A DNA stretch of 64,000 nt, from contig CAWCFT010000004.1 in NCBI GenBank assembly GCA_963794945.1, forward strand, positions 96,001-160,000, written 5' to 3'. Positions 1 through 64,000 of this stretch are shown piece by piece (position 1 is the first letter of the stretch; every line of letters begins with the position of its first letter). This DNA comes from Endomicrobiales bacterium. Lineage in GTDB: Bacteria > Elusimicrobiota > Endomicrobiia > Endomicrobiales > CAWCFT01. A program made the translations under genes and the position numbers. The notes beneath the pieces were generated by a model that searched no databases, was not told the DNA's origin, and was given only the letters and a program-made list of their open reading frames with translations.

Positions 1-1
1 A

Positions 2-94
2 AGCAGTTTTGGCGGAAGCAGCAGTAGCCGGAGCAGCTTTGGCAGTAGTAGCAGCAGCGGACGTAGCGGCAGCAGCGGACGCCGCTGGAGATAA
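2..94 (+). CDS. C-terminal Gly/Ser/Arg-rich tail of a gene starting before the window (RRM RNA-binding protein or DEAD-box helicase type tail)
   Basis: Frame from nt 2 reads SSFGGSSSSRSSFGSSSSSGRSGSSGRRWR*, followed by a terminator-like hairpin. Confidence 0.6.
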   Translation, partial: SSFGGSSSSRSSFGSSSSSGRSGSSGRRWR

Positions 95-120
95 GACATT
101 TTTCAAACTATCACAAATAG

Positions 121-156
121 AAAACAGCTCAATCTTATAGATTGGACTGTTTTTTT
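121..156. terminator. Probable intrinsic terminator between convergent genes
   Basis: AAAACAG..CAATCT-TAT-AGATTG..CTGTTTTTTT imperfect hairpin with T tract. Confidence 0.6.
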
Positions 157-206
157 AATTTACTCGTATACTCGTGTCAATCAGAATTATTTATAGATAT
201 GCGAAC

Positions 207-1517
207 CTAAAAAGTTATACCGCAAGTCAGCTGAACATCATATTTTGCCTGGAAAAACGTATACTCACCGTTATCGGGGCCAAGAAAGTAATTTAACAGC
301 AAGCCGGCCGAAAAATCATAAATATTAGTATAGGTTACGCCGGTAGAAAGTATGCTGGTACTATCGTTAAAGTTCCTGATGTAATTGCAGTTAAAGGTCA
401 TGTCGGTTATAATAAACCTTGTTACAGTGACAAAAAGCGCACCATAATAACGCGACAGATAGTTAGGCGTATAGAGGCCGTTGTAGAGCATGAAATCCCT
501 TTGTGTGCCGGAAGTTACGGTGTTTATACCGCCCAATCCGTTCGGCACAGCGACCGGTGTTCCGAACTGGTAAACAGAAGTGTCTTTAAAGGGGGTATTT
601 TCATAGCCCAGCTGGTTGTAGAATAACTCCGAAGAGACGGTCAGCCTGTCGTTGAAATTGCCCAGCCTGAACCCCTTTGAGAAGTTAACACTTGTACGCG
701 GCGCCCAGTCATAGTTATCATAATATATGTCAAGTTTCCCCTGGTCTACCCTAACCCTGTTGAGGTTATCCCCCCTCGAAATACTGAACTCGCCCAAAAT
801 GTCCACGTCTCCCGCTCTTGATGATAGATCGTAGCCGAACATGGGATTGTAGCCTTTTTTTGCCCATCCCGAGAACGCCATTTCAGTTTTTCCCGTAAGG
901 AATTCATATTTGAGCGCGCCGCCAAGCGCATCGGATGAAGACGCGTTGCCGGTGTCAATAAACCCATATATATTCTGTTTTGTTCCGAAAGGTATATGGA
1001 ATTTAAGCCCGTATGCGCCTTCACGGTCGCCTATCTTTCTTATGAAAGGCAGCTTTTCGATGTTTATCAGGTCCGTGGGGTTCCACAGATAACAGCGGCC
1101 CCATTGGAGCACCTGCTTGCCGGTACGGAAATAGATATTACGGTCAAAGTTAAAGTCAAAAAATACTTCACGCACGTCATACGTTGTAGTCTTTGACTGA
1201 GCAAAATAGCTGGTCTCTATGTCAGCGTAGGCCTTGATGTCATTTTTCATACGGATGTCGATAAAAGTGTTACTGACTATGTAGGAGTTAAGCCCGTCAG
1301 ATGTGGAAGTGCTTACACCCACATCTTCCATTACACTTGTTATGCGCCCGGAAAAGGCTATGGATTTTTTTTCTTCTACCGGCTTTGTTATATTGGCCGG
1401 TTGGGTAACAACGCTGGTGCTGGAAAACATATCGCTTTCGTTGATCACATCAAATGAGAAACAAGAATAAACTGCGGCGATCAACGTGAAAATTGCCATG
1501 GCAAAACATCTGATCAT
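207..1517 (-). CDS. Secreted protein, probable outer-membrane beta-barrel linked to the ABC operon
   Basis: Signal peptide, GKQVLQWG...WNPTD motif, aromatic-rich alternating strands, C-terminal Phe. Confidence 0.65.
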   Translation of the reverse strand: MIRCFAMAIFTLIAAVYSCFSFDVINESDMFSSTSVVTQPANITKPVEEKKSIAFSGRITSVMEDVGVSTSTSDGLNSYIVSNTFIDIRMKNDIKAYADIETSYFAQSKTTTYDVREVFFDFNFDRNIYFRTGKQVLQWGRCYLWNPTDLINIEKLPFIRKIGDREGAYGLKFHIPFGTKQNIYGFIDTGNASSSDALGGALKYEFLTGKTEMAFSGWAKKGYNPMFGYDLSSRAGDVDILGEFSISRGDNLNRVRVDQGKLDIYYDNYDWAPRTSVNFSKGFRLGNFNDRLTVSSELFYNQLGYENTPFKDTSVYQFGTPVAVPNGLGGINTVTSGTQRDFMLYNGLYTPNYLSRYYGALFVTVTRFIITDMTFNCNYIRNFNDSTSILSTGVTYTNIYDFSAGLLLNYFLGPDNGEYTFFQAKYDVQLTCGITF

Positions 1518-1549
1518 TGGTTAATCCTTAACCGTTCCATTATTCTTAG

Positions 1550-2341
1550 CTATTTGCTGAGGTTCTCAAGGTACGCTTTCGTGAAAATGCTATCCTCAAG
1601 CCTGTTCGTTGAAATGTCGGAAATATCTACAACAGTTTTGTTTCCCTTCTCAAATTCATCAATAAATATCTGTTTAACCGGGACATATCTTCCGTCTATC
1701 ACCGTAAATTTAAGGAAGTACGCGGTCTGCATCAGGGTTCCTGAAAGTGAATATGATTCCTGCTTAAGCAGCAGGTTGTTGTCCCTGCGGGTCCACATAA
1801 TTTTTTTTGGATAGTCCACATCGTTGACCCTTGCATTTACTTCGAACTTGTACACCGGGACCTGACCGAGCATATCTTCCGATATCTTTTCGTTTTTCTG
1901 AGGGTCCAGCGCCGGGGCGTAAAGCTCGGTGAGTTTGCGCGTTTCAAAGTCGTCGCTGTGAGCGTCGGTGCCGCCTATGCTCTCGTCGCGGTTTATGTGC
2001 TGGAATGTCCGCGTGTTTATGCGGTACATCCAGAAGTTGTCGCCAACCCGCAGGTAACCATTGCCCTTTTCGTTCTCTGGAGCCGTCATTATTATAAGGA
2101 ACGAGTCGTCTGAATCCCTGCGGTAGTACTTCATCTCTATGACCTTTGTGCCCTGGTCCGGCTTCTGCTGCGTGAGCATGACGATCGCCTTAGCGTTTGT
2201 TTTTATCTTGTAATTGTAATCTATGCTTTGGAGGATAGGAACTATTCTGCTGTCGGCGTACGCCGAAAACGGCAGCGCCAGCATAAAACCTAGTATGATT
2301 ATATTTCTTTTCAATGCCTGCTCCTTTATTGTTGGTGACAA
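1550..2341 (-). CDS. Outer-membrane lipoprotein-sorting (LolA-like) protein
   Basis: Signal peptide; APENEKGNGYL..DNFWMY..GGTD..DF motif; ends SIFTKAYLE. Confidence 0.8.
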   Translation of the reverse strand: MSPTIKEQALKRNIIILGFMLALPFSAYADSRIVPILQSIDYNYKIKTNAKAIVMLTQQKPDQGTKVIEMKYYRRDSDDSFLIIMTAPENEKGNGYLRVGDNFWMYRINTRTFQHINRDESIGGTDAHSDDFETRKLTELYAPALDPQKNEKISEDMLGQVPVYKFEVNARVNDVDYPKKIMWTRRDNNLLLKQESYSLSGTLMQTAYFLKFTVIDGRYVPVKQIFIDEFEKGNKTVVDISDISTNRLEDSIFTKAYLENLSK

Positions 2342-2347
2342 GAATTA

Positions 2348-4111
2348 TTACTCAAAATGCCTCAAGGCTTTCGCCGGCGACAGGTTCGCTGCCCTTCTCG
2401 CCGGAAAATAGGCCGTTATCACGGCGATCGAAACTATCAAAATGATATTTCCCGTAACTCCCCAGAATGTCGGCAGGAAATACAAACGGCTGTTAACCAA
2501 CAGCATGCCCATCGGGTTGTCCGACATATTGAACGTTATTCTTGAAAGAAGCCACATGCCGCCGAAGGCAAGCACCGTGCCGGCTATCGACGCAAAGAGA
2601 GTAAGGAAAAACGTCTCGAGAATAAAGGTGTTCCTGACATCGTTTTTCTGCATGCCTATGGCGCGCGTCGTGCCGATCTCGCGGGTGCGCTCGCGGATGG
2701 TCATGCGCAAGGTGTTTACGACACCTAGCAGTATTATAAAGAACAATACCATTACAGCGGAGAGGGTAATGAGTTTGAGGACGCCCTCGAGCTTGAGGAT
2801 ATCGCTCGCGGTCTCGTACATGGTAGACACATCCACAACAGTGCCCTTCCATCTGGTCTTGCCGAGCTCCCTATATTTTTTTACCGCCTCGTCAGTGTCG
2901 TAAGTCCTCTTTAGAAGGATCCACTCTGGCGTGAGAAGCGAATACCACGGGTCGTCTTTCTTCGGGATAAAGGCCCGCGTGTCCGGGCCGTACGTTTCGG
3001 GTAGGTTCTGGTAGTAATAATCATAAAACTTTTCATCGTTGACGAGTATAACGTTGCCGGCAAGCCCGTTCGCGCTCTTGCAAACCGCGCTGACACTGAG
3101 GTTCTGCTCGGAATCGGTTTTCTCGAACTTTCTCTTATAGCTTATTGTTATGTTCTCTCCCGGCGAAACATCGAGCGCACGGGCAAGAGGCTGTGTTATT
3201 ATCACGCCGTCTTTTAGCATGGCTTTGTCCAGGCGGCCGCTCTCGATCTTGAGCATACCGGAAAGCTTCTTTTTTGATTCGTCGTCGCTGCGATAGCCGA
3301 GCAAGGTAGCTTCTGCGAGCCTGCCGCCGTGCTTGGCAACTCCATAGATTACCGCGAGCCCCGGTTCGAGGCGCGCGTGAATGTCGTCCGCGATCTTCCT
3401 CGCGTTCTTCTGCGGGTCTTTTATAACAAGATGAATGCTCGCGCTCTCGTAAGGCCTGTAGCCCAGCACTTCCTTTGCCCTGGCGAGTTCGAGGAAAGTT
3501 ACGGGCTGCATGAACACATTGTCGTTCTTCATTATGCCGACCACGGTGAGCCGCTCGGCTTGGTCCTGGCCGAACATGTTGCGGAAACGCAGGCGGATTA
3601 TGTCATTTTTCTTGACGTTTAAGTAGCGAGCCTTCTCTTCAGAGATTATGACCGGGTTTTCAATGGACATGTCCTCAAGGTCTTTCCAGCTGCCTACGAT
3701 AAGCCTGAAGGATTCTTTGAGAGCTTTCAGGTCCTCCTTGCTCACATTCTTGGTAGTGTTCGCACCTACAAGTATTATGTTGTTCGACCTTCCGTTGCCG
3801 ATGGCTCGGCAGAACATTCCCACAGCCTCGTCAGCCTGAAGAACGTTTGGTTCGCCCTTTATGGCCGCCATGATGCGGTCCTTGTCGCGGAATATCTCCC
3901 TTGTCACCCTGCCTTTCTCATTAAAACGTATGGTGACCTGGCCGGTCGCCCAGCGCAGGACCTTATTGAACATGTTGTCGGAAATTCCGTGCGAGAATGA
4001 ATCGGCTATTATCAGTATGACGACTCCCAGAGCTATAGCCGCGCCAAGGAGAATGTTCCTGCGCTTTTGCCGAAGAAGGTTCCTTAAACTGAGCATTATT
4101 AGTAGATTCAT
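2348..4111 (-). CDS. FtsX/LolE-like ABC permease with enlarged periplasmic region
   Basis: SLRNLLRQKRR start, ERTREIGTTRAIG, PARRAANLSPAKAL. Confidence 0.9.
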   Translation of the reverse strand: MNLLIMLSLRNLLRQKRRNILLGAAIALGVVILIIADSFSHGISDNMFNKVLRWATGQVTIRFNEKGRVTREIFRDKDRIMAAIKGEPNVLQADEAVGMFCRAIGNGRSNNIILVGANTTKNVSKEDLKALKESFRLIVGSWKDLEDMSIENPVIISEEKARYLNVKKNDIIRLRFRNMFGQDQAERLTVVGIMKNDNVFMQPVTFLELARAKEVLGYRPYESASIHLVIKDPQKNARKIADDIHARLEPGLAVIYGVAKHGGRLAEATLLGYRSDDESKKKLSGMLKIESGRLDKAMLKDGVIITQPLARALDVSPGENITISYKRKFEKTDSEQNLSVSAVCKSANGLAGNVILVNDEKFYDYYYQNLPETYGPDTRAFIPKKDDPWYSLLTPEWILLKRTYDTDEAVKKYRELGKTRWKGTVVDVSTMYETASDILKLEGVLKLITLSAVMVLFFIILLGVVNTLRMTIRERTREIGTTRAIGMQKNDVRNTFILETFFLTLFASIAGTVLAFGGMWLLSRITFNMSDNPMGMLLVNSRLYFLPTFWGVTGNIILIVSIAVITAYFPARRAANLSPAKALRHFE

Positions 4112-4128
4112 ATTAGTTATAGACCATT

Positions 4129-4211
4129 AAAGATTTAAGATTTCAAAATTAAATATTCTTTGTTTATAGGCAGTTCAATTTTACAATTTTTAATCTTCTA
4201 ATTTTGAATTT
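4129..4211. repeat. Periodic palindromic intergenic element, AAGATTT/AAATCTT class
   Basis: AAAGATTT AAGATTT CAAAATT ... CAATTTTA CAATTTTT AATCTTCT AATTTTGA. Confidence 0.65.
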
Positions 4212-4215
4212 CGTT

Positions 4216-5749
4216 TCAGTCCCTCTGTATGGCATCCAAAGGCGTTATATTCCTCGCGACAATGACCGGATAGAAGGCCGCGACAATAGTCACGAATATG
4301 AGCTGGACTATCGTGAGCGCGATGTCCGGCAGCATCAGAACCGGGTGAAAAACATCTCCGCCGTACAGAAGCTGCACCATATCATTGGTTGTGGTTATCT
4401 TAAAAAGAGGGATCAGTTTCACTATTAGTATACCCGTGATTATACCGGCTCCTCCGAAAACAGCGGAAAGCACGGCTGTCTCTCCAAAGAACATGCCCCC
4501 GATAAAAGATTTCCTCGCCCCGACAGCCCTCATCATGCCTATCTCTGAAGTCCGTTCTAGAGCCGCCATGGTGAGCGTGTTTACTATTATTATTATCGCC
4601 ACGCAGAAGAGCAGCGTGACGAACATGAAAAGAGCTCCCTTTATAAGAAGCGTCATTGAGCCTATAGGCCCGGCGGCCTTGTTCCAGGAAACGGCTCTCA
4701 CGCCTGTATTCAGCCGCGGTTAAAGCCTTGTTGAGCATGCCGAGAGCATACGAGTAAGAAACACCGTTCTTTAGTTTGATGAACACAAGATTATAGACGC
4801 CGTCTTCTATGCCCAAATCTTTGGTTTGTCCGGACTGCGGCTTCTGCTTCAGCTCAACAGCTTTGTTGTGCGCGTTCGGGACGATTATCTGTTCAGAGCC
4901 GAACATAGAATCTATGTCGCCCGAACCCATGTTGAGTAGTTTCTGCTCCTCTTTAGGCACTTCCACCGCCTGGTCTCCCGCTGAAAAATATCCAAGGCAA
5001 TTGCGGTAGGATTCGATATCGGTTACGCAGAAATGCCCGAATATCGAATTAAGCGCGTTGTATTTGACAATTCCTTTCACTCCGAACCTGATGTCCGTAG
5101 ATGTGTTGGAACCGCTGGAGAGGCCCATCATAACTATGCTTGTGGAAACTACAAGGCTCTGCATGTTCTCAGATGCCTCTTTTGTCAGGTTCTCTTTGAC
5201 GATCTTTCCGCCTTCCGGAATAACCCAAATGTCCATTGCCGTGTATATGTGCTCGTTGCGGATGTGAGTCGGGACGAGTATGCTGTTCTTTTCAGCCGGG
5301 TTTAACAGGCGGCCTTCAATGGGTTTCATATTGTCCGGGAACATTTTCTGGTACTGGTTAAAATCAACGCCCATCAGGTAAGCGAAGCTGGGCGAATTCT
5401 CGTCTTCTTTAAGTATCATGACAGTGTTCTCGCCCGCCGGCAGAAAACGATCTATATAGCCCTGTGATTTCAGGACTTCTTTTATTTCCTTGTATGTGGT
5501 CACGGGTTCGATGGAGGTCCCCATCATATTGAAGAAAATATTGTCGGACTTCTGTTTGTCCGATATCAACACAATATCGCCCATGAACGTGTTAACCACG
5601 TTCTTGCGGATACCGGCGTCCATGCCCGTGATGACACCGTTGCCAAGCGTCATGAGCAGGGCGCCTATAAAAAGTATGACGCCTATAACAAGGCTCTTTC
5701 CTTTGTGGCGCAATATGTTGCGCCAGGCTATCTTAAGCAGAAGATTCAT
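4216..5749 (-). CDS. FtsX/LolE-like ABC permease (one frame break near 4710)
   Basis: ORF 4400-5749 (IAWRNILRHKGK) joins ORF 4216-4701 (ERTSEIGMMRAVGA). Confidence 0.85.
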
Positions 5750-5770
5750 TATTTTTCCTGATGGTTTAGC

Positions 5771-6463
5771 TTATTGGACTGACGCAGCCGGCTGCTCTAT
5801 CAGTCCGTCCTTTATTTTCGTAATATTGTTAGCATACTTCAACACGTTAGCGTCATGGGTGGAAAATATAAAGGTAGTTTTTTCTATCTTGTTCATTTCT
5901 TTCATGAGCTCGAGTATCTGGCCCCCGGTAACTGAATCGAGGTTCGCCGTTGGCTCGTCCGCGAGAACGATATCCGGGTTGGTAACGAGAGCTCTGGCTA
6001 TGGCAACGCGCTGGCGCTGGCCTCCCGAAAGCTCGGCTGGGCGGTGCTTTGCGAATTCCTTAAGCCCCACTTCATCTATCAGCTTATCGGCTCGGCCGCG
6101 TATCTCCTTGGCAGAATGTTTCTTCATAAGAAGCAGCGGGAACTCAATGTTCTCAATAACGTCCAGAACAGGGATAAGGTTAAATGTCTGAAAAATGAAC
6201 CCGATCTTGTTAAGCCTGATATCCGTGATCTCTCTGTCGTTTAATGAAGTTATCTCTCTCCCACCAACCTGAACGCTTCCCCTTGTAGCGAAGTCTATGC
6301 ATCCGATAACATTCAAAAGGGTTGTTTTGCCACTGCCGGATGGCCCCACGATGCTCATGAAATCGCCTTCTTTAACTTTCAGGTCAACCCCGCGCAGGGC
6401 GTGCACAACAGTATTTCCCAGCGGGTACTCCTTGTACAGCTGCTTGATCTCAATAATATTCAC
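5771..6463 (-). CDS. ABC ATP-binding protein, LolD/MacB-like
   Basis: Walker A GPSGSGKT, LSGGQRQRVAIARAL, LADEPT, STHD. Confidence 0.95.
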   Translation of the reverse strand: MNIIEIKQLYKEYPLGNTVVHALRGVDLKVKEGDFMSIVGPSGSGKTTLLNVIGCIDFATRGSVQVGGREITSLNDREITDIRLNKIGFIFQTFNLIPVLDVIENIEFPLLLMKKHSAKEIRGRADKLIDEVGLKEFAKHRPAELSGGQRQRVAIARALVTNPDIVLADEPTANLDSVTGGQILELMKEMNKIEKTTFIFSTHDANVLKYANNITKIKDGLIEQPAASVQ

Positions 6464-6505
6464 ACTCTTGCTCCTATTCCTACTTGAACACCTGAAATAT
6501 GGTTA

Positions 6506-6534
6506 ATCTTACCATTTTAATATATGTATTTCAA
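6506..6534 (-). promoter_or_regulatory. Sigma70-type promoter for the ABC operon
   Basis: Minus strand TTGAAA-17 nt-TAAGAT with TG extension. Confidence 0.55.
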
Positions 6535-6568
6535 TTGAGCCTGAGAAAACCAAAAGCCATGTGAATTC

Positions 6569-6597
6569 TTGAAATCGCAATATAGATTAAGTATAAT
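6569..6597 (+). promoter_or_regulatory. Sigma70-type promoter
   Basis: TTGAAA-17 nt-TATAAT, then GGGGAGG RBS before ATG 6632. Confidence 0.7.
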
Positions 6598-6631
6598 TAC
6601 TGGCCGTTATATCTTAAAAGGGGAGGATTAC

Positions 6632-7058
6632 ATGAAAAAGTTAGCAGCCATTGTCACAGTTCTTATCGCAGTATCCGCAGCAGCTTTTGCAGCAGAACGC
6701 CACTCCAGTCAAGCTGTCATTGTTCCCAAAGATCGCCGTACCGGAATCGCAAACTGTCCACGGCCTTGACCTCGGGATCATCGCAACAAAGGTTGACGAA
6801 GTGCAGGGTGTACAGCTCGCCTGGATATACTGCGGAACAAGGAATAAGTTTGTAGGTTTTCAAAGTGCGTTCATAGCCATAGACAAAGATGCAACCGGTC
6901 TTACATACGGCTTCGTGAACGAAGCTGAGAGCTTCACCGGAGTCCAGCTCGGCTTTGTCAATATAGCTGATAAAATGAAGGGTGTTCAGCTTGGCCTTGT
7001 GAATATAATCAAAACAGGCCCTGTACCTGCGATGGTCTTCATAAACGCTAACTTCTAA
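6632..7058 (+). CDS. Secreted GVQLG-repeat (LA_2272-like) protein (frame break near 6700)
   Basis: Signal peptide MKKLAAIVTVLIAVSAAAFA joins a frame with repeated GVQLGxVN and C-terminal NANF. Confidence 0.75.
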
Positions 7059-7070
7059 ATACTAAAACTT

Positions 7071-7114
7071 AAATAAAAAAGCCCCCGGTATTCTTACCGT
7101 GGGCTTTCTTATTT
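7071..7114. terminator. Bidirectional intrinsic terminator
   Basis: AAATAAAAAAGCCCCCGGTA-TTCT-TACCGTGGGCTTTCTTATTT between convergent genes. Confidence 0.8.
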
Positions 7115-7147
7115 GTATTTACATGCTTTTGCTCAGCAATGCAGCGG

Positions 7148-7357
7148 CTAATGACAAGACGAGCAGTTCTTTCCAGGCCCGCAGGACGAACATGAGTGCC
7201 CGCTTGACGGCCCGCCGGCTCCCGGGGAGGCGAACGTTGAAAACAGCCTTCGCAGGTCGCTGCCGCCACATCCTTTACAAACTGGCTTATCACCTGACAT
7301 TATAAGAAGCTCTATCTTCTTTTTACACTGGTTGCAATAAAACTCATATATCGGCAT
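7148..7357 (-). CDS. FmdB-family zinc-ribbon protein
   Basis: MPIYEFYCxxC...CxxCG and Cys-rich tail. Confidence 0.9.
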   Translation of the reverse strand: MPIYEFYCNQCKKKIELLIMSGDKPVCKGCGGSDLRRLFSTFASPGAGGPSSGHSCSSCGPGKNCSSCH

Positions 7358-7393
7358 AACACACCAAACAAATATGAGAAATAACTTAATAAT

Positions 7394-9130
7394 TTATTTC
7401 TCTGTATTGTCCTTGTATTCGTCTATCTCCAGCACTTCGCCAAGTGTCGGACGGTCCTTGTTCCCGGCGTATTTTTTCACAAGCTCTTTTTCACGGTCGT
7501 GGTCGAGTTTCTTTATCGAGATATCGATCTTTCTTTCAGCAGGATCGCTCTTTATAACCTTTGCTTCTACGCTCTGTCCAACCTTAAGCGCTTCCGATGC
7601 TGACTCGATTTTTTTCTGCGCAATCTCCGAAATCCTGACCAGCGCCTCTATGCCGGGTTCAAGTTCAACGAATGCACCGAACTCGACTATTCTTTTAACT
7701 ATCCCGGTAACCGTTGACCCGGCCTTGTATTTTTTAAATGGGTCTTCTGTTACATGTTTTAACGAAAGTGATATTTTTTCGTTTGCCGGGTTTATCTCCA
7801 TCACAACGCACTCAATCTCTTCGCCTATTTTCATGAAATCTTTCGGATGGTTGACCTTGCGCGTCCAAGACATGTCGGCCAAGTGTATCAGGCCTTCGAT
7901 GCCTTCCGGAAGTTTCACGAAGGCTCCGAACGGAGCAAAACTCGAAACCACGCATTTGACCTTTGTCCCGGCCGGGTATTTTTTGCTGGCTTCTTCCCAT
8001 GGGTTCGACTGCATCCGTTTCAGTGAAAGCGACAGCTTTTCCTTTTCCGGGTCAAGCGCGATCACCTTGGGCTCTATCTCCTGGCCCACAACAAACTTCT
8101 TCTTTAAATCTTCCTTCTTTTCATCCCAGGATATCTCGGAGGTATGCATAAGCCCCTCGATGCCTGGCTCAAGTTCAACGAAAACTCCGAAACTCGTTAC
8201 CGAAGTCACCTTTCCCTTGACTATTGTGCCAACGGGGTACTTCTGCACGGTCTTGTTCCACGGTCGTTCCGAAAGCTGTTTCATTCCCAGCGATATTTTG
8301 TTAGTTACGCGGTCTATCTTAAGTATCTGGACCTGAACCTTCTGCCCGGTCTTAACAGCGTCGTCGACTTTCTTTATGTGGTGCCAGCTGATATCTCCGA
8401 TGTGCAGGAGCCCATCTATACCGCCAAGGTCAACGAAAGCACCAAACCCTGTAACACCAGTTACCGTCCCTTCTACGACCTCTCCTTCCTTTATGCTCGA
8501 GAGCACTCTTTCCTTTTTCGTCTTCTGTTCGGCCTCAAGCAGCTTACGCCTCGATAGAACGATGTTCCTCTTTTCCGGGTTCATTTCCATGATCGCAAAC
8601 ATGAATTTCTTGCCTATATATTTATCTGTGTTCTTAGCAAAATGTGTGTCGACTTGCGAAGCCGGAAGGAAAGCGTCCATTCCTATGTCAACAGAAAAAC
8701 CGCCCTTGTTCTTCCTCCTTATTATTCCTTCGATTGGCTGGTTCGTTTTCGCGGCATTGTTTATCTTTTCCCAGGCGTCTTTTTCCCTCGCTCTTTTCCA
8801 GGATACCGGCAGGTGGCCGTCTTCGGAACGCGTGTTAGTTACTATTACGGGTATCAAGCTCTCAGGAACGATCTCGGCGAGCGCTTCCGGGTTGTTCTCG
8901 AACTCCTGTTTCGGCACTAGGCCGTCAGATTTGATACCTAGGTCTACCACTACCCCGTCTTCAGTGACCGCGACCACTCTCGCCATTATCACTTTACCTT
9001 CTTCAAGCTTAACTTCTGGCCCGAGAAGCTGTTCCATATTCATGCCTTCTTCGCCGCCATTCTCTGCACCCGGTTTATCCGCAGAGGATTCCGTGGCGGA
9101 AATATTTTGAACGTTTTTTGAGTCTTCCAT
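7394..9130 (-). CDS. rpsA: 30S ribosomal protein S1
   Basis: Six S1 repeats (FGAFVDLGGIDGLLH, EGLxHxSEISW). Confidence 0.97.
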   Translation of the reverse strand: MEDSKNVQNISATESSADKPGAENGGEEGMNMEQLLGPEVKLEEGKVIMARVVAVTEDGVVVDLGIKSDGLVPKQEFENNPEALAEIVPESLIPVIVTNTRSEDGHLPVSWKRAREKDAWEKINNAAKTNQPIEGIIRRKNKGGFSVDIGMDAFLPASQVDTHFAKNTDKYIGKKFMFAIMEMNPEKRNIVLSRRKLLEAEQKTKKERVLSSIKEGEVVEGTVTGVTGFGAFVDLGGIDGLLHIGDISWHHIKKVDDAVKTGQKVQVQILKIDRVTNKISLGMKQLSERPWNKTVQKYPVGTIVKGKVTSVTSFGVFVELEPGIEGLMHTSEISWDEKKEDLKKKFVVGQEIEPKVIALDPEKEKLSLSLKRMQSNPWEEASKKYPAGTKVKCVVSSFAPFGAFVKLPEGIEGLIHLADMSWTRKVNHPKDFMKIGEEIECVVMEINPANEKISLSLKHVTEDPFKKYKAGSTVTGIVKRIVEFGAFVELEPGIEALVRISEIAQKKIESASEALKVGQSVEAKVIKSDPAERKIDISIKKLDHDREKELVKKYAGNKDRPTLGEVLEIDEYKDNTEK

Positions 9131-9171
9131 TGCACTCTCCTTTTATTGTTTGACGACCGGAAAAAGACATT

Positions 9172-10041
9172 TCAGGCGTTCCGCATCTTGTTACTTTTGC
9201 CGGTTTTAAGCTCCGTGCTGTCAGCGATCTTTTTTGTGACTTCCTTTACGATCCAGTCCGGCGTTGAAGCGCCGGCGGTTATTCCGGCTGTTCCCTTTTC
9301 TTTAAACCAGCTCTTTTTAAGCTGGCCCGCTGTCTCGATGAGATATGTTTTGGTGTAACGCCTGCATATCTGGTAAAGCCTCCGTGTGTTTCCGGAGTTT
9401 TTTCCTCCCACGACTATCATAACATCAACTTCTTTTGCCAGCCTGCTAGCCTCCGACTGCCTATCTATTGTCGCGCGGCATATAGTATCGTACGCTTTGA
9501 CCTTTACGCCGCAATGTTTAAGCTCTGCCACGATGCCCTTGAAATTCTCGCGTGCCTGGGTGGTCTGGCTAAGGACCGACACTTCATCGGCCAGCTTGAG
9601 TTTTTTGAGGTCTTTTTTATTCTCAACAACTGCGCACTTGCCTTTTCCGTACGAAACAAGAGCAACCACTTCCGGATGAGTCCTCTCTCCAACTATTATT
9701 ATCTGGCGCGCCGTGCCAGCGAGCTCTTTAACTATCTTCTGTGCGCGCTTGACGAAAGGACATGCCGCATCTACCAGGGTCAGGTCCTTCCGCTCCAGGT
9801 CCTTTCTCAGGCCGGAAGGAATGCCGTGTGTGCGCAGAATCAAAGTTACGCCTTTGAGCTTGCCTGGGCTTTTTACAGGTTTTATACCTTTTCGCTCCAG
9901 TCTTTTAACTTCCTGCGGATTGTGTATCAGCGGGCCGAGCGTATATATCTTTTTGTTCGCTTTAAGCGTTTTGTCGGCCAGGTCAATGGCGCGCCTTACT
10001 CCAAAACAGAACCCCGCTGTCCTCGCGATCTTAATTTTCAT
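9172..10041 (-). CDS. ispH: 4-hydroxy-3-methylbut-2-enyl diphosphate reductase
   Basis: AGFCFGV, IHN, CPFV, HPEV, SQTT, TICRAT, TAGASTP. Confidence 0.97.
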   Translation of the reverse strand: MKIKIARTAGFCFGVRRAIDLADKTLKANKKIYTLGPLIHNPQEVKRLERKGIKPVKSPGKLKGVTLILRTHGIPSGLRKDLERKDLTLVDAACPFVKRAQKIVKELAGTARQIIIVGERTHPEVVALVSYGKGKCAVVENKKDLKKLKLADEVSVLSQTTQARENFKGIVAELKHCGVKVKAYDTICRATIDRQSEASRLAKEVDVMIVVGGKNSGNTRRLYQICRRYTKTYLIETAGQLKKSWFKEKGTAGITAGASTPDWIVKEVTKKIADSTELKTGKSNKMRNA

Positions 10042-10051
10042 TTATCGGCTC

Positions 10052-10634
10052 TTACTGCAGCTTTTTTATCTCTTCAAGAACAAGCTCAGAGAACTTGCCG
10101 TATGTGTCCCTTGTATAATCTTTTGGAGGCATCACCGGCTTTCCGAATATAACCTTAAGCGCTTTGAATGAACCGAGCTTGCTAGAATTGACCAGTCTAA
10201 CCGGCACAACAGGCGCCTGCGATATACAGGCTATCATGCCGAGGCCAGGCCTTGCTTTTCCAAACCCGCCGTCTTTCGAACGGGTTCCTTCAGGGAATAT
10301 CAGGAGCGGCTCGCCGCTATCAAGGAGCTTGAAAACCTTCCTGAAAGCCGTTATATCCTGTTTCCCCCTGTTTATAGGGAATGCGTTGGTCCTCTTTATA
10401 AGAAAACCGAGCACCGGCATATCAAAAAGCTCCTTTTTGGCCAAAAAATGGAGCAGGCCTGCGCATAGCAGCACCAGTAAGCGGGGGATCAACGTAACTG
10501 GTGTGATTAGGTGCGATGATGACTCCGCCTGAGGACGGTATATTTTCGTGGCCCTCTATCTTCAAACGCCAAAACAATTTAAAGAACACAGAGAAAAGGA
10601 AACGCCCAAAGTAAAAGAGGAGGCTTGTTTTCAC
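10052..10634 (-). CDS. plsC: 1-acyl-sn-glycerol-3-phosphate acyltransferase (frame break near 10460; N-terminus in frame with cmk)
   Basis: NHTSYVD at the end of the cmk ORF; FLAKKELF and IFPEGTRS in ORF 10052-10492. Confidence 0.85.
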
Positions 10635-11315
10635 GGCTTCTTCGCCGCTCTCTTCTTCTTGAACTTTTCTCGTTACGGCTGCGGCTACTTCTTCTATGGT
10701 CATGCTTGTAGTATCTAAAACTACGGCGTCATCTGCTATGGTCAGCGGGCTTTCGTGCCGTGTCTTATCCTTCTCGTCACGCTCGAATATCTGCTGCTTA
10801 ATCTTCTCAAGGTCAACTGCCTCGCCTTTTTTTACTTGTTCCTTATATCTTCTTTTGGCCCGTTCTTCGATGGACGCGTCCAGATAAAATTTATAGCCGG
10901 CATCAGGGAACACCTGCGTGCCGATATCCCGGCCTTCCATGACAACTCCGCCAAGCACGCCCAGGGCCTGTTGTTTTGCCCTGACGATCACCCTCACACC
11001 GCCTATAGCGGCGACTATCTTGGTTTTTGACGATATCTCTTCGGTCCTTATATCACCGCTGACATCTTTGCCGTCAAGCAATACCCTGTACTTTTCCCCG
11101 TCCTGACGCAGCTCTATCTCCGTGCCGGCCGCCATCTCTACAATTTTTTCTTTCGCGCCGAGGTCAATGCCTGCTCTTACCGCTTTTAGGGTCAACGCCC
11201 TGTACATCGCACCGCTGTCAATATATAAGAAACCAAGCCGCCGCGCCGCTATCTTCGCTACCGTCGATTTGCCCGAGCCCGCCGGGCCGTCTATGGCTAC
11301 TATTGGTTTTTTCAT
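10635..11315 (-). CDS. cmk: Cytidylate kinase (reads into plsC without a stop)
   Basis: IDGPAGSGKST, DSGAMYR, MEGRDIGT; ATG 11315 overlaps the aroA stop. Confidence 0.92.
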
Positions 11316-12595
11316 AAAGTGATCTCCGCGATCTTTTTTAGAAAATCGGGGAACGAAGTGTTGACGCAATCGGTATCGTTTATCGTTGTTTCGCCTTCTG
11401 CTATAAGCCCTGCCACGGCGAGCGTCATCGCTATGCGATGGTCGCCGTAAGTCTCGACAGATGCCCCCTTGAGCCTCGTGGGGCCTATTATTATGAGGCC
11501 GTCCTCTTTCTCTTCTATATTTGCTCCCATCTTGTTAAGTTCGGTGGTTATGGCCCTTAGCCTGTCGCTTTCCTTGACCCTCAGCTCGCCCGCGCCGGTT
11601 ATCACGCTTTTGCCGTTAGCCTGCGTGGCCGCAAGCACGAGCACAGGTATCTCGTCAACAAGCCTGGGTATAATGTCCTCGTTTATCTCAAAAGACAAAA
11701 GGCCGGAGCTCTCGACTTCGATGTCAACTACCGGCTCGCCCGAAACATCCCGCTGGTTAACAAACTTCAATTTAGCGTTCATCTTTCTGAAAACTTCAAG
11801 TATACCGTCGCGAGTGGGGTTGACCCCAACGTTATTTACTTTTATCTTTGCCGAGCCTGATACAGCGGCGAGCGTCATGAAAAATGCGGCCGATGATATG
11901 TCGCCCGGAACAGTCATATCTTTGCTCGAAAGTTTGGCCGGGCCCCTTACCGATACCTTGAGGCCTTCTACGGTTATGTCCGCGCCCCTGGCTTTGAGCA
12001 TCCTCTCGGTGTGGTCACGCGATTTCGTGGGTTCGGTTACGCTTGTTACGCCTAACGCGCTGAGGCCCGCAAAGAGCACACACGATTTTACCTGCGCGCT
12101 TGCTATAGCGCTCCTGTATTCCAGGGGTTTGAGGGTCGCTGTACCGGTTATCTCAAGAGGAAGGAAATTGTCCTCGCGTGCCGAGATCATGGCTCCCATT
12201 TTTGAGAGTGGCTCGATTATTCTTTTCATGGGCCTTTTTGAAAGGCTCTCGTCGCCTTTGAAGCGCGCCGAAAAAGCATGTCCTGCGAGTATACCTGAAA
12301 GCAGTCTCACCGTCGTGCCGGAATTGCCGGCGTCTATAACCCCGGCTGGAGCTTTCAGCCCTTTTAATCCAACCCCTTCTATAGTCAGGGTTTGCGTGTC
12401 TTTTTTAATTTTTACACCCATGTCCTGGAAAGCTTTGACTGTCCTCATACAGTCCTCTGCTCCAAGGTAGTTTTTGATAACGGACACACCGCTCGATATG
12501 GCGGAAAGGATCACGGCCCTGTGGGTAATGGATTTATCCGCGGGAACCGTTATTTCGCCTTTAAGTTGTCTTACGGGTTTGATGTTCCAGTTCAT
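11312..12595 (-). CDS. aroA: 3-phosphoshikimate 1-carboxyvinyltransferase
   Basis: DKSITHR, GNSGTT, SAQVKS, RDHTERM, RVKESDR, DHRIAM. Confidence 0.97.
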   Translation of the reverse strand: MNWNIKPVRQLKGEITVPADKSITHRAVILSAISSGVSVIKNYLGAEDCMRTVKAFQDMGVKIKKDTQTLTIEGVGLKGLKAPAGVIDAGNSGTTVRLLSGILAGHAFSARFKGDESLSKRPMKRIIEPLSKMGAMISAREDNFLPLEITGTATLKPLEYRSAIASAQVKSCVLFAGLSALGVTSVTEPTKSRDHTERMLKARGADITVEGLKVSVRGPAKLSSKDMTVPGDISSAAFFMTLAAVSGSAKIKVNNVGVNPTRDGILEVFRKMNAKLKFVNQRDVSGEPVVDIEVESSGLLSFEINEDIIPRLVDEIPVLVLAATQANGKSVITGAGELRVKESDRLRAITTELNKMGANIEEKEDGLIIIGPTRLKGASVETYGDHRIAMTLAVAGLIAEGETTINDTDCVNTSFPDFLKKIAEITL

Positions 12596-12606
12596 TTTTT
12601 TAGGTG

Positions 12607-12668
12607 TAAGCTATAAGTTATAAGAAAAACTTCTCGATTTTTCGCCTTTTCTTACAGCTTATAGCTTA
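12607..12668. repeat. Periodic palindromic intergenic element, TAAGCTA class
   Basis: TAAGCTA TAAGTTA TAAGAAAA ... TTTTCTTA CAGCTTA TAGCTTA (20/22 complementary); includes the tyrA stop. Confidence 0.85.
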
Positions 12669-13547
12669 AGGCTTATTTTCGAGCAGTTTTTGGCGGGCGG
12701 CTTTTGCTTTCTCGAACTTCTTCTCAAGCTCACCAGGTTTATTTAAAAGATTTTTCGCGTCCTTGAGCTCTGCAATGAATAGGTCGATCGCCTCTGAAAC
12801 ATCTTTCTTGTTTGCATTACAGATTGACGCCCAATCTGACGAATTTGAGCCCGCTATTCTTGTTAGGTCCTTAAACGACCCCGCAGCAAGATTAGGCGCT
12901 GCCGGGACAAACTTCTGGAGCTGTTCCGCCAGAAGGCAGAGCCCGAAGGCCATTATATGCGGCAAATGGCTAATAAGCGCCACAGCCCTGTCATGCTCTT
13001 CTGCCGGCATCTCAACTATATTGGCGCCAGCTCTTTTCCACATCGTCTTTATTTCACCAAAGGCTTTCTTGTTTACGCCTTTTTCTTTTACAAGGACCAC
13101 GGCGGCGCCCTCATATAAACCGGCCCTTGCCGCGCTGATACCGGACTTCTCCGAACCCGCCATCGGGTGAGCGCCGATAAAGACAACGGATTTGAGATTT
13201 GAGATTTGAGATAACGACAAAACCTTATTTACTTGTTTTAATACCGAGCCTTTTACGCTGCCTGCGTCTGTGATCACAGCTCCGTGCTTTATAAAGGGCA
13301 ATATCTTCTTGACCATTGGCGCGATCAAGTGAACCGGTGTGCATATAACTATTATATCAGCGTCTTTAACACCTTCTTTGAGGTCTGTCGTAAAAATATC
13401 TGACGCGCCCATCTTCTTTGCTGTTTTTAGTTTATCGATATTACGGCCAACCGCGGTGACAAAATATTTACTCTTCGCTTTTTTCCTCAGAGCGAGCCCC
13501 AGCGATCCGCCTATCAGCCCAGTGCCTATGATAGATATTTTTTTCAT
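12666..13547 (-). CDS. tyrA: Prephenate dehydrogenase
   Basis: GTGLIGGS, DAGSVK, HPMAGSE, HD..SHLPH. Confidence 0.95.
   Translation of the reverse strand: MKKISIIGTGLIGGSLGLALRKKAKSKYFVTAVGRNIDKLKTAKKMGASDIFTTDLKEGVKDADIIVICTPVHLIAPMVKKILPFIKHGAVITDAGSVKGSVLKQVNKVLSLSQISNLKSVVFIGAHPMAGSEKSGISAARAGLYEGAAVVLVKEKGVNKKAFGEIKTMWKRAGANIVEMPAEEHDRAVALISHLPHIMAFGLCLLAEQLQKFVPAAPNLAAGSFKDLTRIAGSNSSDWASICNANKKDVSEAIDLFIAELKDAKNLLNKPGELEKKFEKAKAARQKLLENKP
13190..13212. repeat. (ATTTGAG)3 heptamer triplet in frame inside tyrA
   Basis: Three perfect 7-mers = 21 nt within the SQISNLKS codons. Confidence 0.8.
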
Positions 13548-14561
13548 TTATATATTTCTTCCTAGAGCACCTGCTAGTATTTCTAATTCTCTCATGAGTT
13601 TAGCGAACTGCTCCGGCAGCAGGCTCTGCCGACCATCGGATAGCGCCTCTTCGGGCCTCGGGTGAACTTCCAGTATCAAACCGTCGGCGCCAGCCGCGAC
13701 AGAAGCCTTTGCCATGGTCGCCACGTGTTCCCTGATGCCAATGCCGTGCGAAGGGTCTACCACCACGGGTAGATGGGTCAGTTTTTTCAGCACCGGCACG
13801 GCGTTTAGATCGAGAGTGAACCTGGTGGCATCCTCAAAAGTTCTTATTCCTCTTTCGCAGAGGATGACATTATAGTTGCCCTGGGACAAAATGTATTCGG
13901 CCGAGAGCAGAAGCTCTTTAATAGTCGTCGCCATACCCCTTTTAAGTAGCACTGGCTTTCTCTGTTTTCCTGCTTCCTTGAGAAGGTCATAGTTCTGCAC
14001 GTTGCGCGCGCCTATCTGGACGATGTCGCAATATTTTGCCACAAGATGAACCTGGCTTGTCGTCATCGCTTCGCTTATGGTCGGCATGCCTGTACGCTTC
14101 TTTACCTCCGCGAGGTATTTGAGCCCCTTTTCGCCAAGCCCTTGAAATGTGTAAGGCGAGCTCCTGGGCTTGAATGCCCCGCCGCGGAATATCGCCGCGC
14201 CGGAATCCCCAACAAGTTTCGCTGTCTCAAGCGCGGTCTCCCTGCTTTCAACCGCACAGGGCCCAGCCATTATGATTATCTTTTCCGAACCTATCTTTAT
14301 TCCGCACACGTCCACTACCGTGTTCTCTTTTTTAAATTCCCGGCTGGCGAGCTTGTAAGGCTTTTCTATTTCGCTGATGTGGTCTACTGTTTCCATAGCC
14401 TCAAAAGTATCGCGGTATCGCTCTGCACGCTCACCTATCATACCTATTATTGTAACATCCACCCCGCGCGAAACGTGGGGCCTGTAGCCCAGGGCCTTAA
14501 CCTTCTTTATGACCTTGTCTACCGCTTTGCCGCTTGAACCGCTCTTTAGTGTAAGTATCAT
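13548..14561 (-). CDS. aroF: DAHP synthase (type I-beta)
   Basis: [33 protein letters not shown]. Confidence 0.95.
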
Positions 14562-14585
14562 TTTCTCTCCAGTATTATATTTCGC

Positions 14586-15710
14586 CTATTTTTTAAGCAG
14601 TTTCTTTACTGCTCTCAGGAACGCCTTATTCTCTGCCGGCAGGCCTATGCTTACCCTTACGAAATTTGGTAGTTCGTATTCATCCATGGCTCGCACTATC
14701 ACGCCAAGCCTCAGCAATTTTTCGAAAACCTCTTTTCCGGAAAACGGTTTTATCTCCATGAGAACGAAGTTAGCCGCGGATCTGATGAACGGTATCTCCA
14801 GCTTCTTTAGTTCCTTATAAAGCGCCTCTTTTTCTTTCGCCACAAGAACCGTCCCTTTCTTTACTTGTGAGGCGTCTGCGATACTGGCAGCGCCTGCGGC
14901 CTGTACAAGCGAGTTCAGGTTGAAAGGCGGGCGTATCCTGTCTATGTAGTCGACAATATCCCTCGAAGCAAATCCGTATCCCGCGCGAAGCCCGGCCAGA
15001 GCGTAAACCTTCGAAAATGTCCGAAGTATCACGAGGTTAGGGTACTTGCTGAGATAATTTATCGTTTCCGGATAATTCTTCTCCAGCCTGCCGTACTCAT
15101 AATATGCCTCGTCCATTATCACCAGCGGGGGTATCGAGAGCGATAAGGAAAGCAATCGGGCAAGGAATGCCTCGAACTCGGCTTTCGTGTTGTATGTGCC
15201 AGTCGGATTATTCGGGTTCGCTATGAATATAGCCTTTGTACTTCCGTTGACCGCGTCCGCCATGGCGTCAAGATCGTGTGTATAGTTCTTCATCGGGATG
15301 CTGACGACTTTTGAGTTCATAAGCTTGCCCGCCATCTTGTAGCGGATAAAGGCGTGATCCGAAATAATTATCTCATCCTCGGGGTTGAAGAAGAGTTTGG
15401 CAAGGAGCTCGATGATCTCATCTGACCCGGCACCTACTACAATATTCTCGGGCTTTATCCCGTATTTACGGCTTACGGCCTGTTTGAGCTCAAATGAATT
15501 CGAATCCGGGTAGAAAAATACATTCTTCAAAGCGTTCTTCATTGCCGCTATTGCCTTTTTAGACGGGCCTAGCGGATTTTCGTTTGATGCGAGCTTTACG
15601 ACTTTTTTTAGCCCTAGTTCGCGCTTTATAGTTTCGACAGGCTTCCCGGCTACGTACGGCTCAAACCCGGCACAGCAAGGCCTTATCATTTTATCGATTT
15701 TAGAATCCAT
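14586..15710 (-). CDS. hisC: Histidinol-phosphate aminotransferase
   Basis: KLASNENP, NPNNPTG, DEAY, RTFSKVYALAGLR. Confidence 0.95.
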   Translation of the reverse strand: MDSKIDKMIRPCCAGFEPYVAGKPVETIKRELGLKKVVKLASNENPLGPSKKAIAAMKNALKNVFFYPDSNSFELKQAVSRKYGIKPENIVVGAGSDEIIELLAKLFFNPEDEIIISDHAFIRYKMAGKLMNSKVVSIPMKNYTHDLDAMADAVNGSTKAIFIANPNNPTGTYNTKAEFEAFLARLLSLSLSIPPLVIMDEAYYEYGRLEKNYPETINYLSKYPNLVILRTFSKVYALAGLRAGYGFASRDIVDYIDRIRPPFNLNSLVQAAGAASIADASQVKKGTVLVAKEKEALYKELKKLEIPFIRSAANFVLMEIKPFSGKEVFEKLLRLGVIVRAMDEYELPNFVRVSIGLPAENKAFLRAVKKLLKK

Positions 15711-15749
15711 TTTATCCTCTTTGTCTTATTGAAATTATGTTATCTGGCA

Positions 15750-16816
15750 TTAATCGGCTTTCGGGTACGAGCCGAGTATCTTAAGGAACATGCAGTTCTT
15801 CTCAAGTTGTTCTAGAGCCTGTTGAACGCCCTTATCCGACACGTGCCCCAAGAAATCTACGAAGAAAATATATTCCCACGCTTTTTTCTTGGTCGGGCGC
15901 GACTCTATCTTTGTCAGATTGATGCGGTGCCCCTTAAATGACATCAGCATATCATGCAAGGCTCCGACCTTATCCTTTATTGAGAACATGATCGATGTTT
16001 TGTCCTCGCCTGACGCTTCCGAAGGCGTCTTGCCTATGACAAGAAAGCGCGTAAAATTCTCTTTCGAGTCTTCTATGCCGCTTACCACTATATCCAGGCT
16101 GTAAAGTGCTGCGCAGCCCTAGAACCTATAGCCGCGGCGCCTTTTTCCGTAGCGGCGCGTTTAGACGCGGCCGCTGTGGAGGACACTTCTACCACGGGAA
16201 CACCCGGCAGGTTCTCTTCAAGCCAGTTCCTGCACTGGGCAAGCGGCTGGTAGTGCGAGTATACTTTCTTTATGTCCTTTTTATTGCCGGTTTTAGAAAG
16301 AAGGCATTCCTCTATCTGCATATTGATTTCGGAGCAGATGACTAGGTCCGATTCGAAGAACATGTCGAGTGTGTGGTTTACAACGCCTTCGGTGGAATTC
16401 TCTATGGGAACTACGCCGTAACCGGCGCGGCCCTTCTCCACTTCAGTGAAAACATCTGCTATCGATTTAACCGGGACGTAATCGCCTGAAGAGCCGAAAT
16501 TCTTCATGGCCGCGAGGTGAGTAAAGGTTCCCGCGGGCCCAAAATAAGCAACCTTGAGCTTTGACTCCAAGCTCCTGCAGGCGTTTATTATCTCTCTGTA
16601 TATGGCGTCAACGGATTCCGGGCCCAGAGGGCCCTTACAGCGTTTTACTAGCCCGGATATTATCTGCTTTTCCCTGTGCGGTATATAAAAATTCCTGAGC
16701 CCGGACTTGATCTTGATCTTTCCAACTTCCACAACTAGCTTCGCCCTCGAGTTTAAAAGTTCTAATGTTTTCGAATCAATTTCATCGATTTTTTTACGTA
16801 GGCTTTCGATTTCCAT
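15750..16816 (-). CDS. pheA: Chorismate mutase / prephenate dehydratase (frame break near 16105)
   Basis: LRKKIDEID, GPAGTF, PIENSTEG; second ORF has TRF and LTKIESRP. Confidence 0.93.
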
Positions 16817-16852
16817 TTGTTCCTCGATTGTATTTTATATGGTCCGAAATCT

Positions 16853-17515
16853 CTAAAATGTCACCAGTGACATGATCCTTGACGAAGTCCCGTCTTTCCT
16901 GTAAGAAAAGAATAGGTCTGGTTCATGCATTGTGCACCTTCCGCTGTCATTTATGTTATTTACACCCGCGGTTTTCAACTGTTTTACGGTTTCGCGGGTC
17001 AAATCAAAATTAGTATCTGTTGGAGCGAGGCCGAAAGCCTGCTTCACCTCTTCCCCGATCGTATAGCAGTCTTTGCAGATGTGCGGCCCTATCGAGGCAG
17101 ACGCCTGGGACGCTTCCAAACCGAATTTCTTTGACATTAGCTTGATCGTCTCCGGTATTATGCCCGCTTTAAGCCCCCGCCATCCGGCGTGGACCACCGC
17201 AACAGCCTTGTCTTTTACACCTATAAAGACCGGTACGCAGTCTGCAGTAAATACCGCCAGCGAAAGGCCTTTTTCTCCTGTTATGAGCGCGTCAGTGCTG
17301 TCTAACACTTTACCGGCATCGCCCGCTGACACTGTCGCAGCGTGTTTTCCGTGTATCTGTTTTGCGAGCACAATTGAGGCAGATTCAATATTTTTTAAAG
17401 AACAAACATTTTTTCTATTAGGCTCGTCCTTCATGTCACCCAAGCCTCTTGTGGTCACGAGGTTGAAGAAAGGAAAAGCATCGTCATATAAAAAATTGTC
17501 TTTTAAGATCCACAT
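16853..17515 (-). CDS. pgeF: PgeF/YfiH (DUF152) family protein
   Basis: QIHG, TADCVP, HAGWRG, IGPHI..CY, FFSYR. Confidence 0.92.
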   Translation of the reverse strand: MWILKDNFLYDDAFPFFNLVTTRGLGDMKDEPNRKNVCSLKNIESASIVLAKQIHGKHAATVSAGDAGKVLDSTDALITGEKGLSLAVFTADCVPVFIGVKDKAVAVVHAGWRGLKAGIIPETIKLMSKKFGLEASQASASIGPHICKDCYTIGEEVKQAFGLAPTDTNFDLTRETVKQLKTAGVNNINDSGRCTMHEPDLFFSYRKDGTSSRIMSLVTF

Positions 17516-17522
17516 AATTCAT

Positions 17523-17603
17523 GTTTCTAGTTATGAGTTTTGAGTTTCAGGCAAAGGCAATACTAGATTTAGGTGTTAACTCGGGACTCAAAACCCGAAA
17601 CTA
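17523..17603. repeat. Periodic palindromic intergenic element, TGAGTTT/AAACTCA class
   Basis: TAGTTA TGAGTTT TGAGTTT ... AACTC GGGACTC AAAACCC GAAACTA. Confidence 0.7.
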
Positions 17604-17611
17604 TATTTATA

Positions 17612-18712
17612 CTATTTTTCAAAGAATGTACTGTGCGCGTCTTCCGTACTTGTCTGGATGCCCCTGATGGTTAGCATTAGTTCTTCTGGGTTCGTTGCCG
17701 CGTTCAAGGCGTCTTCGAGTTTGATATCGCCGTTCTGGAACAATTTAATGAGCGCCTGGTTGAAAGTCTGCATACCGTAGTACTGCCCCTGTTTCATCAG
17801 GTTGACAACTTCGCTCAGATTGTTCTCTTCTATCATCTTCTTCACGAGAGGCGTCACTACCAGTACTTCTACAGCCGGCACCCTGCCGGTCCCGGACGAA
17901 TGCGGGAGCAACCTTTGTGATATAACGGCTTTCAGCGTATCCGCCAGCAAATACCTTGTCTGTTCTTGCTGGTGCGGAGGAAAAAGATCCACAATGCGGT
18001 TTATACTCTGCGCCGCATTCACCGTGTGCAGCGTTGAGAATACCAGGTGGCCGGTTTGCGCTGCCGTAATTGCCGTGGCAACTGTATCGAGGTCGCGCAT
18101 CTCGCCTAAAAGTATAACGTCAGGATCCTGCCTGACAACGTTCCTTAGGGCATCGAGATACGTCAGCGTGTCAAACCCGAGTTCCCTCTGGCTTATTATG
18201 GATTTCTTGTCTCCGTGAATGAACTCGATCGGGTCCTCAATGGTTATTATGTTCGCGGCTCTTGTAGTGTTGACGTGGTTTACCATCGCCGCGAGCGTGC
18301 TGGACTTGCCGCAGCCGGTCGTCCCGGTTACGAGCACAAGCCCCCTCTGGTTATCCGCTATCTGTGATATGACAGGCGGCAATTTCAACCCCTGTATATC
18401 GGGAATAACCGATGGTATGACCCTCATGGCCATGTTCGTTGTGCCTCTCTGCCTGAAAATATTTATCCTGAAACGGCCCAGCCCCTCATCGAACGTGTAG
18501 GCGAGATCGACTTCATGTCGCTGTTTGAATATATCTTTTTGTTCGTCATTCATTAAACCGTTGGCAAGCACGGCCATCTCTTCCACGCTCATGACTTTTT
18601 TCATCGGGTAAAGTTTGCCGTCAACGCGCAAGACCGCCGGCCCGCCGGACCTTAGATGTAGGTCGGAAGCATTCTGCTCCATCATTTCTTTCAAAAGCGG
18701 TTTAATGTCCAT
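17612..18712 (-). CDS. pilT: Type IV pilus retraction ATPase
   Basis: ASDLHL, GTTGCGKS, TIEDPIE, RQDPDVILLGEMRD, STLH, GMQT. Confidence 0.92.
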   Translation of the reverse strand: MDIKPLLKEMMEQNASDLHLRSGGPAVLRVDGKLYPMKKVMSVEEMAVLANGLMNDEQKDIFKQRHEVDLAYTFDEGLGRFRINIFRQRGTTNMAMRVIPSVIPDIQGLKLPPVISQIADNQRGLVLVTGTTGCGKSSTLAAMVNHVNTTRAANIITIEDPIEFIHGDKKSIISQRELGFDTLTYLDALRNVVRQDPDVILLGEMRDLDTVATAITAAQTGHLVFSTLHTVNAAQSINRIVDLFPPHQQEQTRYLLADTLKAVISQRLLPHSSGTGRVPAVEVLVVTPLVKKMIEENNLSEVVNLMKQGQYYGMQTFNQALIKLFQNGDIKLEDALNAATNPEELMLTIRGIQTSTEDAHSTFFEK

Positions 18713-18739
18713 TGTTACCTCAGTGCAAAAACCTTCGCG

Positions 18740-19815
18740 CTACTTAAGTTTCTGCGGCCGCCAGTATGTGTACGCCGGCCTGTTAAAATCTATCGGCCCG
18801 GATTTTTCTTCGGGCGTGTTTTTTTCTCCCATGGTTTTCTTCGGCTGTTTGCGCACCGGAAAGCCGGTGGCTATGACCGTTATCTTTATTCTGTCGTCGA
18901 GGTTCGGGTCTATAACCTGCCCGTAGAACATGTGGGCCTCAGGTGACACCGATTCCTTGATCAACGTCATGGCTTCCCTAACTTCCATCATTGAAGTGGA
19001 CCTGTTGCCGGTTATATTGACCAGTACGCCTTTGGCGCCGTCAATAGAGATGTCGTCTAATAGCGGGCTCGAAATTGAGCGCCTGGCGGCGTCTATGGCA
19101 CGGGTGGGCCCCGAGCTTTCGCCGATACCCATGAGCGCTTCTCCTGCGCCCTGCATGATAGTCCTGACATCGGCGAAGTCAACGTTAATTTCGCCCGGCG
19201 TCGTTATGACATCCGATATTGCCTGTACCGCCTGGCGAAGGACGTCGTCTACTATCCTGAAAGCATCCTCTATGGGTGTCTTGTCATCAACTATAGTGAA
19301 CAGTTTTTCGTTCGGTATAACTATAAGCGTGTCGGTGAAGTTACGCAGGTTCTTTATTCCCTCTTCCGCCTGCAGGAGCCTTATCCTGTGCTCGAACTCA
19401 AAGGGCTTCGTTACAACGCCGACAGTGAGAATACCAAGCGACCTCGCCACCGATGCGATTATAGGAGCGGCTCCCGTGCCTGTGCCACCGCCCATGCCAG
19501 CGGTGATGAATACCATGTCGGTTCCCTGGAGCATCTCCTTTATTCTTTCGCGGCTTCTTCCGCAGCCTGTTGTCCGATGGTAGGGTTTCCGCCGACCCCG
19601 AGGCCCCGTGATATCTGTTCGCCTATCTGGATCCTTACCGGAGCGACAGAGCGCCTCAGCGCCTGCACGTCGGTGTTGATGGTTACGAACTCTATACCAT
19701 GGATGCCGGCCGCGATCATGCGGTTGACGGCGTTCGAACCGCCGCCGCCGACCCCCACAACTTTTAGTACAGCCGGATGTTCGGCATGTTCGTCCGCGAT
19801 TTTTATCCTGATCAT
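18740..19815 (-). CDS. ftsZ: Cell division protein FtsZ (frame break near 19550)
   Basis: [14 protein letters not shown] in 19540-19815; GMGGGTGTG and NVDFADV in 18740-19534. Confidence 0.96.
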
Positions 19816-19825
19816 GTTTTACCTC

Positions 19826-19923
19826 TATAAGCTTTAAGCTATAAGCTCTAAGCCGTAAGAATAGACCTCAAAATCAAACGTTACTTTATGCCTTTTCTTA
19901 CAGCTTACCGCTTACAACTTATA
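19826..19923. repeat. Periodic palindromic intergenic element, TAAGCTA class
   Basis: TAAGCTT TAAGCTA TAAGCTC TAAGCCG TAAGAA ... TTCTTA CAGCTTA CCGCTTA CAACTTA. Confidence 0.85.
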
Positions 19924-19931
19924 TCTGATTT

Positions 19932-21168
19932 TTAAAAAGATTGATCGAACCAGTCCTTCATTTTCTTCATAATGCCAGTGCCTTTCGCCGGCCGCTGGGA
20001 AGTAAAACCGGGTGAATTTTGAATATTCGAACGCAACAGCGCGATCGCCGTGGAATACGTCGTGTTGCCTATGATCTCCTCTGGCCCCGAAGCTATATCC
20101 TGCGGGAGCCCGATCCTGGTAGATGAATTAAGGGCCTGCTCTGTCGCCTGCATGATCCCACCAAGCCGCGCTCCACCGCCCGTAATCACCACGCCACCGG
20201 CGACTATAGCGTCTGCTAGGTTGGACTTTTTTATCTCTTCGTCTATTGTAACGAACACCTGGTCAAGGCGCGGCTGAATTATTTCGATAAGCTGCTTGCG
20301 TGTGGACTCGCGTATCGTGCTGCCGTCAACCGCCATGAAATCGAATTTGCTGTCCTCTTTGAGAAGGCTGCCCATCGCCATGCCGTATTTTTCCTTGATG
20401 TCCTGGGCCACGGCCAGCGATGTCCTCAACGAGTGCGATATGTCGCGTGTTATAAAATCCGAGCCTACCTGCAGTTCTTTCGAATATCTTATACTACCTT
20501 CCGTGTAGATGGCGAGGCCTGTAGTAAGCCCGCCAAAATCGATAAGCAGGCAGCCGAGCTCTTTTTCTTCCTGCGTTATTACTAGATCCCCCACAGACAA
20601 GAGCCCGTAGACCGGCTCGACAACCTCAAAACCCGCCTGGGCTATCGCCTTGTAAATATTGGACAAATGGCTCGATGACCCCGTAAGTATGTGCACGTCA
20701 ACTTCCAGAAAATTGCCTTCCATCCCCACCGGGTTCGGCACGCCGCGCTGGTGATTGAGCGAAAACTCCTGCGGGATACTGTGCAGGATCTCTCGGTCGG
20801 GAGAAAGCCTTATGGTCTTCGCGTTCTCAATGGCGCCGGAGACATCTTCAGCGGTGATCTCTTTATCGGTGCGGGATATGTTGATCGCGCCGCGCGCGTT
20901 CATGGATTCTATGTGGTTGCCGCGGAGCCCCAGGTATATCTGGCGAACCGTTTCCCTAGCCTGCTCTTCCGCCTGCTCAATAACTTTCTGCACAGCGTAA
21001 GAAGTTTCAGAAAGGTTGATTACGACCCCGCCTTTAACTCCCCTGCACGGCAGTTTTCGCGCCGCTCAGTACCTCGAGGGTTCCCGTTTCTTCCGACAGA
21101 CGGCCTATGGCACAGCATATCTGACTGCTCCCGATGTCAAGCCCAGCAATGATCTCCGATTTCGCCAT
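19932..21168 (-). CDS. ftsA: Cell division protein FtsA (frame break near 21055)
   Basis: MAKSEIIAGLDIGSSQIC read manually from 21168; GVKGGVVIN, NPVGMEG, IDFGGLTT, VITGGGA. Confidence 0.94.
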
Positions 21169-21191
21169 TTTTACCTCGCATTTAAAACATT

Positions 21192-21300
21192 TCAAACATC
21201 AAATATTAAATGTCAAAATTTCGGTGTCCGCTTCCAGCGAACATGTTAAATAAGTCACCGAAGGTGACACATTAATTTTGATTATTGATATTTGATTTTA
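21192..21300. repeat. Periodic palindromic intergenic element, CAAATAT class with inner hairpins
   Basis: CAAACAT CAAATAT TAAATGT CAAAATT ... AATTTTG ATTATTG ATATTTG; inner GTCACC-GAA-GGTGAC. Confidence 0.85.
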
Positions 21301-21319
21301 AAATTTCATTAATATGAAC

Positions 21320-22140
21320 TTATGAACTTGCCTTTTTTGGTTTTACCAGTATCCTTCCGTTCTCAAAATAACAGAGGTTTACGTACTCAACGGCTTTGAA
21401 CCTTTCTCCCGCATCGAATAGAACCTGGTTAAGCTTTTTTAATTTCCGACTTATCGTCCCTTCGTCAGAACCGCCCCAGTATATTTTCATCCCGTCATCG
21501 AGGTCGAAAGCGACGTCACTGACAGGCTCCGGGTAGAACCTTACTATTTTCGGATAAATATCCTTCGCTTTGATTGCAAATATTTTTATGAAATCCAGAA
21601 CTTCCTTGCGTCCGGCATCATCTTTTGAAACTATCTCCGGCAGAAATATTCTCGCGTACATACCCCTTAAAGGGGAACGGCTTATTTTCGTAGTCAACAC
21701 CGAGACGTTCACCGTCTATTTTTGTAAAAGCGACCGGTACACGCTCTTCAAACTTTATAATGACACCCTTCCATGTGCGGCTTACCCAAAGCCTTTTGAG
21801 CTCCGGCTTACACTGGCGCAGGTTCTCCTCGGCGGCCAGACACAGGAGCCAAAAATAGATTATCCCTTTCACGGAACGGGAGCAAAGCAGAGATCTCGCT
21901 AGCCGATATATTCTTAGCGCCTCGGATCTCGATGGTCTTTATTTTAAAACAATCCGAGCAGAACAAGAAATTGCTTATGACCCTGTATCCGAACAGCACC
22001 CCGAAAACCACGGCGCACGCAATCGCCACGAACTGGCCAACCTTATAAGCTTTCTGCCTCCGCTCATATTTGAACTTGTAGCGGAGAACGACGTTCCTTC
22101 TGCGGTAAGTGGCGGGTTTCCTGCCGCGTCTTTTTCTCAT
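21320..22140 (-). CDS. ftsQ: Cell division protein FtsQ/DivIB (frame breaks near 21855 and 21670)
   Basis: Basic N-terminus, TM helix, POTRA (FKIKTIEIRGAKNIS..DNLF..EERVPVA), position between ddl and ftsA. Confidence 0.8.
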
Positions 22141-22141
22141 G

Positions 22142-23065
22142 TTAGATATTTCCTGTTAGGGAAAATCTTACTATTTCAAGTATCAGCTCTCCAAAACTAA
22201 TTCCCGCGGCGCGCGCCTCATCCGGCAACAGCGACGTCTCGGTCATCCCGGGGTTAGTGTTGGCTTCAAGCACCCACGGCGAACCCTTCTTGTCAATAAT
22301 TATGTCAATGCGCGATACCGCGCGGCAGCCCAGCGCGTCAAATGCCCTGACTGCCGTGTCCTGCGCGCGCCTTACTATCGCCGCGGGCAGCCTCGGAGGT
22401 AGAATATGTTTCGATTTGCCTTTTTTGTATTTCGCTTCAAAGTCATAGAACTTGTTGTCGGGAACGATCTCAACCGCCGGCAAGGCCTTCCCCCCAAGAA
22501 CGCCGACCGTGAGTTCCACCCCGCGGACGTACTGTTCTATTATCGCCCTGTCTCCAAACTTGAACGCTTTTTTAAGCGCGGCCGCGAGCTCTTTTTTGTC
22601 TTCGGCTATTGAAACACCGATCGCGGAGCCCTGAGCAAGAGGTTTTACCACTACCGGGAACCGTTTGATTTTAGTTGGCACACCGTTCTTTTTCACGAGC
22701 TGCCACTCAGGTGTTGGTATACCCGACGCCCTGAATATCCTCTTTGAATAATCCTTGTCCATGGCCAGAGCGCTCGACAACACGCCGCAGCCGGAATACG
22801 GGATATCCATAAGCTCCAGCATACCCTGGACGGTTCCGTCCTCGCCACAGGGGCCGTGCAGGATATTGTACACAAAATCGATTTTGTTGGATTTAAGTTT
22901 GAAAGGTAGGTCCGGCCCAGCATCGATGCCTATGGCGTTTAGTTTCATGTCCTTGAAGGCCCTGAGGACAGCCTTTCCCGAAAGGAGCGAAATCTCCCTC
23001 TCAGCGGACCTTCCGCCGTAAATGACGCCGATCTTCTTGTCTTTTAGCCAGCCGCTTACATCCAT
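22142..23065 (-). CDS. ddl: D-alanine-D-alanine ligase
   Basis: GGRSAEREISL, LHGPCGEDG, GSAIG, YDFEAKY, LEANTNPG; likely start MDVSGW. Confidence 0.96.
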   Translation of the reverse strand: MDVSGWLKDKKIGVIYGGRSAEREISLLSGKAVLRAFKDMKLNAIGIDAGPDLPFKLKSNKIDFVYNILHGPCGEDGTVQGMLELMDIPYSGCGVLSSALAMDKDYSKRIFRASGIPTPEWQLVKKNGVPTKIKRFPVVVKPLAQGSAIGVSIAEDKKELAAALKKAFKFGDRAIIEQYVRGVELTVGVLGGKALPAVEIVPDNKFYDFEAKYKKGKSKHILPPRLPAAIVRRAQDTAVRAFDALGCRAVSRIDIIIDKKGSPWVLEANTNPGMTETSLLPDEARAAGISFGELILEIVRFSLTGNI

Positions 23066-23100
23066 TTTATACCCGTATATATAAACACCTGATAAAAAGC

Positions 23101-23147
23101 TCAAAAATCAAAACAATAATTTTAATCTTTGATTCTTGATATTTGAA
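23101..23147. repeat. Short periodic palindromic element, CAAAAAT/CAAATAT class
   Basis: TCAAAAATCAAAA ... TTTGATTCTTGATATTTGA. Confidence 0.7.
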
Positions 23148-23152
23148 ATATC

Positions 23153-24070
23153 TTACTGGCCTATAAGCTTGATCTCTAGGTCAAGCTCAATGCCGAATTT
23201 TTCTTTTACTTTAGTATGCACAGCCGCGATAAGCGCTCTTACGTCGGAGGCTTTCGCGCTGCCATTATTTATTATGAAATTCGCGTGTTTTCCCGAAACC
23301 TCGGCCCCGCCGAACGCCAGGCCTTTAAGGCCGCAGGCTTCTATGAGCCTGCCCGCCGAATCTTCCGGCGGATTTTTAAAGACCGAACCCGCGTTCCATG
23401 TGCCCGTGGGCTGCGTTTCCTGACGACGGCGCATGAGCTCAGTGATTTTATTTACAATATCATTTTTGGGAGCCTTTTTCAAGTGAAAAACTGCCCCAAC
23501 GACTATCTTTCCTTCTAGATTCGAGCTGCGGTAAAAGAATTTTATTTTCTCGCGCGATAGGCGCCTCACCTTGCCGGAAGCAGACAACACTTCGACGTCC
23601 TTAACGGCGTCCTCTATCCAGCCAAGGCTGGTGCCCGCGTTCGAGATCAGAGCACCCCCGATCGTGCCCGGTATTCCCGCAAGCCCTTCTAACCCCGAGA
23701 GCCCTTTCTCGGTGCAGTCGTTTACCAGAGCCGCTATCCTGTCGCCCGCTCCCGCGTAAACCGTTTCGTTCCTAAATTTGTGTTCACAGAAGTCGCCGGT
23801 GAGCCTGGCCACTATGCCGGCAAACCCCTTGTCGCCGATCAGCACGTTGGAGCCGCCGCCTAGTATGAGGAACGGTATCTTATTATTGAGAGCAAACCTG
23901 TAAATTTTTTGGAGTTCTTCGATGGCCGCGGCTTCCGCAAAATAAGCCGCCGGGCCGCCTATTCGGAAAGTGGTGTGGTTCTTGAGCGGCTCGTTGATCT
24001 TAAGGCTGGAAACGAATTTTGATATTTCTGAGCTTAGATCAGTTTTAATAGCTCTTCTCCCTGCTTCCAT
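23153..24070 (-). CDS. murB: UDP-N-acetylenolpyruvoylglucosamine reductase
   Basis: HTTFRIGGPA, GGGSN, GIPGTIGGA..NAG, GSVFKNP, HANFIIN; start uncertain. Confidence 0.95.
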   Translation of the reverse strand: MEAGRRAIKTDLSSEISKFVSSLKINEPLKNHTTFRIGGPAAYFAEAAAIEELQKIYRFALNNKIPFLILGGGSNVLIGDKGFAGIVARLTGDFCEHKFRNETVYAGAGDRIAALVNDCTEKGLSGLEGLAGIPGTIGGALISNAGTSLGWIEDAVKDVEVLSASGKVRRLSREKIKFFYRSSNLEGKIVVGAVFHLKKAPKNDIVNKITELMRRRQETQPTGTWNAGSVFKNPPEDSAGRLIEACGLKGLAFGGAEVSGKHANFIINNGSAKASDVRALIAAVHTKVKEKFGIELDLEIKLIGQ

Positions 24071-25386
24071 ACATCTCCGGCTCCAAGCGTCAGCGCTATA
24101 TCTCCGGGCTTAAGTTCCTTTGCCAGCATCTCTACGCCGCTGAACGGCTCTGCGTTCTTGCCGTTAGTTTTGACCTCGTCTATTATCAGTTTGCTCGAGA
24201 CCCCCGGTATCGGGTCTTCGCTTGCGGCGTAAATATCGAGTATCTTGATCACATCAGCCTGAGCGAACGCCCTGCCGAACTCCTTGTAGAGATGCGCCGT
24301 GCGCGAGTACCTGTGCGGCTGGAACATCACGACTAGCCTTCTGGAAGGCCAGTTGCCCTTTACCGCCGATATAGTGGCTTTAATTTCCGTCGGATGGTGG
24401 CCGTAATCGTCTATGACGAGTATCCCGTTCTTGTCGCCTTTTATTTCAATACGCCTCCCAACACCAGCGTACTCATTAAGCGCGAGGGCCACCTTTTCGA
24501 ACGGTATACCGAGCTCGATCCCAACGGCTGTGGCCGCAAGGGCGTTGAGTATGTTGTGGTTGCCGGGCACCTTAAGTGACACGTGCCCGAGGTCTGCGCC
24601 CTTTCTGTAAACTTCAAAATCTGTAACTGAATCTTTTTTAGACACGTTCTTTGCGGTATAGTCGGCCTTTGGGCTGAAACCGTAAGTGCAGTAGGGCCTT
24701 CTTATCTGCGGCATTATCTCAACGATATTCGCGTCGTCAGCGCACAAGATCGCTGTGCCATAGAATGGAATGCTGTTAATATGCTGCACAAATGCGCGTT
24801 TTATATTGTCTATCGTCCCGTAATAGTCGAGATGGTCATTGTCTATATTGGTAACAACCGTTATGGTCGGTGAGAGCTTAAGGAACGAACCGTCGGATTC
24901 GTCCGCCTCGGCCACAAGGTAGTCACCTTTACCCAGCTTCGCTCCGCTTTTAATGTTCTTTAGCCTTCCGCCGATAACTATGGTCGGGTCTAGGCCGCCC
25001 TTTTCAAGCACAAGCGACGCCATTGAGGTAGTTGTGGTTTTCCCGTGAGTGCCCGCGATGGAAACTGTATATTTAAGCCGGGCGAGTTCCGCAAGCATCT
25101 CTATTCGTGGTATCACAGGTATCTTATTCTTCTCAGCTTCTACTACTTCAGGGTTGGTCTTGTGCACGGCAGTGGACGTCACGACGACGTTCGCTCCTTC
25201 TATATTCTTCGTGGCGTGACCAATGGAGACTGTTGCGCCCAACCTCTCAAGGTGTTCAGTTACTTCTGTTTTTTTCAGGTCAGAACCCGAGACCTTGTAA
25301 CCAAGGTGCAGCAGGACTTCCGCTATACCCGACATTCCCGAACCGCCTATACCTACAAAGTGTATGTGCTTGATACTTTTGAACAA
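24034..25386 (-). CDS. murC: UDP-N-acetylmuramate-L-alanine ligase
   Basis: HFVGIGGSGMSG, GTHGKTTTT, EADESDGSF, DDYGHHPTE, QPHRYSR. Confidence 0.97.
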   Translation of the reverse strand: MFKSIKHIHFVGIGGSGMSGIAEVLLHLGYKVSGSDLKKTEVTEHLERLGATVSIGHATKNIEGANVVVTSTAVHKTNPEVVEAEKNKIPVIPRIEMLAELARLKYTVSIAGTHGKTTTTSMASLVLEKGGLDPTIVIGGRLKNIKSGAKLGKGDYLVAEADESDGSFLKLSPTITVVTNIDNDHLDYYGTIDNIKRAFVQHINSIPFYGTAILCADDANIVEIMPQIRRPYCTYGFSPKADYTAKNVSKKDSVTDFEVYRKGADLGHVSLKVPGNHNILNALAATAVGIELGIPFEKVALALNEYAGVGRRIEIKGDKNGILVIDDYGHHPTEIKATISAVKGNWPSRRLVVMFQPHRYSRTAHLYKEFGRAFAQADVIKILDIYAASEDPIPGVSSKLIIDEVKTNGKNAEPFSGVEMLAKELKPGDIALTLGAGDVWKQGEELLKLI

Positions 25387-25413
25387 TTTTTTCTCCAGTT
25401 ATTCCGTAATGCG

Positions 25414-25797
25414 CTATTTTTTGTACCGCGCTCTGACCGTTGTAGTTATACCGCCCCTGATGCTAAAAATAAGCTCCACTTCCATCGATAACGGCTTCGC
25501 CGTTTTTACGAGGTCTGCGAGCACTTTATTGACTACACTTTCGTGCACCATGCCAACCATTCTGTATGACTGCAGATAATATTTAAGCGATTTAAGTTCG
25601 ATCACCACTTTGTCCGGCACATAAACTATCCTGATGTTTGCGAAATCCGGCAGGCCCGACCAGGGGCAGAGGCATGTGAACTCATCTGTTTCAATTTCAA
25701 CGTCGATCTTCTTTCCCTTGTACTCGTAAGGCATGGCCTCGAGTAGTTCCGGCGACACTTTGTCGAACGCAAGCTTTAACCCTTCAAATTTTTTCAT
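25414..25797 (-). CDS. queF: NADPH-dependent preQ0 reductase (short form)
   Basis: EFTCLCPWSGLPDFA, ELKSLKYYL, HE, RGG. Confidence 0.93.
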   Translation of the reverse strand: MKKFEGLKLAFDKVSPELLEAMPYEYKGKKIDVEIETDEFTCLCPWSGLPDFANIRIVYVPDKVVIELKSLKYYLQSYRMVGMVHESVVNKVLADLVKTAKPLSMEVELIFSIRGGITTTVRARYKK

Positions 25798-25813
25798 ATT
25801 TTTCCTTTTTGCG

Positions 25814-26395
25814 TTAATGCGCAATAAATATCATTATCCCTTTTCTTATCATCATGACCGCGATCGAAGCGAGTATGAGGTCGGCGAGTTTCGATACCGT
25901 TTTCGCTCCTGCTTTGCCTAGCAGCCTGTAGATACCGTTGGAAAAAACAAAAATGACGGCTGTTAAAATAATATTGAGTATGATAGCGAATATGGTTAGC
26001 TTCGGCCCGTGCTGGTCCAGAAGCAGCAGCATGGTAGTCAGCACCGCGGGGCCAACGATAAGCGGCACACCTATAGGCACTGCCCCCACGGACTCGGGGT
26101 CTATGGCATACCTTTTTTTCTCCATCGCTATCATGTCGTTTAGTGAGATCACGAACAACAGAGAACCACCCGCTATCATGAAATCCGCGACTGTTATACC
26201 CAGAAGCCCTAGTATTATTTTTCCCAGCGCGAGGAACGACAGAGCAACTACTATCGCGGTAATAGTCGACTGGAAAATTATTTTGTTCACTCTTTCTTTT
26301 TCTATTTCTTCGGTGAGGCTCAGAAAAAGCGGCAGGACGCCGACGGCGTCAACCGCGACAAAAAGAGGAACGAAACAGAGAAGGAATTCTTTCAT
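25814..26395 (-). CDS. MarC family membrane protein
   Basis: LFVAVD..G.LP.F, DFMIAGG, VPIGVPLIVGPA. Confidence 0.9.
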   Translation of the reverse strand: MKEFLLCFVPLFVAVDAVGVLPLFLSLTEEIEKERVNKIIFQSTITAIVVALSFLALGKIILGLLGITVADFMIAGGSLLFVISLNDMIAMEKKRYAIDPESVGAVPIGVPLIVGPAVLTTMLLLLDQHGPKLTIFAIILNIILTAVIFVFSNGIYRLLGKAGAKTVSKLADLILASIAVMMIRKGIMIFIAH

Positions 26396-27045
26396 ACTTT
26401 TTCTTCCTTGTAAGAACTGTATATACCTACCAGGCTGCCTAACGTGGCAACTAATATAAACCCTGAAATAGTCGAGCCGGACGGATCGTAATGCGGGACA
26501 AGTATGACAAGCGGCATGGACGCGAACACCGCAACTACAACCCCTTTCGACCAGCCTGTTAATTTAACCGGCGCAAAGAAAATCAAAAGGCATGCAGTAA
26601 TGTATTGCAGGTATACAGCTGACATCGAATAAATGCTCACATCTTTTAAAAACATTATGGTTATATGGATCGCGCCCGTGACAATGCCGGCAGCGATGGC
26701 TCTTATGACCCTGTCTAACGGGAACTGCTCATTCTCCCGCGAAGCATACGCCCCTACCAGGCAGCCGAGAGAACATAATATAATAAACCCTGAAATAAGC
26801 GAAGCGGCCGGATCATAATGCGGAATAATTATCGCTAGCGGAAGAGAGCAAAATATAGAGACAGCAAGCCCTTTCTTCCAACCCGTGATCTTAAGAGGCA
26901 CATGAAATATCACTACGCTCGCGATAACATATTGAACAAAAACAGCTGCCATGCTGTAAACACTAACAAGCTTTACAAGCATAATCACAAGATGGAACAA
27001 ACTTGCGATAGCGCCAACAATTACGGCTTTAAGGAGACTATTCAT
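26392..27045 (-). CDS. Hypothetical membrane protein made of two tandem ~100-aa repeats
   Basis: Both halves contain H..IM..K.VS.YSM.AV..QY, TGW.KG, PHYDP..S.ISGFI. Confidence 0.75.
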   Translation of the reverse strand: MNSLLKAVIVGAIASLFHLVIMLVKLVSVYSMAAVFVQYVIASVVIFHVPLKITGWKKGLAVSIFCSLPLAIIIPHYDPAASLISGFIILCSLGCLVGAYASRENEQFPLDRVIRAIAAGIVTGAIHITIMFLKDVSIYSMSAVYLQYITACLLIFFAPVKLTGWSKGVVVAVFASMPLVILVPHYDPSGSTISGFILVATLGSLVGIYSSYKEEKV

Positions 27046-27066
27046 GCAGATATCGTTGTTACCGGA

Positions 27067-28327
27067 TTAAATTACCTGAAGCACCGCGAATTTAAGATAT
27101 TCCGTCTCCGGCATGGAGATCAATACGGGGTGGTCGCGCGACTGCGAGCGAACCTCGAGAACCCTGACGTTCCTGCCTGCATCTGCCGCGGCCTGAGTTA
27201 GCATCTTCCTGAAGTCTTCCCGGCCCATGTGGTGCGAGCATGAAGAGCTTGCCAGTATCCCCCCCGGCGAGAGGGCTTCAAGCGCGAGCGTGTTGATCTT
27301 TAAGTAAACCCTATAGCCCGCATGGAAATTCTTTTTGTTCTTGATCAGCCCCGGCGGGTCTATATTTATTATATCAAATTTACCTCTTTTTTCTTTAAGG
27401 GCGCCCAGATATTCTGCGGCGTCTGCGCACTCGGAGCTAAAGCTGTTTTCAAGATCGTTTAGCGCCGCATTCTCGGCCGCAAGGGCGAGTGCGTTCTTGG
27501 ATGAGTCTACCCACACAACCTTTTTCGCGCCTGCTTTCGCGGCGTACATACCGAAAGCGCCAGTGTGGCAGAAACAGTCGAGAAAGGTTTTGCCGTCGCA
27601 ATATTTCGCAAGCGCAGCCCTGTTCTCCCGCTGGTCGAAATAAAAACCTGTTTTCTGTCCGCCCTTGAGGTCGGCGTAGAACTTCACCCCGTTAGAAACG
27701 CTACAAGCGCCTGCTGGAGATATAATGCCGTCATCTGTATTCGCGATGCATCCGTCGTTTCTAACTGGGTTAACAGAACTTTCATCTACGACCACTTTCT
27801 CAGGCACATTGCCGTAGAGTACCTCTATTTTTTCATCGAGGCCTTCTAGAGCCCTTGAAGACGAATCGTTCCTCGCTATAATGCCTTCGCATTTAAAAAC
27901 TTCTTTCAATGCCGAGATCACAGCTTCCCTGTTCTTCTCAAGGCCCGCGCTTAAAAATTGTACCGATAGATACTTGCCGTATTTGTCTACTATCAGAACC
28001 CGGAAGCCCGTCGGACTCTCCGAAAACCGCCCTGAAAGATTCAAGGCCGGGGAACAATTTTGTTCTGAAAGCCAGGGCCTTCAGTAGCCTGCCCGTCCAA
28101 AATTTCTCGTCTATCTGAAGGTTTTCTCTAGTAAGCAGCCTGAAGGCGATCAGCGAGTGCGGATTATAGAAACCAACGCCAAGGAACCCGTCTTTGCTGT
28201 TCGTAAGCTGTACCGTTTCCCCTATGGCGGGTTTTCCCGATATTTTTTCTATCTCGTTAGAGAATATCCACTGGTGCCCGGCGAGAAGCCTTTTGTCTTC
28301 CCCGTATTTTAAAGTTACTTTTTCCAT
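27067..28327 (-). CDS. rlmI: RlmI-like SAM-dependent rRNA methyltransferase (frame break near 28005; in-frame palindromic insert)
   Basis: GHQWIFSNE PUA domain, ESDGLPG, GQKTGFYFDQR, DPP, SSCS, DHP, YLK. Confidence 0.85.
27686..27770. mobile_element. 85-nt palindromic element in frame inside rlmI
   Basis: Terminal IR ACCCCGTTAGAAACG / CGTTTCTAACTGGGT (14/15); encodes NPVRND...VSNG. Confidence 0.75.
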
Positions 28328-28848
28328 TACACTGCTCCTATCCACCTTTTGACTTCTTTTTTTACATCTATGAAATTCTCGCGAGAAAGCACGAGTATCG
28401 ACGTATCCGCTAATTTCTTTATCTCGTCCGTGAAAGGCTGCGCGTTGTAGCGGACCGTAGCGAGTATCTTTTTATTGGAATTTAAACATACAATAAGAGT
28501 TTTTCTAAACAGCTCGGACACGATCTCCATGGAACCGATCTCATCTATAACTATTATCTCTTTATCTTTGAGCGCCCTGAGCAGCGACTCAGCCGCGAGC
28601 CCTTCAAGCACGCCGATATCAATGCCGTACTTGTTTAGCTTGAAAGCGCTTTTCATCCCTTTTTTAGCGAGCACGCCTTCCTTTCCGTCAAAGGTTTTGA
28701 GCTTGAACCCGAGCCTCGCCCCGTTCTCAATTATCTCTTCGGTATAAAATCCGTCGATCCTGTCCCTGGCAGACAGGCAGACTTCCTTAATCAGTGTAGT
28801 TTTGCCCGATGCGGGCTTGCCGGTTATAAAAAGGTTTTTAGTGCTCAT
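28327..28848 (-). CDS. THEP1-family nucleoside triphosphatase
   Basis: ITGKPASGKTT, GFYTEEI..R.GF, KYGID, VIDEIGSME. Confidence 0.9.
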   Translation of the reverse strand: MSTKNLFITGKPASGKTTLIKEVCLSARDRIDGFYTEEIIENGARLGFKLKTFDGKEGVLAKKGMKSAFKLNKYGIDIGVLEGLAAESLLRALKDKEIIVIDEIGSMEIVSELFRKTLIVCLNSNKKILATVRYNAQPFTDEIKKLADTSILVLSRENFIDVKKEVKRWIGAV

Positions 28849-28879
28849 TATTTTTCGTAATAATATTAACGATAAACCA

Positions 28880-29385
28880 CGGGGCTTTTCGCCCCTGCGA
28901 CCCTTAAACTTTTCTTTGCCTCACCGCAAAGAAAAGTTACAAAAGAAACGGTGCCCCGGTGGGCTATTCACTGCGTATTTTTCAGCGGCCTTGCAAACTC
29001 GCCCTTCGGCCGCTTTTATAACGGATTTAAAGGGAGCGGCACTTCCTCGCTGAAGGCTCGGTCGGGCTCAGACAAGCAAGGCCGAAATCCTCTGAAAAAT
29101 CCTCCGTTCATGGACAGCCCAAAGGGGTGGAGGTCTAAACCTTTAAACAAAATCTATTGATATTTAATGTTTTGCCCTGCTCCCCTTCGGGCTGACAATG
29201 AGCTAAAGTATTTTCGGAGGTTTCGGCAAGGACTGTTTGAGCTCCTCCTGGCAAAGCCGAGGAGCGAGTTCGCAGCCGCCGAAAATAATTTAGCGAATAG
29301 CCCTCCGGGGTGCTTTTCTTTTTCCCTATTTTCTTTGTACGCACAAAGAAAATAGGGTCAGGGGCGCGGGGGCGGAACAGCCCCG
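28880..29385. repeat. Inverted pair of ~200-250 nt structured repeats
   Basis: 28880-29127 and the reverse complement of 29182-29385 share ordered blocks GGGGCT, TTTTCTTTG..CAAAGAAAA, CCCCGGnGGGCTATTC, AACTCGC, GCTCAnACA, GCCGAAA, CAGCCCnAAGGGG. Confidence 0.8.
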
Positions 29386-29452
29386 CTTAGTTTCGATAAG
29401 CTTTTTAAACATGCATTATCTTGAAAAGGATGCAAGTGTCGAAACCCCGCAC

Positions 29453-30616
29453 TCATTTAAATTGAGATGGCTTCGTGGTTCTTAATCCAAAATGGAAGCG
29501 CGTAGCTTCCACTATACGCTCACACGCCTTGCCATCCCCGTAGGGGTTCACGGAGTGCGCCATGCGGCTGTAAGATTTTTTGTTTTCAAATAATTGCACA
29601 ATGTTCGAGAACACATCTTTCTCGTCCGTGCCAACGATTTTTACCGTACCGGCCGTAACAGCCTCCGGGCGTTCGGTAACGTCTCGCAGTACAAGCACGG
29701 GTTTGCCCAGCGACGGCGCCTCTTCCTGAATACCGCCCGAATCGGTTATCACAAAATATGAAAGTTTTATGAGGTTCGCGAGGTCGGGATAATTTAGCGG
29801 CGGAAGAAGCAATATATTAGGAACTCCTCCCAGTATCCGTTTCGCTGGTTCCTGAACATTCGGGTTAAGATGCACCGGGTAAACGAATTGTGCTTTCGGA
29901 TATTTTTCTGCCGCTCGCCTTATGGCGGTGAATGCGTTATTGAACGGCTTGCCGAAGTTCTCCCTGCGGTGGGCCGTTATAAGAACAAGCGGATAAGAAA
30001 GCTTTTCGGATGCTTTGGGAAAATGCTTTTTTAGAATGGGATTAAAGAACCCGCACTTTTTTTCAAGTATCATGTGCAGGGCATCAATGACAGTGTTGCC
30101 TGTAACAAATATTCCTTTCGGGTCTATATTTTCTTTTAAAAGCGCCTTCTCAGAAGTCTTTGTGGGCGCGAAATGGAGCGAGCAAAGGTCATCCGCGAGA
30201 AGCCTGTTGGCCTCTTCCGGGAAAGGGCGGTATTTGTCGTACGAGCGCAGGCCGGCTTCCACGTGGCCGACTGCTATCTGCTGGTAGAATGCCGAAAGCG
30301 CCGTCGCAAAGGCTGTCGTGGTATCGCCGTGAATGAGCACAAGGTCCGGTTTCTCTTTTTCAAGCACGCCTTTCATTCTCAGGAGCGCTTCGCTTGTAAC
30401 ATGGTAAAGCGTCTGCCCGTCCTGCATTATGTTGAGGTCGTAATCAGGCTTAATAGCGAAAGTTTTGAGCACATCATCCAGCATCTGCCTGTGCTGAGCT
30501 GTTACACAAACCAACGTTTTAAAATCCCTGCCGTACTCTTTGAACTTTTTGACAAGCGGCGCCATCTTAATGGCCTCCGGCCTTGTCCCGAATACTATCA
30601 TAATCTTCTTCTTCAC
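29453..30616 (-). CDS. wecB: UDP-GlcNAc 2-epimerase (non-hydrolysing)
   Basis: FGTRPEAIK, HGDT, HVEAGLR, PEE, HRREN, DSGGIQEEAP, ERPE. Confidence 0.96.
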   Translation of the reverse strand: MKKKIMIVFGTRPEAIKMAPLVKKFKEYGRDFKTLVCVTAQHRQMLDDVLKTFAIKPDYDLNIMQDGQTLYHVTSEALLRMKGVLEKEKPDLVLIHGDTTTAFATALSAFYQQIAVGHVEAGLRSYDKYRPFPEEANRLLADDLCSLHFAPTKTSEKALLKENIDPKGIFVTGNTVIDALHMILEKKCGFFNPILKKHFPKASEKLSYPLVLITAHRRENFGKPFNNAFTAIRRAAEKYPKAQFVYPVHLNPNVQEPAKRILGGVPNILLLPPLNYPDLANLIKLSYFVITDSGGIQEEAPSLGKPVLVLRDVTERPEAVTAGTVKIVGTDEKDVFSNIVQLFENKKSYSRMAHSVNPYGDGKACERIVEATRFHFGLRTTKPSQFK

Positions 30617-30665
30617 TTGTATATTCTCCTATGCCGATATGTAATTTCTTGTAACCGATGAAATA

Positions 30666-31511
30666 TTACTCTGCTTCAATTTCCTTTAATGATTTACCAT
30701 CTTTATTTTTCCAAGCAGTTAACCCGTTTGCTGATCCTCCATGTACAACTGCTGCAGCAGCACTCGGACTAGAAAATTCCTCATCTCGAGTGAATTCTAA
30801 ATATTCTGATTTAGTAGCTAGAACACCTTCATCTTTAAGTCTGTGTCTCATATTAGTCGACCACGGCCATTTCACTGAAGATGCTCGTTCGTTTAATACG
30901 GCTTGAGAACCATTCAAGACAACAAACCCATTTGGTGTAAGGAATCCTCTCGCCCTTAAACCTTTAATATCACAATATAATATTCCTTTCTCTACATCTG
31001 CTTTATTTTTACCAATAGGAATGACCAACAATTCTACTCCCAGAACAGGTAATAACTGATTTACTTTTCCCAGGAATACTTCCATATCTTCTCGATCCGA
31101 TTCTGGTAGTTTTGCGCCACTTTTTTGTCCGTTAATTACAAGTGCACGACCTGCCAAACTAGCTTGTTCGATGAGCTTCCCTTCCAAATAACGAATGTGT
31201 GCCTTTGTTAGATTTTCGTCTTTGCTAGTGAAGTATATAATCTGATTCCAAAAATCTCTTTCTAAATGTGCCTTAACTCGATCTCTTATATTTTCTGCTT
31301 CGCCAATGTATATAGCAGGTTTACCGGATTCTGGGTCATTCCCCGTTAGAAAGTATACACCTGAATTATCAGCTTCATTGCGACCAATAACACCATCAAA
31401 TTCACTACGTGGCCCCGCAACAGCTTTCCCTGTCCAATTTGATAGTTCTGCGGTTCTTAGTCGTTTAGGATCTCCTTCTGCAAGAAAAATTTTGATTGTT
31501 GCGCTAGACAT
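30666..31511 (-). CDS. GIY-YIG nuclease-family protein with C-terminal DUF4357-like domain; AT-rich
   Basis: SGVYFL..IYIGEAE..R, LTKAHIRYLE, FSSPSAAA..G..NG..WK; probable ATG 31511. Confidence 0.85.
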   Translation of the reverse strand: MSSATIKIFLAEGDPKRLRTAELSNWTGKAVAGPRSEFDGVIGRNEADNSGVYFLTGNDPESGKPAIYIGEAENIRDRVKAHLERDFWNQIIYFTSKDENLTKAHIRYLEGKLIEQASLAGRALVINGQKSGAKLPESDREDMEVFLGKVNQLLPVLGVELLVIPIGKNKADVEKGILYCDIKGLRARGFLTPNGFVVLNGSQAVLNERASSVKWPWSTNMRHRLKDEGVLATKSEYLEFTRDEEFSSPSAAAAVVHGGSANGLTAWKNKDGKSLKEIEAE

Positions 31512-31671
31512 ATCATTTCTCCCTGTAAAATCTACTTCGATTTCGGAGGCAAATAATTTTCGCAATTAACCATTCCAGATTTTATCCGGTTACATTTTGT
31601 AACCTGTTCATTACTGCAGCCAATGCCTCTAATTTCAGTTGGTGACAATTTGTCACTGGCTAACTCCCTGA

Positions 31672-32049
31672 TTATTCATCCGCGAAGCTCACGCCCCTAA
31701 GCAGGGTCTTGCGCACGGGGCAGGCTCGTATGGCTGACATTACAGCTTGCTTCTGTTCAGTGGTCAGGTCGCCTTTCAACTCAACCTCATGGTTAAAAAC
31801 AACCTTTTCAGAGCCTGACCTGTCCAGTGTAACCTTGACAACAGCCTGAACCAGCGGAATAGCATGGTTCTTCGCGTACATCATTGCTATAATATTAGCG
31901 CAAGTTGCTAAAGCGGCCTCAAGGAGTTCGTGAGGCCTGAATCCATCACCTCTTCCACCATCATCCCGTGTAGTATCAGCCTGTGCCGAAAGCTGCCCGT
32001 TTGTAAATTGAACCTTGTATGGGGTTGCTTCACTAATTGCCCGTATCAT
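31672..32049 (-). CDS. OsmC/Ohr (YhfA-like) protein
   Basis: GG.G.G.RPHELLEAALATC and ACPV.KTL. Confidence 0.9.
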   Translation of the reverse strand: MIRAISEATPYKVQFTNGQLSAQADTTRDDGGRGDGFRPHELLEAALATCANIIAMMYAKNHAIPLVQAVVKVTLDRSGSEKVVFNHEVELKGDLTTEQKQAVMSAIRACPVRKTLLRGVSFADE

Positions 32050-32156
32050 TGGTTAGCCTCCTTAAGCCGCATTTTGTTGATTTGTTGCAATGCTGCGCCT
32101 ATATAAAACATATATATTATTGATTTTTAGATTGTATTTTGAGTTATCCACAATTT

Positions 32157-32176
32157 GCTCGTCACGCGTGACGAGC
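32157..32176. repeat. Perfect 20-bp palindrome
   Basis: GCTCGTCACGCGTGACGAGC. Confidence 0.8.
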
Positions 32177-32200
32177 TAGCCTTCAAAAACATTACAGAGC

Positions 32201-33214
32201 CTACACTTTCCCCTTAAACACAGTCAGCAGTATCGATCCTATCGAAAGAATAAGCGTAAATATATACATGAGCAGTACCACTTCCCTATGAGTCCAGCCG
32301 AAGCGGAGCAGCCTGTGGTGTATATGGTCTTTGTCCGGCTGCATGAGGCCCATGCCCTGGCGCATCCTGCGGAATATGGATAGGGCAACGTCAAGTATGG
32401 GCAGGGCAACTACCACTATAGGTATAAACAGGGCCATGACAGCAGTACTTTTGAGAGTGCCTATTGTGCTTATGGCGGAGAGCATGAAGCCCAGGAACAG
32501 CGCGCCCGAATCACCCATAAACACCCTGGCCGGGTTAAAGTTATATATCAAAAACCCAAGGCAGGCGCCCATGAGCACCGCGGCCAAAACAGCCGAAAGC
32601 TGAAGCTGTTTTGAAAGGAGCACCATCTTAGTATCGCTCTGTAGGAGCGCCACAACAAAGAACGTTCCGGCCGCTATTGCCACTATGCCTGCCGCAAGAC
32701 CGTCCAGGCCGTCCGCGAGGTTTATAGTGTTCATGAAACCTATTATCCAGAACACCGTAACCATCTGGCCCACTATTATGGGAAACGTTATGAAATGGTC
32801 AAAAAATGGAAGCGCGAGGCCGGTTATACGCACCCCGTAGTCCATCGCGATGTAGGCGGCTATTATCTGAACACAGAACTTAACAGGCGCGAGCACCGAT
32901 TTCTTATCATCCGTAAGCCCCAGAATAAAGACAAGTATTCCGCCAAATATTATGCCCGTGAGCTGTTTGAGCAGTTCGCCGGACTTAAAATCGAGCAGCG
33001 CCCTGAAAGAAGGCATGCAGAAGAAAATCAGGCCCATGGCCACGAAGAACCCGGCGAATATGCCTATACCGCCCCACCTGGGCAACGGCTGGCGGTGGAC
33101 GTTACGCGCCCTGGGGTAGTCAAGAACATCGAATTTTTTGGCGAGAAGTATCGACACCGGAGTGAACACCGCGGTGCCTATCAAGGCGAAAATAAAGGCG
33201 AGGAAATAGATCAT
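32201..33214 (-). CDS. Undecaprenyl-phosphate GlcNAc-1-phosphate transferase (TagO/WecA)
   Basis: P.R..H..P.PRWGG, DD, NLADGLDGL, FMGDSG, DKDHIHH. Confidence 0.92.
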   Translation of the reverse strand: MIYFLAFIFALIGTAVFTPVSILLAKKFDVLDYPRARNVHRQPLPRWGGIGIFAGFFVAMGLIFFCMPSFRALLDFKSGELLKQLTGIIFGGILVFILGLTDDKKSVLAPVKFCVQIIAAYIAMDYGVRITGLALPFFDHFITFPIIVGQMVTVFWIIGFMNTINLADGLDGLAAGIVAIAAGTFFVVALLQSDTKMVLLSKQLQLSAVLAAVLMGACLGFLIYNFNPARVFMGDSGALFLGFMLSAISTIGTLKSTAVMALFIPIVVVALPILDVALSIFRRMRQGMGLMQPDKDHIHHRLLRFGWTHREVVLLMYIFTLILSIGSILLTVFKGKV

Positions 33215-33225
33215 ATATTATTAGA

Positions 33226-33310
33226 GATAAGGGATAAGTGGTAAGGGGTAAGTAAAGTCAAAACCGTGACCGTGTGCTGTTCACTTAACACTTATCCCTT
33301 ACCCCTTATC
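33226..33310. repeat. Periodic palindromic intergenic element, TAAGGGA class
   Basis: GA TAAGGGA TAAGTGG TAAGGGG TAAGT ... ACTTA ACACTTA TCCCTTA CCCCTTA TC. Confidence 0.85.
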
Positions 33311-33322
33311 ACTGGTTTGGTT

Positions 33323-34554
33323 TTAGTACAGTGGAAACTTCTTGCAAAGCGCAAGGACTTCGTTATGTATATTCTTAAGTTCAGCTTCGTTGCCGGAATT
33401 TTTGAAGGCCCGGACTATACAATCGGCTACTTTCTCGATATCAGCTTCTTTAAGGCCGCGGGTTGTAACTGCGGGTGTGCCTATCCTTATGCCTGATGCT
33501 ATTGAAGGCTTCTCCGGGTCGTAAGGTATGGCGTTCTTGTTTACGGTTATGCCGACTTTTTCAAGTATTTCCTGGGCGTCTTTGCCTTTTACTCCAAGAG
33601 GACGAAGGTCAACAAGGAACATGTGGCAGTCCGTTCCACCGGACACAATTTTCAAGCCGCCTTTTTCAAGAGCAGCGGCGAACGCTTTCGCGTTCTTCAT
33701 TACCTGCTGCTGGTACATTTTGAAACCCGGCTGTAAAGCCTCGCCGAACGCCACGGCCTTTGCGGCTATTACGTGCATAAGCGGCCCACCCTGTGTTCCC
33801 GGGAAAACTGCCTTGTCTACCTGCCCGCGTATTTTTCGGCGCACATTATCATGCCGCCGCGCGGCCCTCGAAGGGTCTTATGAGTTGTGGTTGTAGTTAC
33901 ATCCGCGTATTTTATAGGCGAAGGATAAAGCCCGGCCGCAATAAGGCCCGCGTAGTGAGCGACGTCAGCCATGACCAGCGCGCCGACTTTGTCGGCTATG
34001 TTCCTTATCCTCTCCCACTCCCAAACTCTCGAGTAGGCGCTGGCGCCTGTTACTATCATCTTGGGCTTGTGCTCGAGCGCGAGGCGTTCCATCTGGTCGT
34101 AATCTATAACACCCGTGTCCTCTTTAACTGTATAGGGAATGACCTTGTAATTTTTGCCCGAGAAATTCGCGGGACTGCCGTGCGAAAGATGGCCGCCGTG
34201 GGCGAGGCTCATGCCCATTATGGTGTCGCCGACATTTATGAACGCGACAAACGCCGCGATGTTTGCCTGCGCGCCCGAGTGGGGCTGGACGTTTACGTGC
34301 TCCGCGCCAAAGAGTTTCTTGGCCCTGTCGCGCGCGATGTTTTCAGCGATGTCAACAAACTCGCAGCCGCCGTAGTAGCGTTTGCCGGGATACCCTTCCG
34401 CGTATTTGTTCGTGAGGCACGACCCCTGCGCTTCCATTACCGCAAGCGACGTGTGGTTCTCAGAAGCGATAAGCTCCAGCGTATTCTTCTCGCGCTCAAG
34501 CTCTTTCTGGATAACTCCATATATTTCCGGGTCATTCTTTTGCAGAATACTCAT
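33323..34554 (-). CDS. glyA: Serine hydroxymethyltransferase (frame break near 33830)
   Basis: [48 protein letters not shown] 34554 after AGGAG. Confidence 0.96.
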
Positions 34555-34582
34555 TGTTTCGTCTCCTTTATGTAACACTATT

Positions 34583-34704
34583 TCAAATATCAAACATCAA
34601 ATATCAAAAGTGCATCTCAAAATCCAAAATTTTACAACCTGTTTATCGAATTTATTTTTGAATTACTATTTGCCATTTTGATTTTTAATGTTTGATTTTT
34701 GATA
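34583..34704. repeat. Periodic palindromic intergenic element, CAAATAT class
   Basis: CAAATAT CAAACAT CAAATAT CAAAAGT ... ATTTTG ATTTTTA ATGTTTG ATTTTTG ATAT. Confidence 0.85.
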
Positions 34705-35334
34705 TTAACAAATGCACTTTAAGATGTCTTTTTTGCTGATACACCCTTCCCTTATAACGGTTCCGTGAAAATGTGTCACATCGACTACGGTTGATTCTTT
34801 GCCCAGGCCGCACTTGCCGCAATCGATTATAAGGTCAACCTTCCCCTTCATGTACTTTAAGGCCTCGTCTCCGCTCTTGGCGCTTGGCTTTCCCGAAGGA
34901 TTGACGCTCGTTGTCATTATCGGGAAACCGCAGTGTTTGAGGAGCCCAAGGACTATCTTCGAATCCGGTATCCTAACACCTATATCCGACCTGCCGCCCG
35001 AAACCATCTTTCCCAGCTCGGTTGTGGAAAGAACTACAGTCAGCGGGCCCGGCCAGAACTTTTTTATAAGCTTCCCCGATGGTTCCGGTATGTGCGCCAG
35101 GCTCTTTAGCGAATCAATATCCGGGGGCATGAGTATGAGCGGTTTACGAAAACTGCGCCCCTTGATCGAATAAATCTTTTTCTGCGCTTCCGCCGAAAAT
35201 ACTCCCGCCGCAAGCCCGTAAACCGTGTCCGTGGGTATTACTACGACACCGCCGGATTTTAGTACTTCTGCCGCAAGTTTAAGCTTACTGATATCAGGCC
35301 TATTTTTTTCGAGCTTAAGAATTACTGTTTTCAT
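34705..35334 (-). CDS. tsaC: L-threonylcarbamoyladenylate synthase (Sua5/TsaC)
   Basis: PTDTVYGL, KGR, FWPGPLT, TSVNPSG, STVVD. Confidence 0.93.
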   Translation of the reverse strand: MKTVILKLEKNRPDISKLKLAAEVLKSGGVVVIPTDTVYGLAAGVFSAEAQKKIYSIKGRSFRKPLILMPPDIDSLKSLAHIPEPSGKLIKKFWPGPLTVVLSTTELGKMVSGGRSDIGVRIPDSKIVLGLLKHCGFPIMTTSVNPSGKPSAKSGDEALKYMKGKVDLIIDCGKCGLGKESTVVDVTHFHGTVIREGCISKKDILKCIC

Positions 35335-35343
35335 AGTAATATT

Positions 35344-35428
35344 TCAAAAATCAAATATCAAAAATCAAATATATAACCGGCATTTTTTGATTTATTGAAG
35401 TATATTTGACATTTGATTCTTGATATTT
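35344..35428. repeat. Periodic palindromic intergenic element, CAAATAT class
   Basis: CAAAAAT CAAATAT CAAAAAT CAAATAT ... ATATTTG ACATTTG ATTCTTG ATATTT. Confidence 0.88.
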
Positions 35429-35430
35429 AT

Positions 35431-36636
35431 TTAGCTCCTATACGACGCGTTTATCTTCACGTAATCTAACGAGAAATCGCAGGTGTAATACGTGTCTTCG
35501 CTTTTCCCCTGCTTGAGATCAAGCGTTATATTTACTACTTTTTGCTGCAATACTTTTTTTGCTTTAGGCTCGGAAAAATCGGCCGGCATACCGTTCCTAA
35601 AAACAAGAATGTCGCCTATAAAGATATCCGTCCTATCCGGGTTGAACTTTACGCCAGCCCGTCCTGCTGCGGCGATTATCCTTCCCCAGTTGGCGTCGTT
35701 ACCGAACATCGCTGTTTTTACAAGGGGCGAGGTTGCGACAGTCTCCGCTATCTTTTTAGCTGCCGCGGCATTTGCGGCGTTCTTAACCTTTATCTCGACA
35801 AGCTTTGTCGCGCCCTCACCGTCAGCCGCCATCATCCTGGCGAGCTCAACGCAGATGTATTCCACGGCCTCCGAGAATATTTTATGGTCGGGCGTGCCCT
35901 TCTTTATTTTTCTGTTGACAGCCACACCGTTGGCAAGCATGAGCACGGTATCGTTGGTAGATGTGTCGCCGTCAACTGAAACCCGGTTGAATGACTTCTC
36001 AACCGCCCCTTCAAGCGAAGTTTGAAGCACGTTCCTGTCAGCCAAAACGTCCGTAAGAATGAAAGCGAACATTGTAGCGTGCGGGCTTTTAAGCGCCGGG
36101 TGCATCATGCCCGATCCTTTTGATATGCCCCATACCACTACCGGTTTGCCGCCGACAAATATTTTTTTCGACACTATTTTTGGTTTTGTATCGGTTGTCA
36201 TTATGGCCCTGGCGGCAGCGTGCTCGTCCGACCTACCAGCCATGACCTTTAGCGCGAGGGTATCTATGCCCTTGATCACATTGACCATGGGAAGGAACTG
36301 TCCGATGACACCGGTAGAGGCGACCAGTGTTTCTTCCGGCCTTATGCCAAGCTCCTCGGCCACAAGAGAGCACTCGAACTCGGCGTCCATCATCCCTCTC
36401 TTGCCTGTCGAACAGTTAGCTCCGCCGGAGTTGGCGATTATCACCTTCGCCGTTCCCGCGGACTTTTTCAGATTTTTCATGCTGACCATGACGGGCGCGG
36501 CCTTGACAAGGTTTGAAGTGAACATTCCGGCACAGGCGCACAGCGTATCTGAACAAAATATCGCTATGTCGTTCTTGTCCCTGTTCTTATATATCCCGCT
36601 CTTTACACCGTTAACCAGAAATCCTTTAGGTAGCAT
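35431..36636 (-). CDS. argJ: Ornithine acetyltransferase / N-acetylglutamate synthase
   Basis: STGVIG, IMTTD, KGSGM..P..ATM, DGDTSTND, DGEGATK, NWGRI. Confidence 0.96.
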   Translation of the reverse strand: MLPKGFLVNGVKSGIYKNRDKNDIAIFCSDTLCACAGMFTSNLVKAAPVMVSMKNLKKSAGTAKVIIANSGGANCSTGKRGMMDAEFECSLVAEELGIRPEETLVASTGVIGQFLPMVNVIKGIDTLALKVMAGRSDEHAAARAIMTTDTKPKIVSKKIFVGGKPVVVWGISKGSGMMHPALKSPHATMFAFILTDVLADRNVLQTSLEGAVEKSFNRVSVDGDTSTNDTVLMLANGVAVNRKIKKGTPDHKIFSEAVEYICVELARMMAADGEGATKLVEIKVKNAANAAAAKKIAETVATSPLVKTAMFGNDANWGRIIAAAGRAGVKFNPDRTDIFIGDILVFRNGMPADFSEPKAKKVLQQKVVNITLDLKQGKSEDTYYTCDFSLDYVKINASYRS

Positions 36637-36651
36637 ATATCCTCTTTTTTA

Positions 36652-37686
36652 TTATATCAAACCATCTTTTTCGTCGAAGCCGAACATTATGTTCATGTTC
36701 TGCACCGCTACACCCGATGCGCCCTTGCCCAGGTTGTCTATGGCCGAAATAAAAATAAACCTATTGGTCCTCTCATCGAGTTTGACGCTTATATCGCAAA
36801 AGTTCGTTTTCACGACATTTTTTATATCCGGTATCTTTCCTTCCGGCAGGACTCTTACGAAAGGTTCATTCTTATAGTACTCTTCGTATATTTTCTGCAC
36901 TTCAGCAACGTGGATCTTTCTTGACGGGGTCGCATAAATAGTTGAGAGCATACCCCGTTCAACAGGTATAAGATGCGGAGTAAATGTCAGGGTTATTTTC
37001 TTTCCCGCGGCTTTCGAAAGCTCCTGCTCTATCTCGGGTATGTGCCTGTGCGCGCCGCCGATATTGTAGGGCCTGAAATTGAGGCTTTCGTTCTTGAAGA
37101 ATTCCTCGGTCGGCTTTCTGCCGGCTCCGGAAACGCCGCTTTTAGAATCTATTATTATGGAGGATGTGTCTATCAATCCGCTCTTTATGGCCGGCAAAAG
37201 GCCGAGTATAGCGGTTGTCGGGTAACAGCCCGGATTCGCGATCAGTGCGGCGTTCTTTATCTCTTTCCTGTAAACTTCCGGCAGGCCGTAAACGGCTTTG
37301 GCAAGCAGAGGCGCGGCCGTGTGTTTGGCCCCGTACCATTTTTCGTATATGGCTCCGTCGTTGAGCCTGAAGTCCGCAGACAAGTCAATCACCTTCTTGC
37401 CTGACTTCAAAAGCTCTGGCACTATTTCGAACGAGACCCTGTGCGGAAGCGCGAGGAATATCACGTCGGCTTTCTCCGAAACTGTTTTGGCATCGAAAGG
37501 AACGCAGGTCAAACCAGCCGCTTCCGGCAAATGCGGATAGATGTCTTTCAAAGGTTTTGTTTCGGAGGAAGACCTGCCCGCTATGACTGAAACCTTGGAG
37601 TTCTTGTGTTTGAAAAGTATTTTCAGGAGCTCTTCGCCAGTGTACCCGGTTATTCCTACTATTGCGGCGTTAATCATTTTGTTCAT
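36652..37686 (-). CDS. argC: N-acetyl-gamma-glutamyl-phosphate reductase
   Basis: GITGYTG, DLSADFR, NPGCYPT, SGVSGAG, HRH.PE, DNLGKGA. Confidence 0.96.
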   Translation of the reverse strand: MNKMINAAIVGITGYTGEELLKILFKHKNSKVSVIAGRSSSETKPLKDIYPHLPEAAGLTCVPFDAKTVSEKADVIFLALPHRVSFEIVPELLKSGKKVIDLSADFRLNDGAIYEKWYGAKHTAAPLLAKAVYGLPEVYRKEIKNAALIANPGCYPTTAILGLLPAIKSGLIDTSSIIIDSKSGVSGAGRKPTEEFFKNESLNFRPYNIGGAHRHIPEIEQELSKAAGKKITLTFTPHLIPVERGMLSTIYATPSRKIHVAEVQKIYEEYYKNEPFVRVLPEGKIPDIKNVVKTNFCDISVKLDERTNRFIFISAIDNLGKGASGVAVQNMNIMFGFDEKDGLI

Positions 37687-38389
37687 CCTCTTGTTCAGCG
37701 TTCCCGGTATTGTCCGCGCAGTTTAACAGCACCACGAACTCGCCCAAAGGCTCTTTCGCGGCTAATGCCTGGTTTATCTCATCAAGCGTGCCCCGGGTGA
37801 ATTCCTCGAATTTCTTTGTAAGCTCCCGCGCCAGCACTACACGGGCCGTGCCGGGAAATATCTCGGCGCAAGACGCCATCGTTTTCCTTATCCTATGAGG
37901 CGACTCGTAGAATATTACTGTGAAACCCGACGCGGTTGCAGCGGCGAGCTCTTTTTTCATCTTGCCGGTCTTTTTCCTTAAAAAACCAAGGAACACAAAA
38001 CCGTGCGTCGGAAGTCCCGACGCCACAAGCGCCGTGAGAGCCGCGTTAGCGCCCGGAAGCGGAACAACGTTCACGCCGGCCTTTATCGCTTCATCTATTA
38101 AAAAAAACCCTGGGTCAGAAATTCCCGGGGTGCCGGAATCCGAAACGAGAGCAAGGTTCTTGCCGGAGAGGAGGTCCCTGACTATCCCCGGGATGCGCCG
38201 CTCCTGGTTATACGTATAAAAGCTCAACAGCGGTTTTTTTATTTCAAAGTGGTTGAGGAGTTTGACCGTCTGGCGCGTGTCCTCGCACAATATCGTGTCA
38301 ACTTCTTTTAATATTCTAAGCGCCCTCAAGGTAATATCTTCAAGGTTCCCTATAGGCGTAGGCACTAAGTAAAGTGTTCCATTAAGCAT
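37670..38389 (-). CDS. rsmI: 16S rRNA C1402 2'-O-methyltransferase
   Basis: PTPIGNLEDIT, CEDTR, DSGTPGISDPG, YESPHR, RELTK. Confidence 0.96.
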   Translation of the reverse strand: MLNGTLYLVPTPIGNLEDITLRALRILKEVDTILCEDTRQTVKLLNHFEIKKPLLSFYTYNQERRIPGIVRDLLSGKNLALVSDSGTPGISDPGFFLIDEAIKAGVNVVPLPGANAALTALVASGLPTHGFVFLGFLRKKTGKMKKELAAATASGFTVIFYESPHRIRKTMASCAEIFPGTARVVLARELTKKFEEFTRGTLDEINQALAAKEPLGEFVVLLNCADNTGNAEQEDEQND

Positions 38390-38399
38390 AGTTTGTCAA

Positions 38400-38497
38400 T
38401 CAAATATTAAATATCAAAAATCAAAATTTAGGTGTTCGCTTCCGCGAATTAATTAAATAAATCACAGAGCCAAACATTATTTTTGATTTTTGATTTT
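38400..38497. repeat. Periodic palindromic intergenic element, CAAATAT class, core related to 21192-21300
   Basis: CAAATAT TAAATAT CAAAAAT CAAAATT TAGGTGTTCGCTTCCGCGAA..TTAAATAA..ACATTA TTTTTG ATTTTTG. Confidence 0.85.
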
Positions 38498-38506
38498 ATA
38501 TTTTTT

Positions 38507-39793
38507 TTATGAATTTGAGGCTTTGGTCAGCTGGTCGCCGTCGCGCTTGGCCTTTGCTTCCTCTTCTTCTATCAGGATGCTGAGGAACGCTGTAACAACT
38601 TTTTCATCGAACTGCGTGCCGATGCCTTTATTAAGTTCTTCTATGGCTATCTGTTTAGAAAGAGCCTTGCGGTACGGCCTGTCGGAGGTTATCGCGTCGT
38701 AAGCGTCTATAACGGCGACTATCCTCGCGCCGAGCGGTATCTCTTCTCCTACGAGCCCCTCGGGGTACCCCTGCCCGTTGAACCACTCCTGGTGGTAGAG
38801 CACCATCGGAGCGACGGGCGAGAGGAATGCCACCGGCGCGATTATGCGGTTGCCTATCGCCGGATGTTTTCTGATTATCTCACGCTCTTCATCGGTGAGC
38901 TTGCCCGCCTTGTGAAGTATGGTCTCATCTATTCCTATCTTGCCTATGTCATGCATCAGCGCCGCGTATTCTATGTGGCGTATCATCGCCTCGGGCAGCA
39001 TTAGCTTCTTGCCTATGAGCCTCGCGTACTTGCGCGCGCGGTCAGCGTGCTCGTGCGTGTAAGAGTCTTTCGCGTCTATCGCGCGGGCGAGCGTCTGCAC
39101 CATCTCTAGGTAGAAGTTCTGCAAGTTGTCGTAAAGCTCGATATTCTCCAGCGTTATCGCGGCCTGGTCCGCAAGTATGGTCAGCAGCCTTACGTCCCTC
39201 TCTTCAAATATACGCTGCTTCTCGGGTGAGTTGACGTTAAGCACGCCTATTATGCGGCTCTTGACCCGCAGAGGAACGGATATAAAAGATTTTGAACTAT
39301 AATGGGCGCCGTTGTTGCGCATGAACCTGGCGTCAGTTTCAATGTCTTCAACGAATATGGCTTTGCCCGTCTGGGCGACCCTGCCGGCAACGCCTTCGCC
39401 GATCCTCAGCCTTGTTGAGAGCACCACTTCTTCGGGCAGGCCGCGCGAGGCGGCGATGGTCAGCTCGCTCGTTTCGTAATTGATCAGCATCAGCGAGCCA
39501 GCGTCCGACTTTATAAGTTTGCAGGCTGAATCTATTACCGACTGCGTGAGCTCTTCTTTCGATATTATACCGGTAGCGGTCATGCCGAACTCGTGGATAC
39601 CAACTAGCATAACTATCAGGTTATCGATATCGGCGATGTGTTCGGCGAGCCTGCCCTGCGTGTCTTTGAGCCTTTTCGAGTATTTCAGGTCCTGGTCGTA
39701 TATACGGCGGTTCTGGCGTTTAATAAATAGCCACACCGCTACAAGCACCATAACCAGAAAAAGAAGAAGTATTTCCTCAACTCTCAGGACCAT
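38507..39793 (-). CDS. Membrane-anchored GAF + HD-GYP phosphodiesterase
   Basis: N-terminal TM, GAF (GEGVAGRVA, SVPL), MHDIGK, HQE..NG.GYP, DAYDAITSDRPYR. Confidence 0.92.
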   Translation of the reverse strand: MVLRVEEILLLFLVMVLVAVWLFIKRQNRRIYDQDLKYSKRLKDTQGRLAEHIADIDNLIVMLVGIHEFGMTATGIISKEELTQSVIDSACKLIKSDAGSLMLINYETSELTIAASRGLPEEVVLSTRLRIGEGVAGRVAQTGKAIFVEDIETDARFMRNNGAHYSSKSFISVPLRVKSRIIGVLNVNSPEKQRIFEERDVRLLTILADQAAITLENIELYDNLQNFYLEMVQTLARAIDAKDSYTHEHADRARKYARLIGKKLMLPEAMIRHIEYAALMHDIGKIGIDETILHKAGKLTDEEREIIRKHPAIGNRIIAPVAFLSPVAPMVLYHQEWFNGQGYPEGLVGEEIPLGARIVAVIDAYDAITSDRPYRKALSKQIAIEELNKGIGTQFDEKVVTAFLSILIEEEEAKAKRDGDQLTKASNS

Positions 39794-39796
39794 AGC

Positions 39797-40378
39797 TTAA
39801 ATTTTCCTGTACCTTCTGAATTTTTTTATTTCGCTCTCGGATTTAGGTATTATAAGGACAAGCCTTGTGCGGAGAACATCAAAATCGGGTATTTTTTTCT
39901 CGTTCGCCCGCCAGATAATGGGCCACATGGAACCCCTTCCGTAGTGCTTTTTCATCTTAGCTATCTTCCAGAGGGTGTCCCTGCGTTTTACGGTATATTT
40001 CAAAGTCACAAGCTTTGCCGTTTTCAGCTCTTCAATTGACTGGCTGGCCAGCGCTTCCGCTTCTCCATATTTTTCAAGGAGCATCAACTCTTTGGCCTTG
40101 TGCAGAGTAGCCTGGCCTACCGAAACATCTTTGCCTTCCTGACTGCCCTTTGTCCAGAAAGCCCCGGCTACCGCGATCGTTTTTACCGCCGAAGCCTTCT
40201 TCTGCTCGCGCTCAGCCTTTAAGCGAGCGATCTCCTCTTCTTTCTTTATCTGTTCCTGCCTTTGTTCTTCTATCGCGGCTATCTCTCTTTTTCTTTCCTG
40301 CTGGTACTGGTATGCAAAAAAACAAGCGAGCGTTATCACTAACGAGAAGAGGATCAAATGCAGTTTCGTAATTCTCAT
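39797..40378 (-). CDS. Membrane-anchored coiled-coil + LysM protein
   Basis: YTVKRRDTLWKIA..YG..W..IW.AN..L.IP. Confidence 0.85.
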   Translation of the reverse strand: MRITKLHLILFSLVITLACFFAYQYQQERKREIAAIEEQRQEQIKKEEEIARLKAEREQKKASAVKTIAVAGAFWTKGSQEGKDVSVGQATLHKAKELMLLEKYGEAEALASQSIEELKTAKLVTLKYTVKRRDTLWKIAKMKKHYGRGSMWPIIWRANEKKIPDFDVLRTRLVLIIPKSESEIKKFRRYRKI

Positions 40379-40497
40379 CCCTTCAAAAACCTCGCTGTTT
40401 TATTCATTGGAGACATGACTATTCTAGTTCTTACGCGCGGCTCCGCCGCTTTTTATCCTCTTCTGCCGGGGTTTTGAACCAAGCTCCCCGCAGGAAC

Positions 40498-42111
40498 TTA
40501 TTCCGCGAATGCCTTGTAATCTATGGTAGGGAAAATATTGTTCCTGGATTCAAGGTCGGCCAGGTACCCCTCGTCGATTGTGTTGTTCTTTATCTGTTCG
40601 TAAAGCTTCGTGAAATTAATTATGTGCTCGCGGGTTCTCTTCTCCGCGTAGGAGACCATCGTACCGGTCGTCATGATGAAGGCCCAGTCCGAAGACTGCG
40701 CGAGAAGCACTTCACGCGCCGCCTGGTTAAGCGCCCGGTGCTTCAGCCCTTTCGCGGAATGATGTGTATTCGCAAGCTCAATCATCCTCTCGGCGGCTTT
40801 ATGCAAGTGGCGGTATATCCAATCGTTAGTGCCGTTGAGCCAGACCTCGTAGTAACCCTTGTCGCCCCAGCTGGAAGCGGCAGGCGTTATCACCTGGTTC
40901 TTGGGGTACTCCTTCAAATACTCCGAAGGTGTAATGGTCGTGAAAGTCTTCTGGTCGTAATAAATCTTTCTGAAAAGGTAATCTAGGAAATTCGGGCCCT
41001 CGTACCACCAGTGGCCGAAGAGCTCGGCGTCGTACATCGAAACGACGAGCGGCTCACGGCCGAGCATCCCAGAGAGGTAGTTGATCTGATTCTCGCGGTT
41101 AAACATAAAATTGCCAGCGTGCGACGCGGCCTTGTTCCTTGCCCACTCCGGGTTGTACGGCTGCTTTTCGCTGAGGGGCACCTTGCCCGTTATCCTGTGG
41201 TATTTGAGGCCTATGTTCCTTCTTACTCCGTCAGAATGCAGGTAGGGCCGGACGTAGTCAAAATCGAGGTCATAGCCCAAGTCCCTGTAAAACTCCCTGT
41301 AATCGGGGTCACCCGGGTAGCCGGTCTCGGCGCTCCACACCTGGTGAGCCGTTTCCATGTCGCGCCCAAAAGCCGCAACACCGGTCGGGCAATAGACCGG
41401 AGCGAAAACTCCGAACCTAGGCCTGGGCGTGCCATAAAGTATGCCGTGCGCTTCGAGGAAGAAAAATCTTATGCCTTCTTTTTTGAGTTCTTCGTCAATT
41501 CCAGGCTGGTACGCGCACTCGGCAAGCCATATGCCGTTAGGCCTTTTGCCGAAGTGCCTCTCGTAATCCTGCGCCGCTATCTTGACCTGCGCCCTCACAG
41601 CGGCCTTCTGCATTTTCAGCGGAAGGAAACCGTGCGTCGCGCAGCAGGTGACTATCTCCAGGAAGCCCGCGTCCTGCAGGTTCTTGAAACCAGTCAGGAT
41701 ATTGCCGTGATATTTCTCCCAGAGGGTGCGGCATTCCTTAAGCTTGCCTTCATACATTTTCGCGACAGGAAGGAATTCCGGCATGTTCCTTGTGCGCCAA
41801 ACCTCTTTCTCGGCAAGCTCTATGAGCCCGTTAAGTTTTGTGTAATACCTGCTCTGCAGAAGCGAGTCCGCGAGCATACCCGCCAGAGGAGGAGTTATCG
41901 TCATGGAAACCCTGAAGTTCACCCCTTCCTGAACGAATTTCTCAAAGATAGAAAGAAGAGGCAGGTAAGTTTCCGTTATGCCTTCATAAAGCCAGTCTTC
42001 TTCAAGAAAATCGGGATACTCGGGGTGACGTACGTACGGCAAGTGGGCATGCAGGAGCAGGCACCAGTAACCTTTGGGTTTCATAGTTGGGATTCTCCAG
42101 GAATCGGACAA
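40498..42111 (-). CDS. GH57 1,4-alpha-glucan branching-enzyme-like protein (DUF1957)
   Basis: LHAHLPYVRHP, ETYLPL, WLAECAY, YDAELFGHWWYEG, AQSSDW. Confidence 0.92.
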   Translation of the reverse strand: MSDSWRIPTMKPKGYWCLLLHAHLPYVRHPEYPDFLEEDWLYEGITETYLPLLSIFEKFVQEGVNFRVSMTITPPLAGMLADSLLQSRYYTKLNGLIELAEKEVWRTRNMPEFLPVAKMYEGKLKECRTLWEKYHGNILTGFKNLQDAGFLEIVTCCATHGFLPLKMQKAAVRAQVKIAAQDYERHFGKRPNGIWLAECAYQPGIDEELKKEGIRFFFLEAHGILYGTPRPRFGVFAPVYCPTGVAAFGRDMETAHQVWSAETGYPGDPDYREFYRDLGYDLDFDYVRPYLHSDGVRRNIGLKYHRITGKVPLSEKQPYNPEWARNKAASHAGNFMFNRENQINYLSGMLGREPLVVSMYDAELFGHWWYEGPNFLDYLFRKIYYDQKTFTTITPSEYLKEYPKNQVITPAASSWGDKGYYEVWLNGTNDWIYRHLHKAAERMIELANTHHSAKGLKHRALNQAAREVLLAQSSDWAFIMTTGTMVSYAEKRTREHIINFTKLYEQIKNNTIDEGYLADLESRNNIFPTIDYKAFAE

Positions 42112-42174
42112 ATAACAGGAACAGGCCGTGATATGTCCAATAGTTTATTTTTTACCAGGCGTTGAAACTTGTTA

Positions 42175-43050
42175 TTAAAAACCTTCTGCGGAGCTGTCTC
42201 TTTTTACCGTGAAAGTTATCTTTCTCTTCATCGTGCCGTCAGCAGATACCGCTTCGATGGGGTATTCCTGCTATCCGTCCGGCAGATAGAAGCGGAGCGA
42301 GAAAGAACCGTCGGGGCGAAGGGTAACGTTCTGCCCCTGCACAGTGAGTTTAGCGTCCGGCTCTGTGGAACCGTAAACAATAAGTTCGGTGTCGGCCTTT
42401 AGCCAGAAGCCTTTCTGTTTTACTTCTCCGGGCGCTCCTTTCCAGGAGCTTGCGGCAACATGGGACGAGGGAAGCGATATGGAAACTATTTCTTCCCACT
42501 TTTCTCTCATGAGTTTTGCTATGTCGAAAGAGCTTCTCCCTATCTGTTCGACCCCTGAAAGCTTGAGGAGCCGTTCAAATTCCTGCTGGAGCATTGCCCA
42601 ATGTTCGTCAGTTATTGGCGACACGCCCTGCCTGGGCATCGCGAGTATGTTTGAACGGGCGACCACGATGAACTCGCCGTCCGGAGTTATCATCCCGATG
42701 TCCACGCACCATGCGCGGTTTACTTCTCCCACGTTGACGTACCAATTGTCCGCGCCAAAGCCGATCACTATGTCAAAATACCTGTTGGCGTTCGATCCGT
42801 TGAACTTTATCCCAGTGACATCGTAAACCCTGAGGGCCCAGCGCGACGAGTTGAACTTGCCCTCGCCCACTTTTTCTTTGAGCTTAGAGTAGGTATCAGC
42901 GGCGACCTCCCAATAAGCGTAGAACCACAGCGGGTCTCTCGGAAGAATGACTATCTTCGTGTCCCCGTACGACTTCGGCAGGCCCATAGACGCATCGAAC
43001 GAATCCCTGACCTGAGCACCGCCTTTGATTGTTGAACTTGTGTTGTCCAT
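42175..43050 (-). CDS. DUF4912 domain protein (frame break near 42272)
   Basis: LPKSYG...LPRDP.W.YAYWE, LRVYDVT, RSN...P, FWL.ADTELIVYG.TEP. Confidence 0.88.
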
Positions 43051-43227
43051 AACACATCCCTCCTGTAGTAGCTTATTCCGCTTTTAGCGGGCCGGTCCCC
43101 GGCCTGCCTTCAGGCAGGCTTCCGGCGGAATATACTTTATTACTGCAGCTGTATAATGCAAAAGACGCCCCAGGGCGGTAATACTCAAGCGCTCCGACGC
43201 CCGTTAGCAATCCTTTTTCACGATTAG

Positions 43228-43256
43228 ATTCTAACTTTTTAAGTTGGAATTGTCAA
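43228..43256 (-). promoter_or_regulatory. Sigma70 promoter for the DUF4912-GH57 run
   Basis: Minus strand TTGACA-17 nt-TAGAAT. Confidence 0.75.
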
Positions 43257-43367
43257 CCAATTTATTTTGAAAAATATATTAGTTTGCGGCCTGAACAAAT
43301 ATGACTATGAAGGCTTCAGCCATGCCCGCGAGAAGACTTTTCGTAGAAGCATTGCCGTATGGCTAAA

Positions 43368-43396
43368 TTGACACTTCACCCCCATTTTGCTAGACT
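43368..43396 (+). promoter_or_regulatory. Sigma70 promoter for the TPR-aroE operon
   Basis: TTGACA-17 nt-TAGACT with TG extension. Confidence 0.75.
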
Positions 43397-43404
43397 AGCT
43401 TCAA

Positions 43405-43920
43405 ATGATACTTGTAAAGATAATATTGGGGGCACTGTTCTTGGCGCTGGGCTGGGTGTACTTCTTTAAACCAAACCTGGTGTTCACAATAAACAAAGTA
43501 GCGAGAGATACTCTTTTCAATGACAGGATCATCCTGCTGGAACGCAAAAAACTCGCTATTTTATTTTTCTGCATGTCTTTTGTGGCATTATATATGGGTT
43601 TCTCGGCACTCACGAATATGCTGGGCAGCCAGGGCAAGAAAAGCTGGCTTATGGAAACTTCATCATATATGATGTACATGGCTATGCAGGATTACTGTAC
43701 GGAAAAATATGATAACGCCATTCAAAAATACAACCAGGTATTGAAAGCCGATCCAAACAACGTTGCCGCCTTGAAACATCTGTCATATACGTACGAAGCT
43801 ATAGGCGATTCGGCTAAAGCGCGCGTTATATGGCAAAAAATACTTGCGTTGGAACCCAACAATAGTGAGATAAAAGAAAAACTGAAGATCAAAAAACATG
43901 ACAATAAACGGAACAACTAA
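43405..43920 (+). CDS. Membrane protein with C-terminal TPR
   Basis: Two TM segments then KYDNAIQKYNQVLKADPNN..WQKILALEPNN. Confidence 0.8.
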   Translation: MILVKIILGALFLALGWVYFFKPNLVFTINKVARDTLFNDRIILLERKKLAILFFCMSFVALYMGFSALTNMLGSQGKKSWLMETSSYMMYMAMQDYCTEKYDNAIQKYNQVLKADPNNVAALKHLSYTYEAIGDSAKARVIWQKILALEPNNSEIKEKLKIKKHDNKRNN

Positions 43921-44728
43921 GATCACCGGAATTTTTGGTTTCCCGGTCAAGCACTCGCTTTCACCAGCGATGCATAACGCCGCTTACGCGCGTATGGGGC
44001 TTGATTACGCCTATGTGCCTTTCGAAGTGGCCCCAAAAGAACTCAAAAACGCAGTGTACTCGTTAAGAGCCCTTGGGATAGCCGGCGTCAACGTTACCAT
44101 CCCGCACAAAGAAAACGTCATGCCATTTCTTGATTCTTTCGGCCCCCTTGTCAAACAGATCGGAAGCGTGAACACTATTATAAATTCAAATGGAAAACTG
44201 ATAGGTTATAACACCGACGCCCCTGGTTTTTTAAAAGATCTGCGTGAAAAGGGTTTTAACCCGTCCGGCAAGAATGTGCTCCTGTTCGGAGCCGGCGGAG
44301 CCGGTAAAGCCGTTGCCGCGGCACTGTCAAATGCAGGCGCGAAAAGCATATATATCACTGACAGCGCCGAACAAAAAGCCCGCGGCCTTTCAAAAAAGAC
44401 ACCCCGGGCTGTTTTTCTGCCTTTTAGCGGATGGCAGGAGAAGATATGCGACACCGCGCTCCTTGTAAACGCAACTCCGCTGGGAATGCACCCCGGCAAG
44501 CCGCCGGTTACGGCAAACAGCCTCAAGAAAGGCATATTCGTATACGACCTTGTCTATAACCGTGCCACAGAACTTAGCCGGGAATGCCGGAAAGCCCGCG
44601 TTAAATACTCGAACGGGCTGGGTATGCTCCTATACCAGGGCGTCATCGCCTTCGAACACTTCACTGGCAGAAAAGCGCCCGTTGAAGATATGAGGAAAGC
44701 CCTCACAAAACAAATTAAGAAAATTTAG
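43898..44728 (+). CDS. aroE: Shikimate dehydrogenase
   Basis: HSLSP.MHN, NVTIPHK, VNT, NTD..G, GAGGA, DLVY, MLLYQG. Confidence 0.96.
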   Translation: MTINGTTKITGIFGFPVKHSLSPAMHNAAYARMGLDYAYVPFEVAPKELKNAVYSLRALGIAGVNVTIPHKENVMPFLDSFGPLVKQIGSVNTIINSNGKLIGYNTDAPGFLKDLREKGFNPSGKNVLLFGAGGAGKAVAAALSNAGAKSIYITDSAEQKARGLSKKTPRAVFLPFSGWQEKICDTALLVNATPLGMHPGKPPVTANSLKKGIFVYDLVYNRATELSRECRKARVKYSNGLGMLLYQGVIAFEHFTGRKAPVEDMRKALTKQIKKI

Positions 44729-44794
44729 AAGATTGAAAATTTTAAAATAAAAACCTTAAATCTTAAAATCTTCAAAATCTTAAATCTTCAATTG
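44714..44794. repeat. Periodic palindromic element, AAGATTT/AAATCTT class; contains the aroE stop
   Basis: AAATTTAG AAGATTGA AAATTTTA ... AAATCTTA AAATCTTC AAAATCTT AAATCTTC. Confidence 0.75.
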
Positions 44795-44813
44795 AATTAA
44801 AAGGCGGTAAAAA

Positions 44814-45836
44814 ATGATCATTTGGCTCGTCAGGATCTTAGTGCTTATCGCAAGTCCGTTAATAAGCTATTTTCAGATAGCAAAGACAACCAACGGTATA
44901 CTTATCGGTTTCGCTTTCGCTCTTGTAATAATCATGGCGGAGATAATAATCCAGAAGATACCGCTGGACACTCTAATAGCGGGAATACTCGGCATAATTT
45001 TCGGGCTTATCGGCGCCAAGCTGCTTGACTACTCGGTCTACCTGATGGACAATGTAAGAGTTTATGAAATAATGAAGGATTATTCACTGCTTATAAAAGT
45101 GATATTTTCATACCTGGGCCTTGTGATCGCCGTAAAGAAAAAGTCCGAACTTGACCTTCTTGACAAAGACATACTTAAGATAGGCGGCCACCGCAAGAAA
45201 GGCACGGAACTTATTCTTCTTGACACCAGCGCTGTCATAGACGGACGCATAGCCGATATAGCCGAAACAAAGTTCATATCCGGAACGCTCGTTGTGCCGC
45301 GGTTCGTGCTCCATGAACTGCAGACACTCGCCGATTCCGCCGACACGCACAAGCGCAACCGCGCCAGGCGCGGGCTGGATATCATAGCCAAGCTCCAGAA
45401 AGACGAGACGCTTACCGTAAAGATATTCGACAAGGACTATCCCGATCTGCAGAACGTAGACGCCAAACTACTCGCGCTCTCAAAAGAGCTTGAAGCGAAG
45501 ATAGTAACAACTGATTTCAACCTCAACAAGGTCGCCGTGCTCCAGGGAGCGACCGTTCTTAACATAAACGATCTTTCAAACGCACTTAAACCCGTTTACC
45601 TGCCTGGCGAAGCCATGCCGATCTTCGTGGTCAAGGACGGAAAAGAACACAACCAGGGTATAGGCTACCTTGATGACGGGACGATGGTAGTAGTGGAAGA
45701 GGGCCGCAAACACGTTGGAAAGAGGATAGAGGTCATAGTTTCCTCAATCCTTCAGACCTCTTCCGGGCGCATGGTTTTCACACGCCCTTCGGCCCAGCAG
45801 AACGGAAACCCCAACCCTGAAAGCCACGGGAACTAG
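44814..45836 (+). CDS. PIN/TRAM domain membrane protein (YacL-like)
   Basis: LDTSAVIDGRI, DFNLNK, GKEHNQGIGYLDDGTMVVVE. Confidence 0.93.
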   Translation: MIIWLVRILVLIASPLISYFQIAKTTNGILIGFAFALVIIMAEIIIQKIPLDTLIAGILGIIFGLIGAKLLDYSVYLMDNVRVYEIMKDYSLLIKVIFSYLGLVIAVKKKSELDLLDKDILKIGGHRKKGTELILLDTSAVIDGRIADIAETKFISGTLVVPRFVLHELQTLADSADTHKRNRARRGLDIIAKLQKDETLTVKIFDKDYPDLQNVDAKLLALSKELEAKIVTTDFNLNKVAVLQGATVLNINDLSNALKPVYLPGEAMPIFVVKDGKEHNQGIGYLDDGTMVVVEEGRKHVGKRIEVIVSSILQTSSGRMVFTRPSAQQNGNPNPESHGN

Positions 45837-45843
45837 AATTTAA

Positions 45844-46509
45844 ATGTACAAGAACGCTGTCATTATAGTTGCCGGTGGCGCCGGAAAAAGGTTCGGTTCG
45901 AAAACGCCGAAACAGTTCCTGAACCTTTTGAATAAACCGGTATTTATGTGGAGCCTGCAAGCGTTTAAAAGAACAGGCCTGTTCTCACAAATAATATTGG
46001 TGGTTCCAGAAAACAGGCTGAAAAGGCTTGAGGCAGTTGCGAAAAAGTTTTCGTTCGAACTGGCATCCAGCGGGAAAGAGCGCACGGACTCGGTCAAGGC
46101 CGGGCTCCTAAAGTTAAACAAAGATATAACGTGTGTAGCTATTCACGACGCTGCGAGGCCGCTTATAAAACCGGATGTTATTAAACGGGCCATCGACAGC
46201 GCACGGGAACACGGTTCCGGCATAGTATCGGTTCCCGCAAGGGACACCATAAAATTAACATCGGGAAAAAAAATAATTAAAACAATTCCCAGGGACAGCG
46301 TCTCGTTCGCGCAAACGCCGCAGGCTTTCAAAAGAAGCCTTATCGATAAAGCCTACTCGAAGCTTGGCCGTGCCAGCGTGACCGACGACGCACAGGCAGT
46401 TGAACGGCTGGGCCTTAAGGTCTATACTGTCATGGGCGATTACAATAATATAAAGCTAACTGACAAGGACGACTTCAAGGTAGCACAAACTGTTTTGAAG
46501 AAGGGATAA
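45844..46509 (+). CDS. ispD: MEP cytidylyltransferase
   Basis: AGGAGKR..KQF, HDAARP, AQTPQ, TDDA, NIKLT. Confidence 0.95.
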
Positions 46510-47001
46510 TGCTGACAGGACTCGGTTACGACGTCCACAGATTGAAAAAAGGGCGCCCGCTCATTATTGGCGGAGTGAAAATACATCACACTAAAGGGCT
46601 GGAAGGCCACAGCGACGCTGATGTTCTTGTACACGCGGTCATGGACGCTCTGCTGGGGGCGGCGGGGCTTGACGACATCGGCCATCTTTTCCCTAACACC
46701 GACCCCAAATACAAGGGCGCCGACAGCATTACGCTGCTAAAATCCGTGGTAAAAAAGCTTTCAGTTAAAAAACTTTTTGTTAACAATATCGACACAACAC
46801 TGATCTGTGAGGCTCCGAAGATATCGCCGCACATAAAAAAGATGAAGGCCGTTCTTTCAGCGGCGCTTAAACTCCCGGCGAGACGGATAGGAATAAAGGC
46901 GACGACAAACGAAGGGCTGGGATTTATCGGGCGCGGCGAAGGACATAGCGGCTTTTTCAGTGTGCACACTGAAAAAGCAAGCTCAAAGCACGAAACTTTA
47001 A
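46509..47001 (+). CDS. ispF: MEcPP synthase (frame break near 46943)
   Basis: [35 protein letters not shown]; corrected frame IAAFSVCTL ends 47001. Confidence 0.94.
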
Positions 47002-47103
47002 ATCCGAAACAAAAAGCAATTTTAAGACAACAATAAATATTTTTGCATTAGGATTTTGGATTTGTAGTTTGTTTAGGATTTCGAACTTAGAATTTAGGAT
47101 TTG
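46977..47103. repeat. Periodic palindromic element, CGAAAyy/ATTTAGG class
   Basis: CAAAGCA CGAAACT TTAAATC CGAAACA ... TGTTTAGG ATTTCGA ACTTAGA ATTTAGG ATTTG. Confidence 0.8.
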
Positions 47104-47109
47104 ACATTT

Positions 47110-48518
47110 ATGACTATACAAATTTCTAACACCCTTACCGCAAAAAAAGAGCCCTTCATCCCGTTAAAAGAAGGTATCGTAACAATGTACGTCTGCGGCG
47201 TTACGCCGTACGATGAGGTGCACCTGGGCCACGCCCGGGCGTACGTGACTTTTGATATCATCAAAAGGCACCTGGAACACTCCGGATACGGCGTAAAATT
47301 CATACAGAATTTCACCGATGTGGACGACAAGATAATCAAGCGGGCCGCCGAAAAAGGCACAACGCCTGCCGCGCTTGCAGAAACCTTCATTAAAGACTAT
47401 TTCAGTCAGATGGACAAGTTGAATGTCAAGCGCGCGGACGATTATCCAAGGGTCACTAAGTCCATACCTCAGATAATCTCGTTCATTGAGACACTTGTCA
47501 AGAACGGCTCAGCCTATGCGGTCAAAAACGGCGACGTATATTTTTCGGTCCAGAAGTTCCCGGGCTACGGCAAGCTGTCGAAAAGGAAACCGGAAGACCT
47601 TAAGGCCGGCATACGCGTCGAGATAGGTGAAGAAAAGAAAGACCCGCTCGATTTCGCGTTATGGAAAGCCACCAAAGAAGATGAGCCGGCAGAAGTCAGC
47701 TGGCAGAGCCCCTGGGGCAAAGGCAGGCCGGGCTGGCATATAGAATGTTCGGTCATGGCAACAAACGCCTTGGGGCGCCTATCGACATCCACGGCGGCGG
47801 ACAGGACCTGATTTTCCCCCACCATGAGAACGAGATAGCCCAAGTTGAGGCCGCCACCGGCAAACCTTTCGCAAAATACTGGATACACAACGGTTTTGTC
47901 ACTATAAACAAAGAGAAAATGTCGAAATCTCTGGGTAATTTCTTTGCCTCCGCGAGATCTTCGAAAAATATTCACCAAGAGTGGTGCGTTACTTCCTTTT
48001 ATCGCGCCATTACAAAAGCGCCCTCGATTTTTCGGATGAAGGGCTCAAGCCCGCAAAGAACGCGCTCGAAGGCATAGACGAAGTTTTACATAAGCTTTCG
48101 CTTGTTCCTTACACGCCGCAAATGCCCGGCCACCTGCGCAGCCTCGACCCTGAAATGGACGAGGCCGTAATTGCCGAGTTCAACGAGGCCATGAATGACG
48201 ATTTCAACACCGAGAAGGCGCTCGCCGTGATCCACAACCTTAAAAGGGAAGCGGCCACGGCAATCTCGCAGAAAAGCCCTGGAACCCTGTATAAATATTT
48301 CAACACGTTAAAGACACTCCTTTCTGATAGCCTTGGCATCCCAGCTGCCCTTCAGGCCGAGATACCCGCTGAAGCCCTTGAACTAAAAACCCAGCGTGAA
48401 GCCGCAAGGCGCAACAAAGACTGGAAAAAGTTCTGACGAATTAAGGGCAAAACTCAGCGCCCTTAAGTATAAAATAGAAGACAACCCAGACGGAACATCA
48501 ACTTTATTACCGCTTTAA
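47110..48518 (+). CDS. cysS: Cysteine-tRNA ligase (frame breaks near 47775, 47950, 48432)
   Basis: [49 protein letters not shown]. Confidence 0.95.
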
Positions 48519-48528
48519 ACAGCATTAT

Positions 48529-48590
48529 AGATTAGAAAATTTAAGATTCAAGATTTAAAGATGTCAATTTTCAATTTTTAATCTTCAATT
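48529..48590. repeat. Periodic palindromic element, AAGATTT class
   Basis: AGATTAGAAAATTT AAGATTC AAGATTT AAAGAT ... CAATTTT CAATTTTT AATCTT CAATT. Confidence 0.7.
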
Positions 48591-48599
48591 GGAGTTACT

Positions 48600-49340
48600 A
48601 TGAGTGAAATGATCACAGGCAGGAACCCGGTAAGAGAGTTATTGAAAGCCGGCACAAAGACCGTTAATAAAATACTTCTTTCGAGGCAGGCCAGGGGCGA
48701 GGCGATAACCGAGATAATAGCTCTCGCTAAAGAAACGGGCATCCCCATGCACCACGTGCCGCCCGAGAAGTTCGACAAGGTTTGCCCCGAGAACAGCCAG
48801 GGCGTCGCCGCGGAAGTCTGCGATTTTGAGTACCTCGAGTTCGCGGAACTGTGGGACAAGGTCAAAGACAAGCCTAACCCCGTGCTGGTAGTTCTAGACG
48901 GCATAGAGGACCCGCACAACCTTGGCGCCATAATCCGCAACGCGGTAGTGTTCGGCGCGGACGGCATCATCATAGCCAAGTGGCGTTCGGCCGCGGTCAA
49001 CGATACCGTGGCGAGAACGTCGGCCGGAGCCATCGAGCACATACCGGTCGCAAGAGTAACCAACATACCTCAAACAATAAGCGACTTAAAAGGCCTGAAC
49101 GTCTGGGTTGTAGGCGCCGAAGGCGAGGGCGGCAAGTCGGTAAGAGAAGAGAAGTTCGCGTTCCCGATGGCTATAGTGATTGGAAGCGAGGGCGAAGGGC
49201 TTCATGAGCTTGTTAAAAAAAGATGCGACTACCTTGTCTCAATTCCGCAGACCAATAAAATTTCTTCAATGAATGCTTCCTGCGCGGCAGCGGTCATACT
49301 CTACGAAATATTCCTTCAGAAAAGTGCCAGGACAAAATAA
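48600..49340 (+). CDS. rlmB: 23S rRNA Gm2251 methyltransferase
   Basis: GRNPV.E, SQGV, LDGIEDPHNLGAIIR, GSEGEGL, SMNAS.A. Confidence 0.93.
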   Translation: MSEMITGRNPVRELLKAGTKTVNKILLSRQARGEAITEIIALAKETGIPMHHVPPEKFDKVCPENSQGVAAEVCDFEYLEFAELWDKVKDKPNPVLVVLDGIEDPHNLGAIIRNAVVFGADGIIIAKWRSAAVNDTVARTSAGAIEHIPVARVTNIPQTISDLKGLNVWVVGAEGEGGKSVREEKFAFPMAIVIGSEGEGLHELVKKRCDYLVSIPQTNKISSMNASCAAAVILYEIFLQKSARTK

Positions 49341-49349
49341 GCTTTAATA

Positions 49350-49400
49350 TAAATAATAAACCCCCTGAATAATCGAAATATTCAGGGGGTTTATTATTTA
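49350..49400. terminator. Bidirectional intrinsic terminator
   Basis: TAAATAATAAACCCCCTGAATA / TATTCAGGGGGTTTATTATTTA perfect stem between convergent genes. Confidence 0.88.
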
Positions 49401-49422
49401 CTTGAAATCATTTTCCAACAAC

Positions 49423-49671
49423 CTACTGTGCGGCAGAAGTTGCTTCTGGCGTAGCTGCATCTGTCCCTGTCTTTTTGGCTTTCTTGGATTTTTTCTTGGT
49501 GTGTTTGTGATGCTTCTTGGTTTTTTTTACGTCTTTTATCTCTTTTTGATGGCCTGCTTCCGTCCCCTGCGTTGCGGGAACAGTCGTTGCATCTTCGGCA
49601 TACGCCGACAGGACGCCCGCCGTAAGGATCGCGGCGACTAGCAATGCGAACAAATGTTTCACTATTACCAC
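49423..49671 (-). CDS. Small secreted Lys/His-rich protein
   Basis: Signal peptide (AYA-E) then KKTKKHHKHTKKKSKKAKK. Confidence 0.75.
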   Translation of the reverse strand: MVIVKHLFALLVAAILTAGVLSAYAEDATTVPATQGTEAGHQKEIKDVKKTKKHHKHTKKKSKKAKKTGTDAATPEATSAAQ

Positions 49672-49702
49672 CCCCTTTTTTTACACATTATCATTGCGTC
49701 AA

Positions 49703-49850
49703 AATTGAGATTGCTGAAAAACCTAAACAACCTCTGATTACAGCGATTAAAAACTAAGATTACGATGATTTAGAGCTTCTAACCGCCGTAATCGCAGTTA
49801 ATAATCATCGTAATCAAGGCTGTTGAGGACTTTTTCAACAAACTCAAATT
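49703..49850. mobile_element. MITE-like palindromic element with GATTAC core
   Basis: Outer IR GAGATTGCTGAAAAA / TTTTTCAACAAACTC; inner perfect GATTACGATGATT / AATCATCGTAATC. Confidence 0.65.
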
Positions 49851-49860
49851 AGCCATTTTC

Positions 49861-49987
49861 TGTCTTCCCCGAATGTCTCTATCGGGGATCCACTTCCAAA
49901 AGTCATCCATATCATGCCAAAGGCAGATCCGCCTTTGGCGGAAATGTCATTGTTCTGGATTCCCGATTGAAGATTTCGGGAATGACA
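49861..49987. repeat. REP/dRS3-like inverted doublet with nested hairpin
   Basis: TGTCTTCCCCGA..TCGGGGATCCA ... TGGATTCCCGA..TCGGGAATGACA; nested GCCAAAGGC-AGATCC-GCCTTTGGC. Confidence 0.8.
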
Positions 49988-50066
49988 AACGGTTTTTTAA
50001 ATTCAAAACTCTAACTATTGTCTCGGACGAGATATACTGTCCATTTTGGACATGTATGATACCGAA

Positions 50067-51335
50067 TCAGAACGTAGTATCAAATTTCATATCGCTCAAC
50101 CAGTCGGAACGCATCTGGTCCAGGCTTCTGCAAAATATCTTTTCGAAGGCATCGTTCAAATTAGACCCGTTATGCAGTTCATCAAGCATATTCTTTATAT
50201 TGATGTCCCATCCTTTGTCTATCAGATAGGCAACAAATATTTTGGAAAACGCATAAGCGAAGTTGACGTCTGCCTGAGAGGTAGTGGAATGGAACATCTT
50301 ATCTACTGCATCCATCGGAGGCACACCTCCAACCGCGAGCCGGTCTTTTACAGTCTTTTTCTCGCCATAGCTTATCTCGGCCTTATCGGGCATGTTCTCG
50401 TAGCACTGGGCCAGGCCTTCGTTGAGCCATGTCGGTATGTTATTTCCCACAACATAGCGTATATAAGCGTGCATGTATTCGTGATATACCAGCTGCCGAA
50501 GGCGCCTCTTGTCCCCTTCCGCGTCACATTTGCGCAGCCTTATCTTTCCATCATAGGCTCCGGCGAACCAATCAGGCTGTCCTAAAACAGTCTGAAATTC
50601 TTCCTGAGTGTAGATTATCACAGTCACCGGCTCATTGGGGAATGTACCGAGTTTCCAGCCAACGTTATTGTAAGCATCTTCGAGCATATCCAAGACTTCC
50701 TGCGACGCGCTCCACATTTCAAAACCTTCGTACCGTACTTTGAAGTGGTACCTGCCGGCATCGTGAAGCTTGCCGTTCGTTTCCATTTCCCTGTTAAGCT
50801 TATCGAGTTTCTGTTGTACAACTGTCTTTGACGGGTCAAGCGCCAGCGCCCTCTGCCACTGCTCCTGGGCGTTGGGATAATCGTCGTTGTCGTAATACGC
50901 CTGCCCCAGCAGGGAACGGGCCTCGGCAAGCGAATCGTTGTTTTCAATGGACTCTTTGAGCAGCGGTATTACTTCCTGGCCGTTATTTGCATTATACCGC
51001 CGGTAGGCTTCGTTTGTCAGTATGCCGGCAAGATTCTTTTTTATGGGGCCGGCCTGGGGATCCAGCTCTAGCGCTTTCTTGATGTAATGGTAAGCTGTGT
51101 CGAAATTGCCTTTGTTGTTGTAGTCCATCGCCGCGTTGTTGTAAGCTATAACAAGGTTATTTTTGATGTTAGCATCGTCAGGGGCCTCGGTGTGCGCCGC
51201 CGAAAGGTACTGTACCGCCTCATCGAACCTGCCGGCGTTCATAGCCGCAACCCCCTGGCTGTTATCTTCAACAGCCGAGCAATAAGCGGCTGATACGCAG
51301 AATAACAGCATGAACACCGCACTGATAATTTTCAT
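50067..51335 (-). CDS. Secreted TPR protein with peptidase MA-like metallopeptidase domain
   Basis: Signal peptide, multiple TPRs, GAYDGKIR, HEYMH, PTWLNEGLA. Confidence 0.85.
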   Translation of the reverse strand: MKIISAVFMLLFCVSAAYCSAVEDNSQGVAAMNAGRFDEAVQYLSAAHTEAPDDANIKNNLVIAYNNAAMDYNNKGNFDTAYHYIKKALELDPQAGPIKKNLAGILTNEAYRRYNANNGQEVIPLLKESIENNDSLAEARSLLGQAYYDNDDYPNAQEQWQRALALDPSKTVVQQKLDKLNREMETNGKLHDAGRYHFKVRYEGFEMWSASQEVLDMLEDAYNNVGWKLGTFPNEPVTVIIYTQEEFQTVLGQPDWFAGAYDGKIRLRKCDAEGDKRRLRQLVYHEYMHAYIRYVVGNNIPTWLNEGLAQCYENMPDKAEISYGEKKTVKDRLAVGGVPPMDAVDKMFHSTTSQADVNFAYAFSKIFVAYLIDKGWDINIKNMLDELHNGSNLNDAFEKIFCRSLDQMRSDWLSDMKFDTTF

Positions 51336-52003
51336 TGTTTTTGTTCTTTTGCCTTCTCTCGTTCAACCTTCTTTATGTCTTTCCATAAACTTTTAACCAG
51401 CAGGTGAACACAGTCCTCTTCGGCGTCCATAACATTGTCGCCCTCTTCGATGAACGAGCCTACCCAAACGATCTCGGCTGTCTCAACATCAATGATCTTA
51501 GCAACCAGGCCGATCTGGGGGTTGGTCGTTACCGTTACAGGATAGCGGCGTTTGTCAACCTTCGTTTTAGTGCCGGTTTGCTGGATCCTATTGTCGATTT
51601 TTTTGTAAACAGGAACAGAAAAATAGGTATCGTCCTCTTCCGTGTGAGTCTTGCTTTGCTTAGGCGAATAATACGTCACTTCGCCTACCAGCAGGCCGTC
51701 CACTCCAAGCAGCTGCCCCAGTTTCTTTGTTGTATCGGGGTCTTCAAGGCCTGATGCCGCGATCTTCTGTTCTTTCAGGACTCTATCAAGCTTGTTCCTC
51801 TCAACGGTTTTAAACCCCTTTTTGATAAGCTGCTGCGCGAAAATATCTTCTATACCGCTTATTTTCTTGGGGTTGTCAAATTTTGATATCCCGATATTCT
51901 TGAGGTTATTAAAATTATAGGTATGGCTTACGACAGTACGCGGCGTCGCGCAGCCTGAAAGAACTGCCGCAAAGAGTAAAGCCATTAAAAGTTTAAACGA
52001 CAT
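51332..52003 (-). CDS. CsgG/HfaB-like lipoprotein
   Basis: Lipobox LSGC, VER..LD.VL.EQ, LGQLLGVD, IIDVETAEIVW. Confidence 0.8.
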   Translation of the reverse strand: MSFKLLMALLFAAVLSGCATPRTVVSHTYNFNNLKNIGISKFDNPKKISGIEDIFAQQLIKKGFKTVERNKLDRVLKEQKIAASGLEDPDTTKKLGQLLGVDGLLVGEVTYYSPKQSKTHTEEDDTYFSVPVYKKIDNRIQQTGTKTKVDKRRYPVTVTTNPQIGLVAKIIDVETAEIVWVGSFIEEGDNVMDAEEDCVHLLVKSLWKDIKKVEREKAKEQKQ

Positions 52004-52027
52004 TTTAATTACCTCCCCAGTGATTTA

Positions 52028-52534
52028 TTATTTTATTTTATCAAAAAGAGAAAACGCGAAAAACATTTCGCCTATCAGCATCACGCTGAAACTAAGTTTG
52101 AACAGCCTGAACTTGTCGTTCGCTATCCCTGCGTTGACAACTATCTGCCTGCACAGGTTCTCGTGATACCCATTGCCCCTTATCTTGCACTCCATCGACT
52201 TTTCCATGATATCAATATAGCCGTCAACGCTGTATTTCACAATGTCTCCGTAATAAAGCGTGTTATCGCTCTCCCCAGGCTTTGCGCTCACGCGGTTTAT
52301 GTGGTACAGCCAGGCTGTCAGCCGCGATTTTGGCAGGAACGACACTACGCACAGAAACACCGACGCACCCAGGAACACAAAGCTCGCTTCGAACCATAGA
52401 TTATAATGAACATTAATGAACCTCACGGCTGTCAGCTGAAGCCCGAGAAAGGTAAGGATATTTATATTTTTGCCTTCCGCGTACCGCACGAGTGAATCTA
52501 TAGTGTCAAATATTTTCCATAAAGCTTGTTCCAT
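52028..52534 (-). CDS. Pycsar-type (DUF5706-like) three-TM effector homologue
   Basis: LVRYAEGK, two TMs ending LP, N.LYYGDI, QI..NA.IA..KF, final TM. Confidence 0.7.
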   Translation of the reverse strand: MEQALWKIFDTIDSLVRYAEGKNINILTFLGLQLTAVRFINVHYNLWFEASFVFLGASVFLCVVSFLPKSRLTAWLYHINRVSAKPGESDNTLYYGDIVKYSVDGYIDIMEKSMECKIRGNGYHENLCRQIVVNAGIANDKFRLFKLSFSVMLIGEMFFAFSLFDKIK

Positions 52535-52560
52535 CTAAAACCTCCCAAATAATATCAGAG

Positions 52561-52710
52561 AAATATCAAATATCAAATGTCAAAATTAAGGTTAACAGCT
52601 TGAATAATACAACCTTCCGCTTAAAAATAATTTCTACTTTATTACTTTGTTATTGAATCTATCTCTAAATTTTGATTTGTCATTTTGATTTTTGATTCTT
52701 GATATTTGAT
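52561..52710. repeat. Periodic palindromic intergenic element, CAAATAT class
   Basis: AAATAT CAAATAT CAAATGT CAAAATT ... CATTTTG ATTTTTG ATTCTTG ATATTTG. Confidence 0.85.
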
Positions 52711-52769
52711 TATCTCAATATCTTGAACTCATCTTTCTTTTGGCATTACCAATATCAGAGTAAGGTGGC

Positions 52770-54351
52770 TTAATGAGTATGCACCTGATGCCCTTCACGC
52801 CCGTGCAGCAAACTGTTCTTGAAGCTGTAAGTAAAATATATCCCAAGCCCTATTATAAGCCAGAACCACGAACCTTATCCAAGTTATATTGGGCAAACCA
52901 GTCATCAGAAAAATGCAAGCAGCTACACCCAGAAGCGGGACTACAGGGCTGAAAGGAACTTTGAACGCTCTCTGGCGGCCCGGTTCCTTTACCCTTAGTA
53001 TTATAACTCCGAAGCACACAAGGACGAACGCGAAAAGAGTGCCTATATTTGTCAGGTCAACCATCTCTTCTATGTTCGTAAATGCCGCAACCGAGGCTAT
53101 GATAACGCCGGTAACAATGGTGGTCACGTGAGGCGTTTTGTGCACCGGGTGCACGCGCGCAAACACTGAAGGCAAGAGGCCATCGCGCGCCATTGAGAAA
53201 AATATCCTCGATTGCCCCATCTGGAGCACAAGCAGCACCGCTATCTGGGCGACTATTGAGCCGAACCCAACTACCACTCCCGCCCAGTTCATGTTGATGT
53301 AGCGCATAGCAAGCGCCAGCGGCTCAGCTTTCTCATGGGCCATAGAGTTTTTCAGGACATCGAAAGGTATAATCCCGGTAAAAACCGCTGCAACTAGCAT
53401 ATAAATTATCGTGCAGATTATAAGCGAGCCTATGATGCCGATAGGCATATCGCGCTTGGGGTTGCGGGTCTCTTCAGCCATTGTTGATACACAGTCAAAA
53501 CCGATATACGCGAAAAATACTACTGCCGCAGCCGCTTTTATACCAGGAAAGCCGTTCGGCGCGAAAGGCACCCAGTTAGATGCTTTGAAAAAATGGGCTC
53601 CGAGCGCCACAAAAAATCCAAGCACGAGCAATTTAATTGTTACAATGATAATATTAAAACGCGAGCTTTCTTTTATCCCTATAACAAGCAGCCATGTCAG
53701 GAACAACACTACTATGCTTGCCGGCAGGTTGCAGATGAACGGTATACCCATCACGTGCGGGGCGCTCTGGACAGCGTCCCAAGTGCGCTGAAGGCCCGGG
53801 TCAAGCTGCGCGAACGGCACACCCTTTGCCAGTAGCGCCGAAGCCTTTTGGAAACCCTGCATCGCGGTGCGGAAATCAAAGGTTGTCCATGGCGGTAAGT
53901 TGATGCCCATGCTGTGCAAAAGCCCCACAAAATAACCTGACCAGCTTATTGAAACGGCTATGCTGCCAACGCAGTATTCAAGCATCAGGTCCCATCCTAT
54001 TATCCAAGCTATAAGCTCGCCAAAGGTTGCGTAAGAGTACGTGTAGGCGCTGCCGGATATGGGTACAAGCGAAGCGAACTCCGCATAACAAAGAGCCGCA
54101 AATCCGCAGGCAACACCAGTTATGGCGAATGAAACCATCAGAGCCGGCCCAGCCCCGGGCCTGAGCGCGTCGCCAGCGGCGGCAGTCCCAACAGTGGCAA
54201 AAATCCCCGCGCCTATTATTACACCAACACCGAAAAGTATAAGCTCAACCGGCCCAAGGACTTTTTTAAGCTTGTGCCCGGGCTCTTGCCCTTCTGCCAG
54301 TATCATGTTGAGGTCTTTAAGCCTGAAAAGCTGTTTCGAGAGTTTGTTCAT
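52770..54351 (-). CDS. APC-family amino-acid permease (frame break near 52862)
   Basis: IIGAGIF, CYAEFAS..P.SGSAY, FAYIGFD, AEETRNP, ARDGLLP. Confidence 0.92.
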
Positions 54352-54424
54352 ATAGCTCCCTTTGCGTATTACGCTTATGTTTCTTTAGTGTACACCTTGT
54401 ACGAGCACGCAAATTGTTGGCTTA

Positions 54425-57402
54425 TTATTTCACCAGCAGTATCTTAAATGTCTTCCTGTTGCCTTTACCATCCGACACATGTACTATGTAAGTTCCGGAA
54501 GACGCCTTTCCGCCGCCTTGTATTGTGCCATCCCATGGTGTCACAACACCGTTCGCATCTGCTTTAAGTGTTTGGACCAGGTTACCGGCAAGTGTGAATA
54601 TTTTAATATCTGCGTTTGGCGTAATACCGGCAAAATTTATCTTACCACCCAGCGAAAGATTCGCAAAAGAAGGATATGGATGAGCGTTGTCAAGTGTATT
54701 CTCACCCGTGCTCGTATTGCTGGCGGCTATTATTAATACAACCTTTTGGAGCTCAACACCGGCCGCATACGTTCCGGATGAGTTACACGCTTCAAACCAG
54801 TAGCTATATGTACCTGGATTAGGGATTACGTAGTTATATACATAGTCCATGCCTACAATGTAATTGACAGGCGTTTCAAGTGTAGTCATTGTAAACGGAC
54901 TTCCGGCTATTTCAACGCTGTTTGAATTGGATATATGCAGTTTGGGATAACCAGTTTTGGGAGCGCACGCCCGGGTCCGCGTAATGTATCCCGAAATTTA
55001 TTGAAGTTGTTACTGTGCCGGAAGACTGCTTTGAGCCGTTCACAAAACCCGCCTCCCAGCTTAAAGTCGGCGGGCTGATCGCTGCAACAACATTGTTAGC
55101 CAGAGCAAAATTGACAGTGGTTGTTTGTCCGAACGCTACCGCCTGCCCCGATTTTGTCTGTGTAACGTAGCCTGTTGAAGACACGGTTACGCTGTAAACC
55201 CCTGTGGCAACCTGCATTGAATAATTGCCTGAATTGTTTGATATTGCCTGCACTGTAGTCGTGCCACTTTGAAGCGCCAGAACTATCGCCCCGGTAAGCG
55301 CCGTTATACCATCTGATTTGGTTATTTGGCCTAAAATTGTCCCGGTATTTGCCGGCTGTGCAGCAAGCGCGAAATTAACCGTTGTTGTTTGCCCGGTTGC
55401 TATTATCTGCCCGGATTGCATTTGGGTAATGTAACCTGTTGATGACGCGGTTACGTTGTAAGTTCCCGTGACAACCTGCATTGAATAGTTGCCTGAATTG
55501 TTTGATATTGCCTGCACTGCCGTTGTTGTGCCGCTCTGAAGCGCCTGTATGATAGCGCCCTGAATAGAAGTTATGCCGTCCGTTTGCGTAACTTTGCCCG
55601 CAATTATGCCGGTGGAAGGCACTACAACTGGCGCGGAATTTACCATGAAGCCGTTTGTAAGCGTTGCCGAAACTGCTCCTCCTGCGCCTGTAGAAACAAT
55701 CACATCCCAATAACCCGTAGCAAGCCCTGTTAAATTAATCGTACACGTTATCTGGCTGGAACTTACAACTACAGCGTTACTGGCCGTTATCGAGCTTTGG
55801 CCCAATTTTGCCAATTGAACTGTTGAACCGTTCACAAACCCGCTCCCAGATAGATTATTTATTGATGTCGGCCCAGAATTTATCCCGCTGTTCGGCGTTA
55901 CTGATGTCACTGTTGGAATGGTTGTGTATGCTTTCAGGCATACGTTTGTGTTTGAATATAGAGTTGTAATATCTGTCCATGAAGTACCGTTACTGCTAAC
56001 GTAACTCTGCCCCGCGGAAGCGGTTGCCTGGCTGCTATAGCTTGAAATAGGGTTTTCTATGGCAATCGGGTAATTATAACCCGGAGTTGTTACTTCTGCA
56101 ACGATACAAAATTTTTGACCGGGAATAATAGGAAGCAGGGAATTCAGTTGAATCGTGTGGTATCCGGCTACAGGCATTGTACCTGTTCTGGCTTGCCAAT
56201 AGCCCTGTAAATGAAGCGCCGTTAAAACCGCTATAAATATTTATTGTGTAACTTGTATTCACGCTTAAGGCGTAAAAACCTATGGCGTTCAATTCTTCAT
56301 TAGCGCTAGCGGTAAAAATATTGGCAAACCACGCGGTGTTGCTAGAATAGCCAAGAGAGGTGGTCATGCCAAGCGGGTCATACTGGTAAACATTATGATG
56401 GTTTCCTGTCGATTCGGCGTCATCAAAAACTGTAAGGTCAGTGGCTATATCAGAATCATAATAGGAAATATAAAAATACCCGCCGTCGCCCCAATCTGTT
56501 CCCCAGCTGTTCCGAATTATAAACGCGCCGTTTCCAGGTGGTGTGATAGAAAAATTGCTCGCCGGATAATTGTCATTCCAGCCGACTATTGCAACAGCAT
56601 GATTAGTAGTAGTCGTAGTTGACCCGTTAAAATAATAAGATGTTGTATTCAAGTTGAGGTAGCCGTCACTGGTATCTTCATCCATGTACATAGATGTCAT
56701 GACGGCGCCGTAGCTTGTGACCATTCCTTTTATATTGTCATTGTCAGTTGAACTGCTTCTATCCGGCAGAAAAAGCGCTTCCTGAATATGCTTTTGAACC
56801 GGTAGCCCCGATGAAGACGAAGACCAACCTGCCGCGTCGCTTGGATAGTGGTCATCTGATTCATTTACGGGCCCGATCCACCTCGCGAGATATGCCGTTG
56901 ACATCAAATAATTGCCGCCGCCGGACTCTCCAAGGTCATACCCGGTTAAATTTACAAGGTTTTTTTCTGAAAAATCCCAGGTTTGGGCGGGCAAAAGACA
57001 GGATTCCATTGAACCATATGTGGCAAAAGACCAGCAGGTGTTATATTGGCCTTGATCCTTCACAACTGTAAGTTTTCCCTGTGAGCGAAGATCATATGAT
57101 GCAGGGTAAGGCGACTGACCCACTACCGGCCCAGCCAGGCCTTGAACCGCCGTAACCTGCTTTACAACCTTTTGGCCTTTCATATGAGAACGGTCGAACG
57201 GAGCGGGAACCAATCCCAAAGAGTGCCTTTTTCTTTTTTGTTTTCGCGCTTTGACGTTCTGCTGGTTCTGGATATAATCCTGAAAATCCGGCTTGACTGG
57301 GGCAAGGCTAGGGCTGGCATACGCGAACGCGAATAGCCCACCAAGAAAGATAAAAATGAGAAACGAAATTCCTGTCTTTATGTTATAATCAAGATTTTTC
57401 AT
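54425..57402 (-). CDS. Large secreted C1A cysteine protease with lectin-like, IPT/TIG, two carboxypeptidase-regulatory-like repeats and FlgD-Ig/T9SS-like C-terminal domain (frame breaks near 56180 and 54960)
   Basis: DQGQYNTCWSF, NHAVAIVGW, IRNSWG, NVYQYD..G; PTVTSVTP; duplicated G.I.G..T..DG..SGNYS; IKIFTLAGNLV..WDG..SGTY. Confidence 0.75.
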
Positions 57403-57547
57403 AATATATCCAATAAAAAACCACACCGCGCGTTACACACAATGTGGTTCAACAATCCAAACAGGTCTTCATTTTAATGGTTCTATACAACTCCATGTGG
57501 AGATTCTATCTATTTTTGACTGGTTTTTCAAGAAAAATATCGAACTG

Positions 57548-58841
57548 TCACTTATGCGTAAAGGCATCCATTATTGGCTGGACTATCAGGGCTAAGGTCA
57601 TCCCAATAAGCACGACTGTAGTAGTCCAACCAACTGCGTTCTGAAAACTGTTATTGATATATTCTCCCATTATCTTCTTGTTATTCACCATTAATATCAT
57701 TGATATTATAACCACGGGCAACAATATCGCGTTAAGCACCTGCGACCATATTGTGATGCTTATTAGCGGGCGCCCCGGGCGTGAGAATTATAAGAACGGC
57801 CACCAAAATGATAAACGTGAACAGCGTGTAGAACTGCGGCGCCTCGTTCATTTTTTTGTTTATTCCGGCCTCAAAACCGAATGCCTCGCACACATAGAAA
57901 GCCGTCGCGATCGGGAGGATGGCCGCCGAAAATATTGAAGCCACAAACAGGCCGAAAGCGAAAAGCTGGGACGCGAATATGCCGGCGAAGGGTTTTAGCG
58001 CCATGGCCGCGTCTTTCGCTTCGTTTATGGTTATGTTGTTGACGTTAAGTGTAGCGGCGCAGGCTATAATTATGAAGAAAGCCACAACTATGGTCGCTAT
58101 ACACCCTATCATGACATCCCAGAAAACATACTTGTAATCTTCTATCTTCACACCTTTTTCAATGACAGCCGACTGCATGTAAAACTGCATCCATGGCGCG
58201 ACCGTGGTGCCTACAATGCCGAGCACCATAGTTAGATAATCCGCGTTCATGTGCAGGTCCGGCGCCATAAGCGACTGGGTAACCTTTGTCCAGTCGGGTT
58301 TAGCTAATATAGCTGAAACAATATAGGAAAGAAGGCAAAAACTGAAGAAGAGGAATATCCTTTCAGAGATCTTGTAATCGCCTTTTACTACGAGTATCCA
58401 TACGACCGCCGCTGTCAGCGGCACAGATATATATTTACTGACACCGAATATCATAAGGCTTCCTGCGACACCCGCAAATTCGGTAGCTGTGTTGCCTATA
58501 TCGGCCGTGACTAGCCCTAGAAAAATAAAGAACGTTATCTTTACGCCGAAATTCTCCCTTATAAGGTCCGCAAGGCCTTTACCGGTAACTATACCCATCC
58601 TCGCGTTCATCTCCTGCACAACCAGAAGGATAACAAACGATGGGATAAGGGTCCATAGCAGCTTGTAGCCGTATATAGCGCCGGCCACTGAATATGTCGT
58701 TATGCCGCCGGCATCGTTATCAACGCTGCCTGTTATTATTCCGGGCCCGAGCACGGCGAGGAAGATCAGTATGTTCCTGACCATTGGCGATTCCTTTATT
58801 TTGGTGAAAAGGCTCACGTTCACATGTCCGTTGTTTTCCAT
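57548..58841 (-). CDS. NRAMP-related divalent metal transporter (frame break near 57772)
   Basis: GPGII..DNDAGGITTY, QEMNARMG.VTGKGL, GTTVAPW. Confidence 0.88.
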
Positions 58842-58843
58842 TA

Positions 58844-60130
58844 TTATCTCTCTATTTCTTCTTTAGTTATCGGAAAGACGGCCTCGAGGGCGTCTTTTAT
58901 TGTTATTATGCCCTGCATTTTGTTCTGCTTGTCAACCACGGGTACTACGGTGAAATCATATTTATAGAACACCTTGGCGACATCACGGACATCGGTTTCT
59001 GCGCGTACGCGGGCGGGGCGTTTTCGCATGAACTCCATAACCGGCCTTTCCGGAGGGGCCATCAAGAGCTGCCTGAGAGTTACAGCGCCGGCAAGGGTGT
59101 CATTATCATCTGCCACGTAGATATAATAAATGCTTTCCTTGTCTTTAAATTCGGTTGTTATCTTTTGAAGGATCTCTCCGGCCGTTAACGCCTGTTTAAC
59201 CATCACGAACTCGACGTTCATTATGCTTCCGGCCATCCTGTTTGTCATTGCCATGAGGCCTTTTATCTGTTTTGATCTATCTTTCGGCAGGAGCGCCAGT
59301 GTAGAGTTAATCTTCTTTCTGGGGAAATGGCAGATGAGGTCGACAGCCTCGTCAACCGGCATTTCGCTCATTATCGCGGAAAGTTTTTCCTGGTCCAGCA
59401 GTTCTGCGGTTTGTATACGCATCTTCGAGCGGAGCTCTTTAAGCGTGTCGGCGGATGTCTCGTTGTCGAGGGTCTTTAATATGGAAAGCCTCTCGTCAGT
59501 ACCGAGGTCAGTAAGGATATCTGCAAGGTCTGCGGGATGTAGTTCGGTAAGCTTCGTTTTCGGGCCTTTGAGCGAAAGATGGCCTCCGCCTTTGTCGGCG
59601 TTGATCGGCTGGACGTATTTCCAGGATATAAGCCTGTCTTTCATCTCGTACGAGAAAAGCCATTTAATCATCGGCTCGAACCACCTGGACCAACCCAGCC
59701 TGCGTATCAGCCCTTTGAACCCTACATCAACGTGCACTACCCAGAGGTTAGGCTCTTCCCTTAACAGGTGGAGGTCGTTGACCCTCACGACTTTCGAGCC
59801 GGAAATATCCACAATCTGCCTATCCCAGAATGTTTCCTTGAGCAATATCTCGTTATCGGACAAATGCACACCGTGGGCCGCATCCTCCATCGAGATCTCG
59901 ATCAGGAAAGCCTTTTCCCCATCAAGTTTTTTTACGCATTTAAACGGTACGGTGGCCAACCCGCCGCCGGAACTCTTCTTTATTATAAGAGCGCTTACTT
60001 TCGGGTACATCTCACGCATGTTCGCCGCAATATCAAATATCTTGCCAGCTTTCTTGCCGGTAGCGGTATCTACAACGGCAACACCTACTATATTAGACAT
60101 ATATATGAAATTCCGGTAAAGACTGTTCAT
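58844..60130 (-). CDS. PRC-barrel + MgtE-N + CBS protein lacking a membrane domain
   Basis: DRQIVD..G..VVRVND, LHPADLADIL, AGSIMN.E, YYIYV, PVVD. Confidence 0.88.
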   Translation of the reverse strand: MNSLYRNFIYMSNIVGVAVVDTATGKKAGKIFDIAANMREMYPKVSALIIKKSSGGGLATVPFKCVKKLDGEKAFLIEISMEDAAHGVHLSDNEILLKETFWDRQIVDISGSKVVRVNDLHLLREEPNLWVVHVDVGFKGLIRRLGWSRWFEPMIKWLFSYEMKDRLISWKYVQPINADKGGGHLSLKGPKTKLTELHPADLADILTDLGTDERLSILKTLDNETSADTLKELRSKMRIQTAELLDQEKLSAIMSEMPVDEAVDLICHFPRKKINSTLALLPKDRSKQIKGLMAMTNRMAGSIMNVEFVMVKQALTAGEILQKITTEFKDKESIYYIYVADDNDTLAGAVTLRQLLMAPPERPVMEFMRKRPARVRAETDVRDVAKVFYKYDFTVVPVVDKQNKMQGIITIKDALEAVFPITKEEIER

Positions 60131-60301
60131 ATTTAATCCGTCAGCCTAAATAATTAATCTCCAGCACGGCCTTAAGTAAAGCTTAATACGCCGTATAATT
60201 TTTGCAACAAAATATTCTTCGATTTGATTCAGGCTATTGATGGCTTTTCAACGGGCCCCGGGTTATCTTTTAGGGTTTTTACTTAGCAAGGAGGACTTTC
60301 T

Positions 60302-60808
60302 TTATCTTTGCAGCTTAACGTTCTCCTGTGATATCAGCCGGCGCACAACTTCGCACGTCGCTTCGGCGCTTTGCAGGGTCAGGTCCTGCAGTTCAGCGGT
60401 TTCCTGTCCGGCATCGTCCAGCCTTTTCTTTAGCGTTTCAAAAACAGCAAATATATTTTCTTTGACGGCAGCAGGATCTATTCTTCCGTCCGGGCTCATC
60501 TGGCCTATCAGCCTCGAGACCCTCTGCTGCGAGACATTTATGCCCGGATGCAAGTTATCAAGCACTGCCTTGAACCTTTGGAAATCCTGGTCTGTGATAT
60601 AATTTTCGGCTTCCGCCAACGTGTTTTGTTTGACTTTTTTGAGCTTTATGCTTTTCTGCAGCAGCACGCAGTCTTTCAAAACACCGTTTACTGCCGACAT
60701 CTGCTCGAGGTCGTTTATTGACGCCCCTCCAGTCACTATCTTCTCGATATAGTTTACCAGGCTGGACAGCTGAACAATAAGCGATTTTGCCGAAGTGGAT
60801 TCCTGCAT
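60302..60808 (-). CDS. Hypothetical protein
   Basis: 168-aa ORF with GGGAG RBS, co-directional with neighbours. Confidence 0.65.
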   Translation of the reverse strand: MQESTSAKSLIVQLSSLVNYIEKIVTGGASINDLEQMSAVNGVLKDCVLLQKSIKLKKVKQNTLAEAENYITDQDFQRFKAVLDNLHPGINVSQQRVSRLIGQMSPDGRIDPAAVKENIFAVFETLKKRLDDAGQETAELQDLTLQSAEATCEVVRRLISQENVKLQR

Positions 60809-60816
60809 TTTGCTCC

Positions 60817-61080
60817 CTACCGTGACATAGCTATGATCCCGACCACAAGCGCCGATACAGAGACCAGCAGCGTCACAAGCATTCCTACGATCAATACCCT
60901 CAAACCTTTGTATACGGAACCTATTTCGCCGTCAAGCGCTTTTACTTTCGACTTAAGCTCATTTATCTCTTTCTGTTCCTGCTCGAGGCCGCTGTTTCCT
61001 CTTACTTTGAAAACGATATCCACCAGCAACGGGACCACCTGAGTAAAAGCCTTCCACGGAACCAACCCGAATAGACCCAT
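60817..61080 (-). CDS. Small hypothetical coiled-coil membrane protein
   Basis: ATG 61080 after GGAGGGG; C-terminal TM. Confidence 0.65.
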   Translation of the reverse strand: MGLFGLVPWKAFTQVVPLLVDIVFKVRGNSGLEQEQKEINELKSKVKALDGEIGSVYKGLRVLIVGMLVTLLVSVSALVVGIIAMSR

Positions 61081-61186
61081 GTTCCCCTCCACTTGATACA
61101 ATATCAAAAATCTAAGCTTAAATATCAAATATTATTCCGTTAGATAATACAATAATATAAAATAAATTTCAATTTTTTCTTAAAGC

Positions 61187-61938
61187 TTACTCGATCTCAA
61201 CGGCCGCCTTTTCGTCGAAAGGGTTCTTTCTCATCGCGAGAGAAAACAGGTACGGGTAATTGTTCTTCAGGTGCTCCATGTATTCCAGCCACTGCCTGGC
61301 AAGGAGCGAGTAAACCCTTCTAGCGTCCCCCGCGATGTGGGTAAGGTCGTTTTCTGCAAGAGGCGATATTACCATCCTTGAAGCCAGCTCTTCTATTAGA
61401 TGGAAATAGGCAAGCAGGAGCTCGGTAAAAGACTCGTGCTCAAGCAGGTTAGGGTTTTCCATGAGCCTGAGGAGAAATTCCCGCTTTGACATCACAAAAC
61501 CCTTCAAACGGAGTATATCGAGTTTTTTTCGATCGATATCAAAGGGGTAAGACATCAACTCTTGTGTAAGCCTCGTAAAATCTTTTTCAGTCCAGGTACC
61601 TTTTACTATAAATTTTTCTTTAATACTTTCGATATTAGGGTCCGCATCCGATAAATACTCAAGAAGCCACCGCCAGCCTCGCTAAAGAAACTTCCTATTA
61701 CCATATTCAGTTTTTCAAGGCGCGAGCGTTTTTCCCGGTAAGTTAAAAGCCTATGAAGAACAAGCGTTACAATAAGCGCTTCAATTGGCAGAAAAGCTAT
61801 GTTGCCTACTAGATAGTTAGCTGTCTGAATTATATTTCCGAATATCAGCCAGTGCATCAAATATATAACGGCCGACAATATTATAAGAATCGATGCCAGG
61901 CCTAGCTCAAAATTGAAAATGTTTTTGGCGCGTTTCAT
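61187..61938 (-). CDS. Conserved hypothetical membrane protein (frame break near 61655)
   Basis: AFLPIE, KLNMVIGSFFSE; LLRLMENPNLLEHESFTELL, YPYLFSLA.R.NPF. Confidence 0.75.
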
Positions 61939-62678
61939 TTCATATTTCCTTGCGGTTTTGTGCTGGCCAGGTACATGAGGATCCCAGCGCTGACGGAAGC
62001 GTTGAGCGACTCCATGTCAACGCCTATAGGAATGCTTATGCTTGCCTTTGCCGATCGCCTTACCTCGTCAGAAAGGCCCGCCCCTTCGTTACCGATGCAC
62101 AACAGAAAACCTTTTGGCCACTCGAAGCCGCTGACGTCCCGTCCGCTGCGGTCCGCCGCTATAACAGTGAAAGGCGCCAGCTCTTCTATAGTCTCGATCT
62201 TTATAACATCCACTTTCCACAGCGAACCTGCCGCCGCCCTCGCCGCCTTGGGCGAGAAGGTGTCAACACAACCCGGGGTGATCACAACACCTTTAAACCC
62301 CAGGGCGCACGCCGTCCTTATTATAGTACCCATGTTGCCGGGGTCCTGGATCTTGTCAAGAAGTACATACCTTGCGCCGGGCAGTATGCTGGCGGGCGCG
62401 AGCAGGTTCATCTTAGCAACGGCTATAACACCCTGGCTGTTTTCAGTGGCAGAGATCGTTTCAAATACATCCTTTCTCACGCTGTAGGCGAGAGTGCTTT
62501 TTATTTCGGGAGGCTTAGCGTCTTCGCGGATGTAGAGTTCGACGATGCCATTTATTCCATCCAGCGCCCTTACGCCTTCGACAACGAACCTTTTCTGGTC
62601 ATAGCGGTAGGCTTTATCGGCCAGGAGCTTCTTTAAATGCTTTATCCTGTCATTGGTTTTCGAAGTTATTTCGATCAT
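61935..62678 (-). CDS. TrmH/SpoU family RNA methyltransferase
   Basis: ITS..N, VEG, QDPGN.GTIIR, GNEGAGL, ESLNASVS. Confidence 0.9.
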   Translation of the reverse strand: MIEITSKTNDRIKHLKKLLADKAYRYDQKRFVVEGVRALDGINGIVELYIREDAKPPEIKSTLAYSVRKDVFETISATENSQGVIAVAKMNLLAPASILPGARYVLLDKIQDPGNMGTIIRTACALGFKGVVITPGCVDTFSPKAARAAAGSLWKVDVIKIETIEELAPFTVIAADRSGRDVSGFEWPKGFLLCIGNEGAGLSDEVRRSAKASISIPIGVDMESLNASVSAGILMYLASTKPQGNMK

Positions 62679-62725
62679 TGAGGTTAATGTTACCAAACTA
62701 CGCCACATAAATCAAACAGTCGTTC

Positions 62726-62877
62726 GGGATGAACTTCAAAAAGACGGGAGGCATCGCAGCCGCCCTTGACTTTGAGTTCGGCAGAAAGCAAAGGCCGAAC
62801 TCAAAACACTTTTTTGAAATTCATCCCTCACTCTGCGGGAAATCCCCTCGTTCCTCATCAGCCGGAACTCGGGGATT
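62726..62877. repeat. Nested palindromic element plus adjacent hairpin in a divergent intergenic region
   Basis: GGGATGAACTTCAAAAA / TTTTTGAAATTCATCCC enclosing TTTGAGTTCGGC / GCCGAACTCAAA; then AATCCCC..GTTCC / GGAAC..GGGGATT. Confidence 0.75.
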
Positions 62878-62910
62878 AAGGATGGATCTAAAATATGATA
62901 TAATTCTTTT

Positions 62911-63213
62911 ATGAAATACTGCCACAAATGTTTAACTGAATGGGAAGGGATTGGGCAGCCGGGGATGAGGGATGTATGCCACAAGTGCAGAGCCGACCTT
63001 CACGCCTGCTTTAACTGCAAACATTATGATACTTCCAAATCAAACCAGTGTTATGCCAACATTGAAGAGCCAGTTATCTATAAGGATCGGTCGAACTTTT
63101 GTGAAGAATTTACTTTCTTTGAGAGAAAATCGCCGCCAAAGAACTCATCGGGGCTGGATCCTGTCCGGGCGCGAGAAGCCTTCGATAACATTTTTAATAA
63201 AAAGTTTACTTAG
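62911..63213 (+). CDS. Small Cys-rich putative zinc-binding protein
   Basis: CxxC, CxxC..LH.C.NC..Y, C..E..NFCEEF. Confidence 0.8.
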   Translation: MKYCHKCLTEWEGIGQPGMRDVCHKCRADLHACFNCKHYDTSKSNQCYANIEEPVIYKDRSNFCEEFTFFERKSPPKNSSGLDPVRAREAFDNIFNKKFT

Positions 63214-63244
63214 ATTTGACAAATAATGCACATGGAGACAAGCA

Positions 63245-63838
63245 ATGGGAATAAATACTTTCAAAGAAGTCAAATTTTTTATGAGCGTTGATTCCCCGCA
63301 AAAACTGGGGGACGCTAATTCTGAAGTGGCCTTTGTCGGACGCTCTAATGTCGGCAAGAGTTCGCTGCTCAACGCACTTTGCGGCAGGAACGGGCTTGCC
63401 AAGGTCTCAAAAACCCCAGGTAAAACGCGGGCAATAAACGTATTCTCGGTGACCCACGGCAAATGGATAATCGACTTGCCCGGCTACGGTTTTGCCGCTG
63501 TTGCAAGGGACGCGCAGGATAAATGGCAGCATATGATAGAATATTATATTTCCGGGAGAGATTCGCTTGAGGCCGTTTTTGTTCTGATTGACGCAAACGT
63601 AGGCGTTACAAAACTTGACCGGCAGATGATCTTATGGCTCAGCAGTATCGGGATGCCTTACCGTATAGTTGCCAACAAGATAGACCGCATAGCGCAACCA
63701 AAACTTGAAGAGCAGCGCCGAGCTCTTGCGCAGGAGCTGGAAGTCGTGCCGGAATACATCATATGGGTAAGCGCGAAGAAAGGCATCGGCATAAATGAGT
63801 TACAATCCGCTGTTTCGGACATACTTGGATTAAAATAA
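63245..63838 (+). CDS. yihA: Ribosome biogenesis GTPase YihA/EngB
   Basis: GRSNVGKSSL, SKTPGKT, DLPGYG, NKID, SAKK. Confidence 0.96.
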   Translation: MGINTFKEVKFFMSVDSPQKLGDANSEVAFVGRSNVGKSSLLNALCGRNGLAKVSKTPGKTRAINVFSVTHGKWIIDLPGYGFAAVARDAQDKWQHMIEYYISGRDSLEAVFVLIDANVGVTKLDRQMILWLSSIGMPYRIVANKIDRIAQPKLEEQRRALAQELEVVPEYIIWVSAKKGIGINELQSAVSDILGLK

Positions 63839-63895
63839 GCAAACCCAGTTAAACGGGAATGGCTACAAAAGCAAGATATATTTCCTTATCCTAGA

Positions 63896-63924
63896 TTGAC
63901 AAACTATGTTTTTTTTGGTATCTT
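63896..63924 (+). promoter_or_regulatory. Sigma70 promoter of the tRNA
   Basis: TTGACA-17 nt-TATCTT with TG extension, 16 nt before the tRNA. Confidence 0.7.
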
Positions 63925-63940
63925 TAAGTCCCTAGTTTAT

Positions 63941-64000
63941 GCCGACGTAGCTCAGCTGGTAGAGCAATGGTTTTGTAAACCATTGGTCGGAGGTTCAAGT
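63941..64000 (+). tRNA. tRNA-Thr(TGT), truncated by the window end
   Basis: GCCGACG acceptor, TAGCTCAGCTGGTAGAGC D arm, ATGGT-TTTGTAA-ACCAT anticodon arm, GGTTCAA T loop. Confidence 0.93.

Follow-up and report, generated by a model that had tools for sequence, protein, structure and literature searches.

The housekeeping operons of an Endomicrobiales bacterium raise the question of what fills the spacers between their genes. In a 64,000-nt stretch of one contig (the window; GCA_963794945.1, contig CAWCFT010000004.1, positions 96,001 to 160,000), the initial annotation described 14 spacers in which tandem 7-nt units are followed by the reverse complement of the same array, with a unit that differs by class. 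Direct reading found this design in all 14, the gene names and co-directional context given for them hold, and the class tally of the whole genome agrees with the difference in unit. A strict automated detector, requiring a minimum of 11 self-matches in 14 at lag 7 and an inverted partner with a score of 10 or more, recovered eight of the 14; in the six that it missed (4129, 17523, 21192, 23101, 44714 and 46977) the arms are visible but shorter or more degenerate.

Heptamer-armed elements in the window and across the genome

The sense strand of each window copy was folded and compared with 200 dinucleotide shuffles, and the resulting z value is quoted with each element; the elements themselves are given without strand. 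The TCAAAWA class is found upstream of ftsA (21192-21306, z = -4.8), between murB and ddl (a short element, 23101-23152, z = -3.6), between tsaC and glyA (34579-34706, z = -5.7), between argJ and tsaC (35341-35428, z = -4.4), upstream of rsmI (38398-38506, z = -6.4) and at 52558-52710 (93-nt loop, z = -3.4). A solitary TCAAAWA-type array with no opposite arm, a half copy noticed by direct reading and an inverted-repeat search, lies at 61101-61133. TAAGCTN arms delimit the elements between tyrA and aroA (12602-12676, z = -4.6), where the tyrA stop codon (12666-12668) falls within the 3' arm, and between ftsA and ftsZ (19824-19923, z = -7.2); TAAGGGN arms delimit that between glyA and a wecA/mraY-like gene (33220-33313, z = -5.2), and TGAGTTT arms of two to three units each that between pilT and pgeF (17523-17605, z = -2.5). 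The AAGATTN class occurs downstream of a lolC/E-like permease gene (4129-4213, z = -0.9), downstream of aroE (44714-44794, z = -0.5) and between cysS and rlmB (48535-48590, z = +0.15). The units downstream of aroE alternate irregularly between 7 and 8 nt as judged by eye only, and since the assembly, which is 86% complete, contains frameshift-split genes, indel errors could account for some of the irregular unit lengths. Weakest among the 14 is a degenerate element with AAAnnnn / AGGATTT arms between ispF and cysS (46977-47100, z = -1.2), the 5' arm of which overlaps the ispF ORF at its end. The loops of the 14 window copies, 1-95 nt long, contain no ORF, and these copies are filed as gene-less derivatives rather than full members because no TIGR02436 or PF05635 gene stands between their arms.

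The scan for period and inverted arms that had been set as a check was carried through the whole genome (2.9 Mb; labelled G000, with contigs C1, C8 and so on). It returned 417 period-7 arrays at a loose threshold, versus 98 in 200-nt block shuffles. Among periods 7-12 only period 7 stands out, and at a strict threshold 165 arrays were counted for period 7, two for period 8 and five for period 9. An inverted partner was present no more than 200 nt away for 226 of the 417 arrays; a reverse-only control gave 10 of 417. The heptamer-armed inverted family is real and numbers about 146 copies; its six main classes, named by unit, are TCAAAWA (57), AAGATTN (27), TAAGCTN (26), ATTACAG (12), TAAGGGN (10) and AAAGTTC (7), beside a single TGAGTTT element and six others. 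Complete gene-less elements, arms together with loop, are found again at unrelated loci, and loop families are common to several loci. A partner of at least 80% identity over at least 80% coverage exists for 31 of the 146 elements; the element at 52558-52710, for instance, has a full-length paralogue at C1:325982-326134, with 88.7% identity across 150 of 153 nt.

That slippage in A/T-rich spacers produced such arrays as a by-product, with neither common descent nor function, was already disfavoured and is very improbable. Many units are A/T-rich, shuffled sequence does yield arrays at the loose threshold, and the weakest window copies (46977, 4129 and 44714) lie near background in folding, but slippage would not be expected to single out period 7, to supply inverted partners or to produce the common loop families and full-length paralogues, and relatives contain G+C-rich units as well, such as CCGGAGT and AGGTACC.

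Gene-bearing copies and their gene-less counterparts

A profile search revealed five TIGR02436 genes in the genome, four of which are enclosed by inverted heptamer arms on both sides, forming full copies at C6:34448-34942, C5:~91200-91640, C4:217184-217685 and C8:20274-20791. The arm units of these four-helix-bundle cassettes, TAAGCTN, AAGATTN, ATTACAG and TCAAAWA, correspond one to one to the four largest gene-less classes, each of which has one full copy; no gene-bearing copy of TAAGGGN or AAAGTTC was found in this incomplete assembly. Gene-less and gene-bearing copies have inner flanks in common as well as arms. In fact, the gene-less element C1:14657-14768 aligns to the full copy on C8 in two blocks, 20265-20323 (48/59) and 20657-20715 (49/59), and the stretch skipped between them, 20324-20656, is exactly the ORF. 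Two further gene-less copies show such a two-block alignment to a full copy on both sides of its ORF, and the loop start of the window element between tsaC and glyA is similar to the inner flank of the C8 copy. At least one gene-less copy amounts to a full copy lacking the ORF, and the earlier reading of the elements as empty versions of a heptamer-flanked small-gene cassette is supported by the four enclosed genes, the matching classes and the ORF-skipping alignments. The relation of full to empty copies may reflect either deletion or insertion of a gene into a hairpin. Throughout the genome, about 140 of the 146 elements are without an ORF.

The same design was observed in relatives. Among 40 four-helix-bundle loci of same-order genomes, both arms were found by strict detection at about 20 and one arm at eight. 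Usable loci from many phyla showed inverted flanks in 66 of 76 cases (control, 3 of 76) and at least one period-7 flank in 65 of 76, so the arrangement of a gene between inverted heptamer arms recurs in many phyla. In 36 of 43 clear cases the four-helix-bundle gene points the same way as its co-directional neighbours. A comparison of orthologous spacers had also been asked for, and at the argJ|tsaC junction it gave the presence and absence, with class switching, that the initial annotation looked for: an element is present in G000 and in the relatives G008, G003 and G014, with a different unit in each, and most other relatives of the same gene order have a short spacer there (mostly 7-67 nt, three longer) with no heptamer element.

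MITEs occur as many short, dispersed, gene-less copies whose inverted ends, and sometimes inner flanks, are in common with a longer gene-bearing parent. The elements here are alike in being dispersed in many copies and in keeping the ends, sometimes the inner flanks, of a longer gene-bearing copy. The inverted ends are there, but a classical MITE was rejected, as the gene of the longer partner codes for a four-helix-bundle protein and not for a transposase. Because pairwise comparison of the 146 elements found no identical or near-identical copies, inspection of the window copies by eye found no target-site duplication or flanking direct repeat, and a profile search with a neighbourhood check in this genome found no linked transposase, the mobility of the elements is deduced from their dispersal alone.

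Placement between genes and predicted folding of the transcript

Genome-wide, elements occupy 120 of 1050 co-directional, 11 of 131 convergent and 6 of 134 divergent junctions. The claim that they lie only between co-directional genes stands for the 14 window copies and is weaker for the genome, where co-directional enrichment is modest (odds ratio 1.9, p = 0.018) and results mostly from depletion in divergent spacers, the co-directional and convergent frequencies being similar (p = 0.38). In 76 of 124 cases the element starts no more than 10 nt from the stop codon of the upstream gene. Ordinary terminators had been assigned to three convergent junctions of the window; GC-rich terminator hairpins with short GC stems, unlike the elements, were seen at two of them (7069-7115 and 49336-49414).

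The arms have a median length of 30 nt, about 25 nt of which are paired, and 122 of 158 arms consist of four to five units. In each unit about five bases form a conserved core, and its two remaining positions vary and are not mirrored between the arms. Four nearly invariant phases pair in 88-99% of cases; the two most variable positions pair in only 57% and 40%, and the stems therefore carry periodic mismatches. No compensatory maintenance of stem pairing was seen at the variable unit positions. Nine of the 14 window copies fold with z at or below -3.4, none of the 200 shuffles being as stable, and one reaches -2.5, whereas the four with A/T-only arms (4129, 44714, 46977 and the copy first placed at 48529) fold no better than shuffles. 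The sense strand is more stable than the antisense by only 1.7 kcal/mol (69 vs 53 elements, p = 0.005), a difference that could stem from transcription-linked mutation bias.

A loop module was observed in 17 copies of this genome, including those upstream of ftsA (21192-21306) and rsmI (38398-38506), and in one copy of G003. It consists of two GC-rich mini-hairpins on either side of a linker rich in T and A; the first stem shows paired changes, and the module resembles two facing terminators. The arms themselves are long, A/T-rich and mismatched, in contrast to the short G+C-rich stem and following U tract of an intrinsic terminator. These features bear on an alternative in which the elements are REP/BIME-like mRNA hairpins, that is, stabilisers, attenuators or terminators selected by the host and kept for operon expression, in which four-helix-bundle genes merely lodge. 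The tight placement just past stop codons, the near-equal use of co-directional and convergent spacers with depletion of divergent ones, the slightly better folding of the sense strand and the terminator-like loop module would all suit such a role. It is improbable even so, for independent hairpins would not be expected to match gene-bearing copies class for class in their arms or to align with them in two blocks, the genuine terminators of the window look different, 4 of the 14 copies are not stable hairpins, and most same-order relatives lack an element at argJ|tsaC. For annotators, such spacers are better treated as repeat elements than as promoters or terminators.

A model is proposed, with a probability of about 0.55, that these spacers hold gene-less, non-autonomous derivatives of a family of four-helix-bundle cassettes of the intervening-sequence (IVS) type, likely cut by RNase III once transcribed. 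Members of the family are built of two inverted arrays with four to five 7-nt units each, full copies enclosing a TIGR02436 gene, and the gene-less ones would be non-autonomous and have probably spread, or been left behind, as miniature elements from a gene-bearing parent. Upon transcription of the operon, base pairing between the arms would produce an imperfect stem, about 25 bp long, lying a few bases past the stop codon of the upstream gene and ahead of the downstream start. By analogy with the 23S intervening sequence of Coxiella burnetii in vitro, RNase III, the gene for which is present in this genome, would cut the stem and so separate the neighbouring cistrons. Against this explanation stand the shuffle-like folding of the four A/T-only copies, the periodic mismatches of the stems, the slightness of the sense-strand advantage and the two classes with no gene-bearing copy, together with the absence, noted above, of near-identical copies, of a target-site duplication and of a linked transposase.

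Related systems and the four-helix-bundle protein

The intervening sequence in the 23S rRNA of Coxiella burnetii is closed by a 28-bp terminal stem that RNase III cuts in vitro, and it carries two to three tandem GACAGAT heptamers upstream of its S23p ORF, with a heptamer number in the 5' arm that differs between strains; ORF-bearing 23S intervening sequences are cited there for Leptospira as well (PMC4990558). Like it, the full copies here place a small four-helix-bundle ORF (S23p / TIGR02436) between stem-forming terminal inverted repeats and contain tandem heptamers, which in Coxiella are in the 5' arm. Building both arms from heptamer arrays is general here and is not part of the Coxiella description in the passages of PMC4990558 on this element. 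Unlike the 23S intervening sequences, the elements sit between protein-coding genes and not in rRNA, all the window copies and nearly all those of the genome have no ORF, and several unit classes occur together in one genome. The 23S rRNA gene is absent from this assembly. Heptamer repeats, four-helix-bundle genes and an IVS-type design appear here as one system, unusually expanded, in which a handful of gene-bearing copies stands beside many gene-less copies of matching arm classes that fill the spacers of housekeeping operons.

REP/BIME elements are short, dispersed, imperfect palindromes of intergenic spacers, often located within operons after stop codons and thought to act on mRNA. The elements share this build and placement, and differ in having arms made of tandem 7-nt arrays and in the lack of a RAYT. 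A REP/RAYT system was examined and rejected: PF01797 gave five matches, three being copies of one IS200-like element, identical to one another and bearing their own hairpin ends, and two weaker. Only one of the five lies inside an element, the C11 copy in a loop; the C2 and C8 copies lie outside. The cyanobacterial STRR sequences, likewise tandem repeats of 7 nt outside coding regions and with no known function, resemble the elements in this respect. To our knowledge, STRR units differ from TCAAAWA, TAAGCTN, AAGATTN, ATTACAG, TAAGGGN and AAAGTTC, and their description includes neither inverted pairing of two arrays nor a link to a four-helix-bundle gene. The initial judgement, which set the elements apart from both RAYT/REP and classical STRR, agrees with these comparisons, the only Y1 transposase being IS200-like with its own ends. 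Avd accessory proteins of diversity-generating retroelements belong to the same Pfam family, PF05635, as the four-helix-bundle proteins here; unlike in those retroelements, no reverse transcriptase or template repeat was noticed beside the genes in a casual look at their neighbours.

We know of no function for TIGR02436 / S23p proteins, for ORF-bearing rRNA intervening sequences or for tandem heptamer repeats in bacterial spacers. One tentative and rather unlikely alternative to the cassette model is that the four-helix-bundle proteins recognise the arrays, which would present, in DNA or RNA, a lineage-specific core of about five bases every 7 nt; the gene-less copies would serve as in-trans sites at more than 100 gene junctions, and the hairpin would be secondary. 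The contrast between nearly invariant phases and variable ones that are not mirrored argues for it, as does the AAGATTN class, which keeps period and symmetry although its copies fold no better than shuffles. So does the presence of one resident gene for each of the four largest gene-less classes, although TAAGGGN and AAAGTTC have none. Gene count and array density in 21 relatives (60 kb per genome) gave 13 net in 577 kb vs 2 net in 357 kb, which is only suggestive (Spearman 0.36, p = 0.10).

Going further, each four-helix-bundle lineage might recognise its own five-base core every seven bases, and the 100-plus gene-less copies might be targets of a few resident proteins, in a protein-guided system marking, cutting or insulating operon transcripts (or DNA) at gene junctions. 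We consider this doubtful; if true, it would explain at once what the TIGR02436/S23p family, the rRNA intervening sequences and the bacterial heptamer repeats do.

The similarity of arm units tracks protein identity (Mantel rho 0.22, p = 0.033), amounting to 0.635 for protein pairs of at least 50% identity vs 0.475 below 40%, with no such trend for the genome of residence (0.488 vs 0.488). Furthermore, cassettes in different families whose proteins are 61-79% identical have the same or nearly the same unit. Recognition would account for this association, but a gene and its arms moving together as one unit would yield it equally. The two closest solved relatives of the four-helix-bundle proteins, 2gsc and 2rld, have five chains each as deposited, which may be set beside the four to five units of most arms.

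A genome-wide family of inverted heptamer arrays

The elements are a real and unusual repeat family, each consisting of two inverted arrays of about 7-nt units around a loop. The initial annotation had described 14 spacers of the window as such palindromes, and direct reading and the inverted repeats found bear it out: in each, a tandem run of two to five units, each about 7 nt long, is followed after a spacer by its reverse complement. The gene names and orientations given there agree with NCBIfam (aroA/tyrA, ftsA/ftsZ, ddl/murB, glyA/tsaC/argJ, rsmI, aroE, ispF/cysS and rlmB). A strict detector recovered eight of the 14 but missed the other six, which are shorter or more degenerate. Across the genome of the window (G000; 2.9 Mb in 19 contigs, C1, C2 and so on, 86% complete), the strict threshold gave 165 arrays at period 7, 2 at period 8 and 5 at period 9. 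At the working threshold, 417 period-7 arrays were found versus 98 in block-shuffled sequence, and an inverted partner lay at most 200 nt away for 226 of the 417, versus 10 of 417 in a reversed-not-complemented control; merging of paired arrays yielded 146 elements of 50-200 nt each. An Rfam scan of the window returned no family matching the elements, the sole match above the gathering score being a tRNA gene at 63941-64000 that is truncated by the window end, and a permissive scan of 21150-21330 gave matches at chance level only. A small share of one DNA sequencing run yielded only short contigs, which say nothing about the spacers; some match the window exactly, and most are less than 90% alike. 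The pheA (15750-16816), ftsZ (18740-19815), glyA (33323-34593) and cysS (47101-48436) genes each appear as two adjoining ORFs in different frames, reflecting indel errors of the assembly or genuine frameshifts in the genes; in the former case, some irregular 7/8-nt units may be artefactual.

Arm length has a median of 30 nt, 122 of 158 arms hold four to five units, and the two arms overlap over about 25 nt with about 20 matches, enclosing a loop of median 35 nt. Four unit phases are near-invariant and pair between arms at 88-99%, whereas the two most variable phases pair at 57% and 40%, or 72% and 47% when G-U is counted. The unit thus combines a conserved core with about two free positions that are not mirrored between arms, so that the stem has periodic mismatches without compensatory upkeep. 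A common loop order is shared by 17 TCAAAWA-class copies in the genome, two of them in the window (21213-21281 in the copy at 21192, and 38421-38458 in the copy at 38398), in which the 5' arm is followed by a short G/T-rich lead-in and then by two GC-rich mini-hairpins separated by a T/A-rich linker. The same module occurs in one element of a different family, with AAATGnA arms, in the same-order relative G003 (L005:2631-2755). Variants of the first stem (GTCGCC/GGCGAC, GTCCGCC/GGCGGAC, GTTCGCC/GGCGAAC, GTCACC/GGTGAC and GCCGCC/GGCGGC) change both sides, so pairing is kept, and 9 of 18 module copies, versus 78 of 900 shuffles, contain a pair of GC-rich hairpins each 5 bp or longer. Judged by its sequence, the module resembles two facing terminators.

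Whole gene-less elements recur at unrelated loci: window 52558-52710 and C1:325982-326134 are 88.7% identical across arms and loop (150 of 153 nt), and 31 of the 146 elements have a partner at coverage and identity of at least 80% each. Identical copies are absent among the elements, hence there is no sign of recent spread. A trans-acting RAYT/IS200 enzyme was considered as well. PF01797 gives five matches in the genome, namely three identical copies of an IS200-like element (C11:109942-110593, C2:132520-132882 and C8:42970-43332) and two weaker matches. These copies, encoding a 149-aa Y1 transposase, have GC hairpin ends of their own, and only the C11 copy sits in an element loop, of the TCAAAWA class, the C2 and C8 copies being apparently in coding sequence; a RAYT system was therefore rejected.

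Relation to four-helix-bundle cassettes

Five TIGR02436 four-helix-bundle genes were found in the genome, and inverted heptamer arms enclose four of them, with the units TAAGCTN (C6), AAGATTN (C5), ATTACAG (C4) and TCAAAWA (C8). The 146 elements fall into TCAAAWA (57), AAGATTN (27), TAAGCTN (26), ATTACAG (12), TAAGGGN (10), AAAGTTC (7) and TGAGTTT (1) classes, with six of other units, so that the four largest classes are exactly those four with a gene-bearing copy; none was found for TAAGGGN or AAAGTTC in the 86%-complete assembly, nor for TGAGTTT or the other units. Alignment of gene-less C1:14657-14768 with the full copy on C8 gives two blocks, 20265-20323 (48/59) and 20657-20715 (49/59), and the stretch skipped between them, 20324-20656, is the ORF. 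Two more gene-less copies give the same ORF-skipping alignment, and five loops, window 34579-34706 among them, open with a stretch resembling the inner, non-repeat flank of the full copy on C8. The gene-less copies would then be non-autonomous derivatives, and the family is best classed with intervening-sequence-type four-helix-bundle cassettes, as a variant lacking the gene. The fifth TIGR02436 gene (C2:164449-164760) has no heptamer arms, and its flanks carry another short inverted motif, around CTCAGATTT / TCTCAAATTGAGA. The sole GxxExxY (TIGR04256) gene of the genome, C1:343733-344074, has inverted 9-nt-period arrays in its flanks of about 100 nt (GATTACnnn / nnnGTAATC), which is the same design with a different small gene and a different period.

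Relatives were compared at the order level, using the 30 nearest genomes of the same order, whose TsaC is 45-60% identical. TIGR02436 genes are present in 16 of these 31 genomes (G000 included) at 0-10 copies per genome, and among 40 loci the strict detector finds both arms at about 20, a single arm at 8 and no arm at 12; unit sequences vary widely and include G+C-rich ones (CCGGAGT, AGGTACC). In 18 cassettes, unit similarity increases with protein identity (Mantel rho 0.22, p = 0.033), being 0.635 for pairs with protein identity of at least 50% versus 0.475 below 40%, and it equals 0.488 both within and between genomes; these comparisons suggest that units go with the gene and not with the host genome. 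The C6 four-helix-bundle protein (C6:34448-34942) shares 79% amino acid identity and TAAGCNN arms with a G003 locus (L021, G003:C11:114160-115383), whereas TsaC of the two genomes is 59% identical, which hints, from sequence comparison, at horizontal cassette transfer or strong constraint. A wider scan, taking one genome per species and a profile from a 6-sequence alignment in place of a too-diverse 30-sequence one, gave 594 relatives, and among the best 80 of these 594 loci, 76 were usable and came from many phyla. Inverted flanks were found in 66 of the 76 (control, 3) and period 7 in at least one flank in 65. Among the matches listed, Omnitrophota MAGs hold the closest relatives of one G000 four-helix-bundle gene, and environmental strains of Flavobacterium, Pedobacter, Emticicia and Arcticibacter are also represented. 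Array density was sampled in 60 kb per genome (less for three) from 21 relatives, with subtraction of a control that itself matches in low-GC genomes. Net inverted arrays in this small sample numbered 13 in 577 kb of genomes with at least three four-helix-bundle genes versus 2 in 357 kb of genomes with none, and density may track gene count (Spearman 0.36, p = 0.10), the trend being no more than suggestive; G000 itself has 216 in 2904 kb.

Position between genes and turnover at argJ/tsaC

Genes were called crudely and greedily with a minimum ORF of 110 aa; among spacers no shorter than 60 nt, an element is present in 120 of 1050 co-directional, 11 of 131 convergent and 6 of 134 divergent ones. 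Co-directional junctions are modestly enriched over the rest (odds ratio 1.9, p = 0.018), divergent spacers are poor in elements (p = 0.016), and convergent and co-directional spacers do not differ (p = 0.38). The earlier statement that all copies lie between co-directional genes thus holds as an enrichment but not as a rule, and mostly reflects the base rate of the genome plus avoidance of divergent spacers. Ordinary terminators had likewise been assigned to three convergent junctions of the window, and GC-rich ones were seen at two (7069-7115 and 49336-49414). The four-helix-bundle gene of a cassette is oriented as its clear co-directional neighbours at 36 of 43 loci (p = 9e-6), a count leaving out 58 loci with unclear flanks and 8 with differing flanks.

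The elements fill their spacers. By crude ORF calls, the upstream stop codon falls within the element or directly abuts it in 30 of 124 co-directional contexts and is no more than 10 nt away in 76, and the first possible downstream start is at most 30 nt away in 97; the tyrA stop codon, 12666-12668, forms part of an element arm. Stop codons in G000 favour the 3' arm (68 of 79 versus 40.3 expected) over the 5' arm (34 of 79 versus 60.6), and in 52 cassettes of other genomes this polarity is weak (28 versus 19.1 and 31 versus 25.9, respectively). As the G000 signal is driven by few classes, it was set aside as a general arm property. A purine-rich-arm-first polarity was set aside too: G000 shows it in 84 elements and the reverse in none (62 being ambiguous), but the wide set gives just 27 against 14.

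Gene order argJ-tsaC-glyA is kept across the order, and four genomes have a heptamer palindrome at argJ/tsaC, with four different units: TCAAAWA in G000, GTGTAAT in G008, AGCGTnT in G003 and TAAGCTC in G014. In most other relatives no heptamer element is present at this junction, the spacer being short (mostly 7-67 nt); three spacers are longer. Orthologous spacers, the invariance of which the initial annotation had proposed to examine, are therefore not invariant at this junction, though at deep divergence only. Five same-order loci (L001, L002, L005, L006 and L008) have one more gene between tsaC and glyA, roughly 450-700 nt long and absent from G000, with an N-terminal motif which we take to resemble low-molecular-weight phosphatase.

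Possible RNA stems or protein recognition sites

Beyond the family, its unit classes and their tie to four-helix-bundle cassettes, which are directly supported, a mechanism may be proposed in which RNase III would cleave the imperfect stem formed when the arms pair in operon transcripts. An RNase III gene was found in G000, and no 23S rRNA gene is present in its 86%-complete assembly. In the literature, with partial coverage of subscription journals, no description was found of either gene-less heptamer palindromes within operon spacers or a general heptamer-armed design of four-helix-bundle cassettes. One heptamer-bearing case is documented, the 23S intervening sequence of Coxiella burnetii, which, according to PMC4990558, spans 428 nt, carries an S23p ORF, has a 28-bp terminal stem cleaved by RNase III in vitro, and contains 2 or 3 tandem GACAGAT heptamers depending on the strain. 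It offers an RNase III precedent for the elements here, although the Coxiella case is inside rRNA. New here are the size and composition of the gene-less population, the correspondence of its classes with the resident genes, an alignment that skips the ORF, the periodic unmirrored unit positions, the common loop module, and a turnover of classes at a single orthologous junction.

Folding favours the sense strand over the antisense by 1.7 kcal/mol (69 versus 53 elements, p = 0.005), and this bias, with the depletion in divergent spacers, weakly favours a role at the RNA level; the folding bias could alternatively come from transcription-linked mutation bias. When sense-strand RNA of the window copies is folded and compared with 200 dinucleotide shuffles, nine of 14 reach z <= -3.4 and one z = -2.5, and the other four, those with A/T-only AAGATTN-type arms plus the copy at 46977, fold no better than shuffles. 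These four copies and the unmirrored free positions stand against a pure hairpin model, and both favour a rival reading in which the arrays are putative recognition sites for the cognate four-helix-bundle protein. A further hint in that direction is that the solved relatives 2gsc and 2rld were deposited with five chains each, most arms having four to five units.
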